Source: Marsupella aquatica (taxonomy: Eukaryota > Plantae > Marchantiophyta). Taken from it: DNA of 64,000 nt. The translations under genes were made by a program, and so were the position numbers. Under the pieces are notes generated by a model, which worked only from the letters and a program-made list of their open reading frames with translations, did no database searches and had not been told where the DNA came from. The DNA is taken from contig OZ316893.1 in NCBI GenBank assembly GCA_973895155.1, positions 18,852,857-18,916,856 on the forward strand. Reading direction: 5' to 3'. Shown here one piece after another: positions 1-64,000 of the stretch (the first letter of the stretch is position 1; each line of letters opens with the position of its first letter).

Positions 1-231
1 TGCCTATAGACACCAGCAAAAGGGAATCGAGAAGAGGATCATAGCTTTGAAACAACCGTGATGTCTTCTCATTGATGTAGTAGGGCAATCAAAAGATAAG
101 CAAATTGCCCTCTTAAGTGGACGCTGCCTGTCTTGACCACTGACGCGCGGGAGTGGCAGCAATCAGATAATGAGCCTAAAACCAATACCTGACCTCTAAA
201 CCGTTGGAAACAAAATTGTGCTGCCGTAAAG

Positions 232-2999
232 TCACCCACCAGGTAGCGAGATATTGATATCTGTTGCGGTTCGTCGCGCGGAATCGGACTGCGGCGGTTG
301 CCAGCCCCCAAACTGGCTCATGCTGTGCTGGGGATTAGGGGTTCCGTTTCCACCTTGGTGATTGACAGATTGATGACTTGGAGTTCCCCCTTGGCCAGAG
401 GTCTTACTTCCAGATGTTTCCGTCTTTGCAGGACGTGCTGGGAGGGAAACTGCAGCAACGGTCACACCGGGAGTGCCCGTCGAGGGCGATAATCCAATGG
501 AAGTTGTCATCAAGCTCACCATGCTTTCTCCGTTTCCAGCGCCCAAAGGCGATGTTGGCAGTCGATTTTTCACTCCACTATCAGAGACAACGAAACTCCC
601 TACTACTATCTGGAGAAAGAAACAAAGGACAGTTACAATTCGGACACTGAGAAAACGCGTGAGAGTGACAAGAGCAGGCACCCTGCTTGGATTAGAAAGG
701 ATTAGGAAGCACACGCTCTCCAGCTGAAATTATTCCATGATTCCGGATTCACTCGATCATTCGAGGAACATCAGACGTTCTAAGAAGAAAGACGTAAACT
801 ATTCACAAAGGAAACAGATAGACATGAACGAGGCCGCTGAACCAAAACGGGAGCAAGAATGCGCAAATGAGGATAACGGATGCTGCAAGAAGTCTCACCT
901 GAACCGGAGTTGCCGCAACAAGCAAGCCCGATACACTTCCACCCACAACCTTCCCGTCACTTGCAGCTAACGACACGCTCAATCCACCGGTCCTATTCCG
1001 GGCACCATTTACATCCGTGGGAAGGAAAGATCCCGAAAGTGACAGAATCTCGTACCGACCCTGCGCCACTCGACCCGGCCAAATATCCCATCAGATTGAT
1101 TTAGTCTGCAGATGTCTCTCACTTGACCAGACTACGACGAAAGCACTTGACGCGACTTTTCCTCTAGCAGTCGAGAATGTGGAGCACGTCGCTGTATATT
1201 TCATGAGTTCAATTTTGGGGGCTGATTATGACCCTTGATCTCAAACCTGTTACTGCGGATCAGGGAAAAGTCAGCCAGTTTTCTCGGATCGCTGGTCCAT
1301 AATCTTCTTGCGAAGCTCCTCCGATGAAAGCAATGAGGTAAAGCACATTGGGCCTCACCTCGTAAGTGATACTGCCACCATAGGAAGAGTCGTGGCGCAG
1401 TGTCACGTTGGATATAGACCCGTTCGCTGATAGCACGCATACGGCTCGTGGTCCTTGCTGACAGAAGGCAAATATTTTGTTCGCAACATCCTGTCGCGAC
1501 CAAAACCAAGAAAGACATTGAAACTAGGCCCACAGACGCGGAGATAACTTTAGCGTACATCAAAAAATCTGATGTCATAGTAGATTCAAAAATTTCTTGT
1601 GACGTACGAAATCAGCCACTAAACGACCCAGCCACAGTGGGAAGTTTCGGAAGTTTGGCGAGTTGAAGATAATTGTAAACCATGAAAAGAACCTGACGAT
1701 GGCATCGCTTTCTGACCAATTAATTATCAGGGATAAATAGTTCCACGAATTACACTATATAGTTGGAGGGATCCAAGTGAGCCATGTGTGAGCCACCCAA
1801 GGCAGAGGTTCCAGATACATGTGCCAAACACTGACTAGGCATCATTGAGACTCTTCCCCACTTGCTCAAACCCCGCTTCCCATCCGCAAATGACCACAGA
1901 GTAGATTGCCGAGTGCCGAAGACGATCATTCGCGCAAAATTCCATGGTATCGAGCACGTGAGGTCACAGTTAAAAAACAACAACACCAGGCGTGTTTGCT
2001 CACCTCCCCGGCTGCAATGGTAATAACGTGAGGGATGAAGCCACTTCCAGCCGCTCCTGTCAACCAACCACCTGAAAAGATTGCTTAAGATTCATGAGTG
2101 AAAGGGAAAAACGGTAAAAGAACGGAAAAGCTGAACCCCGTATTCCTTCATTAGAATCTGAAGATCCCCGACCCAGAAAAGAAATTCACAAAATAAACTA
2201 GAATGACCTGGGATCCGGAAACGCCGGGATATATCTAAATAAACAAGAGATTCAATATGGAGAACAATAGGAACCGTTTCTGGAAAAGGAAAAAAGACGA
2301 TCACGGCGTCTCCGTCATAACACCCACAAACTGTACACGTAACCTTGCTTGATTAGGTCATAATGCACAACGATAAGGTAGGAGTAACTACCATTTGATG
2401 AAGCTGCAACAAGAAGGAAATCGTCAAACCGTCAGTATTTGATCTTGGAGGAGCAACGATTGTACGCAGTCACAGACATTCAGAACTAGCAGAGCAAAGC
2501 ACCGAACTGTGGCAACGACAAGAGAGGCGGAAGAAACATTACCGAAGGCTGCAAGTTGCTGCTTCTTGCCCGAGCCTGGGGGTCGTCCACGACCGCGTTT
2601 CTCTGAAGGGGAGGTCAGGTCCTTAGTTGGAGCGATGGGGGTGAGAGCGAGTGATGTACCCAGCGTAACGCCACCTCCGTCCGCTCCGGGATACTTACGA
2701 GGCCTCCCTCGCTTCCTTTTCTGAGGATCGGGTCGTGCCACATTGGGCGAACCTATCCCACCAGAGTAAGTTCCCGCTTGCCCAATATTCATGTTCATCA
2801 GATTTTGGGGCGAACTAGCGCCATCTGAACTTGGACTAGCGAGGGAAATGGCAGTTGTCGTTGGCCGCAACGGAGCAGGTGCATGTAATCCTCCACCTGT
2901 ATTTACAGATGGAATGGGCCTCTGCTGCAAGTGAAAGCCTAAGTTGCCTTGCATGCTCCCCCCGCCACCTCCTGGACTAGGTCCATCCCTGCCTTCCAT
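232..2999 (-). CDS. AHL: AT-hook motif nuclear-localized protein (AHL, clade B, two AT-hooks + PPC/DUF296), about 398 aa; exons 2999-2543, 2071-2004, 1490-1359, 1060-899, 609-232
   Basis: Exon 1 has [10 protein letters not shown] and [13 protein letters not shown]-hooks. Exon 2 reads [13 protein letters not shown], exon 3 [32 protein letters not shown]...TYE, exon 4 [13 protein letters not shown]...GGLSVSLA...VVGG, exon 5 IVVGSF. All four introns are GT-AG and exon lengths 457+68+132+162+378 keep the frame. Confidence 0.93.
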
Positions 3000-4740
3000 G
3001 CATAGACTGATCCGCCGGCTTGCTCACTCGAGCTCGGTCAGATCCCAATCGCTGGTCCCCGCTCGCTTCTTCCCTCTGCTCCGCTCTTTGCAACTCCGCA
3101 ACGGACTGCTAACAGGCACTGGTTTCCTTCCCCTACAAGCAAACCAACGATCTCCCTCTCGCCTGCCTCCTCTACGAATTGGTTAAGTGAATGTTCTCCA
3201 GCTCTACCTTAGAACTAAAACTGCCTTGAGATTTCCATCTGCACCTCAGCCCTGAGAAAATGCAGCATCGGTGGCTCACAACATTTGAAGCTTCTGCTTG
3301 AATGCAGCCTGGCCCTGCAAATATCACTAAATTCGCAGATGCTCTGCACCCGCGCACAAACCCACCAACCGTGCACATTGTTAGAATTTATCGTGCTATC
3401 TTCTCTTACATGACTGTCTCGCGGGCTCACGCTTTCCCTCGACGCAGGCTTCCATTTCCTCCCCCTACTCTCTGTGTAAACCCTATCTTGCAACCAATCG
3501 ATCCATCTCCTCGATTGTGTTGTTCAGAGGATTTGCATCTCACTAAAATATTTGCTATCTTTGAGGAGGCAGTTTCCGCGGATCACGATCAGCACACTGT
3601 CTGCGTCGGCCAAATTCCATGACGCGGAAACCTTGCGAGCGAAGTGCAACACCGCCAAAGAAAGTGCAGAATCGGAACTGCAATTCACAACCAACAATAC
3701 CCAGTACCACAACGACCACAGAAAAACAGCGCAGGGAGGTTTTGCTTCGAGAAAAGTGCGAACGAAAACTTACCTCCAAGACAGAATGGGACGGATCAGG
3801 GGATATAACTCACGAGTCCGAGATTGATTATAGCTCAATAAAACAAAGCACCGAGTAAAGAAGTAAACTACCCAATCAGCTGAAAAAAACCGGCCACAAA
3901 TGCTAAATTTTATCTGTCTTTTCTATATTTTCCCGAAACCTCTCGTCAGATTATTTCTCCTTTTTTATTATTCTCTCGCCAAGCTCGACGTTTCTTTCTT
4001 TTCTTCCGGTCCAGAAAAGAAAATCCTCAAGAAAATCACCCCTTCTTCACCCAACTCAGCTAACTCTCGACGGAGAAAATGAACGCACAAGTGCTGTATG
4101 ATCTTCCGTTCATGTATGTGTGCGTATCATAAAAACACCGGCCACTCTTGCTGTCTGCCACTGTCTGCCTGTCCGCACGCTTGCGTTCTTTTTGGCCCGA
4201 TTGCAGTCCATTCTCGGCAATCCAACTAACCGCGGTTACGCCCGACCCTTGAAAGGTGTCCCTACTGCGGTTGGTTAAGGCAGGCGGACCCGCCCCTATA
4301 TTGGTTTCTACTCTACAGTATTACTAGTACTCTACTGTAGGTTCCTTCCGTAACAGCACTTCGCCTACCGCCTACGCCCTACTGTATAGACCGACTGCCC
4401 ACACGCGAGGCGAGTGGGGCCACGTTTCACCACGTGTTATCACCGGCTAACCGGTAGCCCTCGTCGGCATTCCCCGGTGGCTACCCGTGACTGCTTCTGA
4501 GGTGCTCTGATCCTGACTAATTTCAGTAATTTGCCCTTTTTCCCTTTTCCCGGGCACGAAGGAAACCCTCCACTGTATTTCGCGTGCTGCTGTACAGTAG
4601 GTACGAAGTATCCATCTGGTTCCCCCGTCAGGAAAGAACCCCCGGTTTAACCTGACGGGCAAGTTGACGGATTGCCGGGCACGTCAAACTGTCAAATGAC
4701 GGCTCGAAAATAACCAATTTGACGGATATTCCACAATATT

Positions 4741-5290
4741 CTCCCGAACTCACCCATACTCCCCCGGACCCTTCCCAGACTCCTCCCGAACTCACCCGGA
4801 CCCTTCCCGGACTCCCCTAGACCCTTCCCGGACTCCTCCCGAACTCACCCGGACCCTTCCCGGACTCCCCTAGACCCTTCCCGGACTCCCCCGGACCCCG
4901 GTTCGGGGTGGCAGCCAGCCGGGGCCGGGTCTGGGGTCGGGGCTGGGGGAAGGAGGGCGGGGTTTAGAGTCCCGGACTCCCCCGGACCCGAACCCGGACC
5001 CTTCCCGAACTCCCCCGAACTCCCCCGAAACTCCCCCGACCCTCCCCCGAACTCCCCCGAAACTCCCCCGAAACACCCCCGACCCTCCCCCGAACTCCCC
5101 CGACCTACCCTGAACTCCCGGTCCCCCGAACCTTGCCCAAACTCCCCCGAACCTGGCCCAGACTCCCCCGAACCCGAACTCCCCCTCGCCTGAACTCCCC
5201 CGAACTCCCCCGACCTCCCCCAAACCTCGCCCGAACCCGGCCCGAATGTCTCCCGAACTTGTCCCGGCCCGGACTGCTCCCGAACCCGGG
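4741..5290. repeat. C-rich (G-rich on minus strand) tandem/low-complexity repeat
   Basis: About 52-bp unit ctcccgaactcacccggacccttcccggactcccctagacccttcccggact at 4741-4890, then about 10-bp gaactccccc units at 4975-5290. Confidence 0.85.
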
Positions 5291-5622
5291 TGCCGGGTTG
5301 CCGATTTGCCGACGATTTTTGGCCAGTTTGACGGGCAAGGTCAAACCAGGAAAGAACCCGTCCAGTGTATTTTACTGCAGTCGGTATCATCTCAAACATA
5401 AAATATCCACGTAGCGCAGCGAAAGACCGACCATTTACGCGCGTCAAAACTGACGTATCCCTCTATGGAGTCTCTTTGTTCGTCTTTTCCCTTTGTTGGG
5501 TGCCCTAAAGAGAATTATGGGTGGTGGACCCTTTGAGGGCAATTAGTCTAGGGGGTTACCATGCATGATCTCCAATAAGGGATGGAGTCACTTTGAATTA
5601 AGTTCATTTGGCTTGACTATGT

Positions 5623-5963
5623 TGTTGGAAAAATAGTCATGAAACAACCACGAGCATGTTGGGATAATTGTCACGAAACAACCACGAGCACAACCAGCAA
5701 GCATGCATACACCGACACCACGAGATACATGGTTCACCTTTGTCAAGGCTATGTCCACTGGAACACACAAACCATCCTAGTACAAGCTCTCCTCTACACC
5801 TCGCTAGCTCCCTCAACAATGAGCATGAGTCTCCAAGGAAAGCTCTCCCTAGCCCCTCTATACATGCTAGATGCAAGAGTCACGGCTAATCACCATGAAC
5901 AACCTAATGGCAGTTTAGCCTAAGTAGCAAGAGATTACCCCAAGACTAAAGTTAATCCTAACA
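5623..5963 (-). repeat. Copia-type LTR (3' LTR of a minus-strand element)
   Basis: TG...CA ends (tgttgg...cctaaca). Adjoins the Copia RNaseH end and is clearly similar to 31502-31839. Its first ~34 bp are duplicated (5623 and 5657). Confidence 0.7.
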
Positions 5964-6096
5964 AAATTCCCTTGACTCTGGTCTTGGTGTATGTAACATC
6001 TGCTAACCATATACTCAACGGGAAGTTCTAGAAAGAAAACTTAAACTAAGTTCATGCATACAATCATATGCAAAGTTACAATAATGCTAGGTCACT

Positions 6097-7620
6097 CTAC
6101 TTATGCTCCAAAGACAAAATCTTCAATGTTGCAGGATGCCTTGAGAAACTCTCCAATGGAAGTACTTTGGTAAATGCATTAGTTGGATTGAGTTTATTGT
6201 TAATCTTGACTAGCTCAATCAACTTATCAGACGCCGTTTGCCTGATAAAATGGTAGATGATGTTGATGTGCTTTACTCTACTGTTCATCACTTGATTCAC
6301 AACTAGATGTAAGGCACTCTAGCCGTCACAATTGAGATTTACCACATCACGTGTCAATTCCATCTCAGTGACCAACAGGTCCAACCAAATTCCTTCATTT
6401 GCAGCTTTTGCCACACCCATGTACTCAACTTTTATCATTGACTAAGCAACGCACTTCTGCAATGTTGATCCCCAAATTATGCATCCACCTCCCAATGTAA
6501 ACACATAACCTGTTGTAGACCTCCTTCCATCCAGGTTTCGGCCATAGTCAGCATCCACAAATCCAACCTATGATTTGGCATTGTAAGAGTTTGCATCAAA
6601 CAAGAGACAAAATTCATTGTGCCCTTAAGATACTTGAGAATCCACTTCATTGGCATAACCTAGGTAGTACTCCTTCCTTGGATTTGACATGTACCTCATG
6701 AATTTGCCCATCGCTAGGGCTAGATCTAGCCTGGTGCAGATAATGAGAAACATGAGACTGCCTATTGCCTGCTCATAAGGGATTTTTTACATGAATCCCT
6801 TACCCATAGCATCAATCGGACACTATGCAAAGGATCACTTAAAATGAGATGCCAAAGGGGTACTCACAACCTTGCAACCCTCCACGTTGAACCTTGCAAC
6901 TATATTCCTTGCATACTTGCCTTGTGTCAACCAAAACTTGTCATGTTTAAAGTCCCTAGGTATCTCGATACCCAAAATCCTCTTGGTTGCACCTAGATCT
7001 TTCATAAACTCAAAGCTAAGTTTTGCCTTTAGTTTATTCACCTCAGATCTATCCTTAGCCATAATAAGCATGTCATCAACATATAGCACCAGAATAATGA
7101 AACCAAACACATCATTATTCACAAGCTTCAAATACACACAAGAATCAAAACATTTCGCTTGAAACCTTGTGAGAGCATGAAGTCGTCAAACCTTTTGTTC
7201 CACTGCTTAGGAGGTTGCTTCAAATCATATACAATGATTTGAGCAATCTGCAATACCAAATCCTCTTTGCCTTAAGCTACAAAGCCTGACCGCTGGTTGT
7301 CTCAAGAATATGGTCTCAACCAGATTTCCATCTTGATTTCCATAGAGGAATGTTGTGACAACATCCATAGGATATATCCAACACAAGACCAAAGAACATC
7401 ACAAGTACACACAATAAGCAAATTGTTGCAAAGTTACTTGGCAACTACGGAATATACCTCATTATAATCCACACCTTTCTCTTGTGTGAACCCCTTGGTC
7501 ACTAACCTGCCCACTAACCTAGCCTTGAAGATCTGCTTTTTACCTTCGATGGGGTTATCTTTCTTCTTGTAGACCCATTTACTCTCCATCAGTCACTACC
7601 ATCAGGAAGTTCCACCAACA
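6097..7620 (-). pseudogene. Ty1/Copia pol remnant (RT + RNase H)
   Basis: KWVYKKK, YDLKQPPKQW, LVLYVDDMLI, KDLGATKRILGIEI, STTGYVFTLGG, KHINIIYHFIR, NPTNAFTK motifs, with many stops and frameshifts. Confidence 0.9.
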
Positions 7621-10600
7621 GGAGGCTCATGATCAATGATCAAGCTGAAGGGGTTACAAAACAAGAAGCAACATAAGTGTGCCACAGCCCACACTGCTGC
7701 CAAACACTCTCCCTCATAAGAGCTATACTTAGCCTCTATTGAACTGTTTGATCTACTAGTATAAGCCACAACAAACTCATTCCCCTCATCATCCTTTTGA
7801 GTCAACACTACTCCAAGTCCTACTCCACTCCAATCAATGTGTAGCTAAAATGGTCTCCCTGAAATGGGTCTTCTCAAAATAGGGGATAATGCCAATCTTT
7901 CTTTCAACTCTTGAAAGGCATGCTCTTGGTCATCACCCTAAATCCATTCCTGATCCAACTTAGTGAGCATGGTTAAAGGTTTAGCAAGCTGGCTAAATCC
8001 TTTAACATACTTCCTATAGTAGCTTGCCGATCCCAAGAATCTCGGGGGTTTCACTTCCACAAAAATGGCATATCACGTGCGACGAAGGATAGGGTCATTT
8101 TATTGGTTCTAAGGGAAGACTTAAGAATTTTTGTAGAAGAACAATAGGGTCTTTTAAATTCAATTTTGAGACTTATAAGAATATTAGGGTCTTTTTAATC
8201 CAATTTTTAGAATATTCCAAGAATATTCCAACTTTATAGGGGTTAAAAAATTAATTTTTTTTCTTACATTTTAGGGGGTCCGAGGCCTAAAAACGTCGCA
8301 GGCGATGGGGAGGTCCCCATATAGTGAGACCCCCGAGCCAAGAATGCACGAACTCTACTCACATTGGTAGGACGGGGAATCTGTGTGATGGCCTCCACCT
8401 TAGTCTGCTGCACACCCAATCCCCTTGGGTAGATAGTGTGGCCCAAATGCTCAATCTGGTCTTGGAAGAACTTACACTTGCCAGGATGGAGTTTCAACCC
8501 ATGTTCTCTCAATCTCTCCAACACAATCTGTAAGTGTTGCTGATGTTCTTCCACAATGGAAGAATAGACCAAAATATCATCAATGTAACATCTGACAAAA
8601 TCCAAACCTACAAGAATTCGATCCATGACTCTTTGGAATTCAACTGGTGCATTCTTCAACCCAAATGGTAAGAACAACCACTGATACAAATGATCCTTGC
8701 CATGCAAATCAATTCCTCATAATGTTGTTTTGGACTTGTCAGAATGTCTGATTGGAAGCTGATGGTACCCTGCCCTCAGATCCAATGAACAAAAAACCTT
8801 TGCATGCCCCACAACATCAAAGATCTCCTCAGGTGTGGGCATGGCATATCAATCAGATCTTGTGTGACGATTAATAGGTCGATAATCACCACACATGCAC
8901 CTATTCGTGTAATTGCCATGCACGTCCTTCTTGGCTTGGCTGGCATCATTGTGGCAGATGCATACTCCCCGTATGAGATCTCCACCAAACCAGCCTAACA
9001 AATCCTGAGTTCTGCTCCGAATCAAAGCTCTCTCCATGTCACTATAACGGTATGGTCTATGAAAGATTGACGCATCACTAGCCAATTCAATCTGAATACC
9101 AGGGCACATAGATTAGGGTTATCACATAGATTAGATCCTTAGGATCTGTGGTCACAGTAGGAGCAACATCACCTCCCTATCTCTCTGCATGTGGCATACC
9201 TTGGCCACAACCACCACCTCTATCTCCTCTTTTGTGATCATGTGTGCGTTGTCCTCCTCTTCGTAACTTAGGATGGAGTGAGAAACACCTATCCTTGGTG
9301 TGTCCAAGAGCTCCACAATGATCACACTACCGTTGATCAGGTGCTCAGGCCCCTCCTGGCCCTCTATGGTCAGGGCAATATTGTTACACATGATCCCCAC
9401 CACAGGTCCAATATCCAGACTGTTGTCTAGCATAGGATGACATAGGTCTTTGATTGGTAGATTCTCGTGCAATGAGCTTCTTCCTCTGGCTCTTATGTGC
9501 TGTAGGCTGTGATGTGGGTGTAGATGCAGCCTTGGTGCTTCCTTGGCGAATCCGAAAGTCACCACTTTTTTATTCACCATATTGTATCCATCACCAATGG
9601 CACTAGTGTGATTGGTGATGGATACATCACTAGTGCCATTGGTGCCATTTCAGTGTTGAGTGATGGATACATAATTAGGCGACCAATGCTGCCTCCATGC
9701 CTCAATCTTAACCAAATAAGTCTTCTGAAACTCATGGTAGTCATACATGGGTGGCCCCTTCAAATGCTAAAATAATCCATTTTATGCCATGAAATGGGTA
9801 AATAACGTGGCGTTATGCAATGTCTACATATTGCACCACATATTAAACTCCTGGATAAAGTCATCCAGATCAATTGTGTCAACTGCACTATAATATTGTC
9901 GTGGGCCCTTTGTAGCCCCGTACATCTCTTCCATATCTCACAACAAAGATGCAACCACCTGATGACAAGGAGAACTAGTCACTGAGTCCTTGTCAGAATC
10001 ATTGTCTGAAGCTGCACTGCTGACTGCTACCAATATTCTTGGCCATTAAAACTGTACCCCACTTTGAGTGAAATCGGTCCGTCATCCATTGGGTAGCCCC
10101 ACAGCACCAGAAGAATCCGTGATGACCAATCACAAATGTAGTTATCAATCTAATCTATGTGATAACCCTAATTGGGCAATTTGTTCCTGCCAGCACCACA
10201 AGCACTCACCATGGTGTGTTGGGCATCATTCCAACATCACCATGAGAGAAATACACAGCACAACTAGAGTGTCTGGTTGTAAACCTTAATCACTCCTATG
10301 GAATCAAACGCCCACACAAAACTAACATGACGCGTAGACAAGAAGCATGTGTGGAGAGAGTCCAACAACAAGAATGGATAAACAATAACTTTTCACACCA
10401 AGAGTGATCACAAATCAATCAAACAATGTTCATAACGTTCAATGTAGGGCCTTCATAATAGGCCTCGAGGATCCCATGTCAATTACCCAAGAATCCACCG
10501 CAAATAAGTTCAAATTGAGTATTTAAATGGATGCAGAAGTGAATAAAACCCTTAGGGCCTCATTCCTTGGACACCAAGTGTGAAAGGAATTAAGCATGTA

Positions 10601-10714
10601 CAATGCACCACATAAGAACTAGCTAGTTAAGCACATGAGGGGAAGAATAGTTTTGGGATGGGTGACCTCTCACTTGTCATTATGCACCAAATTTGCCACT
10701 CCAAAATGACAACA
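7621..10714 (-). mobile_element. Truncated, internally deleted Ty3/Gypsy element related to the DNMT-bearing element (gag fragments, RT, part of RNase H, putative 5' terminal repeat ~10158-10714)
   Basis: RT FLPFGLKNAP...RCYIDDIL and RNaseH AYTSRS...YEGECLA. Colinear nucleotide similarity to 36200-37376, 40152-40575 and 51060-51470. Confidence 0.88.
8041..8337. mobile_element. MITE, 297 bp, 15-bp TIR, 8-bp TSD CCAAGAAT
   Basis: Ends CTCGGGGGTTTCACT / AGTGAGACCCCCGAG, with ccaagaat at 8033-8040 and 8338-8345. The paralogous RT site near 36610 lacks the insert. Confidence 0.93.
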
Positions 10715-10739
10715 CTTGCAATTCTCCTCATATATCAGT

Positions 10740-11262
10740 AAGCTGGCTCTTGCTGGCCCACCCGCTCCTGCTCCGCCCTTATGCCCCTCGTCCCAAGTAA
10801 CCACGAGTTGCCTCAAAGACTAGTAAGTTGTGTCTTTAGCCACTTTGCCTGTATTTTGCCACCATTCTTGAAGCTTCCCCTGATGTCTCCAAGGATAGTA
10901 GCCTTCTTGTGCATTAGCACTTGCTTCCACGTCAAATGGCATCCCACCTCAGCACTTACAATTTTCCGCATCCTTTTCTTAAACAGAAAGAAGCTTGTGC
11001 CTCGTGGGCACATATTTTCATCCAGCTCAAGCGCCTTCAAAGAAGATTCTCTTAGCCTTCATTCCTTTCGCTCCTCTCGACTTTCCTTCTTCTTGATTCT
11101 TTCTATTCCACCTGATAGTTTAGGGTCATGTGCATCCGATACCAATTTTGCATTCATCCCCGCCATGGCTTGGGTCACACGAGTGTCTATTCTAGCTCCA
11201 AGTACTTCCAAATAATCAAAATATGTCTTCCCAATGTTTGAACCTACAACGTCCACATTCAA
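10740..11262 (-). pseudogene. Possible decayed CACTA accessory (TnpA-like) ORF fragments
   Basis: Basic, helical ORF pieces at 10813-11040 and 11059-11262 (e.g. LTWKQVLMHKKATIL...WLKTQL) next to CACTA remnants. No diagnostic motif. Confidence 0.3.
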
Positions 11263-11814
11263 AGCACCAGGAAAGTTGTCCTACAAAATGTCAACAATGG
11301 GAGGCAATTGGCAGAAGGATACCTGGCTCTCCCACTTTATCTACAGCCGCTATGTGTACATCATTATTCAATTTTGTGAGTTGCACTACCTCATTGTTGT
11401 CGAGGGCCATGGTCTGGTTGCATTTAATCCAAGTCCCACAACTTCTTCATCAGTCATAACCATATTGTCTTGTACAATCTTATTGAATTGCTTTAGGTGA
11501 GGCCTATGGATGGAGTACTTGTGTGCATAGCATTGACAACAGACAACTAATGCAATCAAACTAGAGTTGCCTTTACAAAGTGAGATGACAAAGATCGGCC
11601 CTAATGCGCCAGTACAAGAATGGGAGTGCATGTCGTGAAAGGAAAATCAATGTCATGGAAGATGTTCACTCCTAGTTGAATGGGTTATCTCAAAACTTTG
11701 TAGGGTTTATGCATAGACTTCCTAACATTTCCTGGATTCAAATCCCGATAGGTAAGTAGTATTATTTTCCATATATCTTTCTAATTAGAAAATTGTGACT
11801 ATCTTAAAGCTCAC

Positions 11815-14800
11815 TTGTGGTTGCAAATCCAATTAGCAATCTTTTGATTCACCCGGCTTTTGTAGTGTTGGCATCTGGAATTTTTGATAGAGGCCGGGCA
11901 GTTTGGACGAAGATACAATCAGAGGAAGGAAAATTTGGACTCATCAGTATCTATGCTCCCAACTCGATTAGTGAACGTGTCCTGTTGTGGAACAAATTGC
12001 TGCACACATTGCCACAGGAGAAATGGATAATTGTTGGAGACTTCAATATGATGGAGCAACAGGATGACTCCTCCGGTTCATCTCCCAGAATTAGGGGTTG
12101 GGAGCTTGATACTTGGCGATTACTGAAACTGCGCTTTGACTTATAGGATGCAAAGGGCATTCTGGGGCACGCCACGGGCTCTAACTTTACATGGAGAAGG
12201 GTGAGAAATGGTAGACTAATACAGTCCCGGCTTGATAGATTCTATCTAAGCAAAAAGGGCCAGTGGTTGGACGAGGTGATCGAGCTAAGGCACGATGGTT
12301 CATCTGCTCTGTCTGATCACGATCCGATCATCCTCACGTTTAGGATGACACCGAGACATTCAATGCCTACTGACGTTCGCAGAGCTACGTACTTTAAAGC
12401 GAACCCGGCTATTCTCAGGAAAAGGGAAAACGTGGAAGCACTCGAAGAAGCATGGGGCGCTGGCGATGGAGGATCAGTGGATCCTCATCTGAGATTTGCA
12501 GATGCTATGCAAAGGGTTAGACGGTGTTACATGGAGCTACAATACTCCCCTGTACCTAGGGAAGAAGAGATGCACCGACTAAGGGCTAAACTCTGTCTTC
12601 TGAAAATGGCAATTATGGATGAATACACGGAAGACACGATTCTCGACTTTACTAACACTGAACAGGGGGTCAGAGAAATGGAGATGGAAGATGCTCACCA
12701 TCATCGGAGGCTCGCTAGAATAAACTGGCTTGGACAGGGCGATGAACCCTCGAAATTCTTTTTTGCAATGGTAAAAGCAAAACATGCCAGAGAAAATATG
12801 GAATATCTTATAGGAGAAGACGGAGAAGAGATTACGGAAGAAAATCTGGTAATAAAAGAAGTGCAGAGACACTGCGAAATGCTCTACACTCCAACGTTTA
12901 CTTTGAATGAGGTACGCAGAGAGATGCTGGAGGCTAGAAGGAAGTTATGTCAGCACACCCACTTTGCTCTTTCCGCTTCTGAGCTTCACAGACTCGAGAA
13001 GCTACCCACTATGCAAGAATTGCATGATACACTACTTTCCCTTCCTAGCGACAAGGCCCCTGGGATTGACGGCATCACTGCTGAGGTGCTACGGAGCTGT
13101 TGGGACTTCATGAAAGACGGATTCTATGAGATGACATGTGAATTTTGGCGGTCAGGGCACATGGCTTTTGGGATCAAGGATGGAGTAATTCGCTTTATCC
13201 CAAAGAAGACAGATAAAAGAAGACTGGGAGATTGGAGAGGGCTCACGATGCTGACAACCACCTACAAGATCATGGCAAAGCTTCTTGCCTTGAGGCTGAA
13301 GATTCATCTACCAAAAATGATTAGTCCACAACAAACAGGCTTCATACCCGGAAGGCACATATTAGAAAACATCTCCCTTACCTGGCTTGCTAGTGACTGG
13401 ATTAACCTCACACAGACTCCTTCTCTATTCCTGCAACTGGACTTTGAAAAAGCATTTGACAGGGTAGACCACTCTTACATCTGGGAAACCATGAACTTGC
13501 TTGGAATAGGATCTCATTTCATCTTTTTAGTTCGATCTCTATTGAGCGACGAATGTTCCAAAGCGCTGGTGAATGGTTTGTGGACAGAAGATATCAGGAT
13601 GAGACGTGGTGTGAGGCAAGGATGCCCCCTCTCTCCTCTGCTGTTTGCCATCTCCACTCAACCTTTCATGGATTTCTGTAATATAGAGATAGCAGCTGGA
13701 AGGCTTCAGGGTCTGAGAATCAATTCATCTCTATCTATTTGCTTCAGATTATTTGCGGATGATTTAGGGATGTTTATTCCTGCCACTGCCATAGCTTTTG
13801 AACAAGCCAAAAATGCTATCCACTGCTATGAATGTGCTACTGGAGCCAAATTGAATTTGAAAAAATCAATTATTATCCCCTTTGCTCTGGATGTGATCCC
13901 TGACTGGCTCAGAGACACTGGATGTCGAATAAGCGAAACTGGAGAGATACAGAAATATCTGGGTGCCCCCTTTGGAGTAGAAATTCTAGAGACACAACTA
14001 CACAATTTCTGTCTCGATAGAATTAGTGCACGACTGTCATCCTGGTCATCATGTTTTCTATCATTTATAGGAAGGCTGCTGCTAATCAAACATGTTTTAC
14101 AGGCAATTCCTATCTACCATATGATGTTTATTCGATCTTCTCAGGTATTAGCGAAGAAGTTGACAAAACTTAATAGGACTTTCCTATGGGGAACGAATCT
14201 GCAAGGAGGGAGGAGGATCCCTCTAGTGGCGTGGGATAAGCTGACAAGACCAAAGCTGGAAGGTGGACTTGGACTCAAGGACTTTCGGAGTCACTCTGAT
14301 GCACTTTTATGCAAATGGTTCACAGGTGCATTAGATGATCCTAGCTCTGAGTGGGCTCAAATGTACGCAAAGAATCTCAGGCTAACCAAATGGCGTAACT
14401 ACAAGACGGTGAGAAGAAGCCTGTACTCTTTGAGTGACAAATTACTATTGAGCACTCCTAGGCACTTTGGAAAACTTGTTTATACAGGGAAACTTTGGAG
14501 TGCATGGGAGATGGCGAGAGAACATCTGATCTTTTGCCCAGGCGGGGGAGCGATACCTGGGCACTGGGGATTCGAAGACTTGGTAAGGAGTATGCAGGGG
14601 TTCTATGATTTACCTGAAGAATGCCTCATGGAAATTATTAGAGCGTTTGGGAGTTTGGGGATGAGAAGAGTGGAGGATCTGTGGTCTACTAGGAATCGGA
14701 ACTGGAAAGACATCTCTAGAAGACTGCATAGGATGAGAGGACTTTCCTCTATTGCCAGGACGCATTGCATTTCTTTATATAGTGTGATATGCTGCTCTAC

Positions 14801-15845
14801 TGTTGGGGACCGGGAATCTGGTGCTGTTGCTCGACTGTGGAAATGGAATGATACTGAGATTGAAATGAGGAGATTTACCACAACAAATCTGAGGATGTAT
14901 GAGATGCTGCGACCTAAAGGCTCTGATTGGGAAAGGCTTAATCGTATATGGATTGTGACACTGAATGAGCAAGAATGGAGCGCAGTCTGGAAGGGGTTGT
15001 GGTATTCGGACCTCTCTACGCGAGCTAAGATTTTTATATGGCAAATTATTGCTCAAGGGCTATTCTCTGGTGTTCGGGCCCTGAGAATTGGGAAATCGAA
15101 TGGATGCTGCACAATGTGCACCTCTAGGATAGAAACCTTACCACACTTATTTTGGCAATGTAAGCATGCTAGCAATGTCTGGACTGAGATGAAGAGATGG
15201 ATGAGAGGAGAGCTTATCAGAAACTTTACAAGTATTGTTGACCTGCTGTGCTCCATCCAGGGACGCTCACCTCTTCTATCATTGAGAGCCTTCATAATTT
15301 ATCAGGTTTTGTGGCACTTGTGGAATGCTCGGAATGTACAGGTGTTCGAACTATCACCCTACCGCTCTTTTGATCCGATGCAAATCATTTCCGAGTGCAT
15401 GGATCACATCACGGCGGTGTCGGCGGGAGCTACCTCCCCCTCTTGTAGGAAACAGGAACGGCTGCATACAGCTTTGAAGCTCCTAGAAACAGAACGTAGG
15501 GTAATTTTAAGGGCACAAGTAAGAAGAATAGTGACTGTTAGAAGCTGAAATGGATCTTCGGAGCAGATAGTGCTTTGCTGAGCAGTTCTTGGATGACACT
15601 GCTTTGCTGAGAAGTTCTTGGATCCTGAGATTACCTTGGGGGTCACTCCCCTGCTTGAGTATGTAGTGGACATTTAGGTGAGCTTTTGGTGGTGTGCTTT
15701 CATCTGCTTAAATTGGCCCATGATTGGTCTACTCTGTTTTTCTTTCCCTCTGAGGACTTCTTTTGCCTATGGGCCTGCTGATTCCCTCTCCGTGGGGTTC
15801 AAGCGGAATAAATGAAATTAAAATTTAAAAAAAAGAAAGAAAAAA
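11815..15845 (+). mobile_element. L1-like LINE, 5'-truncated, with 3' UTR and A-rich tail
   Basis: ORF2 homology from 11817, AATAAA near 15807, A-tail about 15827-15845. No TSD identified. Confidence 0.9.
11817..15548 (+). CDS. LINE ORF2 (APE endonuclease - reverse transcriptase - C-terminal zinc finger); one in-frame TAG at 12144-12146
   Basis: Endonuclease SIYAPN, VGDFN, SRLDRFY, SDHDPI. RT KAPGIDG, LDFEKAFDRV, GVRQGCPLSPLLF, LFADD, KYLG. zf-RVT CTMC...ETLPHLFWQC. ORFs 11817-12146 and 12201-15548 are in the same frame. Confidence 0.93.
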
Positions 15846-15899
15846 GTCTCTGTGAACTCTGTTTCAATCTACTGCCCATGTCTCCTCACATTGTCAGTT

Positions 15900-18800
15900 T
15901 AGCAAACATGGCAAGTGTCACTGATGAGTCAGATTCCCTATTAGAAAGCACTGACAACTCATCATTAAGTACTACAGGCGATTCATCCTCTGATGAGAAC
16001 CTTGGCTCAGTTTCTTGCGTAGACTTTACTGGATTACAAGTCCCTTGCACTTGCACCAAATGCATGGGCCTGGTTTAGCAAAGACCATGGGATATTACTA
16101 CCCACCTCAGTCAATATGGGACATATCAGCATCAATCAAACCAAAGCAATCCAAGGGTAAGCATTTCATTTACACACCTGTAGCAAAGTGAAAGCCTTTC
16201 ATGATTGTATATAGATTTGTCATGTCACAAAGTTGATTCAATATGGTTTATAATTGTATGACTCATTTTACGCTGCACAGGGTCACGTGAAGCGTGCTAA
16301 ATTGCGGCCTGTTGTAAGGACAGAACTATCCTTCACAATCAAACATGCTTTCCAAGGTGCAATTGATGATGCCTTTTCGGCATTCCAATCACGTCCCAAG
16401 CCCATAGCCCCTGTTTCCAATACTGCCTCACAACTAAATGGACCATGTAGACGTGCCCGAACGGATACACATTGGCTCAAGCACCAAAGAACACACTCAA
16501 GGAGTCCACTTGCAAAGGAGGCTACAATTGGGTCCTCAGTGAGCAAAGTTTGCCCAATAAAGGGTGTGCCAATCCGAAGAAAAACCAAGGAAAGGATAGT
16601 GAATTTGGATTTGACATATTCCTCCCCTGCTCATACTAGAGGAAGGGGTGTCAGGAATGATGACAAATAATTTGGTTGTACTAAGTCGTCATGGAGAAGT
16701 TGAGGTGAAGGGGGAGTGTGCTCCCCTTTACAAGAGGTTTCACCCATTGTATTGGGGTGTTCCTCCCGTCATCCCAATTCATGAAGAGGTCTCCATTTGG
16801 CCGGGGTCGACCATGGATAGTTAAGAGCATCTCAATTGATAGTGCTAATGTTGGACTAGGTGTCTATGCTTGTCAGGATATTACAGTACATGGAGATAAA
16901 TGTGTGGAATTGTTTCCCTATTGCGGGGCTGTCTATGATAGGGGAACGTGGCATGTCCTCACCCGTGCACATCCATCTTTCAAGTGCTACAGTCTCAATT
17001 GTGATGGATACCAGGGTTCAAACATCCCCCAACAGGAGCTAAGATATATAGATGGTGACCCAATGCGTGCTAGTAATATATATGGGTACATAAATAGTTC
17101 TGTGGGTTTGAAGGGAGGAAAGAAATGTGCAAATGTAGAGTGAGAGTCTATGGCCAGCCAAATTCCATGTTGTGACTGTAGCCATTTGCTCTATTGTTGT
17201 AGGAGAGGAGCTTATAGCTCACTATCGATGGAACAAATGAAACCACTATCTTATGATTATTATCAACTGAATTGTTATAATTAGCCGCGACTGTATTTGC
17301 ATATAAATTCTAACTTGTCTCATTTGTTTTTGCATAGGTACCCCACCCTTTGGTGCTTCCCCATAGCTTGCTGAGGCTATACATCAACATGGGCATGAAA
17401 TTGTGTCTGAGTCCACTGATTCAAGTGCATATGACTCCTACAACAATGACGATCTTGAGGTAGAGAGCATCTCAAGCGATGTTGATGCTGAGATAGAAGA
17501 AATGGATGAACATGAGCCCCCACAAGTGGAGTTGGAGGATGAAGAAGCCACTATGGTGTTTCTTGATACATACTACCCGAGATACTACCCTCCCCAAAAT
17601 GTAAATGAGCTTGGACCATTTGAGAATGGGAATGCATACGAGAAATGGTGGTGCCAAATTGAGAAGGAGGCACGACAACCTCTGTACGAAGGGGCAGAAA
17701 CTTCTTGGTTGTCCTACATTTTTCTCCTCTTCAATTTGCAAACTCAGCATGATGTGCCAAATATATTCATGCACAAGCTATTTAGCCTGTTATCAAGGAA
17801 GATACTCCCCAAAGACAACAATGCACCACCTACAGGGGTGGACGCTTGTTCTATATTGTCTACCATTGGAATGGACTATCAAACCATTCATGTTTGCCCC
17901 AACAATTGTGTCTTGTACCGTGGGAAGTATAGACATTGATAAGATGTCCACCTCATGTGTAATTACAACCTCATGCGCTTATGGAGGGAGTTTTGGCTGA
18001 GTACGAGGATTTGGGTGCACTCATCCTAAAGGCCATTTTGCTATGGACTATGCACGATTTCCCAGGTATTGCATGCTCATTTAGTGAATTCAAGGTGCAG
18101 ATCATTTCATGCCATTTATACTTAAATTTGTTCAGAGGATAATCCATACTCATAAACCAGTGCATTTGTGGGTGGCCTAATTTTCTCCATTATACAGGGT
18201 ATGGTTACATATCTGGTCTTCAAACGAAAGGGTACCGGGCTTGTCCCCTTTGTGGAGATGAATTGCAATCCAAATGGAGCTCAGATCACCGCAAATGTGT
18301 TTACATGGGCCATGCCAAGTACCTGCCCCTTCATCATCCATGGCGTTCAGATCCATAGCTAAATGGTGGTAATGACCACATAAACACAGTTCCAATGCCA
18401 CATCAAAACGGGCATTGAAAGGATGTAGAGTATTGGTTGCAAACATGAGACTGGATGTGAAGTGGTACAATACCAGCTGATAGGTCGGGCATGACCCGTT
18501 GTTCGGTTTTATTTGACCTTCCATATTGGAAGGTACATGTAGCCTTTAATTATGCCAATATATGTCGTTGGTAATTCACACTATAGTTTTTAAATTCCAA
18601 ATGCAAGATTTCAAATGTATAACTTGTGCACCTTGCCATGCCATACGTTTCACATGATCTTCTAATTTGGCATTTGCTTGATCCCATGCACATTGAAGGG
18701 AATATCGCTAAATCAATTGTTTGTCACATATATAGTATGTGAGCGAGAAGGTTCTCCCAAAGATGAGTGGGGATGTCGACGGGCTTATGAAGCATTTGGT

Positions 18801-21337
18801 GTACACTATTACACCTGGGTCTAAAGTAGGCCCATTGGAACTGACTTTATTCAACTAGCCCCTTGGGTCATGACAGTTTCAGAGCGACGATAGTTCATGA
18901 AGAGAGTTCATGAGATGCGAATGCCAACAGGATATGGCTCCAATTTTAGGAAAGCGTTTAACACACGAGGGACAAAGTGGTCTGTGTCCCTAAAGACGTA
19001 TGATTATCACAAGCTCCTACGTACACGATGTCTTCCCCATAGCTCTGCATGGGATGACCAGCAAAGCATTGCGCACAACGATTAGTTCTCTTTCTTCAAT
19101 ACTGATTTAAAACCTCTTTTACCTCTTGGGCATATTCATCCCACCTCAACACTATTTTATGGGACTGTAGGATATCCATTGCTTGTGCTAATGATAGATC
19201 ATGATTGTTTGTCATTTTTGTATAGGTGGATATGCTCCAAGGAGGTGAATGTGAGGAAAATTCCAGTGATGAAGATCAAAGCTACAGAGGTGCTATGTAT
19301 GTTGGAGAAGGCACTTCCACCCTCCTTCTTTGATATTCAAATCCATTTATGGGTACACTTGGTGGAAGAGGTTGAAATTTGTGGCCCAATGCATTCCCGA
19401 TGGATGTACTGGTTGGAGAGGTACATGGGCACATTGAAGAACTTGGTCAGTCAACTGGCTCATCCAGAGGGGAGTATGGCAAAAGGATATTTGCATTATG
19501 AGGCTATGTTTTATTGCTCCCACATTTTGCAGCAATTGGACATAGAAACACCAACAGCTTGGATGGATCCGGATGTTGAGGATATTTGTGAGATAGAGGA
19601 GGTACTACTTGGTGCAGGGGAAAAGTTGCAAAATGACAAATGTGGAGTTTGAGCAGATCCATACCTTCATTCTCCATAACTCCAAGGCTCTTTCACCTTG
19701 GTTAGCTTACTACAATGAAGAGAAGGCCTCGTGGAGGCCAAGGGCAACTTGGGTTTTCCCCAAATTCCAGAAGGTGATATGCACCGGCTGATGTATTCCA
19801 AGTCATAGTTAGACTCAAAGTGAAAGTGAAAGTTTATGTGGTCTTTAGACTGACTTCCAAACTTTTCCTATGTTACAAGTACATGCAAACCAAGGTGGAT
19901 TTGCTTGCTCAACTCCATGCAGATGGGAAGGATATCAGTTTTGTCCCAGGATCGATGGTGATGTGCGGATTCTGGTCCGTGGGCCTTTGTATGAGTACAA
20001 AAGCCACTCCAAATGTGGGCCCAAGGTTGGTATTTTGCGTGAAGTCTCTAGATGACAAGAAGAAGAGGACATCTGATGTTGGTATTAGTTTAGAGTTCAT
20101 GATCGACTGCATGGCAAAGTAGTGCTCATGATCAGCATCTAGAGGATGCCACACTCCCATACTTTGGAAACATTCGGAAAATTCTCAATTTTGATTTCAA
20201 GTATACACAAACAATATTTTTGTGTGAATGGTATAGGGTAAGTGCAAACTAATACATTCAGAAAATCTCATTTTAAGTATGCATTTACAAACATATATAA
20301 AGGCACATATACTCACTTGACTTCCTGATTGCCCCTGACAGGTTCAAGCTGTAGGAGATCATGCAACACTAGCACATGATGAATGTGGACTTCTAAGGGT
20401 AGATACAAGAAGTGTGCTAGGTTTTGATAGGGGTTTTAATGAGCCATGTGTATATCCATCACAGGTGGAACAAGTATTTTTTTTAAGAATCTAGTTATGG
20501 CAAATTGGAGCTTTGTAATTTGTCATGTTCCTAGGGGCCGTAGAGGTTTTGACAAATTGGGGACTATTAACAGGCAGGACATTCATGCCTCTGATGATGA
20601 GGCAGAGTAGACTTTAAGATGGAATCCATGGGCATGAATAGAGTTTATTTGAACTTTGGGAAGCAACTATAGGCCAGGCATGTGAATCACTCTATACGTT
20701 GTTGTGAAGTTTGTGGGCAATGTTGGGAAAGTCCGGACTTTTGTCTGTCAAAAGAACAATGCGCGTACAATGTGCTAATAAAACACTACAATCATTACCC
20801 AAAAACGCTCAATTGTCATGGGAACAACCAATGGAATCGGGGATGAAATGTGGTATATGTCGACTCCCCAAAGTTTCTAATCCTGAATGCTTGAAACTCA
20901 GTTTTTTGGCGCAAATCACCCGAACATTACAATCTATACTAAAATTAGGCCTAGGAACTATATTAAGGTCCATCTTCTTGTTTAGAATCACAATACAGGC
21001 TTTCAAAACATAGAAAATTCACCTACGGTTAACAACTTTCTTTGAATTATATCATGCAAGCCAAGTACTTACTATCCTATCACCCCTCAAAGGTTCAAGT
21101 CAAAATTCTATCTCTATCAATAGTTACAAAGAGAAATGTTGGACCTATCTAGATTGCAGGCTATGAGGACCCTTCCATTGTAACCATATTATATATCTTA
21201 CATAAAGATAGATATACCCAAAGAGCATAGGTTCAGTAATGGGCTTTGAGCTCCACAAAAGGTGTTGACTGCAAAATCGTTTTTGGGCAAGTACTCCACA
21301 AAATGTGCTAGTGTTCCACCTTTTATGGTGAGTAGTG
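15900..21337 (+). mobile_element. Decayed CACTA/EnSpm element (transposase pseudogene plus SET cassette); right TIR ends at 21337, left end not found
   Basis: PCTCTKC near 16040, IHVCPNNCVLYRG, LWTMHDFPG, DPMHIEGNIAKS, MPTGYGSNF, WMYWLERYM..LK (DUF4218-like). Terminus ...ccttttatggtgagtagtg is CACTACTCACC on the minus strand. Confidence 0.82.
16800..17240 (+). pseudogene. SET-domain (lysine methyltransferase-like) cassette inside the CACTA element
   Basis: VKSISIDSANVGLGVYACQDI...ELFPYCG...YIDGDPMRASNIYGYINSS...ANVE, then TGA and a frameshift, then HVVTVAICSIVVGEELIAHY. This matches the SET pattern GxGxxA / (R/G)(F/Y)IN(H/S)S / GEELxxxY. Confidence 0.75.
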
Positions 21338-22461
21338 AGGCATGGAATGAGGCTTTTATAGTGGCAGGTGTGGTTTAAAGAGTTTAACTTTTTTTCCGGC
21401 AATGGGAACTCTCAAGTCTACACCATCTAGCTCTTGAAGTGAATATATATGTAGCATTATCATGTACCTTTCTCACCACATAAGGGCCAAACCACCTCTT
21501 TGATAACTTTCTGGTGGCACTATGCTAGTTGTCTAGGCTACTATCATAGACTAGTACCCAATCATCTTCTTAAATAGGCCTTGGTCTGAGCCTATGCCTC
21601 CTATAAAACCTTTCCTTATTCCCTAGCCTTGCCTCCCGTAGTTTTTTGAGTGCTACCTCAATATCCTCAGAGCGTCGCTCAAGCTATCGGATCCTCAATG
21701 TCAATAAGTCGTCCCTACTAAGACCATCTTCCCATGGTAACACACTCCATGTAGGAATTGTCTCCTCCACTAGCATGATCAGCTTTTGTCCAAACATAAG
21801 TTCTGCTGACATAAAACCTATTTACCGAGCTATGTGTGGTTCGATCTACCCACAACGCAAATGACAATATCTTTGGCTACACATGTATGCTACCATTACA
21901 AGCTTTTACCAAAGCCATAATGATAGGAGAATGTCTTCGCTCACGCTTACCATTCCCTTCTGGATTACAGGCAGTTGTCAAGGCAAGCTTTATCCCTAAC
22001 CTTTCAAAAAACTGTCGAGCCTCTTGTGAATCAAGTTCTCCTCTATCAGCTGTAATCTTCCCTATGCATCCATAGCGACAAATCACATCTTCAAGTAAAA
22101 AATGACATAAATTTTTTGTGCTCTTGGTCCTAAGTGCCCTTCCCTCAACTTGATTGGTTAGGTCTCCCCTTGCTAAAATCACATACCTCATTTGTGAGAT
22201 CCCAAGAGGTAGAGTTACCAAATCAACAACCCATTTGTAATGCATGGCTAAAGGGTAGGTGGGATGTAGTCCATCTCAATGCCGAATGTTTGAGTAAACT
22301 TGACAAGTTTCACAAGTACTCACAAATTGGACTACATCCTTGTACATACCTGTCCACCAATGTTTTTCCTTTAGTTTGACAAAAGTTGCCCAAACTTCTC
22401 TATGTCCTGCCCATAAGCTTTCATGAAACTCCTTCATCAGCTTTTGTTGTGTCTCTGTATC

Positions 22462-24963
22462 TATGACAGGCCCCAAACCCAGTAGTAACTTAGTGATAAC
22501 TTATAATTGCGTATATAGGTAGAAAGACAAGTAGGTGTAGTAAAAATGTTTGGATTTTCAAATTTTTTATTTTTGTTAGTTCTAATAAATGGATGCGACA
22601 ACCGGAGGCCGAAGTTGAGAGGGGTGTCGGGCGGTGATGGATGACAAGGGAACCATTGAGGGGGTACAAGGAGGCCACAAGGCAGCCCAAGGACTTGGCG
22701 CCAAGGTGTGGGCATCTTGGAGGGGTGGGGGCTGGTCGGAGGCTCCACGTAAGGCGCAAAACGGGAAGAATAACCAAAATATAGAAAACGTTGAAACTTA
22801 AAATAGACTTTTCTGCGCTAGTACTATTCCAAACATGGTCATGTTTGGATTCATTTTGAAGCCCTCAATGAGCCCCATGCGAAACTGAGGTTCTCTAGTT
22901 GATTTTAGGTCTATATCAAACAGTGACATCTTGAGGGACCTCAATGCACGTAAAACTGCAAAATAGGCAATCTTGGAGTAGTGATGGTGGGAGGGCCCTT
23001 AGAAGGAAGGGGTTCCCACACTTGTGTTCCCCTTCACCCTTTGTGTGGTCCTCACATGTTTTTTTGCTCTCTTTCCCTTCCCCACCGTAGAAGGGCCACC
23101 ATAGAAGGGGCCCTCACACTTTCTTCCTTCCCTTTTTCTTTATTCTCACTTGTGGGGTTTCCATCCATACCTAAACCCTAAACCCTTTCCCTCTTGTGCT
23201 TGCTTTCAACGTGTGTACGGACCCTGGTTGTACGAACATCAGATTTTCAACCATCTCAAAATCAGGAGTCTACGGGCTTGTTGGAAAGAGCTCGCCGAGC
23301 TGAATCCAATGATGTGTCACATGACCGGAGCTAAGACGGGGGAGATACAACAGATCATGTTTTTTTTTAGTATACGAGAGTTTTGAGGCTGTACGGATGT
23401 CCGTACGGTAGGAGGTCCCGACTTTGCAATAGAAGGAGGAGGTAGCAGCATATAAGGGGAAACCGTGATATGTATTTTTCAAAGCCAGGGCCCCCTGGTG
23501 TTGTACAGACAAAACGGCGGGAGACGATGCCCCTTGAAAACTTAAACGATCATATCTTGGCCGTTTGACCTCCATTTTGTGCACCATTTACGGAGCCGTG
23601 ATCAAGAAGAGGAGGGCTCTTCAGATCTGTTTCGACAATTATAGGGGCCCCCTCCTTTTATAACAGACCGGTGGTGGCGATCAGGAGGATTGAGGCTGTC
23701 AAGCCAGGGCACCGTGAGTGAGAAGGAGAAGAGTAAGATGTTGGAGAAACAGTTGCAGGAGACTCGTAAGTCATCACGGGAAACCCAAGCTGGTCACGGT
23801 GTCACCGTATCAACTAGTCACGGTGCCAACATTTCATCACCCTCATCATTACCAGCGGAGGCTCCATCGAGTCACGAAATCACGGTGCCAGGGATGCCAC
23901 CTCGATCCGTAAACCCGGGGACTCCTTTGGCTACTGGCCAGGTCTTACCTTTGCAGTTGCAGGGAGGTGAAGAGGCTGCTTTATGGAAGGACACTATTAG
24001 CCAAGGTTATGTGAAGGCTTGGCAAGCCTTGGCTGCATTGAGGAGGCGGAGCACTTCCGGTCGGACTCCCCCGGTACGGCAGGTAGGAGTGATGCCTCCC
24101 CTTCTGGGGAAAGCGGTGGAGGTGAGGATTCCAGGGGTGGAGCCCTGGTTCAGTAAGTGAGTCAGGTGAAGACTAGTGTAGGGCCTTGCTTTCCATGCAC
24201 TATGGATTGGATGTTAGTACCAACGAAGGCACCGTTGATACCGTAGTGGGCTAGGGTTTTTCACAGCGTGTGTGTGCCACGCTTTAGGTTAGTTTATCTC
24301 TTTGATAATTTTGGCGGCGCCGCTAGGGTTGTCGCCGTTGTTGCCACTCCGTGAGGGGTGCTTTGGTGTTTTTTTTAGTATTTAGGGGGGAGCCCCGTTG
24401 TGAGAAAGGGGGGGGAACTCAGTCTAGTGTTGGTGTTAGGGAAGTTAGCTCATAGCCAAAAGGGGAATTCAAGCCAGAGTAGTGAGGTAGAGGTGTAGCG
24501 CTTGCCCGAGTGAGGCAGGAGTTGGACAAACGGCAGGAGGCCGGGTTGTCCTTGCAATGTGTTACCACTTTTTGCCAAAAGATATGGATTTGGTTTGATT
24601 CCTCAAGTTTTGGTGTGGCGTTATCTTTTTTGGTTCACGATTGTGTTCTTTCCCCAAGAAGTGTCTAAGGAATCCTTGCACGGTTTGGTCAACCATGTGA
24701 GTAGGAGGGGTGGTGATAGCACTCCACCAACGACCAGTAGGAGTGTGTGTGTGGCGTAGTCCATGGGACTTGATCAAAAGCAGAGGGACTAGTCGGTAGA
24801 CTTGATCAAAAATTACATTTCCGGGAGCGGAAATAAACATACTCATCCTACATGCAATAGAATCCTAATAGTGTCCCTCCACGTTCCCGTCATACGATAA
24901 CAAACGATTTTAGTAGGAGTAAATACGTAATTGTTGTGTAAATCGTTTGATAACCAGGTGACA
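22462..24963. mobile_element. Solo LTR, about 2.5 kb, 5-bp TSD GTATC
   Basis: gtatc|tatgacagg ... ggtgaca|gtatc (5' TG apparently mutated to TA). Removing it restores the host pol frame ...LRVVGDT-ETQQKL. Confidence 0.82.
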
Positions 24964-25052
24964 GTATCACCAACTACTCGTAGTGGAACCCCCTTGACCT
25001 TCTTTGGTTGCTTCCAAAGAACTCCATCCCTAAAAAAGTATCCATAGGCCTT

Positions 25053-26533
25053 AGTCGCAGAACTTGACTACCTTAACACTTAGCTCCGGCGTTGCTGACT
25101 CCGATGCCGAGCTCCCTTATGGTCTAGGCACGGATAGGCCATCCGGGGAGGACTTAGCATGAGGAGACTTGTGGCAATGAGACATGGCACTGGCAAAGGC
25201 AAAGCGCCAAGCTGGTGACACACACTAAGGACTTAGGCTAGCTGGGAGCTAGTCGGGTCAAGGGGAAAAGGGGCCAGGCTCAAGGTCGACCGTCCAGACC
25301 CCAGACAGACTTTGAGTTCTAAGGGCTTGAGTGTGAGCTCCTCTTGGATCCAAGGCCAATGGAGTTGACGCCATGTGCAACGGACGCTTGGGGCGAGAGT
25401 TATGGCCCGATCCGGGTTTGGCCAATTGGGGACCCCAAGCGGCGATGAGACCTGGGGGTCTAGGCATGAGCACTGGGTCGGCCCGATCACAACGGGCTAA
25501 GGCCCTCCGCTTGCGGACGCCTAACGAGAGAGTTATGGGCGTTGCCAGTTGATATATGACATGCCCAGTATGAGTGATAGGGTCCGGGTTGGGAGCCAAA
25601 AATTTAGAGACCAAAGCTGGTCCGGGGGTGGCAGGTCTCCAGAAGCATATATGAGGGGAGTGGTGTCTCCCTGGGGGCTAAGGGCGAGCCGAAGTCGTGA
25701 GCCGCGGGGGTCGCGACACTAAGGGAAAACACCAAAGAAAAATGACGATATCCTCTCAACGGGAAGTCTGTTGGAGGCCTTCTTGGGTGCGTTGGAAAGC
25801 TCTCAAGGAGGGCTACCTCCTTTTGAGATCATCTTGGTCTGGGGGCGCCATAGGTGCTCAAAGTTTGTGGGTGTTATCTCATCCGCTTGCCAAATCCTTC
25901 CAAAATAGTAGCCAAACTGCGTTCAGTCTCCCAAGGGAGCTTGCGTTGGGGAGGCAAGGCCAAGTAGGCATGGAGGTTGAGGTCCATGGGTGCTTGGCCC
26001 CTAGACCATCAGTGGGGCAAACCGGGAGTTGGTTGCTAGAGTCGGGCTATTCTGGTCCCAACATGTTGGGATACGCTATGCTAATTGGGCCATGAGCATA
26101 TCTTGGGGTCAGGGCGGTCAGTTGGTGATGGATAGGTACGAGGGGGGAACCCAGGCCGCGCCCAAGGAAGGAGTTGTTATGGACAAACAGTGGGCGTACG
26201 TGGGTTCTAGTTCCAGCTTATGGCGTTGGGAGGACCTATCGCTGACCTACTTACCAATGTCTGTTGAACTTGAGTTAGGACGCTAGACTTGGAGAGATCT
26301 AGATCGTGAAGGGTTACTTATCGAGACGCTTGGTTTCTTGTGCAAACAATGAGGACCGTTAAGTAGCGATTGTGTTAGAGAGCAAGTGCGGCTTCGTATC
26401 GGAGGGGCCGCTGGTGGTGCAAGGGGCACTAGGTTGCTTGCTCGAGGTATTCCGTGGAGGCATTCGGGCACCAGGGGCATTTAGGCGTGGGTGTTGGGAT
26501 TGGTGAGGGCGCTGGGTAGCAAGGTCCACCACT
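25053..26533. mobile_element. Non-coding 1.48-kb element with AGT...ACT termini, 5-bp TSD GCCTT (copy 1)
   Basis: gcctt|agtcgcagaacttg ... caaggtccaccact|gcctt. Removal restores KKIRRKA-YGYFFRDG in the host pol. Homologous to 53772-55536. Confidence 0.88.
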
Positions 26534-29500
26534 GCCTTCCTCCTTATCTTCTTAAATTCTTTGTCAGACCAACCTTCAGATTTTTCCAATGTGCTAAGGT
26601 ATTGCCCTATATCCACCCATTCACCATCATATAATTCTTCTAAGAATGACTCAATTGTGATTGTCAGATTGAACCCTTCTGATTTTGCTTGCGCATTGGA
26701 GAAGAACTTTGTACCCACATCTTCTTCTTCCTCCACCATCTCTTCTTCACGGTAGTATCTAGCTCTAGATAACATGTCAGTCACTTGATTGTTCTTCCCT
26801 AATATGTGTTGGAATTCCAGATCTAAAGTCTTGATGTAGGCAATCCATTGGAGCATGGCAATGTCTGGTGTGGTACAATTAGCTATCATCCCAAGGAGGG
26901 GTAGACAATTGATTCCAACTACTATCGGTGCTCCAATGAGATCATCTTTATCATATTTGAGTGAAGTTACTATGCCCCACAATTCTCTCTTCAATTGCGG
27001 GTAAGCCTGTTGGCAAGTGCTCAAGACTTTTTCCCCAAACCTTATCACACATCAATTCCCCTCTTCATCATTCTGCCCAATTGCCCAACCAATCCCAATT
27101 AAATTGTATCTACTGTAACAATTACTCGTCGTCCACAATCATAATCAACTCTCTTCAAAGCTATCATATCAGAAAGTGACTCTTTCAACTTCCTTACTGA
27201 TATGGTATGCTCATCCTCCCAAGTAAACTTTTTTCCTTTCCTTAGAAGCCGATACAATGGATCCGCTATATGTGCAAAATGCGGGATCCAATGAACATAG
27301 AAGACACATGCTCCTAGGAATCTATGAACCTTGGTAGTCGTTTCATATACCTCCTTCATTTTCTTGATTGCATCCACCTTTGTTGGTCACGGCTTCCTCC
27401 CCTATGGCCCACACAAATGTCCCACAATGAGAACCTCCTTTACCCCAAAACTTGATTTCACCCCAAACAGTGTCAAATCATGGACTTCTTCCAAGTTTGT
27501 CAAGATCTTATCATAGTCTGCAATGTGGTCAGCAACAAACTTTCTACACCCCTTTGAATTTTTTGCCTCATCCTTCTCCAGGACACTACAACCCTTAATT
27601 GGTATATCGTCAATGAACAACAATGTTGTTATTTTTGGAATGAAGTCTCTTAGTACCTTGTTCATCCCGCTCATCATATGTGCAACAAAAGTTGTTGCTC
27701 CCATCGGCAAGGTACACATTCGAAGCAATCCTAGTGGCGTCTTCATTGCAGTTAAATCCCTGTTTTCAATAGCAAGCTGGAACTAGTCATATCCCAAGTA
27801 CAAATTCCCCATAGAGTATATCGATCTCCCTGCAAATGCATCTATGAACTCATCCACGAGAGAACCAATTTCTATATTTTGTATGGTCACCTTGTTGACA
27901 AGCTACATATCTTGAATGAATTGTAATGCTCTAGACTTCTTTGGCACTATAAACCACCTATTTGAGTATGGCTCAAACTTCACGCTTAGATTTCACCATA
28001 ATGCACTTGATATTTGTATAACAGGGACAAAAACAATAGTTTTGCAGGTCACATTGGAAGGAATGACTTGCACACTGAGATGACACGTACTTAATAGTCT
28101 TTGTACAAACAAGGTGCCGTGGTGGCATCAAGCATCATGTCAACCTGCAAGTAGCACCGTTTCAAGCTAGCAAGCCATTATAAATGGCTCTAGCTAGTAT
28201 CCATGGGTGCGAGCACATTGCACTACAAACATGTCAAAGCATTTATACCAAGCTACTTCAACCATTCATCAAGTCACTGCGCCATTTCAGCTCGCCTCTC
28301 TACCACTTCTCTACAAGTTTTTCTTCGCTCTAAACAAAACTTGGCAACCCCTCTTGAAATTTTGAACACATCTGAGCATTGTTGTAGCAAATTGACTTGC
28401 TGTTAGTAGTATCTTCCTCGCTTATTTGTGTCGCTACCGCGTTGCAATGGCATCTCAAAAGAGTAGCAACAATCAACGCCTTGGGAAGGAGAAGGTGGAG
28501 AGTAGTGTTACTGCCTTGATGGAGGAGGCAAAGATTTTGAAGGAGGAAAAAATTTCAAAGGAGGCAAAGATTGCAAAGGAGGCAAAGATTGCAAAGGTTG
28601 TGCCTATTATTGTCACCCAGCTGCCCACCGTGGTGGGGAACTTCAGCAAAGCACCTCATACTCAAGCGCCCAAAGAAGTGCAAAGCAAGCGTTTACAAGT
28701 CAGGGTCCTCACTCCCAAAGAGAAGCACAAAATGGAGATGGAACAGAAAGCCCAGGCCAAGAGGGAGTACAAAGCTTTGAACTGACAACAGCAAAGTGAT
28801 AACTACTGGGCACAGATTGAGGCATACAATGATATTTGCAATGCTCCATGGACCGGTTCTGACGATGACACTTCATCTTGTGATTCGGATGCTTGGAAAG
28901 CTGCATCCCCATGAAGCATATCACTTACTGGCAGTATAATGAGGTAGTGCTCTATTAGTGTAGAATGCAATCACAGGCTGTAGCAATAGCGGATGTTGCA
29001 ATGTTGAACACGTTATTACACAACAATAAAGACTAATGTATGAGCTTCAATGGATATTTTCAAGATGTAATTGTAATTGTGGAATGGATTCCATGTCATT
29101 TATTTTAGCATTGTCGTAGTCCCTTGGGAAATTACAAAAACACCATATTGCTCTATTGTAATGCAATACACACAAGCAGAACTTAGAGACCACTTGTAAA
29201 TCATGGGGTGCCATACGGGCTTGAACTAGGAGACCCCCATTCCTGGTACTTTGACTTGCGCTGTCACTTTGCTGTTGTGTCTTTCCTCTTGAAGTTCTTT
29301 GGAACTGTTTTTTGCATTTTCATTGTAGCAAATTCTTCCTTCACCTTCTATACTTCAGCCTCATAGACTACATTGTAGTCATCCAGTAGCTTGGTAATCT
29401 TGTTCTCAAGTAAAAGACAAGTTGGAAGAGGATTAGGCAGGGTGTTGTGGTATCGGCTTGGTGAATCAAAATGCAACAAATATGGACGATGGTCCAATTT

Positions 29501-30338
29501 CTTTCGGCCTCCATACACATTGTGATCCACCAAGGACTAATCAGCATGACCTTCGTCTTAGTTAAAAAGTACTCAAGCAAGTCAACGAAAGACTTGAAAT
29601 GAGCCACCACATATGACCACGCCTCAACTACCAGAAAATCTCTTGAAGTAGTGCATTTGTTTTCAACATCTCCTCCATGGGATCGGAATCCACGACGAAC
29701 CTTGTCTTCTGGTGCAAATGGAATGAAACACGATATCAGTCCCTTGAATGCGCGAGACGAGATGCTTGCACCATTTTGCACCAAAGTCCCTTGAAAGGCG
29801 AGAGAGCTTGCAAACCGCATCTGATGTGATTGAGGTACAAAGTTGCTCATACTATTATGTGAAGTGAGTGGGAAAGTAAGAATGAGTGGCCGGAGTGGGC
29901 ATACAAACATTCAAGTGTCTAAATTGCCACCTATTAATGAGCCAAAAGATCACCATGTCACGTAAAATGTTGCATAATTTCAGTGCTACAAAACTATCAT
30001 ATCCCGTCGTAACAATGAGCAAAAGTAGTCGTAAAGGTGTGGAATGTGACCTACGGTCATAGTGTTACATCCAAAAAGTATGCAAAAAGATATGATGACA
30101 CATTTCGAAAGATACTGATTGGACTATGAATCGCAATTTACTACAAACATTATGATTGTATGAAGTAGTAAGTTTAATACAATATCTGTTCATACTTTGT
30201 GAAGGCGGTCAAATGGAACTTTACTGACAAAGTGCAAAGATTTTAGTTCAAAAACAAAGTGGAGTATTGTACCGCAAAAGTCATTCGCATAGATTACAAA
30301 TAGAAACTAACGCACGGGCCTTTTTCCTTATGTCGGGG

Positions 30339-30758
30339 CTATTGCCACAAAAGAGCCTGGAACTCTATTAGTGAACTCATGAGCTTCAACAATGTGAACA
30401 ACTGGGTTGATAGCTCATTTTGGTGGTACTTCTCCTTGAGTGCAATATATAGCGATGCCCAATCCAAGTGATCCTCCACCTGGATAATGACTTGAGCTTG
30501 GAGGTAGAGCATGAAGGTGCTCACGACCATCTCTTGGGTATTACTTTAGTCATTGTTTTTTATTGTCTCGGGTTTTGGCTTAAGCACCTTGCCTAAACCA
30601 GTTGCTTTCAACAATCCCTTCACTTGCCGCTCCCACAACAAATAATCCAATCGCCCATCAAACTTCATCACCTCAAACTTTGCGTCTCTGACCTTTTGAG
30701 TAACTAGGGTGTTCACCTTGTTCCCCTCCAGCCAATGTAGCTCAATTGGTACCACCAA
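30339..30758 (-). pseudogene. Ty1/Copia gag N-terminal remnant
   Basis: KFEVMKFDGRLDYLLWERQVKGLL and ALKEKY motifs, downstream of the LTR/PBS at 31488-31839. Confidence 0.78.
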
Positions 30759-31487
30759 ACTTATCTCTTACGCAAGTGACACAAAACGTTGAGCAAAATT
30801 GGAATGCTCACATTCAACAAGTTAGCATCTCATGCACATGCGCCACAAGATAAGTTTTTTGGAACACTAAATGGATCAGCAAATCAACCTTTGAGTCAAA
30901 GTTATTCCCTAGAGAAACAATTGAAACTCAATCATTTTGTACCCCCATGGGGAATCTGAAATAAACAATTGACTTGCCAACATCCATTCATAAAACTGCG
31001 GGTATCGGCACGGAGCTGACTATGCGAGGAACCACCACAAAACAATTCAGCCAAAGTGGACACCTGAAACACCATGGAGAAAGCACTCTCAGATTTTCAG
31101 GACTCCTGCGACAGATTCTTGACAAAAGGCTATTCATCCTACAATAGGGTTGATTGCCCCGGTTCAATCTCAACCATTGGATTGAAGAGATCAATGGCTG
31201 AAAATGTGATATGCAAGCGCGACAATGTAAAATGGGTGGAGGCAAGGCTCGATCTTGACCATTGGATCTTCCTAATTGGATAGTAAGAAGCAATCTCAGG
31301 CTGAATTAAAGGGCCAAGTGGCAAATAACAAGTACCCATCTCCAGCTGTGCAATCTGAATGATCTAATGGCCCAAAAGAGGTACGAGGCCCACATTGCGG
31401 GTCACCCACAATGTGTAAAAGGTGTGGAAAGGGGCAACTTATGCCGTTAGATCCTTGTAATCTAACACATACTATTGCTCAATGGGG

Positions 31488-31499
31488 GCTCTGATATCA
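31488..31499 (-). promoter_or_regulatory. Degenerate tRNA-Met(i) primer binding site of the Copia element
   Basis: Minus strand reads TGATATCAGAGC (consensus TGGTATCAGAGC) 2 nt from the LTR. Confidence 0.8.
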
Positions 31500-31501
31500 A
31501 T

Positions 31502-31839
31502 TGGTGGGAAAACCATCACAAAACAACCATGAGCACAATCAACAAGCATGCACAAATCTACACCAAGATAAGTGGTTCACTGTCAAGGCTACATCCATGG
31601 GAACACACAAGAGCTTTACTAAGCTTTGGCCACAATGGCCACACAAAGCCTCCTTGCACAAGCTCTTCTCCTAGCACCTAGCTAGCTCCCTCAACAATGA
31701 GCATGAGTCTCAAAGAAGAGCTCTCCCTAGCCCCTCTACATGCTAGATGTAAGAGTTGCCGCTAATCACCATTAACACCCTAATGGCAGGTTGGCCTTAG
31801 TAACAAGAGGTTAACCCAAGATTGAAGTTAACCCTAACA
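31502..31839 (-). repeat. Copia 5' LTR
   Basis: TG...CA ends, adjacent PBS, similar to 5657-5963. Confidence 0.8.
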
Positions 31840-33646
31840 TTTGTGCCTGTGCCTCCTACCTGGACCCCTCTGGTGCCTCCTTGGCCAATCCACTTGTGTT
31901 TAGGGGTGTCTTTAGATCCAAAGGGAGCTCATACACTCGGTGTGATCAAGGGAGTGGTAGGCGAGGTGGTAGGACAGTGACACACCATGACATTCAGGAT
32001 ATGGTGGCAGCCATTGCATGCTTAGGACTTGGGATACCATGCTACAATGGAGTAGTGACATGTGCTTCCACCGCGGGATGGTATCCAATGTTGGGTAGCT
32101 CCAAATCGATACACAGCAGAATATACCCAAATTAAAACCGCAATGAGTTGCTCACGGTGCAGAGAACCAACAACTTGTGTATTCCTAATCAATCCTACCA
32201 AAATTGAAAATACCGAGCTCTCTAGTGAGCTCCAAATTGATCACAACACAATCCCAATTACAATCACAATGTACAAGTTATTGACAATGCTAGCTCCTCT
32301 CTTCCCTATAGCCCTCAACGTCACTCAATGAAATCATAGCCTTTTTTTCTTCCCGCAACCCTGATGTCTTGGAAAATTTATATATGAGAGGTTCCTCAAA
32401 GAGAGACCAGGGTACACAACATCATCACTTATCAATGATTGATAATTGATATATCAGCCATTGATACCAATTATCAATTTTGACGCTAAATGTTTTTTGA
32501 ATCTCATTTGAGTAGCTAAGATGGGGCCTTTGCACCTTCGTGCAACATCTCAACTGGGCAGAGATTGGCCCAATCTTGGCTGACCTCGACGAGATAGGCG
32601 TACGGACAAAAACAATTGGGCAAAAACAAAACCATAAAATTTTCAAAAAAATATTTCAATCTTTTTGGTGTTAGTACCACACGGACACCCACCCATCTTA
32701 GCTAACCTCACTGAGATGGGGAGCACGGACACCCCATAGTGAAAAAACCAAAAAATGCATTCTCCCTTAAATTTTTTGAAAAAAAATATCAATTTTTTCT
32801 GTTTTTTAGCTTGCATCGCAACTCAATTTCTCTCTGAGATGAGGTGGTAGCTGATATCAAGCGGACTGGTGGAGATGACTTATAAATGATGAAATTACTT
32901 ATCTTAGAGAGTCCCCAATGTTTGGAAAAGAGAGTGGCCCCAATGTATCCCTTAAAGAAATGATGTAGTGCTTGGGCAATACTTTCGCCCTCTCCTTCAC
33001 ATCACCCTTGTCCCCTCCCTAAGTCCCTGACACCTGGAGGCTACAAAGTTCTCCCCCTCAAAACCTAATTTTGGAGTCCCACCAAGTGGATTTTTACTTT
33101 CAAGGTCTGGTTGAGTCAAAGTTTTCAGTTGGGGCCACACCAAGAAATTCATGTGGCTGAGGAAATTGTCACTTCCCATGGGGTCCGGAAAGACCATTAA
33201 CAAGGCAAGGGATCCATTGGTATTTGCAATAACATACCATTGTTTGGAAGATTAATGTGTTGAAATATTTGCTAAAAAATGCAATCAATACAGAAAAAAG
33301 TAGCGAAGAATCTGTATACTCATAAGGCATTTGTCACAAAAAGCTATGAGAAATTGCTCAACACAATTTTGATAATACCAAGTATATAGGCTTTTTTGAC
33401 CAGCTAAAAGGCAATTGCCTAGGACAAGGCTTGAACTAGCTTACAGGCGGGGAAAACAGTTCATGTATAGTTTTGTATTACTTTCCATTATTCCAACAAC
33501 CTACCACGGGCGCCTATGGCGTATAACATATTTGACCCATCCAAAATGTTTTGGCACAACATATACATAACAAGCAAAGAAAAATTGTCTAAACAGGATT
33601 GAACTTGATACATGTTGGTCCCGACTACCCATGGCCATTTGAGCTA

Positions 33647-33782
33647 TGTTGTGCGCATACACATCGCTACACAACATACATCGTTTGTCACACATATCCA
33701 AGCATAGTCACAATCTAACGACACAAACCTAAGAGAATGATCTACAAATGGAACCCATGTCCATACATGCCCAAAACCCACA
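33647..33782 (-). repeat. Terminal repeat Y2 (136 bp)
   Basis: Matches 34115-34250 with 2 mismatches counted by eye; TG...CA ends. Confidence 0.95.
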
Positions 33783-33783
33783 A

Positions 33784-34112
33784 TAATCTTCTTCAATAGT
33801 GCAAATCCAACAACGATCGGTGCTAATCCAACAACGATCCCATCCGACGCGATCACACATGTATGTCAAGCCCAACACACCTTGTGCTTCAAGGAATCCA
33901 CATTACATGCACACAACCTGGTGAGCCACACCATAGCCACCAAGCTCATGCTCAAAGGCTCAACATTGAAAGATGAGGCCTTTGAGCCAACACCCGGGAT
34001 AACTATCCCTCACACCAACTCAAACTAAACATAGTGCTCATGTAGCACACATACAAAACCTCTATACCTAGATAGTATGATATACTTTACTACCACTCTA
34101 AATGGTGTGACA
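33784..34112 (-). repeat. Terminal repeat X2 (about 330 bp)
   Basis: Matches 52504-52833 with about a dozen differences counted by eye. Confidence 0.95.
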
Positions 34113-34114
34113 GT

Positions 34115-34250
34115 TGTCGTGCGCATACACATCGCTACACAACATACATCGCTTGTCACACATATCCAAGCATAGTCACAATCTAACGACACAAACCTAA
34201 GAGAATGATCTACAAATGGAACCCATGTCCATACATGCCCAAAACCCACA
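34115..34250 (-). repeat. Terminal repeat Y1 (136 bp), directly after the PPT-like tract
   Basis: Copy of 33647-33782, preceded on the minus strand by TAGGGGGGCGAT. Confidence 0.95.
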
Positions 34251-34425
34251 ATCGCCCCCCTAGCTGGAAGTGAGGTCCCCTAACTCTAGCTAGCCATGAT
34301 TTCTACAAGGTTGATATACACCTTTTTAGGTGTGAAGATCAAGAGGCCGGGTGCAAGTGAGCCCCATTGATCACCTACCTGCAATTTATATCTTCCACGA
34401 GAACACAAATGATAACTAGTCGGCA

Positions 34426-34570
34426 TCACCGACATTGAGGACACAACCATGATCCACTAGGAATCATGTGCAAGGGTGGTGTCAAACACGACATGTGCCA
34501 TCCTCTAGAACACCAATCACAAATTAACATAGTAGCTGCTCCCTAAGCAGACCCACACAACATACATTTC
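34426..34570 (-). pseudogene. PHD finger at the integrase C-terminus
   Basis: KCMLCGSA*GAATMLICDWCSRGWHMSCLTPPLHMIPSGSWLCPQCR is a C4HC3 finger, in frame through one TAG. Confidence 0.9.
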
Positions 34571-35757
34571 AAGCCAGCACGAACATGTGTCAAGCTTGGA
34601 TCCACAGTACCATCAATGTTTGGAAGATGACACGGCGCACAATTACGCACATGATCCTTCCAAACCATACCATCACGTCCTTCCAACATAAGGACTCCAG
34701 AAGGCAACACTTCACGCATACGTAAGATTGTCCGCCCTGCGGTCACATCAAGCGTCGTTGGTGCTGTCCGCTGCAAATAAACATAATCGCCAGGATGAAA
34801 TCTTCTAATCCTCGTGCGATAACCTCCTCCACAAATAGTAGCATACCGCAAAGTATCACGATGTTGGGCAATAGCAAGGTTGTCAAAGGCCATGGGCATG
34901 ACTCTCTCAAAAACTCGTGTCCTCTCTGAACAAACCTTGAATCAAACATCTGGATCATCCAAATCCACAACATTTGCAACATCACGACGAATAGCCGCTG
35001 GCAAATCTGGCTCTCTACCATAGAGCAAGAAATAAGGTGAAAAGGATGCAAGTGATGCTTGTCGACTGAAACGGTAGCCCATAGCTAACCAAGGTAGTTG
35101 GAGATCCTAGTCTCCCAAATGACCAACTTGCAAGCCATACTTACGCAATCCTCTCTTCACAGTTTGTACAACTCTCTCTGCCAATCCATCTGTCTCAGGA
35201 TGATCGCGAGAAGTAGTACGATGATCAATCAGAGCTTGCTCACACAAACCCTCAAAATCTCTACGGAATTATGTGCCCTAATCAGTCAACACCTCAGCTG
35301 GTGCTCCAAAGTGACTGAGTACTCGATCCAAAAATGTGGTAGCCACTCCTCCACTAGCTTTATCTGGCAATGCGACTAGTTCAATCCACTTGGAGAAGTG
35401 CTCCACCATAACCAAAACATACCGATTGTGACGTTGGGTAAGAGGCAATGGACCAGCAAAGTCCAAACTCCATCGATATCCCAAACCCATGATCGGTAGC
35501 GGATGCAACTAAGGAGTGGGAGCATTGAACGATGCTCGCACTCGATCACAAACCATACACTTAGCTATCAATTGCTGGACATCAGTGTGCATACCACGCC
35601 ACCAATACTGTGTCTGCAGCAAGCTATAAGTGTGCTTCACACCAAAGTGCCCTAACTCTTTGTGCGCATGTCGCATCAAATGTACTCGTTGTGACAGTTT
35701 TGGTACAACCAACACCTTCCCATCACGTAGTACCCTCAAAAGATGGTTTCCTTCCCA
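34571..35757 (-). pseudogene. Gypsy integrase (HHCC + DDE core + C-terminal domain), disrupted
   Basis: HKELGHFG...CMVC, WSLDFAGPLP...VEHFSKW...VLTD, FHPGDYVYL. Confidence 0.92.
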
Positions 35758-37446
35758 TCAAAATCTCTTGGCTCGTTGTAGAACCCTATCACCCTCCTTA
35801 GCATCAACATTGCCACCAATGGAGCCACCATACAAATATTCCAACACTCTCACATCGTTGTGAATATCTTGCTGTCCAAAAACTACATCACCAACATCCA
35901 TATCCGAAGACTCATCATCTACTCCATCCAATGAAGTAGAGTCTACATATCCACTACATACTGGCACCCAACAAAGGAAAGCAGATGCATGCCATCCTGG
36001 CACCATCTCCTTATCTGTCTCATCATGCCATCGAGCTCCAATCTCATCCTCTTGACTGGTACATGGATTGCGGCTCAACCCATTCGCATCCAAATTCACT
36101 TTTCCAGGTCTATGCACAACCTGAAAATCATACTCCTGCAACAATAATGCCCATCGTGCAAGCTTCCCTCTAAGCTTGTCAGACTCCATTAACCACTTGA
36201 GAGGTTGATGATCAGTGATCAAGGTGAACAAATTACCAAACAAATAGCAACGGAAATGTGCCACAGCCCACACTATTGCCAAACACTCTCCCTCATAAGA
36301 GTTGTACTTAGCCTCTGCTGAATTGTTGGATCTACTGGCATACGCCACAACAAACTCATTCCCATCATCATCCTTCTGAGTCAACACTGCTCCAAGTCCT
36401 ACTCCACTCCAATCAGTGTGAAGCTGAAATGGTCGCCCTGAAATGGGTCTTCTCAAAATAGGTGTTGATGCCAGTCTTTCCTTCAACTCTTGGAAAGCAT
36501 GCTCCTGTTCGTCTCCCCAAATCCACTCCTGATCCAACTTAGTGAGTATAGTTGAAGGTTTAGCAAGCTGGCTAAATCCTTTAACATACCTCCTATAGTA
36601 GCTCGCCAATCCCAAAAATGCACGAACTCTGCCCACATCAATAGGACGAGGAATCTGTGTAATAGCCTCCACCTTAGTCTGTTGCACACCCAATCCTCCT
36701 GGGTAGATAGTGTGGCCCAAATACTCAATCTTCTCTTAAAAGAACTTACACTTGCCGGGATGGAGCTTCAATCCATGTTCCCTCAATCTTTCAAACACAA
36801 TCTGCAAGTGTCTCTGATGTTCTTCCACAGTAGAAGAATAAACTAAAATATCATCAATATAACATCTGACAAAATCCAAACCTGCAAGGATTCGATCCAT
36901 GACTCTCTAGAACTCAGCTGGTGCATTCTTCAACCCAAATGGTAAGAACAATCACTGATACAAACGATCTTTGCCATAAGAATCAATCCCCCAGAATGTT
37001 GTCTTGGACCTATCAGAATGCCTAATTGGCAACTGATGGTATCCCGCCCTGAGGTCCAACAAACTAAAAATCCTTGCATGCCCCACTGCATCAAAGATCT
37101 CCTCCGGTGTGGGCATGGCATATCGATCAGATTTTGTTTGACGATTAATAGGCCGGTAATCACCGCACATTTGCCTATCCGTGTAATTGCCATGCACATC
37201 CTTCTTGGCTGGCATCATTGTGGCAGATGCATACTCTCTGTATGAAATCTCCACCAAACCAGCTTCCAACAAATCCTGAGTTCTACTCCGGATCAATGCC
37301 CTCTCCATATCACTATATCGATATGGTCGTCGAAAGATTGGCGCATCACTAGCCAGTTCAATCTGAATACCAGGGCCCTTCAATGTTCCCAAATCCTTCA
37401 TGCTAAATGCAAAACAATTCCAATAACTCTTCAAGAATTGATGCAT
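35758..37446 (-). pseudogene. Gypsy reverse transcriptase + RNase H, disrupted
   Basis: CGDYRPIN, LDLRAGYHQL, RCYIDDIL near 36860, FLGLASYYRRYV, LHTDWSGVGLGAVL, YASRS..YEGECLA, TDHQPLKWL. Confidence 0.95.
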
Positions 37447-37696
37447 TCAAAGTCTCTCACCCCCTGTCAACTTAGGACCAATTTGTGGCTCCCAACTCTC
37501 CATCAAAGCTGTGATGTCTTCCTTCGGGGTTGAAGAGATAGTCGGTGGTTGCTATTTAGCAACAATTTGAGCAGTCCCAACCTGCTCAACAATCTGTCCT
37601 GCCTTGGCCAATCCTGCCATAGGTCCATGGACTGTCTGCTCGCCCCCAGCTGTGGTCGCTACTGTCTCAGTAGACCGCAAGCTCACCAATGGACGA

Positions 37697-38720
37697 TCAG
37701 TAACACCAAAAGAGCGCATCCGGCCACAATTGTTCAGCTAAGATTCCCAAGCTGATAATCCAAGTCAAGCAATTCAAATCCATGGCTTGACCAAGGACTT
37801 GGCGGCGTGAACTCTCTAACACAGAGGCAACCGCAGTAGTGCCAGTAAAAAATCCCATAGCACGCTCTCGTTCATCAGCAGTAGGTTCCACTAACTGTTG
37901 TAGAGTTGTATTCCATACAAGTCCAGGCCCACCTGCTTTGAATGCATATGAAGCAGAATGACTCACAAAAGTGGGTAATGCACAACGTGGGCGACCAACT
38001 ACATTGACCACTGCCAATGGAGGTCTGTCAGGCTGGGTCACACCTTGTGCACGATGCCTTGGATCCAAAATATCATCCACCACCAAGGTTGTTGAGCGAG
38101 GAATGCTATCAAATGCTCGCTCCAACACCTCCCAAGGTAACAAATTAGTCCACCACAATCGTGGACAATGTGCACAAGAACCCACACGTGCAACATCCAA
38201 TAACACAATAGGTCCAATCCAAGACTTAACCTGATGAACGCTGGCAACAAGTCAATGACGATCATCACCCAATAATGGCACATTCTCCAAAATGTAGGCA
38301 AAGGAATGTGTCTGATGCAACTGAAGATGACGCAACACCCGTAACATCTCCCAAAACAATGCAAATCTTGGATCATGAAGTCCATGTCCAACTCCAACTC
38401 TAGATTGACCCTGACATGGCCAACCTGCAATCACCAAATCAATGGGGCCAACGCGATCCAAACGATCCACCCCCAACAATGAAATATCAGATGGCAATGC
38501 ATGCTGATAACCACGAACGGCATCCACTGGCAACAACTGTGGGTAACGTTCGACCAATAATGCCACATGACGTAATGAGCCTCTACGTGCTATCTCATCA
38601 GTCTCCACATACAAATAACGGCGCACAAGAATGCCGGCTTGAAGAACGGTAGCCAATCTAGTGCTAATTCCACCAAATAAATCCAACAAACAAATACCCT
38701 CATGTGGATATTGCCATGCA
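37697..38720 (-). pseudogene. C5 cytosine DNA methyltransferase domain (DNMT3-like) within pol
   Basis: Motif I LDLFGGI, II YVETD, III SDI, IV AGWPCQ, V DPRFALF, VI LENV. After one in-frame TGA (38252-38254): VIII AHCPRLWWTNL, IX ERERAMGF, X RRQVLGQAM. Confidence 0.93.
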
Positions 38721-39125
38721 ATAGGAGTAGTATCTAGTGGTGAAAGAGTCACTGGTCCATTTGCAGTTGACTGTTCTGCTCCTGATTGCGGTGTAAAAGC
38801 ATGACGCCATGCATCATGTATCAATCGGGCTGCACTTTGTGGCAAGGCCTGCCCAGTACCCCATACTGGTGTCACAACACTATCAATGGGAAATCCATGC
38901 ATCAAGTGTTCCTCATGTGCCTCCTCCACCGTAGGAACATCTGCTGCATGTGCATTACCCTTAATCAAATCATCAGCTCCAGTAATCAAACTATTGAATG
39001 CTGCCAAAGACAATAGTGCAGATTTGGGGCCTCCAATAGGTCCACTAAATTGCACTGGCAATTGGCTCAATCGAGCATCTCCAGATTGCCAATTGGGTCG
39101 GTACGACACCGATTCATTCCAAAAA

Positions 39126-39430
39126 TCAAGAACAAATCTCATAGGATAGAACTGTGCATCCCACCAAGACATCATATGACTCAGCCTTAGTCAAAATAGC
39201 TCGAGCCTGGATCCGTGAGTTATCCTTTGAATGATCCTCCTGAATCCTAAGTTCAAGTGCTCGTCGAGTGATATGTTGTGTGCGTGTAGGTCCTCCCAAT
39301 GAAGTCTGAATGGGAAAGGGACACTCCTCCAAATTATCAGGACGCAATCCCAATCCTCTTATCGCAGACTTACCCAACATCAAGGGCTGAGCACCAGTAT
39401 CAAGTAACACTCGCTCTGGCTGGTATATTG
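39126..39430 (-). pseudogene. Retroviral-type aspartic protease
   Basis: VLLDTGAQPLMLG...YDVLVG; a frameshift near 39150 leads into the DNMT-containing frame. Confidence 0.85.
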
Positions 39431-39449
39431 CTCCAAAAGGCCCAACTAA

Positions 39450-40574
39450 TCAGAAGATACCACTCCGATTATCAAGTGATATGACGCTAGGTTTAAACCT
39501 AGTCCTCTCATAAGCAGGGTGCGCTGGTAAATCTATCAACCTTGCCGCTGCTGCATGCCATGTCTCATTACTGGCAATAGGTGGATTCAAATCCACTGCT
39601 TCTAAATTGGGCGTTGCTTCTGCACGTGAAGCAACAATTGGAGTGTCCTTGCATAATGTGGCCGCCAATCTGAACACCTCTGTTGGACTAACTCCCAATG
39701 CCAACATATCCGTAGCTGAAAATAATGGCATTTTCACTATAGTAGTGGCCGCCCCCAACAGGGTACTTGTCATCCCTGTCACAATATCACTTGAATCCGC
39801 CAACTTACCCCCACCTGGGTTAGTCCAAACCGGATTCATAGAGGTAGTTTGAACTGCCTCTAACAATGTGAATAATTGGGGAAGCTTCGTTTGACGATGA
39901 AGATCCCCTCTCTATGGATCCAATTCTACCACTGCTCCTCGTGGCTCAAGGGCTTTTGCTGCTCCTCGAGTTAATGCTGCAGATGCATCAACATGCGCAG
40001 TGCCACACATAAATCCCATGGTGGCAAGATCTCCATCAGCTCCATAAGAGGTTGAAGCTCCATAGGATGTAGAAGCTCCATCACTAGCAGTAGGTCTAAC
40101 TTGAGAACTAGCCATTGCAGCTAGTTGTTGCTCCAATTGAGCAATCTTTGCATCCTTAGGATCTGTGGTAACGGTAGGAGCAACATCACCTCCCTGTCTT
40201 CCTGCATGTGGCATGCCTCGACCACGTCCACCACCTCTACCTCCTCTTCCCTGATCATACACACTTGGTCCTCCCCGTCGTAGTTCAAGATGAAGTACAA
40301 AACACCTATCTTTGGTGTGTCCAGAAACTCCACAATGCTCACATTGTCGTTGATCAGGCGTAGATGCCCCTCCTTGCCCCCTAGTATCCGGAAAATATCT
40401 TTGTGCATGATCCCCACCACAAGTCCAACATCCTGACTATTGTCCAGCATAAGAAGACACGGGTCTCTGACTAGTAGATTCCCGTATTGTAGGCTTCTCC
40501 CTTTGGCTCTTACGTGCAGTAGGTTGCGGTGTGGGCGTCAATGCAACCTTTGGTGCTTCCTTGGAAAATCCGGA
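39450..40574 (-). pseudogene. Gag C-terminal part (Cys/His knuckles, RGG tract) and gag-PR linker
   Basis: CGGDHAQRYF- and CEHCGVSGHTKDRCF-like knuckles at about 40300-40430; GRGGRGGGRGRG. Confidence 0.75.
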
Positions 40575-41416
40575 CACTAGAAGAATCCAAGGTGAATTGA
40601 GACCGCAATATGTGACTCATTTTGGCTCATGTGACTTCATTGTGACTCACGCTGTGACCCTTAGAGTTGCAAAAGTTGAGACCAAAAAATGGAAGTCATT
40701 CTTGATACTGGGCTTTGCAACTTGCTTGATACCCATTTGTGACTGATCTGTGACTTTATTGTGGAGTCTAGCCTTGTTTCTACGTGACTGCAATATGACT
40801 TTAACGAGTCACATGGTAAGTCATATACATGACTTGCTCGCATTCAACAACGACTAGCGTGTGACCATTTAGTGTCACAGGAGAGACCAATGGAGACTCT
40901 GGCCCGGGTCACACAACATAACCATTTGGGACTCTATATACTCATGTTTATAACTAATAAGGTTCACATGCAAGTTGTAACCATGACTAATGAACACAGA
41001 GGGACAGTTTATAAGGAGAGAGAGAGCACTCCACATTACAATACATAGAAACCTGATGTTCTAACTTTAGAAATATAACACATTGAATACAAGAAATGAA
41101 CATAGCATGAATGACATCCACATCAAACAAAGCATCATATAAGCAAATCCTACATAAAACATTCATAAGAATTAAACAGAATCACAATCTTGCTCTAAAA
41201 TTTAGATCATTTGAATTCCAATGGAATAGTTTACAATGTGATCAATGTAATTTAGACAAAACAGGAACTCATAATTGATGACTGCAGGATGAGATAACTG
41301 AAAGCACATGCATGATACTATGAATCTCCAAGAGGACATGATTCTTGTACTCCTTCTTGACATCTAAAATCTACATAACATGACTCATAGTACAAACAAA
41401 TAATGACATGACATTG

Positions 41417-44400
41417 TTATGGATCCTCTATGAACTTGCTTGGCCATAATACCAAAGAACCTGCAGCATCTCCAAGTGTCTTTTGAGGAGGATCATCATT
41501 TGTGTTTGGAATAGGAATGACAGCTTTAGGTTTCACTAGTAATGTGACTAACACTACTAAATAACCTGGGGGAATCCTCTTGCCATGGAACGTTGTGGAA
41601 CCAACCTGCACTCTGCCAAATCCTACTCGTGTTCCACTCTCATCAACAGCTAACAAGCCACTTTGTCCCTCAACATTAGGTGCTTTCCCCACTTCCACCT
41701 TAAATCTTTTTGCCAGCACCGTTCTTGGAGGTTTGTATGAAACCTTTGACGTGGCTCTGCTCCCACCAGCAGACTTGCTTTGTGTGCGCATGCTTCCTCT
41801 CTTCACTGTAGTGAAGCTAGGCTCAGTAGGTTCCTCTGTTAGGACTGTCATAGTAGCAGGTTCATCACCTGGGAGTGTCATACCAACTAACTCTTTGGTT
41901 GGTTTTATCTCAACAAGAGGCACACCTGTCATTGAGAATGATACATTCTGCAAATCATTTATCTCAGCAATGGAGTCAAGATCTACATAGCATGAATCTG
42001 GCTCAATGGTATCATTGTCATGCTTGCTGATATCCTCATTTGCCCCAACATTGATATCATCCACTCCCTTGCCAATGTCATCCTCATCCAAACATGGTTG
42101 ACTGCCCTCTGTCAAACAAGTTGCTTGTACAGACTGCAACTTTGTTGCCTCTAAATTACAATGAGTATTTGCCAGGTTCTCATACTTCTTCTCTGCAGCA
42201 CCTGCCTTATTCTCTATGGACACAACAACCACAATATATGTTACTGAAAATAACACATTCAACAAACAATGTCAATTCAAACTATACATTTACTAATCAT
42301 ATCCCACACAGTTGTAAAGGCCTTACCTTCGAGCCTACATGTCATTGGCATGCCAGAAGAGTGCATCGACTTTGCCACCTCAAGTGGTGATGGTGGAACT
42401 CTTGCAGAATTGGAATCAATTTTATCTCTCACCGACACAACAGCTTCCATTAATGTCTTGAAGTTCACATGGAACAAGTCAGTCAATGAATTCAAACGTT
42501 CATTGATCTCTGGAAGACATGTTTCGACAGCCTTCAAACGACCACTTATCTCTGTAAGTGAAGATCCACCTCCCTACATGACACAGGGGTATAGGTTCAA
42601 TCACTCCATATGAAATGTTGGGCAATATATGCACAATCAATGTTATATACAGTGTACACCTGAAATTCAACGCAGGTCATTCAATTACCAATTAGAACTC
42701 ATATAACTTACATGCTTGGAGGATTCAGATGCACCCTCTTGAGCCCGGGTGTTCACAATTTCAGCCCTCAACTCTTCTTTTGAAGGGCTTTGCCCCAATT
42801 GGGCTTTCTGCACATGCATGGCAAACACAAGTTATCATTATTATTCAGGGAACGTACACTAAAAAACAAAGTGAACAGTACATAGTGTAGCATAAATTAC
42901 ATACCTAGGTCATTGATTCTTACCAAACGTTTTGCTGTCGGTGCAGTGCCGGTCCTTCCTGTCAGATTAGGGTTCTGAACACTCAACCTGGCCTCGGTCA
43001 TTTGTGAACTCTTCTTTTTCGAAGCATCTGTTACAAAATAAGCTACTAACCTTGACCACACTTTATCATCACAACTGGCTGGTGGAGGCATATCTGGCTT
43101 CTCCCCACCTTCCTTCCAAACCTTATGCATTCTCCACCTCTCTTGCTTTATGATTTTACCTGCTGTACTCTCTAGGCAACCTATGTCCACGCCATCATCA
43201 CTGCCCACATAATTCCATTTGGCAGCAACATTTTCACATACAGTCTTCCAATCTTTTGGATGCTGTTTTTTTAAATTAATAACACTCACATCTAACCAAC
43301 ACAATACTTCAGCTTTCAAATCAGCATGCCATCGGTTCTTACGAGGACACTCAGCATCCACCCATTGTCTCTCATTCAACTTTACGTTCCCTTTCTTTGT
43401 CACCTCCCCTCGTGCACTGCTCTCGGTAGTACTGGGCGTTCTATTGGCCACCCCTTCATTCACCCTACCTGGGGTTCTGAAGCCACCTGGGAAAATACAA
43501 TGCCATTCATGCTTGAGAACTACATACAGCATAATGGATGACGGCAACATTCAATGCTTCACTTCAAGAAAAATTCTTCAAACATACATACCTGTAGCTC
43601 TGCCTGTAGATGCCTGTGCAGGGACTGCACTCTGGAATTGTTGTGACCCTGGACCACCTGTCCAGCCTAGTACAGGGGCCGGATGATGTCACTTTCTAGG
43701 TATGTAACATATGTACTAAAAACATAGTACAAACTATAGGAAAACATATGAACATTCACCAACATACCTGGCCCCCTTTCGTGCTGCATCTGCATAGGGG
43801 CATTAGTGAATACTTGAGTCGATGGTTCGACTGTCCAACCTGCACACATACATTTTCTATTATTATACATGTGCAGAATCCCCCCCACGTCAATGGACTC
43901 CACATTTAATGAGTTCTTCCATTGCTGACAAGATCAGACATTACCTGCCCCTCTTCCAGCATTTGTAGGTACTGTATTTTGAAATCCCTGCCAATTACCT
44001 TCACCACCTTCCCAACCTTATTCATTCCACGATCCACCACCATCCTCCCAACCTTGTTCAACCCATGTCTGTCCTTGTGGACATTGGAACTGATCATTAC
44101 TAGCATTTGCCCAATCAGGTTGGGCAGAATCTGCATGCAATGGCACGTGGACAGAATTTCATGTTGTCTGAATCCAATACATCCCAAACAATGTCAAAAA
44201 TTGATATGCAGTCTGAAATTCAGGATTGCCATGCCTTCACAAATAACTGGCATATAGATATATACTCACATCCCCATGGTTGAGGTGGACGTCCATACCC
44301 ACGAGACTGTGAGTTTGGACCTGCTCTGCCTCTACCACGGGCATAACCTAGAGCTTGCCCCCTGCCATAGTATTGGGCACCAGCCTGGGATCTACCACTA

Positions 44401-44746
44401 CTACCACCTCGCCAACCTTGATCAGAGGTCAGCCCCCCTGCTGGTATGGTGCATGCACAGGCTTTGCAGGCAAAACAGAACTGGCAGGACGCTGCATCAC
44501 ATCACCAACTACAATGTCAAGAACTAAGCAAGGTACATAGGGTGTAGTACTGAACATATGAAACCTCTCAACAAGAGTTTTTAACTCTAAACCTAGCTTG
44601 TTGGGAAAACTACTTACCTGTTTCTTTTGGGGCTGCTCTGCAATGTATTCATCTTCATAACCCCCATCCTCATCCATTTCCTCTAGAAAATACTCATCAT
44701 CTGCATCTTCTTGTCTAGTGTCTACACCCACTTGCGCAGCATCCAT
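41417..44746 (-). CDS. CACTA TnpA-like accessory gene (multi-exon; boundaries approximate)
   Basis: DKVWSRLVAYF...KKKSSQMTEAR...TGRTG (Ptta/En/Spm-like) and C-terminal TTFHGKRIPPGYLVV...TLGDAAGSLVLWP (Tnp1/En/Spm-like). Confidence 0.7.
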
Positions 44747-45299
44747 GTCATCTCCACATTATGCCATTGTAGGTACGACCTTCTTGCTCACTCTGTCACT
44801 CCGGCGCATGGGCCCAGAGATAGTGCTGGTCACCCTTCTTGTGTACTCCTTTTGTTTCTTTGAAAAACCTGCTGCTCTGCGACATTCCAACATGAGAATA
44901 CAGTCACAATTTCAGTGCCACATTGAACTATTCATGTCACACAAACTCAGCGGAGGGGTGTAGTTGAGAATCGTTCCCTTACAATTCAGCCACATCCTTT
45001 TCTAGATCCAGTTCTGCAATTTTGGCTTTCACGTATGCTCGTTGTTCCATAGCTTTCCTTTCATACTCACACATCTCTGTGTCACTCTGTTCCATCCTAC
45101 TGGACCACAAAAACATGTCATCTATGGTCACCCCGTATAACACAATGCAACCACAATCACCAGGCATCCATCCATACATCTGTGTTGCTTTAGAATTACT
45201 TTATTACACATTCCCTCACTAATGTCCATGCAAACAATTCACATTACTCATGGCACAGGCACACTGTTGGCATCTGCATCTCTGAATTCACCTCCTTCA

Positions 45300-47038
45300 G
45301 CAAATGCATCTACCCTTGTCACAGGAATGAAGTCCCCGCTATCATGAACTACAGGCACTTGGTCTGAACGCCGACGATCAAAGGCACTATGAGAGTGTAA
45401 ATGAAACTCAAGGTTTGATCCTTCCATCCGACGTTGCCTGGCCTATTTATGACACACTACACGCCAACCTGGGGAGTCTTCCACATCCAGGAAAAAAGCT
45501 TGCTCCACCTGACTTGGAAACACAAATGGCCCAGACCATTCTGGCAATTTCCCTCTGAAATTGGCCAGCAAGAAACCGTCATTGTCTCTCTTCATGGTAG
45601 CCCTATTACCAAGCCAATCCTGCCGCACCTATGAACCTTTCATAAGAATCACAGGACTGGACACCGCCCCATAGTCCAAAGCCCATATGTCAACTAATTC
45701 TCCCACATATCCCATCTCCATCCAGGCCCTGTCGTGATTGTGGCTCTGTTGCTCAAATACAGTTATGAGCCCACAGTCATTTGTCACCCTGTAGGCACTA
45801 TCACCATCCTTCACTCGAAAGTGATTCCCATATGCTCTCATCTGTTTGTAAGTCTTCACTTTCAGGCTAGGGGCATTAGACAATAGGTAATTGTCTGCAT
45901 CCATGTCTGGGTGGGTCTCGTGATGCTCTCTAATTGCCACTCTAATCCACTCCATGAAACCTGGAAAAGTTGTTCCTACAGTGGGATGGGCCGCCTTGAA
46001 TGACTCATACTCCCTGAACAAACAACCACACAGCATTAGCTTGGGTAAATATGAACAGGCTGAAGGAGAAAATCACACGCACACAACATTTAAGCTCATG
46101 AACTGGATTATAGCACATGTATGCACTCACTGTATCCATGGTTCCATCACCACAGTGTTGTGCAATACAAAGTCATGTGCCAAGTCTCTCATAGATGTGG
46201 TCAGGTTCTTTGTGGTTGCAGCCCCTTCCAGTACTTCACCTATCACCCCTTCCTCCTCATCAGAATTCCACACCCTGGTCTTCACATGCTCATATTGTGC
46301 TATGTATTCGGTCATAAATCCCAGAGTCTCATCCTTGATGTAACCTTTAGCCATGCTTGCTTCAGGTTTGTAATATGTTCTCACGTGACCTTTGAGTAGC
46401 TTCATGTACCGTTCCAAAGGGTACAACCAACGACCACTCACAGGCCCAAATTGGTGTAGCTCTTCCACAACATGGACAAGTAGGTGGGTCATGACATCAA
46501 AAAATGCGGGAGGAAAATAAATCTCCAAGTCACACAGCACCTGAGCGACATCTTCTGTCAGTTGTGGGAAGTGTGTTTCATCCCAAACCTTCACAGAAAT
46601 ACGACGAAACACATCACTGAGTCGCATGATCACATTACGAACAGGCTTCTGCAACAGGCCCCTCAGACATAAAGGCAACACCTGTTGCATCAACATATGG
46701 TAGTCATGGCTTTTCATACTACCAAGCTTTCTAGTCATGATATGCTTCTTGAAAGCACTGCCATAGTTTGAAGGAACCTTCAAAGAACTCAACCTCTGCA
46801 CAAATAGTTGCCACTCTGTGTCTGTCAGAACATAGGGCGCTTGGTACTTCAAGAGCACATCAGCTCTGTGGGCATGTGGCCTCAACCAAAGATGGGGTTT
46901 CATTCCCCTTTGTTCAAGATCCAATCTCATTGAACCAGTGTCTTTCTCTCCACACAAGAATCTGAGTAGACTCTCACAAATATTCTTCTCAATGTGCATA
47001 ACATCAATGTTATGTTTGCTTGGCTCAAACTCCTGCAC
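45300..47038 (-). pseudogene. CACTA transposase (TnpD-like), C-terminal half
   Basis: DVMHIEKNICESL, MKSHDYH, FFDVMTHLLVH, WLYPLERYMKLLK, PFVFPSQVEQAFF..D..GWRVV. Stop at 45629-45631; N-terminal half not evident. Confidence 0.9.
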
Positions 47039-49955
47039 CGTTGCAATGCAAAAGCGTCAGCAAATGCCTCAAGTTTAGTCTCTCTCTTTGAAATGAATGC
47101 ACATGCTCTGAACCAAAACATGTATCCCAATTAGCATCAACTCCAAGAGGCTTACCCTCCAATACTTGAGCTCCAAGTCCAATATGCTCAGTCTTTTTAC
47201 ACCATATCGCTTTATTGGTTCTACAATTGGTTCTCCAGATCAAAATGCAGCACACATACTTCTGGAACCATTCAGATTCGGCCTTGCCATTTTGTTGCCT
47301 CCAAGCTCAATTCATCCATGTCCTACTTGAAGGCAAAATAGACAAAAATAGAGCAAAACCACTAACCAAGTAGTGTTTGACCATAGGGACAACAAATTGA
47401 AACAGAGAGAAGGCTGGCAGCCCAAGCCAATAGTCTTCCATAGGGGAGAGAGTACGATCAAGAAAGTGAAGAACATGTAGTTCTTACGCAAAAAACTCAG
47501 CAACAATAGACAAATTCACTAGCCAGAGGGAGTGAAAAGCAAATGAGTACCAAGCCAACCAACTAAGACTGACTATGAAATGCAAGTGACGTCATTACAA
47601 CCAAAACAATACAACAAAGCACTTAGGCAACATTAATACAAAATTGTAGAGGAATTATATCATGCGATAGATAGTACTCGGTTCTACCTGAGGTGTACAA
47701 TCATACTCCCCTCAGGTAGAATGTGTATGCAGTTACATACACATGACGATCCCCAAGAAAGCAGACAACAGTTCCTAGCAGACAACAGTTCCTAGCAGAC
47801 AACAGTTCTTGTTGCGTGTCTCAGGCTGATTTTTACTTTCCAGACTTGAGAGTTGTGAAGGTAGTTTTAGTAACTTTCCTTTGACTCGATTTGGGAGCAT
47901 TTGACCTATCTGCTAGCTTGTAGTTAGCTTCATGATGTCTGTACACTTTGGTGTCCGAGCCGAGCACCGATTCTTCCTCTCCTCTATTTTAGCTTCGTGA
48001 TATCTGTACACGTTGGTGTCCGGGCTCTGATTCTGCCTCTCCTCTATTTTTGCATCGTGATAGGCTTTGATCACAGTAGCGTATTGGAGCATGGAAATTT
48101 GAGGTCCATTTCAAGGCAGCGGGAATAAGTACATTGATCAACTGGAGACCAGAAATGCGCATATGTGAATGTCATACCTTTCAGGCGGAAGTCATAGGTA
48201 GCAAGTAGCAGGCATGAACTTGCAAGCAGCAACTTGCGCTCTGTTGCCCCCTGCAGCTTACTAAAAGAACACTCCACTGAGAAGCAATGACAACGGATTG
48301 GAGCTCCTCCCCAATTAATATAGTCTCCAACCAATCACGTTCATGATCTGAGGTGAGACATGACATACAATAATCGCTGATGCAGAGATCTAAGAATCGT
48401 CTCAATCCAAGGAACAGAACATCTCACGACATCACGGACATTTTACAGTAACAAAATGCAACACCCACCCTATGCATCTATAACATTGAGTACAAACATT
48501 CATGGATTGCAAAATTACTCTACACTTCATGCGTCACCTTCAGGTCAAGTCGTAGCTCCAGCCACAACTCATAGGTCGTAGCTCCAACAAGTAGCTGCAA
48601 CCACGGCTCACAAGTCCAGCTCCCCTGTCAGCTCACATGAATAGCGCCTCCCTTCGCTGCACTCCATGCATCTGTTGCTAGTTGCAACACAAACATTAAG
48701 CAGTCAATAAGCAGGGCCACTTTCATTGTACACAATGTCACATAAATCCTACCTGGACGGTTTGCATTGGAATAACTGTCATAATCACCCCGGCCGTAGC
48801 CTTCACTGATCAATGTGAAGGGCGTGCACCTCAATGCCAGCATTCAGTGTCCGGGCTCTTGTGAGTGGAGAATGAGTTTAAAGACAACAAGAGGCCATAA
48901 CATTGCCTCCACCTACAATGTATGTCATTGTTGAGGTAAACTTACCAAATGTGAACTCCAATCTCTGCCCACAAGAACAACTCCTTGCGACTCTTTTGCG
49001 CGTCCACAGATTGTCTTACTGACAATGCCAATGCAAAAAAGGGCCCGATCGCTGTTGCAACCACGATGATCCACCTCACGCTAGATAGTTGGCCTTCAAG
49101 ATCACTCCCCACTTTTTTGCAGCTCCTCAGTTCTACGTCGCAGCTCCCCGATCCTCCACAACCCCTTGCCCACGGCAGTGCTGCAATAAAATAAGCTCCT
49201 GGTCGCAGCTCCTCAGTTATCGGTCATAGCTGCAACAACATAAGCTCATAGTAACTCGGCCTAAACCCACAGCTCAGTCCTCCAATGACAAAATACCTAA
49301 ACCTTGGCCCAAATGCGAGCTCCCGATAGTATTCAGACCTTGCAACATTCAACTGGAAGCGCACAATGGAGAAGAGCTTGAAGGTCGCACACCTGAAAAA
49401 ATCAATCATGGATTGATCTACGAGCTGGATATTGGAGTCTGTGTCTCTCATCCAAGGCTTCCAATCATCTGCTCTAGTCCAAAGCTCCCAAAAGTATAGA
49501 GGGCAGATGTACACTCAAGCATGACAAGCGGGAGTGAAGTCCGTAAAGCTCCTCTCCCTAAACGATGGTTGTTGGTAAGCACAATGGACATCCAAGTTTT
49601 TCCTTGACAAAAACCTCCGAGTTCCCGCGCACCTTCAACTCCCATTTGCACTCTGCTGGTGTGTTTCCTGTTGAAAAACCCGCTCACCCTAAACTTGTAT
49701 CCAAAGGCAAACTCACGCACAATGCATACCTTAACACTTAGTGAGAGAACTGAACCCAGTGACACTCGACCACTTTGCGTTGACATGAGCCGTAAACCCT
49801 AAAGCAAATTTGACACAACACAATATGAGCAAAGATTAAATGAACGCACAGGGCTAGGATTAACCTTACAATAGCCTTGTTGCATGTTCATTAATTAAGA
49901 GCACAAATGATGAGCCTAAAAGAAAAATAATACTATCTAAGATCAAGCCTTCTTC

Positions 49956-49978
49956 ATATATATATATATATATATATA
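49956..49978. repeat. (AT)n microsatellite
   Basis: Run of AT dinucleotides. Confidence 0.9.
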
Positions 49979-50537
49979 GCATGCAAAAATATAGTAGTTG
50001 GACATCCAATGTTCTATGGCTGGTATAGAGGGTAGGACAAGTGGTAAAGATGGGGAAAATTAGAGATTGACTACAAAAAGCATTAAGTTAGGTTAACAAG
50101 GTTTGACAAAGCCGGCCTTTTTTTGTTTGAATGGGGCTGAGGCTTCATTGTGTCTAAATGGGGTCAGGAGTAATTATGGTTTAGAATGGTACGACTAAAC
50201 TATTATTAAATTGATGTGGAATGACATATGGTGTATCCAAAATCATATGTATATGGTTGCGGATCCCATACTTTAAGGTTTAAGGGTTTAAATGTAGTGG
50301 TCTCATAAGTTGTACTCTAATGTAGAGTCACTTGTATAACTTCACCCTAATTGCCTTAACTAAGTTATAGTTGCAACTTACCTAAAAGTTGTAAACATGA
50401 CTTGGCAAAACTTCACCAAAACTCAGTCAAGAAGGTGTGACTAACATGACACCAACAACCTTGGAGTCGCTATTTCATGAAGGTCTTGGACAAGTCACAC
50501 ATCTCCAGGTCTCAAAACGGGTGGATTTCTTCTAGTG

Positions 50538-51473
50538 GGAAGTTACCACCTTCTCATTCACCATATTGAGCTCAATGCGCTCAGCAAGTGAAAAAACTAT
50601 AGCCAATGTGGGATCTGAATCCCTCAATAGAGTGGCATCTCTCACTCTACGACGCAACTCCCTATCCAGAATTGCATACCAAAATTGGACCACTTGGGCC
50701 TCTGTCACTCCTTGTGTGACCGTAATCAACCTTCGCATACGAGTGTATGCCTCACGTAGGCTCTCTCCAGTCTTGCGCTGGAACTCCTGAAGACCCTTCA
50801 ACTTCTCGGTTCTCACACCCTGGTAGTTCTGCTTCAATACTTCAAAGAACTTCATCACAGGGTTAAATGTTGGCGCAGCTCCACTCCCAGCCACAATCAC
50901 ACCGGTAGGAATAGCGGTGGATGCTGATGGAGTGCCACTCTGGCTAGTGCTGCTAGAAGAAGCCGCAACTGTAGCAATGGGTTGGGCAACTGCACTTGTG
51001 CCATAAGTGATGGACACATAGTTTGGTGACCAATGCTGTCTCCATGCCTCAATATCCACTAAATGAGCCTTTCAAAACTCATGGTAGTCATCCATGGGTG
51101 GCCCCTCCAAATGCTAAAACAACCCTTTCCAAGCCATGAAAGGTGTGAACAATGTGGCATTACGCATTGTCTGCATATCACACCACGTATCAAACTCTTG
51201 GATGAAATCATCCAAATCAATCGTGCCAATTGCACCAGAGTATCTCCTCGGCCCTTTCGTGGTCCCATACATCTCCTCCATATCCCACAACAATGGAATA
51301 GTCACTTGATGTTGAGGAGAAGTGGCTACTAAGTCCTTGTCAGAATCACTATCTGAAACCCCACTTGTGACCACTAACAATGTCGTCGGCCAAAATTGCA
51401 CTCCACTCCGAGTGAAACCAGCCCGTCGTCCCTCGGGTAGCCCCATATCACCAGAGGACTCCGTGATGACCAA
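50538..51473 (-). pseudogene. Gag N-terminal/capsid part of the DNMT-Gypsy
   Basis: DLDDFIQEFDTWCD and FQRKTGESLREAYTRMRRL (retrotransposon gag homology region); continues at 40574 across the CACTA. Confidence 0.85.
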
Positions 51474-51525
51474 TTTTCCCTAAATGGTCACCATCAACTC
51501 ACCACTATCAATAATCAACCAATTG

Positions 51526-51866
51526 GCGGAACGGTGTTCCGCGGATACCCATCACTCAATCGCGGAACGGTGTTCTGCAATGCACCACCACCAATCTCCA
51601 AGACAATTGACAGAACGGTGTTCTGTAAATTGCTTAGTTGCGGGACAGTGTTCCGCAACCCTCCATCACCAATAGCCAAGCTAATTGGCGGAACAGTGTT
51701 CCGTGAGTTGCCTAGTTGCGGGACAGTGTTCCGCAACCAACCCTTCTTCACAACGTAGACGAGACGTGTGCTGGGGCAGACCAATCTTCCCAAAATTACC
51801 ACAATGGAATGGTGCTCCGCAATCGACCAATCTCCAATATGCCCCCTCAACAGAATAGTGTTCCGT
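51526..51866. repeat. Array of eight 17-bp palindromes (GCGGAAC-RGT-GTTCCGC) in the retrotransposon leader
   Basis: Copies start at 51526, 51562, 51610, 51640, 51688, 51718, 51804 and 51850. Confidence 0.85.
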
Positions 51867-52503
51867 GAAAGACCTTCACAATCTTGTTGCTGCGAAAACC
51901 CTGCCGCAATTCCCGGACAAAGCACTGTTCACTAACTTTGTCATTTTCCTTGTGCCCTAGGTCGCTGCCGCACCTCGCTTCTCCGCGGTGCGCTACGTCG
52001 CCGTAGGCAATGCAATTTGCCAACATTCAACGTCGCTTTCTTCAAAGGAATGCACTGTCCGTCAACATCAAACTTGATGAATCTCAAATCCGCAACATAC
52101 AACTTCAACGATCAACTCCCGATTGGGACCATCCCCGAACCAGAATCACAAACAATCACAAGTCTGACCGACTTGCCTTCACAAAACCGCAGCGAATACT
52201 CTCAACAATCCGCGCATAATAGTCGACAATAGCTTCCGATCATCGACCGCACACTTAGTCTTCCAAAATGCTGCAATGTTGATCGATGCGAACTGCAACT
52301 CCAAACGCACACTCAACAACTCAAAGCTCCGCATTCACTAGAGCTTTCTCAACACCAACTTGTAACAGATCGAGATACCAGCGATCCGTTCAACAACAAA
52401 ACCCGATCCGAGATACCACGAATTGTCAACAACAACACCACAACAAAATCGAACTTCTGTTTGCACAATCCGTACATCAGAATTCGAAGCTGATCTTTCA
52501 ATG

Positions 52504-52833
52504 TAATCTTCTTCAATAGTGCAAATCGAACAACGATTGGTGCTAATCCAACAACGATCCCATCCAACGCGATCACACATGTATGTCAAGCCCAACGCAC
52601 CTTGTGCTTCAAGGAATCCACGTTACATGCACACAACCTGGTCAGCCACACCATAGCCACCAAGCTCATGCTCAAAGGCTCAACATTGAAAGAGGAGGCC
52701 TTTGAGCCAACACAAGGGGATAATTATCCCTCACACCAACTCAAACTAAACCTAGTGCTCATGTAGCACACATACAAAACCTCTATACCTAGATAGTACG
52801 ATATACTTTACTACCACTCTAAATGGTGTGACA
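52504..52833 (-). repeat. Terminal repeat X1 (5' end of the DNMT-Gypsy)
   Basis: Copy of 33784-34112; ends gtgaca followed by TSD gcta. Confidence 0.95.
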
Positions 52834-53771
52834 GCTAACTCAATAGGGGCAACTCAATTGGTTCAAAGAAGAGAGTTATGGTATAGATGAATTTGGAACT
52901 ATCTACACCTTCATGAATATGCCATTTCATGCTATTTGAAGTGGTCTACCTTCAATCATGTTTTATTTTCTCCTAATTCTAGGTTCTGGAAGTTTGCATT
53001 TCCCGCATGTTTTGAGTTTGGTGTTTGTCTTCACACAACTCTTTTTGTGGTAGACAGTAGACTATATCGTAATGTAGCTTTTTCATGGCTTAATTGAAAT
53101 CAAAGTTTTGGGGCTTGAGACCAGGATTTCAAAACCAGCCAATGCACCTTCATTTGCTTGCATGTATTCAGTGGTTGAGGACAAATCAAAAGTAGTTGAT
53201 GAGAACTAAATTGCAAAAATTGCACATATAGAGATATTTTGTGGTAGCAGCAAAACTTTGTTGGATCCTATCTCAGTCATTTTTTATGACAATGGACAAT
53301 TTGGCCTAAAAAAAAACTTTGCAGAATGCAAAAGTGCCCTAATGCCAAGTGCCATTTACTGGGTGAAAACATGACCATAAATTTCAACTCTAAACTGTGA
53401 GCTTATATATCGTGTAGACAAAATGTGATTAGTAAAAGGAGAGTCTATCTAGTTGCTTGTAGTTGGCCAAAACAGGACCCGTTTGTTGAGCAAAGATGCA
53501 ATTGTCAACAGCATGCACATGTGACTTCCTTTGAACAAGTAGTCAACATAGAGAGATTCGTGGTTCCAGGTGTGGTTCACTTCCGGTGAGGCTACATCTA
53601 TAGGAATACACAAGAACTTTAATGCACTTTAACCCCGTTCGCCATACCAAGTCATCACAACACAAGCTCTCCGTATCTCTCAAATGACTCCATAACATTG
53701 ATTATGAGTTTCCTATCCACAAGTGTACATTGCATGTGTATATGGGACTTAGCACAGCTAACCTTACCAAG

Positions 53772-55536
53772 AGTTATAGAACTCGACTACCTTAACACTT
53801 AGCTCCGGCATTGTTGACTCTGACACCAAGTTCCTCTATGGTCCAAGCCCCCGGAATGGCCATCCAGTGGGAACTAAGTATGGGGAGACTAGTAGGCAAC
53901 AAGGGGTGGCACTAGCAAGGGCGCTAAACTGGTGATGCACACTAAGGACCTAGACTAGCTTAGGGCTGGCCTGAGGGCTGGTTGGGTCATGGGAAGGGGC
54001 CAAGCTTAGATTGGAGCATCCGGACCCCCGACAGACTTTGAGTTCTCAAAGTTTGAGTGAGAGCTCCTCTTGAGCCCAAGGCTAAAGGAGTTTACATCAT
54101 GTGCAACGGACGCTTGGCGCAAACGATACGGCACAACTGTCTGGCACCCCTGAGTGACAATGGGTTATGAGGGCCTAGGCAGGAGCATTGGGCTGACCCA
54201 ATCACAACGGGCTAAGGCACTCCGCCTAAGGACGTCTAGCTAGAAAGTTATGGGCATAGCAAGCTAGTTGCGTGCCAGTTAGAGTCCAGGTGGGGGGCCA
54301 AAAATAGGGACCAAAACCGGTCCAAGGTGGCAGGTCTCCAGAAGCATATATGAGGGGAGTGGTGTCTCCCTAGGGGCCAAGGGTGAGCCCAAGTTGTGAG
54401 CTGCAATGGTCGCGACACCAAGAGGAAACGCTGAATGGAAACGATGATAACTTCTCAACGGGAAGTTTGTTGGGGGACTTCTTGGATGCATTGGAAATCT
54501 CTTGAGAAATACTACATCCTCCTAAGCTCATCTGGGTTTGGGGATGCCATGGATTCTTGGGGTTTGCGGGGGCTATCTCGCCTGCTTGCCAAATCCTGCC
54601 AAAACAACAGCCAAACCGCCTTCAGTCTCACACGGGAACTTGCATTGGGAGCAACAACAAAGTAGGCATGGAGGTTGGGTTCCAAGTGCATTTGGCCCCT
54701 AGACTATCAGTTGAGTGGGAACCTCGGAGTTGGTTGCTATAGTCAGGGCCAATGTGGTTTCAACATTTTAGGACAAGCCTGGGACAAGCTAAGCTATTTG
54801 GGCCATGAGCATGTGTTGGGGGTAGGGTGGTTAGCCAACTACGGATAGAAAGTGGGGGAGCACAGGCGGCACCCAACGAGGGGCTGTTCTGGACGAGCAA
54901 TGGGTGTTGGCTTTGGCTTATGTCAAGGCCATGCTGTTGAGCATAGACGACACTCGTAACCGTAGTCGACATAAGAGATACGTGGTTCACCTCCTTGAGG
55001 CTACGTCCACGGGAACACACAAGAGAGCTTTACTGAACTCTAAGCCCGTCGGCTATACCAAGTCTCCACAGTGTAAGCTCTCCTCATCTCTCAAGTGGCC
55101 CCATAACAATGAGTCTAAGTTCCACTTATCCAAGCAAACACCGCTTGGCATATAGTGTGCATCCTAGTTAACCTAACCATGTCTCCGACTACGGTTAGTC
55201 TAACTATGGTTATATGTCGTAACCCTAGACCTTGAGTAAATACCTAACACATGCGAGCTCGAGAGGTTTTATTTGCTGACCTACTTACCAAGCTAGGATG
55301 CTAGTCTTGGAAGGTCTAGATCCTTTGGATTATTTACCATAATGTTTGGTTGCTTGTGCAGACAGTGAGGGCCATTGAGCGAAGGTCGCGTTAGGGAGCA
55401 AGTACTGCTTCATATGGGAGTGACCATTGGGGGTGCAAGGAGCACCAAGTTGCTTGCTCAAGGCGTTTGGGCACCAAGAGCACTTAGGCATTGGTGTTGA
55501 GATTGGTGAGGGTGTTGGGTGGCAAGGTCCACCACT
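53772..55536. mobile_element. AGT...ACT element copy 2, 5-bp TSD CCAAG
   Basis: ccaag|agttatagaactcg ... caaggtccaccact|ccaag; colinear with 25053-26533. Confidence 0.88.
54935..55249. mobile_element. Solo LTR, 315 bp, TSD CATGC
   Basis: catgc|tgttgagca ... tacctaaca|catgc. Confidence 0.88.
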
Positions 55537-57171
55537 CCAAGTTTGTGACTACGGCTATGGTCGTAACTTTAGACCTAGAGTAAATACCTAACACCGGTGT
55601 TTGAGGTTGAGCTTTAGTTGGGGCAGAAGGAACAGACTCAGGAAGGGAGGCCAGGAACCCAACGGTCAGGGTTGACCAAGAGCACCTAGGTCAAGGGTTG
55701 TGTTGTTCCAATTCAATGACTATGTAGTTGGAACAACAACACTTCTTTGCTTCACTTGCAATTCTTTGACTCTCCTTGAGATTTTTGTGCACTGCATGGT
55801 CAGGTTTCCTTGCTTGCAGTTCTTTGTCTCCCCCCCCACATTTTTGTGCCATATAAGGTGTTGTTACACCAATAACATGGTCGCAACAATCACATGGCCG
55901 CAACAAACAATCATGCAAGGCACATACAATGGGTTATTTCACTATAGTAGGTCGGCATTCTGAAAAATAGAATTAGTCATTTTTACAGATTGAATATTTT
56001 ACAGTTCTTTAGTTTGACAAAACGTCCATAAGTCTACTTTTGAAAGTATTTGTTTCTTTTGGATCTTTTCTCGTTTTATACATTGCCCTCCTATTGTCTC
56101 TTTTTATATATAGTGGTTGGTTGTTTTGCGATTGTTTGAATCAGCATATCCCCTTTACCATCATTCTACCGTACAACAGGTTTAAATATCTTGGGAGCCT
56201 TTTGGCATGACGGCCGTGAATGAAAAGGTGCCTTGAAAGTTCAAATTTGGCAGAACAATAAATGTGCTTGTTTAGGTCCCGCATCCAATCCCCTCATGCA
56301 AGTTTCTTCCTACAATGAGGTGCATTCCTTGATGCTTATGATGACTGGACTTCCTTTTTGTTAATTTTATTTTGCACCCGGCTTTGTATATTTGAAAGTC
56401 AAGCTCGGATCGACCTCTACATTTGCCAGAGTGCTCATATAGGCTTTTCAACCCGATGGTATCAAAGAAAAACTTTTTTTCTGCTCATATAATATTTACA
56501 CAGATGAGTCAAATATGGCAAGCAAATGAGACTGCCATCTTTGGAAATTTGTAGGTGTCTCCATTCTCCATGAAATTTGATAATATGGGGCTCATCGGAA
56601 ATATCTTTCCAAACCACTTGTAGCAAAATCAAAAAATTAGATTCCCTTGGATAAAGAGGTACTGAATATCAAAACTAGCTGCTCAAAAACTTTCATAGGT
56701 GCAAAGTGTCGACAAAGTAACTTTTAGAAATTTGTAACCTTGAGTGCGGATTCTTCATGAAAACTAGAGTTAATACAATTACTGAAAAAATATTTCAAAA
56801 TCACTTCTAACTAGCCTAAGACAAGCCACTTCCCTTGAATAACAATGAAGATAAACGAGGTCAAACTTTGTTGTTGAAAATGCTTTGGAAATGAGAAGGG
56901 TGTAAGGTGTAGAAGGTGTAGAACCATGTTGATTGTTTTTCAATAAAAGTATCTCCAACCCAACGGGGTTTTGTTAGTGTAACAAGATGTTGACCAAACC
57001 CAGTAAAGAAAATATAAAAAGTTTGGAATGGCCTTCCAGTGAGTGGCCTGGTTTCAAGGAACAGTTTCTGACTATCCTGTCTCCCAAACCATCTAATATT
57101 ACAAACTTGTCCTTCAAACAAAATTAACTATCAACCCAGGCCTGTTCTGTATTTGAGTATTAACTTATATA

Positions 57172-57454
57172 CAGGTCCCCATTGCCATGATGGCAAGTGG
57201 CTAGCCTGTGCCATTGCCATGTGGCATGTGGCATGTGGCTAGCCTTGGCTCCCTTCCTCGTTGTAAGTCACAGTTGTAGGTCCTGGAGGGGCAAAAACAC
57301 TTCATTTTTTGCTACACACTCCCCTCACAAAGATCCAACACTTTGGCCTCATTTTTACTCGGGAAAATGCAGCGGGGAAGGGGAAGAGGGACAAAGGGGT
57401 GGTGGTGGGTTAAGGCTAGCCAGTAGCAACTTGCCACATGGCAATGGAAACATG
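57172..57454. mobile_element. Tc1/Mariner-type (Stowaway-like) MITE with TA TSD
   Basis: ta|caggtccccattgccatgatggcaag ... cttgccacatggcaatggaaacatg|ta, imperfect TIRs. Confidence 0.7.
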
Positions 57455-58711
57455 TATACAAGTTAATACTAAGTTAGATACAAAATGGGGGCCGAGTTGG
57501 TAATTAATTTTATTTAGGGGCACATTAGTAATATTGGGTAGTTTGGGGGACAGGTTAGTAAAAAAATGTTTGGAGGAAAGGAAAGGAAAGGAAATGCAAA
57601 TGTAACAACAACAACATATGATGGGAGGGATGAGGGAAAAAGGTGAGAAGATGGGTGCCATCAGCCAGTTTTTTTTTGTGAGGGAGGGGGGAGGGGGTAC
57701 ATGTTTGATCAACATTTTTCTATGCCCAGCATCTGGCTTACTCAACCCCCGCCTTAACCCTTCCCCACTCTGGATTAGCATCTGTCAACTAAGAGTTAAC
57801 TCCAAGTCTTGTCCACTTCTTGTTAGACTCTCCCTATTACCCATTTCCACTGTTGATTCCCTATGGTACGTCAACTTTGACCTCATCCGGCAATGGATTT
57901 TGTGCACTCAAAGAAATTCTGCAATGACAAGAACACTTTTCCCTTGGCTTTTCCACAATGATATGCTTTCTGCAACAACTCACTTTCCTCACCACCGAGT
58001 CCTCTTGGTAGCACGGAGCAGGGAAGGTTCAGCGATCGCCAACCTCACCACCATTCAAAACTGGAACCTTCAAGTCAGGATGGAGGGCATGTTCCTGTCG
58101 CTTTGTCTAGCCACAACTGACTGCCCGGAGAGAGAAGTTGGTGGATGACACTCAAATTTGGTGATAGGAGGCAGGGTGGGATTCTTTGTTTTGGATGGCA
58201 AAGCTGACAATGTTTGGCAACAAAACTTCTTCAATGCAACAATTCTGAGAGCACAGACTTAGTGACAATATGGGGCTAACAACAACAGGGCTGCAACAAT
58301 AATTGTGCAACGACAGACATTTAATTGGGCTATAAAACATTTGGGCCTTACAAGACACTATAACAACAGTTCAGCAAAGTTGTTGATGTATAACAACATG
58401 CTCACAAAGACATGGTCATGGAATTTGGCTAGAAAGACACAAGGGCAATTTGGAAGACTAGAGCAGGTGCAATTTAGCAAAGTTTAGTTGCGGTAGTACA
58501 ACATGGTTGCAACTATAATTGTACAATGCACCTAAATTGATTTGGGCTGAGAAGATGTAGGGCTACTTTACAAGACAGGGGTAACAACAATTCAGCAAAG
58601 TTTTGTTGACAAATTGAAAATCTGAGTCATTGAAAGTAAATGGGCACCTACACTTCTCTGCAAAAGATCATGGAGGTAATTTAGAGTTGAAAATTTGATT
58701 CCTATCTCAAT

Positions 58712-58991
58712 CTTGGGGGTTTCATTTCCCTCAAAATGGCACATCATGTGGGACGAAGTACATGGTTATTTTATTGGTTCTAAGGGAAGACTTAATAATT
58801 TTCTCAGAAAAACAACAGGGTCTTTTAAATCCAAATCCAAATTTGAGAGACATAAGAGTATTAGGCCTTTTAATCCAAATAAATATTACAACTTTATAGG
58901 GTTGATTTGTTTTATTCTTACATTTTAGGGGCTCCGAGACCTAAAAACATTGCAGGTGATAGAGAGACCTCCATAAAGTGAGACCCTCAAG
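58712..58991. mobile_element. MITE, second copy of the 8041-8337 family, 8-bp TSD ATCTCAAT
   Basis: atctcaat|cttgggggtttcatt ... agtgagaccctcaag|atctcaat; internal similarity to 8041-8337. Confidence 0.9.
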
Positions 58992-59336
58992 ATCTCAATC
59001 CTACGTGAATGGGGTGGGGTCACTTGGAAGCATATATGATGACAACTATGTGCCAAAAGATTGGACCACCTTTTGGAGTCAAACAGAGTCAAGTTTCCTA
59101 ATCATGGGGACAAAGAATCATTCTCATTGCTGATGCACAATTATGTACAGTTAAAACAGAAAAGAGGTGGTACGTTCTTTACTCAACCTTGAACCATAAG
59201 CCTGAACTTTTAATCATAAATAGAATCTCCAAAATGCTTGTTGCTCAAATGCATGACTCCTAAGGCCAAATAGGATATCCATCCAAGCTCACAAACTCAA
59301 ATGAGATTTTTCCCCACTTGGACAACCCCAGAATAA

Positions 59337-59357
59337 GTGTGTGTGTGTGTGTGTGTG
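59337..59357. repeat. (GT)n microsatellite
   Basis: Run of GT dinucleotides. Confidence 0.9.
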
Positions 59358-59927
59358 CGTGGAGGGGGTGGGGCATGCAGATGGAACAGGCCAAACAATG
59401 ACTTCCGTAGTGCCTTTGTTGTGAAATTAAAGTTTTGTTTTTCCATCAGATCCATGTCATAAATGGACAGGTATATCCCATGTAGGCTTAGAAACCATAT
59501 CCCAAGCAAGATTGTTTGGCCTGGAAATCTAATCCAAGCCTAGAAGTGCGTATTTTCATAGATTTTTGAGCTAGGGAAGTTTTGGAAGCAAAGGTTTTAA
59601 GACAAAATATCTGGTTTCAACAAATGAAAATGTTTAGGGTTGAAGGAGAATTCATTTGAAGGAGTGAATTTATATATCTTGTTTTGGAGATGAGTGGGAA
59701 TGGGATGCCCATCACAAACCTATTGCTCAAATAGAATTCTCACATGAGATCTATGAAAAAATATGAATGACATGAATTTAGTGGTTGACATTGAGATAAA
59801 GAATTTTTGTACATCCTGTTTGAGTTGAAAGGCGTGGATGAAGACCCTATTCAGCATCACAAAGTCAGAGAGGCAGAACTATTATGAACAGTTATGCTTC
59901 ATAGATAACTCCATGCTGTTCATTGCT

Positions 59928-60695
59928 TGTATCAGGTATCAGTCGCTGTTTCCCACCTGTCTCTGCCCTCAACGCCTTTTTTTGACAACGGGTGTCTGTG
60001 GCCCTTCAACGGGCCCAGGCTTTCACCTTATTTAGTAGGGCTGAGGCAGTTGGTTTTAGGGCCTCACGTCAGGTTCCGCTTTGGGACCCTCCTTTGCAGT
60101 TTACTCCCGAGCTCTACCAGGCTTTTCAGTTCTCCGCTCAGTAGGGTATTAGCTTTCATGACTCCTTTCTAGGTTATTTTCGCGTTGGTTTTTGGGTTAG
60201 GGACCCCTTGGCATGTTTTTTCTTGGGGCCCTTTCCCCTCTTTTCCTCCCCCTTCAGTGGGTTGCTTTGCCTTTGGGATCTTTTGTCCCAGTTTGGCGTT
60301 TTTGCCCTTGTGCACTGTGTTATATATCAGTCGCTCACATCTGTTGTTTGTGTAGGAAACCTTCAGAACATTGACTCAGTGAGTGGGTTTTTCCCCCTAG
60401 AAATTCTCATTCCATGAGCCCTCGAGTGAAAAACTCCTTCAACCACGTTAGCTGAGTAGAATTGTTTTTAGTGAGGTGAATCGGTGAGCTCAGCCAAGCT
60501 AATTTTCCAACTTGAAGAGGTTGTCGAGTAACAAAGTGACTGCGATCATCGAGGTCAACTGATGGGAATACCTGATAGTTTCCTAACTCAAAGAGAGGGT
60601 AGCTGATGGGAGTACCTCGTAGAGTTTCCTAGCTCAACGAGACCCTGGCAGACCTTTCCCCTCTCTGTTAAACTAAGTTTTAGTTGACAGATACA
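59928..60695. repeat. Possible LTR-like segment (768 bp)
   Basis: Ends tgtatcag...cagataca are inverted and TG..CA, but no TSD is present. Confidence 0.35.
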
Positions 60696-61739
60696 AACAG
60701 CTAAACAAAGCGGACCCCACTGAACAGAATGGAAAAGGCCAACGCCGTGTGTGATCAGGTTATCAGGGAGCCAAAATGGGACGACAGTGCTTTACTGCTT
60801 TTGCAGGCGAAAAGGTATATTTTCAAGATCTCTCACCTGAGCCGTGGATTGATTTTTATCGACGGATCACTATTTCCGCGTTCTTTCTAAAAGGACGACA
60901 AGTGTACGGCCATAAATTATACTTCCTATGTCTTCATTAGCGGACGCCCCAGATCTTGACAGGGGTCCTGCGCCATCGACGTCAAGCCCAAGGTACAAGT
61001 CTCTGTTGTAACAGTAGAATATTGACGGAAATTTGGCCTGAAATAGAGGTACGGAACCTATTTCGTCTTTCTTGGAACTCAAACAAAGCCAGTCTCTGAC
61101 CGAAGGGTCTTGCGCTATCTTCAAACAACTCTTGCACTGTCCCTCTTCTCCTACTGAACTCTTTCGCCAGTTCAACTGCTACCGACCATGCCGTCCATTC
61201 CTGTTCGGGACAGCCTGGGTAGAAGATCCGCCTTCCCGAGTTACCCTTGCACCTCCATCGTTTACAGGGAAATATAAACAAGTATTTACTACAAGCTTTT
61301 CACGATTAAAAACTTTAATTATTTTTAGGAGATTCTGTTGGACTACTTCGTTGGCTACTCCGTTTCACCCGTAATCACGGTTACCATATAGAACGTAAGT
61401 ACGGTTATTTTGGCCTCTTATGTGTACACTCTCTGGGTTTTTGCATTCACAGGGAATTTGCACTAATTTCTAAGTGCACTTTCTTTAATTTTGAATTTGT
61501 CATGTCTTGACAGTGTCCATAGACATTTACCGAGCCTCTGTCCCTTGTCACATTAGAGACTCTGTTACCTTGTGTTCCAGCTGGATTTTCTTGCATTCCA
61601 TAGGACTCATCCCTACCCTGAACCTTATCTCCTGTAGAATAGTAACATTAATTTCTACGAAGAACAGTACACACCTATCCATAAGAGTCAGCATAGGATC
61701 TATGCTCTTCCCCAGAAGTATGCACATATTTATATTCCA

Positions 61740-62685
61740 AGTTAAAGTTAATGCTCCCTCACTTTCCCGGGGCACCTTATGTCCCAGTCCCCAATGCTGC
61801 TGCTCGCTCCAGCCCAAGTTTGGCAGAACCCAAACCAATACTCTACGATTTAATTCATGTGCTCCCTAAAACCCTAAACCCTAAACGCCATTACTTTGGG
61901 TTTATGTTTTGGCACCCATCACTTTGTCGGCCGCTCCGGCCCAATTGACTTGTGCCATCAACTTTTTGGAAAGAAGTGTTGCCAAAACATAAAGCACAAC
62001 TCCATAAAGAATAAGTATTTGGCACAACATAAACCAAGACTCTATCAATCATGACTCTCACCAAAGTATTAGGCTCCCCTTGAACACTTATACTCTATTA
62101 CAAAATAGGTATGACTCCATGGGAAAGAAGTGTTGCCAGAAAATAAACCTTGACTCCATCAAGAAGAAGCATTTCACAAAAACATCAACCAAGACTCTAG
62201 AATCATGACTCTTAACCAAAATACTAGGTTGTGCCTAAACACTTAGATTCTCTTATCAAACAAGCATGACTCCCTTGGAAAGAAGTGTTGCCAAAACATT
62301 AATCACAACTCCATAGAGAATAAGTATTTGGCACAACATAAACCAAGACTCTATATAAATCATGACTCTTAACCAAAGTACTAGGCTTGCCCTGAACACT
62401 TAGACTCTGTTACAAAGTAAGTATAACTCTGTTGGAAAGAAGTGTTGCCAGAACATAAACCACGACTCCACAAGCAAGAAGTTGGTGACACAAACTTAAG
62501 TTGGTCCAACCGGAGCAAGCGAAGGCGCCAAAATAGAAACCCAAAGTTGATCAAGCCGGAGCGCATGAAAAAATGGTAGGATATTGGTTTATGTTTTGCC
62601 AAACTTGGGCTGGAGAGGGCAACAGCAATGGGGACTGGGACTGGCAGTGTAAGGCCCCAGGAAAATGAGGGAGCATTAACTTGAC
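61740..62685. repeat. Inverted-repeat arms (~61740-61915 / ~62522-62685) enclosing a ~155-bp tandem array (~61968-62480)
   Basis: gttaatgctccctc...cagcccaagtttggca is mirrored by tgccaaacttgggctg...gagggagcattaac. Units ggaaagaagtgttgcc start near 61968, 62122, 62277 and 62433. Confidence 0.8.
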
Positions 62686-63909
62686 TTAGATTTAACTCGA
62701 GTACATAGTTATAGAGAGTTTGTCACTAAAAAATGAAATCTGTGGGTCTTAATGCTGATCTATTCGTCTTTTTAGACCAGACCTAGTTGCACTTATAAGA
62801 GGTGCAAAAGGTAATGAGAGGAAAAGGGGAAAAATAGCACACCAAGCCAGTGTTTGCATATATGAAAATATGTACTTATGCAGAGGTTCCTCTATACCGA
62901 ACCAGTCCGGGGTTGTACAGACTAACGAACGTGGTAACGGTCAGGTATAATTCGAGGTTGTCACAGTGCTTACATCTCACAGTCATCACTATAACCCTTC
63001 GGATATCTTCACTCAGCACCGTGTTCATTACAGCTTGCCACCGTAGAGTCATCGGTAGTCACCATGACGCCAGCGCGGAATTTTATTGCTAGAAACAATA
63101 GTTTTTTAATTTATAAACAATAACAAGAGGGGGCCAGATTGGATACGCCCCCAGACTGCGTGGAAGGGTCCAAGAGGGTCTCCAAGAGTAGAAGCGCGTC
63201 GGACCACCGCTTCAAGGGATCGCAAATTCAGAATCATCGTGCTGACGCTGTATCCCACAACCTGTAGAGTACAGTCCCTGCAAATTCGAGCTCGGGTTCG
63301 AACTCGTAACTACCCGCCTGACCTCGAAGTGCAAGGGCACAATAATGATGACATTCCCGGTGGAGAGGAGGGTTATTCGACGTGTGAATTAGTGCTAACG
63401 CTCGCCATGCGAATTCCCTTCGAAGTGGATTTAATACTCCGTGTCATGTTATTGTCAAGTAGACCCCATTAAAGTCCGAGAATTCGTACGGGAGTGCACT
63501 GACGTCGATAAGGTCGAGAATTATTTCGGTCGAGGGGCCGGAGGGCTGAGGGGCCAGACGACACGACGTGCTGCAGACTCCACCTCATACGATGCTGTCG
63601 TCTTCCTATAAGTGCACAATCTATAAGTGCAATAATTGGGCTAATTGCAAGGCATCCCGTTTTTCCCGTATTCTACCCGGCCATTTTGCACTTGTCGCAA
63701 TTTTTTAATTGTGAACGCTCTGTAAGGTTTCATGCACATTTAGAGAAGGCATCCCGTTCTGCCCTTTTTTTACCTCACCATTTTGCACTTTCCTGCATTT
63801 TGTTAAGTGAAAACCCTCTGCAAGGTTTCATGCACACTTATCATAGAATTCCTTTTACTTAAACCACACCTGCCCTGTAGCTCTCATTCTAAAGAGTACA
63901 AGTTCAGAA

Positions 63910-64000
63910 ATGGGCTTTGAGCTCCACAAAAGGTGCTGACTGCAATTTTTTTTTTTGACAAATACTTCACAAAAGGTGCTAGTGTTACACCTTTTATGGT
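63910..64000 (+). mobile_element. Subterminal right end of another copy of the 21337-type CACTA family (runs off the window)
   Basis: gggctttgagctccacaaaaggtg...tgctagtgttacaccttttatggt matches 21241-21329. Confidence 0.75.

Follow-up and report, generated by a model that had tools for sequence, protein, structure and literature searches.

A stretch of DNA of 64,000 nucleotides (the window) carries on its + strand a dead, truncated member of a divergent subfamily of a bryophyte-range CACTA transposon lineage with a conserved SET exon. In several hosts this exon is conserved between a Cys-motif exon and the transposase, and the pattern of its conservation makes it very probably a selected part of the element family. 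We lean toward reading the window element as a dead CACTA copy whose conserved SET exon is likely spliced, in living members, to the first exon of the transposase, and would there provide the element's own lysine methyltransferase, marking the chromatin of the element itself.

Exon 1 of the copy is predicted at 15908-16156 (+) on the basis of its translation and a GT donor at 16157. It has a Ser-rich start (ATG at 15908) and a C-x-C-x-x-C...H motif (CTCTKC at 16046-16063), and is interrupted by a premature TAG at 16076. A Cys-motif profile made from nine relatives matches 16037-16132 (E 2.6e-06), and the Sphagnum protein P0087 aligns with exon 1 in tblastn (E 4e-04). (PF13963, the N-terminal transposase-associated Cys domain of Pfam, has no match in this exon of the window; among 79 relatives it matches one, at E 0.031, below cut-off.) Intron 1 (16157-16280, +, GT...CAG), predicted from sequence alone, leads into predicted exon 2a at 16281-17240 (+), comprising a variable linker, a pre-SET stretch, SET and a stop of its own (TGA at 17238-17240, +); a phase-0 acceptor, an open linker frame and pieces matched by tblastn define this exon, which would be the terminal exon of a SET isoform and is broken here. 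The exons of a CACTA (TnpD-type) transposase, also broken, extend over 17338-20491 (+), where Pfam and tblastn recognize an acidic N-terminal part, Transposase_21 and DUF4218 (PF02992, E 1.2e-11; PF13960, E 6.6e-30).

The donor at 16157 and the acceptors at 16281 (SET exon) and 17338 (transposase) share phase 0, a placement suited to alternative splicing with the transposase; the original prediction had named alternative splicing as a possibility. There is good reason, from these splice sites, to expect two isoforms from one transcript, exon 1 being joined either to SET (with its stop at 17240) or to the transposase from 17338. The phase-0 frame at 17338 fits the point at which the transposase exon starts in two models from Sphagnum (shuffle p 0.001 and 0.0035), in a test that is uneven: the Riccia protein P0090 slightly favors another frame (p 0.043 vs 0.12) and four of seven models fit no frame. 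By this splice-phase test the transposase exon starts at 17338, and the start at 17403 first given for the transposase body is abandoned. At the acceptor of the SET exon several short, loose-ended contigs (runs X2 and X4) converge on 16234-16290, a short stretch that is common to other places in the genome.

The SET signature motifs are found where they had been reported, on the + strand between the Cys motif and the transposase, with the stop at 17240: translation of the window places GLGVYA at 16853-16870, YINSS at 17087-17101 and GEELIAHY at 17202-17225. The proposed cassette (16718-17240) retains these motifs and the stop but neither its unity nor its left boundary: the segment is split over three frames with no single reading frame, the conserved part begins at ~16666 and the exon at 16281. 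The frame of GEELIAHY differs from that of GLGVYA and YINSS, and a TGA at 17141 precedes it. A profile of 29 intact relatives, run against the six frames of the window, matches three pieces: a conserved pre-SET piece in one frame (16666-16800, +, E 3e-07; 44-51% identical to P0002, P0003, P0005 and P0007 in tblastn); the SET core in a second (16805-17140, +, E 1.4e-42, also recognized by phmmer and Atlas), which holds the GxG motif, FPYxG, IDGDP and N-I-x-G-Y-I-N-S; and a C-terminal piece in a third (17145-17240, +, E 1.6e-07), with GEEL..Y and the stop. The sole other match listed for this profile has an E of 0.35.

A frameshift near 16665 parts the linker from the pre-SET piece, four surplus bases lie between the latter and the SET core, and a TGA that ends the core, together with a frameshift and codon loss, separates it from the C-terminal piece. 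At least nine codons are deleted 5' of that last piece (7 residues between the flanking conserved columns, vs 16-32 in 43 of 43 relatives). Exon 1 is thus damaged by a stop, and the SET exon by three frameshifts together with a further stop and a deletion. The SET exon is dead in the window copy and the protein cannot be made from it, which disposes of a working enzyme encoded at this site. The frameshifts and stops are real in the DNA, because contigs from two studies (X2 and X4, one of which may be the source sample) are identical to the window at 16476-18100 and 16261-18100, respectively, with 0 differences; assembly error, considered as a cause of the SET breaks, is unlikely on that ground. 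(Runs X1 and X3 gave no contigs over the locus, and positions 15900-16233 lack contig cover in all of the runs X1-X4.) In the transposase, a check of 8 exon stretches turned up 7 stops; frameshifts are present as well, and ~160 residues are missing relative to P0041.

A search for the Pfam SET domain (PF00856), proposed as a check, falls short on the window and succeeds on some of its relatives. The largest unbroken SET piece of the window has no Pfam SET match, and a read-through with X at the break scores 17.4 bits (E=0.006), below the cut-off of 22.4; on the other hand, a Pfam SET match at E<=0.05 is found in 35 of the 63 proteins that phmmer retrieves with the SET core (best E 4e-28), with 16 scoring above the curated cut-off, and 10 of 16 further relatives also match SET (7 above cut-off). 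All but two of the 63, which are repeat artefacts, fit one family profile (61/63), and family members are 26-53% identical to the SET of the window. An Atlas search with the SET core puts SET clusters in the top three places at 0.92-0.94, with a modest number of shared features (128-141 of 256). The Atlas neighbors are mostly phage-labelled SET clusters, and these labels are no sign of the segment's origin. Relatives were not found in phage records; 37 pattern matches in viral contigs and 44 in prokaryote genomes gave 0 confirmed relatives each, and a metagenome scan gave one locus from 217 matches, at 1104 nt too short for context.

Structure prediction, also proposed as a check, finds the SET fold in a model (pLDDT 89.9) of the intact relative P0003, which is 46% identical to the window SET. 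Its best Foldseek match is SET8 (E 3e-07), and all of the matches listed are SET proteins. In VIA the best row is a PRC2/EZH2 chain (Z 12.4, rmsd 2.8, 138 aligned residues), tied with COMPASS (11.9) and SET8 (11.7); with SET7/9 the values span 11.2-12.4, and the chains of these structural neighbors are 14-20% identical to P0003. A search of PDB sequences with the window SET piece returns 0 matches; the family profile finds nothing there stronger than E 0.02, nearly all of its matches being SET proteins. As modelled, the family of the SET segment has the SET fold. No solved SET subfamily stands out (<=24% identity, Z tied), and therefore the substrate is not readable from structure.

GxG, a motif-II Asn and GxEL..Y with its C-terminal Tyr are hallmark motifs of SET domains, and canonical motif II reads RFINHS (R-[FY]-I-N-H-S). 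The corresponding family motifs are GxG, F-P-Y-x-G, D-G-x-P, N-I-A-G-Y-I-N-S and G-x-E-L..Y. The two Gly of GxG (95% and 95%), the motif-II Asn (37/43), the Glu (43/43) and the C-terminal Tyr (40/43) are conserved in the family, and all are present in the window. Motif II is mostly G-Y-I-N-S: Gly takes the place of the canonical Arg in 40 of 43 relatives, and in all 43 the canonical His gives way to Ser, Asn or Gly. In the 40 of 43 rows measured, the proteins end 2-27 residues past the C-terminal Tyr and this tail has 0-1 Cys, so that a post-SET zinc site is lacking. The family, with a core of ~190 residues and a family-specific pre-SET stretch, has the SET fold, GxG, motif-II Asn and GxEL..Y in common with SET8/KMT5A, MLL/COMPASS, EZH2, SET7/9, PRDM and LegAS4, but differs from them in its low identity (<=24%), its G-Y-I-N-S, its own pre-SET stretch and its want of post-SET cysteines. 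It is not assignable to any of these, and is separate from the canonical host SET1, E(z), SUV39, ASH1 and SET8 subfamilies.

Conservation of SET, which the original prediction had proposed examining, is seen at the level of the family. Across the 43 of 80 relatives that span the whole core (37 were left out), 49 columns are >=70% conserved, and the window retains 43 of the 49; the parent of the window copy was therefore under selection until the copy died. More than 60 clusters with <50% mutual identity retain the SET motifs, and their linkers are unalignable. In Sphagnum-type copies (23 full-length of 59 rows) departure from the majority affects 9.0% of cells in the linker, 2.8% in the pre-SET stretch and 5.7% in SET, a mild contrast between linker and SET in a sample biased toward annotated open frames. 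In a tree the window SET groups with P0065, P0003 and P0021 (support 96/95), and this group is nested in a set that includes Riccia families (97/95); the Sphagnum clade stands apart (100/100). This placement, together with an identity of 36-40% to the Sphagnum sequences, assigns the window copy to a subfamily different from that of Sphagnum. Its nearest relatives sit on contigs of 1.1-1.4 kb.

Among 30 family proteins looked up for their source, those with a named organism belong to Riccia sorocarpa, Calypogeia fissa and six species of Sphagnum. The transposase pieces of the window find matches in five of 150 proteins compared, and all five (four from Riccia, one from Sphagnum) also hold SET; Pfam Transposase_21 is present in P0041 and P0090. 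(The gene models that fuse SET and transposase were predicted automatically, and are a sign of adjacency and not of a transcript. A word-based homolog search, a weak method, found no fused longer forms, but phmmer and clusters did yield fused models.) The Cys-motif exon opens 14 of 77 family proteins, 8 of the 14 coming from the training set of the profile, and the order of the exons in the window is also that of Riccia and Sphagnum. A single cluster from Sphagnum comprises 360 members at 90% identity, scattered over many chromosomes of several species as a transposon would be. That SET is transposon-borne is thereby upheld, in the form of one SET-fold family conserved beside the same type of transposase in several hosts. 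P0006, P0015, P0084, P0087 and others are annotated publicly as host 'SET domain-containing protein' in Riccia and Sphagnum; many such Riccia and Sphagnum proteins are likely parts of transposons and not host genes.

The ends of the element are another matter. The reverse complement of CACTACTCACC, which had been put forward as a terminus, occurs once, at 21327-21337, inside a small palindromic repeat of ~160 nt (21220-21378, unstranded). A second copy of this repeat lies at 63859-64000 (86% at 63891-64000; at 21363-21378 a 16-nt arm is reverse-complementary to 63859-63874). The palindrome is probably a separate MITE-like element, and CACTACTCACC, unconfirmed as a terminus of the SET-CACTA, was set aside. 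No left end is found in the window with probes of 14-30 nt and up to 2-4 mismatches, nor is a terminal inverted repeat or a target duplication for the SET-CACTA copy. A LINE ends ~60 nt upstream of its ATG, with no target duplication detected. The SET-CACTA copy looks truncated, and in 9001-26000 nothing matches the TnpA (PF03004-type) frames of the second CACTA element described below.

The window is plant DNA dense in mobile elements. The LINE (11808-15548, +) is 5'-truncated and has RT and zf-RVT in ORF2 (12147-15548), an open frame of 1133 codons; its CpG o/e of 0.52, vs 0.31-0.37 for the SET-CACTA, is less depleted, and the LINE is therefore probably the younger. The second CACTA (40575-50537, -) is bounded by clear CACTAGAAGAA ends and a GGA target duplication, and has a DUF4218 transposase, to which that of the SET-CACTA is 30% identical, and a TnpA-like frame (PF03004, E 4e-04); SET is not detected there with the family profile, whose best match has an E of 0.35. 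In a retroelement at 35758-40572 (-), a C5 DNA-methylase frame (38255-39190; PF00145, E 2e-08) that is broken lies upstream of RT and RNase H frames, and a shorter relative of this retroelement is present at 7622-9554. The original prediction had spoken of a second chromatin writer in the window: there is one in the form of this methylase frame, but it is broken and belongs to an element other than the SET-CACTA. The retroelement resembles KnitGypsy-Dnmt3 of Klebsormidium, as that element appears in the available part of PMC5890265, in a host that is here apparently a land plant. An exon of an AT-hook (AHL-type) gene lies at 2424-3023 (-), with a C-rich tandem array of 10-11-nt units (4741-5289) upstream of it, and inverted-repeat elements are present at 9112-10172, 57060-57570 and 61745-62682, the last with 155-nt internal tandem units.

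In the scheme that we favor for living members, the Cys-motif exon 1 would be spliced to either the SET exon or the transposase. The SET enzyme, having its N-terminal Cys finger in common with the transposase, would be brought to the element and methylate a histone lysine on its chromatin, and the element would stay expressible. SAM-dependent lysine methylation by intact members, such as CAK9871772.1 and CAM6082608.1, is a probable, predicted activity. Its assignment to a lysine of histone H3 in the chromatin of the element itself, keeping the element expressible despite silencing, is the weakest step and is offered tentatively, at somewhat less than even chances. Rather doubtful is the broader proposal that an old land-plant CACTA lineage (of mosses, liverworts and the present host) acquired, in place of TnpA or in addition to it, an alternatively spliced histone methyltransferase from a SET family of its own, which a Cys finger guides and which marks the chromatin of the element so as to resist silencing. 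One point against the favored scheme is a motif II without the canonical Arg and His. This is not decisive against activity, because LegAS4 of Legionella, which methylates H3K14 according to a source available in part, also lacks that His in the alignment.

The same altered motif II, in a minimal SET with neither post-SET Cys nor reader domains, can be turned to a different account: the SET isoform, though real and selected, would tune transposition directly, either by acting on something other than a histone (the transposase, or a silencing protein of the host) or by non-catalytic binding of methyl-lysine or SAM. A first exon common with the transposase would co-locate both isoforms, and the family is equidistant from histone and non-histone SET enzymes. 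We consider this unlikely, if worth keeping in mind; the top structural neighbors, though tied, are histone enzymes, and GxG, the Asn and the C-terminal Tyr are kept family-wide, as a dead domain need not keep them. It is less likely still that SET writes a repressive mark, of the type found at H3K27 or H3K9, on the element that carries it, for self-restraint and persistence instead of escape from silencing. The long duration of the family across mosses and liverworts would suit such restraint, and the best VIA row is indeed a PRC2/EZH2 chain (Z 12.4), yet it is tied with COMPASS and SET8, so that no structural signal distinguishes this account, and the hundreds of near-identical copies of one Sphagnum family fit activity equally well.

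That the SET segment is a captured host fragment or an unrelated insertion in an intron, passive and decaying, might be supposed from its broken state in the window, from the observation that no contig of >=80% identity except the copy itself spans it, and from the many family matches that come without genomic context. Yet the transposase of the same copy is broken too, Riccia, Sphagnum and the window agree in their exon order, none of the host SET subfamilies is close, and the SET motifs persist in the >60 divergent clusters whose linkers do not align. Passive capture is accordingly very improbable: the segment does have SET matches, is present in its relatives and is not a neutrally decaying host fragment.

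A precedent for the predicted splicing of the SET-CACTA is maize En/Spm, in which alternative splicing of a single CACTA transcription unit yields both TnpA and TnpD. Two proteins from one unit would likewise be made here, to judge from the splice phases; unlike in En/Spm, the second is a SET-fold protein. A SET on a transposon of the EnSpm/CACTA superfamily is also described, in the available text of bioRxiv 10.1101/2025.02.11.637652, for the red-algal Plavaka elements: PAG2, one of three accessory genes, has SET (PF00856) fused to an adenine DNA methylase (PF01555). The two cases are alike, as far as that text goes, in that SET has long been kept on the transposon and its function is only proposed; they differ in that SET is here an exon inside a Transposase_21-type gene, and PF01555 is not among the Pfam matches listed for the 79 relatives scanned. 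SET genes are further known, from the parts available of these sources, in HarbingerS and Phytophthora MuDR families (cited in PMC12730594) and as captures by Helitrons (bioRxiv 10.1101/2025.02.11.637652). These too are DNA transposons bearing a SET histone-methyltransferase gene; HarbingerS and SET-MuDR belong to other superfamilies and hosts, the transposase linked to SET here being of the PF02992/PF13960 type.

Of the 775 active plant CACTA clusters in Table S6 of PMC12973397, one is listed with a SET accessory protein, with no species given in the part available, and no discussion of this cluster was found in the available main text. It may be the present SET-CACTA family, because the survey, by the same text, includes six Sphagnum genomes. 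The term 'SET domain' is absent from the Sphagnum genome paper (PMC9946827), and the available text of PMC11982613 has nothing on a SET-bearing CACTA. In a literature search that left Repbase and most subscription journals outside its scope, no description of a bryophyte CACTA with a SET exon was found.

Transposon-borne SET genes have thus already been catalogued, with functions that, in the available texts of PMC12730594 and bioRxiv 10.1101/2025.02.11.637652, are only proposed. The window copy contributes a divergent subfamily and is itself useless experimentally. The family to which it belongs is small and confidently folding, occurs in Sphagnum in hundreds of intact copies, and apparently has its first exon in common with the transposase; these traits make the writing of histone marks by a plant transposon on its own behalf directly testable. 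Among the classified repeats of Sphagnum, CACTA ranks first in abundance (6.8%; PMC9946827), and any such effect could therefore be genome-wide there.

What the first reader, a model, noticed from the sequence alone, without database searches (positions are those of the whole stretch)
33643..52837. Split, circularly permuted terminal repeats (X ... Y-X-Y) on a DDE-integrase retrotransposon, with no tRNA PBS
Seen, on the minus strand: 5' X1(330) - leader - gag/pol - PPT - Y1(136) - AC - X2 - Y2 3', with a GCTA duplication around the whole. The internal Y1/X2 junction reads ...CACGACA-AC-TGTCACAC..., i.e. the two outer ends joined by 2 nt. No TGG-type PBS follows X1. Known: split direct repeats typify tyrosine-recombinase retroelements (PAT, TOC1, Ngaro) that use circular intermediates, whereas Gypsy elements normally have two equal LTRs. 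Inference: this family may use tRNA-independent priming and/or integrate from a circle opened at the Y/X junction, a non-canonical replication route.
Basis: partly seen in the sequence, partly recalled or inferred. Interest (0 to 1): 0.85.

Follow-up and report, generated by a model that had tools for sequence, protein, structure and literature searches.

The report
Gypsy retrotransposon opened inside its LTR
This is a dead copy of a plant-lineage jumping-gene family whose inserted copies begin and end in the middle of their terminal repeat; the copies suggest that it likely primes reverse transcription with its own RNA, likely joins the two ends of the new DNA, and is then likely cut open by its retrovirus-type integrase at a built-in palindrome, a route long debated for retroviruses.

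Summary
Observation confirmed, and family-wide. On the minus strand: TAGC, X1, gag, protease, cytosine methyltransferase, RT, RNase H, DDE integrase, PHD, PPT, Y1, 2 nt, X2, Y2, TAGC; a 10-kb CACTA transposon is nested in gag. In 39 distinct related insertions, all 18 visible 5' ends start with X and none has Y before it; 3' ends are Y-X-Y (20) or Y alone (13). The internal junction is a palindrome, CA-NN-TG, with a 2-nt spacer in 26 of 26; 4-bp target duplications flank the ends. New here: the 12 nt after X1 pair with a 12-mer about 30 nt past the TATA box (15 of 19 ends; four sequence families), as in Tf1 self-priming. The X2|Y2 joint fuses the primer-defined end to the PPT-defined end and is imprecise (9 of 17). 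Both repeat pairs are homogenised within copies. Likely route: ordinary YX...YX cDNA, ends joined, integrase opens the left internal junction. No tyrosine recombinase found. The layout was noted once in print (KnitGypsy-Dnmt3, a figure legend); I found no published mechanism. All mechanism is inferred from DNA copies.

The parts
52834..52837 (-). 5' target-site duplication TAGC
52505..52833 (-). X1: left terminal repeat, starts TGTCACAC (left attachment end); holds the likely promoter, R and U5
   Evidence: family depth falls beyond its start, from 5928 to 35 in X3 and 1915 to 0 in X4
52720..52728 (-). weak TATA-like box, about 30 nt before the self-primer (inferred)
   Evidence: a clear TATAAAA stands at the same spacing in family 1
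52683..52694 (-). predicted RNA 5' end / 12-nt self-primer (CTCTTTCAATGT here; ATCTTTCAATGT in X2 and in most relatives)
   Evidence: one search place 52694 G>T in most of the depth
52493..52504 (-). primer-binding site ACATTGAAAGAT, reverse complement of the self-primer; not a tRNA (TGG) site
50538..51479 (-). gag, N-terminal part, broken by stops
   Evidence: matches the second copy at 9659-10130; no Pfam hit
40575..50537 (-). nested CACTA/EnSpm DNA transposon with CACTAGAAGAA inverted ends and a TCC duplication (a later insertion)
   Evidence: (DUF4218, Transposase_24)
39129..40574 (-). gag C-terminal part with CCHC-like knuckles, then aspartic protease
   Evidence: (PF13650, E 5e-4, below the curated cut-off)
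37700..39190 (-). C5 cytosine DNA methyltransferase domain inside pol
   Evidence: PF00145 E 2e-8; same place in L078 and P0045
34432..37539 (-). RT, RNase H, integrase (HHCC and D-D-E residues present), PHD finger; one frame, many in-frame stops
   Evidence: PHD by alignment to P0003
34253..34261 (-). polypurine tract AGGGGGGCG
34115..34252 (-). Y1: first part of U3, starts at the PPT, ends CACGACA
34106..34121 (-). internal attachment-site junction CACGACA-AC-TGTCACA (family spacer GC, core palindrome GACAGCTGTC)
33785..34112 (-). X2: rest of the complete internal LTR
33780..33790 (-). X2|Y2 joint: primer-defined end fused to PPT-defined end (likely fossil end-to-end junction)
33647..33784 (-). 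Y2: supplies the right attachment end, ends CACAACA
   Evidence: family depth falls beyond its end in all 4 runs
33643..33646 (-). 3' target-site duplication TAGC

Best explanation
This is a decayed copy of a green-lineage Gypsy family, carrying a methyltransferase and a PHD finger, whose integrase attachment ends sit pre-joined as a palindrome in the middle of the LTR; it likely self-primes, likely makes an ordinary two-LTR cDNA, likely joins the two cDNA ends, and is likely opened by its DDE integrase at the left internal palindrome. Steps: (1) RNA starts in X1 about 30 nt past the TATA box and its first 12 nt fold back on the 12 nt after X1 (complementarity shown; start site and cleavage inferred from Tf1). 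(2) Reverse transcription gives YX-internal-YX, the left end set by the PPT and the right end by the self-primer (inferred; both boundaries and homogenised repeats shown). These ends lack TG...CA, so they cannot be integrated normally. (3) The ends are joined, giving the X|Y joint (inferred; imprecision shown). (4) Integrase nicks after CA on both strands of CA-GC-TG, which leaves processed ends with 2-nt 5' overhangs, and inserts them with a 4-bp duplication (inferred; spacer loss and duplication shown). (5) The left junction is chosen, perhaps because it becomes double-stranded first (least certain). X...Y copies would be dead ends from one-LTR circles, from cutting both junctions, or from later Y1/Y2 recombination.
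For: Layout: of 77 metagenome loci, 45 hit X or Y and give 39 distinct insertions; 18 of 18 visible 5' ends start with X and have no Y in the 700 nt before; 3' ends are YXY 20, Y alone 13, YX at contig end 2, YX then unrelated 1, not in contig 3. Junction: 2-nt spacer in 26 of 26 (L078 was entered one base off, its motif is printed at the end of the same call); GC 9, AC 9, AT 4, GT 2, AA 1, TA 1. Duplication: of 12 elements with both ends, 6 exact, 4 one mismatch, 1 two, 1 none; 81% of positions against 27% for 132 cross pairs; 3, 5 and 6 bp fit at 25, 23 and 39%. Self-priming: 15 of 19 5' ends pair at 10 or more of 12 against 2 of 323 control 12-mers; four different primer sequences, 12 of 12 in L078; the pairing appears in the predicted fold of 5 of 5 tested, only partly in the window. 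Joint: 9 of 17 family-1 joints are off by -3 to +1 nt; 3 of 7 differ from the same copy's X1 end, against 7 indels in 2031 nt elsewhere; five close copies show four length classes. Homogenisation: within-copy distance X 0.13 and Y 0.10 against 0.19-0.21 and 0.14-0.15 between copies, in every third, with no X1-only or Y2-only lineage. Contigs of 4 runs end at the Y end with unrelated flanks (30, 48, 53, 47 contigs, agreement 0.37-0.45); 3 contigs do so at the X start. Precedent: foamy virus integrase cuts an LTR-LTR palindrome after CA on both strands in vitro (PMC1180852, passages).
Against: No RNA, cDNA or circle was seen; the start site is unmeasured. A fully closed two-LTR circle has two equal junctions and should also give XYX...Y copies; 0 of 18 were seen, and the timing argument for this is conjecture. 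L029 ends at the X end with no Y2 in the 2.9 kb held, which could be read as an ordinary right LTR (no 5' end found). L012 has no 4-bp duplication at its ends. Four of 19 5' ends fell under 10 of 12 (L024 has another sequence after X; L051 was anchored one base off; L031, L038 score 9). Gene conversion could also homogenise repeats. The metagenome loci come from a few related samples and two sequence families, not from many hosts; short-read assembly could collapse YXY to Y. The evidence for the X start in the window's own family is thin (3 contigs listed, table cut). Retroviral circle junctions were reported to be poor integration substrates (titles in the reference list of PMC1180852).
Confidence: 0.65

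Rival explanations
1. Same enzymes and ends, but no closed circle: the plus strand runs off the right end, jumps onto the left end of the minus strand and copies Y again; integrase processes this run-on end and nicks the left junction on a branched linear molecule.
For: Gives the same imprecise joint and homogenised Y, and explains more easily why XYX...Y is absent (0 of 18). Some joints overlap by 1-2 shared bases (L009, L043).
Against: Repeated jumps might give YXYXY, seen in 0 of 20 YXY ends. Template jumping by this RT is untested. Genomic copies cannot tell it from the closed circle.
Confidence: 0.2
2. PAT/Ngaro/DIRS-like templated route: the RNA runs from X1 into Y2 and the ends are rebuilt by pairing with the internal Y-X junction; the X2|Y2 joint is inherited.
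For: Same A...B-A-B layout as PAT/Ngaro (PMC7192593 Fig. 1 legend; PMC5890265). The RNA 3' end is unknown.
Against: Y1/Y2 and X1/X2 show no separate lineages in any third; the joint differs among close copies and sits exactly at the primer- and PPT-defined ends in three families; a self-primer at the end of X1 implies the normal first jump.
Confidence: 0.09
3. A tyrosine recombinase, from another element, inserts a circle at the junction.
For: Layout only.
Against: No recombinase domain in 12 of the 18 open frames of 90 aa or more of the complete unit L078, nor in 4 full-length relatives (the 6 frames not scanned lie inside the two long ORFs); D-D-E kept; TG...CA ends, loss of the spacer, and 4-bp duplications of varied sequence are integrase marks.
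Confidence: 0.03
4. One-off rearrangement or assembly artefact of an ordinary Gypsy element.
For: The window copy is dead and carries a nested transposon.
Against: 8 other insertions with both ends show X...YXY; a young copy L079 has YXY with identical Ys; contigs of 4 runs break at the same ends.
Confidence: 0.01

Closest known systems
KnitGypsy-Dnmt3 of Klebsormidium nitens (de Mendoza et al. 2018, PMC5890265; read: passages, section 9 whole, term search of 3 supplementary files; the main supplementary PDF was too large to read and may hold more on the repeats)
   Same: Gypsy pol with a cytosine methyltransferase; Fig. 4c legend says the repeats are arranged as in DIRS elements. Two Klebsormidium RTs fall in the same clade as the window (100/99).
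   Different: The text I read gives no target duplication, junction, priming or integration route, and reports the element from the alga only. Here relatives include liverwort proteins (Marchantia, Calypogeia, Riccia). That the two Klebsormidium proteins are KnitGypsy-Dnmt3 itself is not shown.
Tf1 / Tf1-Sushi and plant Tcn1 self-priming Gypsy elements (PMC7175516, PMC4600332, PMC6317226; passages)
   Same: First 11 bases of the RNA pair with the site after the left LTR and are cut off as primer; here a 12-nt pairing at the same place.
   Different: They have two whole LTRs and chromodomains; this family has split repeats, a PHD finger and a methyltransferase. Kinship to Tcn1 not tested.
[quoted passage not shown]
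   Same: Split direct repeats A...B-A-B with an internal copy of the joined ends.
   Different: They encode a tyrosine recombinase; this has a DDE integrase, a PPT, TG...CA ends and a 4-bp duplication. Lack of duplications in those groups is recalled, not from a call.
Foamy virus two-LTR circle cleavage (PMC1180852, passages; PMC1905944 for HIV-1, search listing only)
   Same: Integrase cuts a palindromic CA...TG junction on both strands, giving processed ends and losing 2 nt.
   Different: There the palindrome forms by joining the cDNA ends, the provirus is normal, and the route is disputed. Here the palindrome is carried inside U3, the joined ends are not the cut site, and the product is permuted.
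IS3, IS21 and IS30 insertion sequences (recalled, no call)
   Same: DDE transposases that integrate from a junction of two abutted ends separated by a few bases.
   Different: DNA transposons; the transposase itself makes the junction from the donor.
Chlamydomonas PHD-bearing Gypsy elements REM1 and Gypsy-7a_cRei (PMC9940879 and PMC2774666, passages; the REM1 paper was not held)
   Same: Gypsy with a PHD finger; Gypsy-7a LTRs are drawn in 'subparts'.
   Different: The legend says only that the left LTR lacks the last 8 bp of the right one; I could not see the figure or sequence, so a shared layout is untested.

Membership tests
Ty3/Gypsy LTR retrotransposons | gag, protease, RT, RNase H, integrase in that order | tested here: met
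   best solved-structure match of relative P0003 is Ty3 Gag-Pol, E 1e-91
Ty3/Gypsy LTR retrotransposons | DDE integrase with HHCC zinc domain | tested here: met
Ty3/Gypsy LTR retrotransposons | TG...CA termini and a short target duplication | tested here: met
   10 of 12 elements match at 3 or 4 of 4 bases
Ty3/Gypsy LTR retrotransposons | PPT just before the right repeat | tested here: met
Ty3/Gypsy LTR retrotransposons | two whole LTRs, bounded by the primer sites, at the ends of the integrated copy | tested here: not met
   0 of 18 5' ends carry Y; Gypsy by its proteins, but not a canonical LTR element by its ends
PAT/Ngaro (DIRS order) | split direct repeats A...B-A-B | tested here: met
PAT/Ngaro (DIRS order) | tyrosine recombinase in place of integrase | tested here: not met
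PAT/Ngaro (DIRS order) | RT of the DIRS lineage | not tested
   no DIRS RT in the tree; RT is Ty3-like
KnitGypsy-Dnmt3 | C5 methyltransferase inside Gypsy pol | tested here: met
KnitGypsy-Dnmt3 | DIRS-like repeat layout | tested here: met
KnitGypsy-Dnmt3 | same lineage as the Klebsormidium element | tested here: inconclusive
   shared clade with P0039 and P0062 (100/99), but these are not confirmed as KnitGypsy-Dnmt3
KnitGypsy-Dnmt3 | methyltransferase of Dnmt3 type, active on CG | not tested
   no methyltransferase tree built; activity not testable here
Tf1-Sushi / Tcn1 self-priming chromoviruses | site after the left repeat complementary to the RNA 5' end | tested here: met
   (5' end placed by TATA spacing, not measured)
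Tf1-Sushi / Tcn1 self-priming chromoviruses | RNase H cleavage releases the primer | not testable with these tools
   needs RNA or biochemistry
Tf1-Sushi / Tcn1 self-priming chromoviruses | chromodomain at the integrase C-terminus | tested here: not met
   PHD finger instead
Chlamyvir / REM1 | RT clade membership and LTR layout | not tested
   no reference sequence available; REM1 paper not held

The most novel reading that the evidence does not exclude
A whole green-lineage clade of LTR retrotransposons, from green algae to liverworts and other plants, has uncoupled its integration ends from its reverse-transcription ends: it must pass through an end-joined two-LTR circle in every cycle, and a retrovirus-type integrase opens it at a palindrome encoded inside U3. 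Two-LTR circles, usually called dead ends, would be the obligate precursor, and Gypsy would have reached the PAT/Ngaro layout by convergence with a different enzyme.
Probability: 0.5. Interest if true: 0.92.

Novelty: new variant of a known kind. Interest (0 to 1): 0.8.

Why it matters
Whether a retroviral-type integrase can use a joined LTR-LTR junction as its real precursor has been argued for decades on thin in vitro and drug-reversal data. This family leaves the answer in its genomic fossils: every copy is permuted, and the cut site is fixed while the joined ends vary. It gives a natural substrate and enzyme for a direct test, with relatives in Marchantia. It links loss of the tRNA primer to relocation of the attachment sites. 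It also means that LTR finders that need two equal repeats will miss or misbound a clade that carries its own DNA methyltransferase and a PHD finger.

Tried and rejected
No genome is held for the window. The look-up of contigs by protein was closed, so the DNA around the Marchantia, Calypogeia, Riccia and Klebsormidium proteins was not seen: their repeat layout is inferred from the clade only. Sequencing-run search: no RNA holder listed. Three scans of viral contigs found no relative. The circular contig L078 (its first 127 bases repeat at its end) is read as a collapsed repeat, not as evidence for a circle. My first reading of L064 as a split element with 900-bp X was wrong: that pair belongs to another, nested LTR element; its real X and Y were found. 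L151 looked split but is an ordinary LTR with an insertion. Distant Gypsy loci with ordinary paired LTRs (9 inspected) lie outside the clade (6 in the tree). A tRNA primer was rejected: no TGG after X in 19 ends and the site differs among families; half-tRNA priming was not tested directly. Microhomology between the primer site and the Y start is 5 nt in L078 but absent in family 1, so it is not a general rule. The support values of the first tree were not used, because rerooting may have shifted them; one search used 40 of its 71 rows. End branches of X...Y and X...YXY copies looked alike, which does not separate the origins of X...Y. Literature searches that found no mechanism for this layout: (open-access library only).


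Full report
Observation. The repeats are as described. On the minus strand the element runs from 52833 to 33647 between two copies of TAGC. X1 and X2 are 96.1% identical, Y1 and Y2 98.6%. Y1 starts right after a polypurine tract and is joined to X2 by CACGACA-AC-TGTCACAC. The coding region is Gypsy-type: protease, RT, RNase H and integrase, with the D-D-E residues in place and a PHD finger at the end. It also holds a C5 cytosine methyltransferase between protease and RT (E 2e-8). Pol stays in one frame but has many stops, so this copy is dead. A 9,963-bp CACTA transposon with a TCC duplication sits in gag; without it the element is 9,221 bp.

The layout is family-wide. No genome was held, so I used two other sources. 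First, contigs of four public runs: depth drops sharply beyond the Y2 end and beyond the X1 start; 30, 48, 53 and 47 contigs leave the element at the end of Y into unrelated sequence (agreement 0.37-0.45), and 3 contigs in run X4 do so at the start of X (both tables were cut, so absence of other break points is not shown). Second, 77 metagenome loci found with a protein alignment. Of these, 45 hit X or Y and 32 did not (short or distant). After merging 6 duplicate pairs 39 insertions remain. All 18 visible 5' ends start with X, and none has Y in the 700 nt before it. The 3' ends are Y-X-Y in 20, Y alone in 13, Y-X at a contig end in 2, Y-X then unrelated DNA in 1 (L029), and missing in 3. Eight have both ends as X...YXY and five as X...Y. 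A further young family turned up in two contigs of the genome collection: L079 has PPT-Y-GC-X-Y with identical Ys, and L078 holds a full unit with the same domains and no recombinase hit in the 12 of 18 frames scanned. All split-type copies tested lie in one clade (100/99) with proteins of Marchantia, Calypogeia, Klebsormidium, Closterium and Tetraselmis, apart from 6 ordinary-LTR loci (40 rows; midpoint root, so one origin is allowed, not shown).

The ends are integrase ends. The junction has exactly two bases between CA and TG in 26 of 26 copies. GC, AC, AT and GT make up 24 of them; I read GC as the original and the rest as methylation decay (inference), which agrees with the majority base in the window's own family and with the young copies. 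The core GACAGCTGTC is a palindrome. The spacer is absent from the outer ends, which carry a 4-bp duplication: 6 exact, 4 with one mismatch, 1 with two, 1 none, of 12 elements; 81% of positions against 27% in cross pairs; other lengths fit no better than 39%. A nick after CA on each strand of CA-GC-TG would give exactly the processed ends that retroviral integrases use (established knowledge), as shown in vitro for the foamy virus circle junction (PMC1180852, passages).

Priming. The 12 bases after X1 are the reverse complement of a 12-mer inside X, about 30 nt past the TATA box. Fifteen of 19 5' ends pair at 10 or more of 12 positions, against 2 of 323 control 12-mers from the leaders. The sequence differs among four families (window ATCTTTCAATGT; AGTTTTTCTAGA; AGTTCTTCGAAT or AGTTCTTTGAGT; ATCTTTGTCAAG) yet stays complementary. 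The window's X1 has one decayed base, which X2 and most relatives do not share. This matches Tf1, whose first 11 RNA bases pair with the primer site and are cut off by RNase H (PMC7175516, passages; PMC4600332, passages); self-priming is predicted for plant Tcn1 elements too (PMC6317226, passages). The start site is inferred from spacing, not measured.

Which joint is made anew. With a 12-nt primer, X2|Y2 is the primer-defined end fused to the PPT-defined end in the three families where X1 and the joint can be compared. In family 1, 8 of 17 joints are flush and 9 are off by -3 to +1 nt; 3 of 7 differ from the same copy's X1 end, while the rest of X shows 7 indels in 2031 nt. Five close copies (L006, L008, L009, L020, L021) show four length classes. 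Within a copy, X1/X2 and Y1/Y2 are more alike than between copies in every third of their length, and left and right copies form no separate lineages (7 X pairs, 15 Y pairs). So both pairs are likely reset from one template each cycle, as in normal LTRs, and Y2 is likely not inherited.

Mechanism. The conventional LTR is Y-GC-X. Self-primed reverse transcription would give YX...YX, whose ends lack TG and CA. Joining them gives a two-LTR circle; opening it at the junction of the left LTR gives X...Y-X-Y, the observed form, with the promoter kept in X1. Shown: layout, spacer, duplication, complementarity, joint imprecision, homogenisation. Inferred: every molecular step. The open problem is asymmetry: a closed circle has two equal junctions, yet XYX...Y was seen in 0 of 18. 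The left junction becomes double-stranded long before the right one during second-strand transfer, which may explain it; a plus-strand run-on without a closed circle is the main rival (0.2). Against my reading: L029 stops at the X end; L012 lacks a duplication; four 5' ends score under 10 of 12; the loci come from few related samples; assembly could collapse YXY to Y.

What is known. The layout on a methyltransferase-bearing Gypsy element is stated in one line of a figure legend for KnitGypsy-Dnmt3 (PMC5890265; three supplementary files searched; the main supplementary PDF could not be read and may bear on this). Searches found no account of how such an element primes or integrates; they cover open-access papers only, and the REM1 paper was not held. 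Gypsy-7a_cRei has a PHD finger and LTR 'subparts' (PMC9940879, passages; supplement search, file cut), but I could not compare it. Earlier notes of this scan describe the same layout in other genomes (e1-7364823, e1-7364216, e1-7364832) and a permuted element in a bivalve (e1-9077005); they are leads, not support, and a word search for self-priming with permuted repeats matched none in full.

Verdict. Real, recurrent and not an artefact. It works like a self-priming Gypsy element whose attachment sites have moved inside U3; it is not a PAT/Ngaro member. New variant of a known kind; interest 0.8; confidence in the mechanism 0.65.

Noticed in passing
window 40575-50537 (-): Complete-looking CACTA/EnSpm transposon nested in gag, with terminal inverted repeats and a TCC duplication; DUF4218 and Transposase_24 hits.
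   Followed up: partly
window 7622-10130 (-): Second, deleted copy of the same family (76-88% identical; sister to the main copy), with no X or Y found near it and an unrelated insert at 8038-8332.
   Followed up: partly
window 12147-15548 (+): Open frame of 1133 aa with RVT_1 and zf-RVT: a LINE-type element.
   Followed up: no
window 21937-22467 (-): Distant integrase remnant, 27% identical to P0003.
   Followed up: no
window 25059-26533 and 53778-55536: Two old copies (73%) of another repeat.
   Followed up: no
window 61966-62470; 4741-5236; 51562-51742: Tandem arrays of 155 bp, of 10-53 bp, and of 78 bp (the last in the element's leader).
   Followed up: no
window 52676-52708 (-) and L007/L015 X: The self-primer is flanked by an inverted repeat GGCTCAA...TTGAGCC in the window family and family 2; in the 3' copy of the RNA it could fold and hide the primer sequence.
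   Followed up: no
L012 4119-4131 and 13183-13195: An X...Y copy with GC before X and AC after Y, then TCTA and TCCA: both ends may have kept the spacer, as a filled-in 2-nt staggered cut would; one case, may be chance.
   Followed up: partly
L029 13440-13700: The only 3' end that stops exactly at the primer-defined X end, followed by unrelated DNA.
   Followed up: partly
P0097 residues 813-896: In this relative the methyltransferase lies between RNase H and integrase instead of before RT, so the domain has moved within the clade.
   Followed up: no
L078, L079: Young plant-type retrotransposon copies inside a genome bin labelled as a cyanobacterium, likely eukaryotic contamination; many other bins hold Gypsy elements too.
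   Followed up: partly

Follow-up and report, generated by a model that had tools for sequence, protein, structure and literature searches.

A liverwort Gypsy retrotransposon of the Klebsormidium type, with a DNMT3-type methyltransferase gene ahead of a conserved and probably leaky stop codon

A 64,000-nucleotide stretch of the genome of the liverwort Marsupella aquatica (contig OZ316893.1; the whole stretch is referred to below as the window) contains a dead copy of a Ty3/Gypsy retrotransposon of the Klebsormidium type, in which a gene for a DNMT3-like cytosine methyltransferase (DNMT) lies between protease (PR) and reverse transcriptase (RT). In the bryophyte lineage to which this copy belongs the methyltransferase is followed by a conserved in-frame stop codon. 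The reading we favour, and consider reasonably probable, is that the stop is leaky, that the enzyme would be produced at the level of the capsid protein, and that it would likely methylate the element's own new DNA copy. Why retrotransposons should carry an enzyme of the class that silences them has been a question since 2018, and the sole Gypsy example was algal.

The methyltransferase proper is located at about 38698-37740 on the minus strand (as are all features of the element given below, unless noted), with its motifs in canonical, unpermuted order: FGG at 38677, the motif II Glu at 38611, GWPCQ at 38443-38411, ENV at 38293, motif VIII at 38173, ERERAMGF at 37873 and LGQAMD at 37795. A preliminary description of the sequence had listed C5-methyltransferase motifs in order on this strand, including PCQ and ENV, with one internal nonsense codon and an Arg change in motif VIII, and each of these points holds. 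The nonsense codon is the TGA at 38252-38254, the only one within the domain; the first Arg position of motif VIII is substituted and, in addition, so is a Gly position of motif I. The same description gave the whole of 37697..39175 to the enzyme, which is indeed present there, but 39175-38700 is a linker between protease and methyltransferase. With the TGA read as X, the repaired protein matches PF00145 (E 1.5e-8) with 34.9 bits, the cut-off being 22; that score and the ordered motifs I, IV (PC), VI (ENV), VIII (RxR), IX and X identify it as a C5 cytosine methyltransferase.

The suggested affinity with DNMT3, rather than with the permuted DRM enzymes or MET1/CMT, is borne out by both sequence and predicted fold. 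DNMT3A, B and C make up 29 of the 30 PDB sequence matches. A profile of seven DNMT sequences matched DNMT3A in the PDB with an E-value of 1.4e-17, followed by M.HaeIII (1.1e-7), DRM2 (2.7e-5), DNMT2 (1.6e-4) and DNMT1 (0.8). The AlphaFold model (pLDDT 89.2, pTM 0.90) finds DNMT3 as its best Foldseek match (E 5.1e-18) and is aligned by VIA-align with DNMT3B over 280 residues (Z 28.3, rmsd 2.9). Lower Z-scores were obtained with M.MpeI (25.0), DNMT2 (20-22), DNMT1 (19.4), ZMET2 (18.1) and MET1 (17.5), the DNMT1/MET1/CMT/DRM/DNMT2 types compared spanning 17.5-22.9 in a comparison list without DRM2. Matches in the ESM Atlas were to generic PF00145 clusters only. Sequence matches and the modelled structure together confirm 37740-38698 as a DNMT3-type C5 methyltransferase gene of the Gypsy element. 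Among 170 classified domains out of 181 aligned, a set found by similarity and so favouring conservation, 166 retain the catalytic Cys, all 170 the motif VI Glu, and 165 and 168 the two motif VIII Arg residues; ERERAMGF and DLVIAGW served as scan patterns, and their conservation in the loci is by construction. In intact copies the enzyme is probably active.

The element as a whole occupies 33647-52833, with the order gag-PR-DNMT-RT-RH-INT-PHD (RH, RNase H; INT, integrase). The order PR-RT-RH-INT, a DDE integrase, TG...CA ends and a short target-site duplication (TSD) place it in Ty3/Gypsy. The 5' part of gag (50538..51281, with two stops) is 66% identical to residues 1-244 of the Marchantia protein P0003, and a Pfam search with it returned zero matches. 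A CACTA (En/Spm) DNA transposon of about 10 kb (40575..50537, no strand assigned) is nested in gag and divides it in two; it has CACTA ends, a 14-bp terminal inverted repeat, a 3-bp TSD, DUF4218 and Transposase_24; another En/Spm-like transposon with DUF4218 lies at 17367-19652 on the plus strand. Sequence comparison places the 3' part of gag, with zinc-knuckle-like motifs and a linker, at 39450..40574. The aspartic protease (39147..39449, with LLDTGA) is 74% identical to the intact protein P0194, and its match to PF13650 (E 4.9e-4) is under the curated cut-off. Beyond the linker (38700-39175) and the methyltransferase, the C-terminal tail of ORF1 (37555..37739) is 71% identical to the last 56 residues of P0194 and leads to the in-frame stop, likely leaky, in the CAR-YYA context TAG CAA CCA (37546..37554, the stop itself at 37552-37554, in the RT frame). 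Domain matches define RT at 36697..37419, with three stops, and the integrase at 34650..35700, with its H2C2 zinc finger, rve core and C-terminal part; RNase H lies at 36112..36534 (PF17917, E 2.3e-37). A PHD finger ends the integrase (34432..34566, with one stop; PF00628, E 6.8e-11), and ORF2 ends at 34426. The methyltransferase had been described as lying inside pol, between protease and RT. The position stands, but the domain ends ORF1 (Gag-PR-DNMT), ahead of the stop.

This copy of the element is dead. Besides the stops and substitutions mentioned, the DNMT frame is cut off from the protease by a break near 39150 and from the RT frame by another near 37725. Both breaks represent decay, because other copies, in contigs of four sequencing runs, differ in length at these places. 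Each of the 30 bins of the element, those of the DNMT among them, is covered by contigs of the four runs, read depth being used only for presence and not as copy number. Extra CpG loss was not seen in the element: its observed/expected ratio is 0.49, the window as a whole also has 0.49, and a LINE and a second Gypsy element have 0.52-0.53.

The window holds further repeats and a host gene. A second copy of the family, 78-88% identical, lies at 7600-10130 (-) and has gag, RT and RH but lacks the PR-DNMT part; the junction near 9105-9135 is occupied by unrelated sequence, and a further insertion lies at about 8040-8330. A further decayed Gypsy-like element at 21900-27900 (-) has RT, RH and INT about 24-28% identical to those of the DNMT-element family and no DNMT match; a part of it (25059-26533) is repeated at 53778-55536. 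An apparently young LINE ORF2, open over 1,133 codons (RVT_1 E 1e-26, zf-RVT), is found at 12147-15548 (+), and MITE-like 155-bp tandem repeats within a 120-bp inverted repeat at 61745-62682. The host gene, at 232-3023 (-), contains introns and encodes an AT-hook/PPC protein of AHL type with PCC Pfam matches, which supports a land-plant host, as does the placement of the element among liverwort and moss copies; upstream of the gene lies a C-rich, degenerate tandem array of 10-11-bp units (4740-5270).

The methyltransferase is not peculiar to this copy. Database searches found 42 longer related proteins, among them 14 models from Marchantia polymorpha (57-74% identity), one from Sphagnum fallax and two from chlorophytes, and a 50%-representative protein library held 430 relatives at E <= 1e-30. 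DNMT identity is 68% in Calypogeia fissa, 55% in Sphagnum troendelagicum and 43% in Klebsormidium, and further relatives occur in Klebsormidium nitens (KFL_009030040), Closterium, Monoraphidium and Haematococcus. A metagenome scan gave 295 confirmed stretches, from which 80 loci were retrieved. The preliminary description had raised the prospects of a domain present in a single copy and free of purifying selection, or lying outside the pol frame in relatives. What is found is a multi-copy family with DNMT and RT in one frame in 43 of the 60 metagenome loci that cover both domains, and a DNMT dN/dS of 0.09-0.16 in seven between-lineage or well-preserved pairs (upper bootstrap bounds <= 0.24), to be compared with 0.04-0.14 for RT. 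Pairs of decayed Sphagnum copies give 0.49-0.79 for DNMT, as expected after insertion. The comparisons point, with near certainty in our judgement, to the methyltransferase being a selected part of a multi-copy element family of mosses and liverworts.

DNMT and RT trees agree, and the window element groups with liverwort and moss copies with a support of 1.0. The trees (FastTree, midpoint root) have weak deep nodes and comprise element-borne domains only, partial domains and cluster members being left out. Two architectures separate in both: one, with DNMT before RT, has streptophytes as its named hosts, and the other, in which DNMT lies between RNase H and integrase, has chlorophytes. K. nitens branches among the pre-RT elements, apart from the chlorophyte group, the joining nodes having SH support of 0.0-0.7. 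The chlorophyte-type arrangement is represented by P0031, P0039, P0043, P0164 and about 120 others, some of which add a G-patch or Tudor domain; the family spans green plants and its DNMT has shifted position. Related DNMT domains accompany a Copia-type RT (RVT_2) in P0186, P0265 and P0267, models from Closterium and Tetraselmis, where either capture by Copia or chimeric models are possible. One family member, P0038, is filed at NCBI under a bacterial metagenome-assembled genome (Minisyncoccia) and is probably mis-binned algal DNA. Within bryophytes, the window RT is 79% identical to Sphagnum P0030 (over 111 residues) and 69% to Marchantia P0005, with dS of about 1.5-2.3 to copies of the Sphagnum clade, whose RT is itself 100% identical to S. 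fallax over 110 residues; transfer of the element between bryophytes is possible on these figures. A second Gypsy-DNMT3 lineage, clade C (L033-L080, with L078 counted in it), has WECQ for WPCQ and ENT for ENV and lacks the stop; its contig flanks share repeats with the Sphagnum clade, and peat moss probably harbours both lineages.

The stop after the methyltransferase recurs in the relatives of the window element. In the window TAG CAA CCA (37554-37546), in the RT frame, separates DNMT from RT. The closest intact protein, P0194, which is 84% identical with all motifs kept, ends one codon before the position of the window TAG, and five Marchantia genes of 1,278-1,281 residues end 79 residues past the DNMT. 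In the Sphagnum clade a stop occupies a single position in all 19 loci with the linker preserved, as TAG in 12 and as TAA in 7, and none has a sense codon there; CAA CCY follows in 18 of the 19, while a 20th locus has lost the linker. The context there is CAA CCY and not CAR YYA, and an in-frame ATG three codons past the stop makes reinitiation possible. In clade B all three loci read TAG CAR YYA, so that the type I sequence UAG-CAR-YYA is exact in these and in the window. The second codon after the stop varies between Pro, Ser and Leu while its YY stays constant; as background, CARYY follows any stop triplet in 19 of 2,743 cases. In one locus (L029) the stop is the only break in a frame of 2,417 codons, dividing it into a gag-PR-DNMT part of 1,369 codons and an RT-RH-INT-PHD part of 1,047. 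Elements with the stop form one clade, with support of 0.997 in the DNMT tree and 0.994 in the RT tree. This evidence comes from P0194 and metagenome loci, among which L008/L009 and L014/L015 are probably double assemblies of single insertions. The stop was absent from all 37 loci of clade C and from the Klebsormidium and Closterium models; a high DNMT output is therefore not required.

From these comparisons the stop is a family trait of the window lineage, not a product of decay, and it is probably read through part of the time. CAR YYA after UAG is the essential readthrough signal of tobacco mosaic virus (TMV), giving 6-10% in stable plants (PMC2754532), and retroelements normally hold Gag at about 20-fold over Pol (PMC2194720). 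In this lineage protease and methyltransferase would sit on the Gag side of the Gag/Pol switch. The enzyme would then be regulated together with the capsid and not with RT, an arrangement that points to its acting in bulk within the particle.

The ends of the element are those of a split repeat, in the order A1-internal-B1-A2-B2. A1 (52504..52833) starts with TG, is likely to contain the promoter and transcript start, and is 96% identical to A2 (33785..34112); B1 (34115..34252) and B2 (33647..33784) are 98.6% identical and both end in CA, that of B2 being the 3' end of the element. The 4-bp TSD, TAGC, stands at 52834..52837 and again beyond the 3' end at 33643..33646. An 11-mer resembling a primer-binding site (52494..52504) is complementary to 52683-52693 inside A1 and predicts self-priming, and a purine/G run adjoining B1 (34253..34264) is likely the polypurine tract. 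The B1/A2 junction, CA-AC-TG (34111..34116), is a predicted uncut integrase site. The full A-internal-B-A-B set is found in the window and in five of 26 loci screened, most of the remainder being too short or decayed. Among six elements examined closely, all have the G run before B1 and the CA-NN-TG-type junction (once mutated), and five have a 4-bp TSD; in four, the stretch just behind A1 matches a site within A over 11-15 nt. Together, the TG...CA ends, TSD, junction and self-priming site suggest that a permuted two-LTR circle was integrated. We infer that the true LTR would be B+A, with Tf1-like self-priming and an integrase that cuts the two-LTR circle within one LTR. The H2C2 and rve integrase and the TSD set the element apart from the tyrosine-recombinase (DIRS/Ngaro) type, and its ends offer a concrete, checkable route by which a DDE integrase makes DIRS-like termini. 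The best PDB matches of the PHD finger are CHD4, PHF12, Lid/KDM5, PHF21A and ATXR5, whose PHD fingers are mostly readers of unmodified H3 tails; by analogy, reading of unmodified H3 here would parallel the ADD domain of DNMT3 itself.

The mechanism that we propose, of which the window copy is itself incapable, would run as follows. Transcription would start in repeat A, and most ribosomes would halt at the UAG to yield Gag-PR-DNMT. Readthrough at roughly 5-10%, the TMV rate for CAR-YYA, would add RT-RH-INT-PHD, leaving Gag-PR-DNMT roughly 10-fold above RT and integrase. The protease would free the domains within the particle, at about one DNMT per Gag. The RNA would prime itself, and the B-A...B-A cDNA would be closed into a two-LTR circle. 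The abundant enzyme could then methylate the cDNA de novo, most likely at CG. Within one of the LTRs, at CA-NN-TG, integrase would open the circle; insertion of the circle, which the PHD finger would likely direct to unmethylated H3 tails, would leave A...B-A-B and a 4-bp TSD. Taken by itself, the proposal that cDNA is the main substrate of the enzyme is one that we only slightly favour. More tentative again, and in our view rather doubtful as a whole, is the broader scenario in which a moss and liverwort lineage shifted its recoding stop from gag to behind a de novo DNMT, its particles carrying about one DNMT per capsid protein and its cDNA being methylated before PHD-guided insertion of the LTR-cut circle; such an element may act within bryophyte genomes as a transposing source of de novo methylation.

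The stop need not be read through for the enzyme to be made at Gag level, as RT-RH-INT-PHD could be expressed from an internal promoter or through reinitiation, or its mRNA could be spliced around the stop. Four NCBI models from Marchantia and Sphagnum (P0005, P0006, P0011, P0030) do join DNMT to RT by skipping the stop region, but with four different junctions, like ab initio introns placed to avoid a stop; the DNMT-RT fusion in these models was rejected, as they skip the stop. The ATG close behind the Sphagnum stop would serve reinitiation, yet the position is absent from the window and from clade B. There is a precedent in Tca2, whose in-frame gag stop is not read through by local context according to PMC2194720; against it, three lineages with synonymous sites near saturation have preserved both the exact frame and CAR-YY(A). 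We regard these routes as unlikely, and readthrough as the better account. That the domain is a fragment of a host DNMT3 captured once, or that the stop arose by decay, would suit the many stops and two frame breaks of the window copy, but hundreds of relatives share the position and frame of the domain, the DNMT and RT trees agree, dN/dS is about 0.1-0.16 and the stop is shared with intact relatives, so that there is hardly any room for either.

Where the enzyme acts is a separate matter. An abundant DNMT might have host chromatin as its main target, or rival elements reached in trans, or it might limit its own element by silencing new copies. Output at Gag level exceeds the need of one cDNA, DNMT3b of moss works in heterochromatin as a de novo CG/CHH enzyme (PMC6453930), and de Mendoza et al. 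raise the benefit to the host of slowed transposition (PMC5890265). Fusion to Gag, on the other hand, would favour loading into the particle, and we consider action of these kinds improbable relative to methylation of the cDNA. Lower still do we place a non-catalytic role for which the domain would be kept, be it nucleic-acid binding or particle structure, or methylation of RNA. The Klebsormidium enzyme showed no activity in yeast (PMC5890265) and the motif IV Pro is replaced by Glu in 77 of 170 relatives; but green plants as a group show hardly any variation in the catalytic Cys, the Glu of ENV, both motif VIII Arg and the Gly that binds SAM, and the fold is nearer to DNMT3 than to DNMT2.

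Marchantia polymorpha has several uninterrupted Gag-PR-DNMT genes (examples are Mp_4g09160, Mp_5g06330 and Mp_Vg00370), entered at NCBI as 'hypothetical proteins'. Since this species is transformable and has methylation mutants, among them Mpmet mutants with derepressed transposable elements (bioRxiv 10.1101/363937), the question of why such elements carry the enzyme becomes testable in a land plant. Retrotransposon genes of this kind also inflate the DNMT counts in bryophyte annotations.

The nearest known system is KnitGypsy-Dnmt3 of Klebsormidium nitens (de Mendoza et al. 2018, PMC5890265), to which bioRxiv 10.64898/2026.05.21.726589 also refers by name, and the link to it drawn in the preliminary description is upheld by a common domain order and A-internal-B-A-B ends. 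Both are Ty3/Gypsy elements in which the DNMT3-like domain is unpermuted and under purifying selection and the repeats are split in the manner of DIRS; the seven pairs measured here (0.09-0.16) fall under a Ka/Ks of 0.2. PR-DNMT-RT order is shared by the window, the loci and K. nitens P0236, and KFL_009030040 has the same PR-DNMT-RT-RH-INT order, with DNMT 43%, RT 41% and RH 57% identical. They differ in host, a bryophyte as against an alga; in the DNMT being described inside the Pol ORF (PMC5890265), whereas the window lineage has a stop with readthrough context after it; and in the PHD finger, which goes unmentioned for KnitGypsy-Dnmt3 in the available text of that paper, the K. nitens model being partial. 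Relatives in Closterium and chlorophytes argue against a capture limited to the lineage of K. nitens. In yeast, no methylation was obtained with the KnitGypsy-Dnmt3 domain on its own, a result its authors term inconclusive, while SymbioDIRS-Dnmt3 of Symbiodinium methylates CG de novo there (PMC5890265). The latter is also a retrotransposon-borne DNMT3 with A-coding-B-A-B repeats, but it is a DIRS element with a tyrosine recombinase, unlike the window element with its DDE integrase, its TG...CA ends and its 4-bp TSD. A literature search found neither a land-plant Gypsy-DNMT3 family nor a post-DNMT stop described, though supplementary figures or trees and subscription journals could list bryophyte copies; PMC12344493 and the bioRxiv paper, in the text available, say only 'streptophytes', citing the 2018 work.

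Other known systems share single features. Mammalian DNMT3A/3B and moss PpDNMT3b (PMC6453930) are the best sequence and fold match and have the canonical motif order, but the window enzyme is only 20-24% identical to them, has no PWWP or ADD domain and is encoded by a retroelement. In the TMV replicase with its UAG-CAR-YYA (PMC2754532), in MuLV gag-pol and in SIRE1 pol-env (both as cited in PMC2194720), an in-frame stop sets a high:low ratio of products, as proposed here; the window stop, however, follows protease and an accessory enzyme, and not gag or, as a stop before env, pol, as in MuLV and SIRE1. The self-priming chromoviruses Tcn1/Tf1-Sushi (PMC6317226) resemble it in predicted self-priming and in a histone-reader domain that ends the integrase, a PHD finger replacing the chromodomain of Tcn1, and REM1 of Chlamydomonas likewise bears a PHD finger, as cited in PMC8557442 and PMC6673714; the window element differs from all of these in its DNMT and permuted ends. 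The available text of the REXdb paper (PMC6317226) contains PHD, methyltransferase and Marchantia 0 times. Set beside these systems, the window element appears to be a land-plant member of the known KnitGypsy-Dnmt3 kind, departing from it in the stop that follows the methyltransferase.
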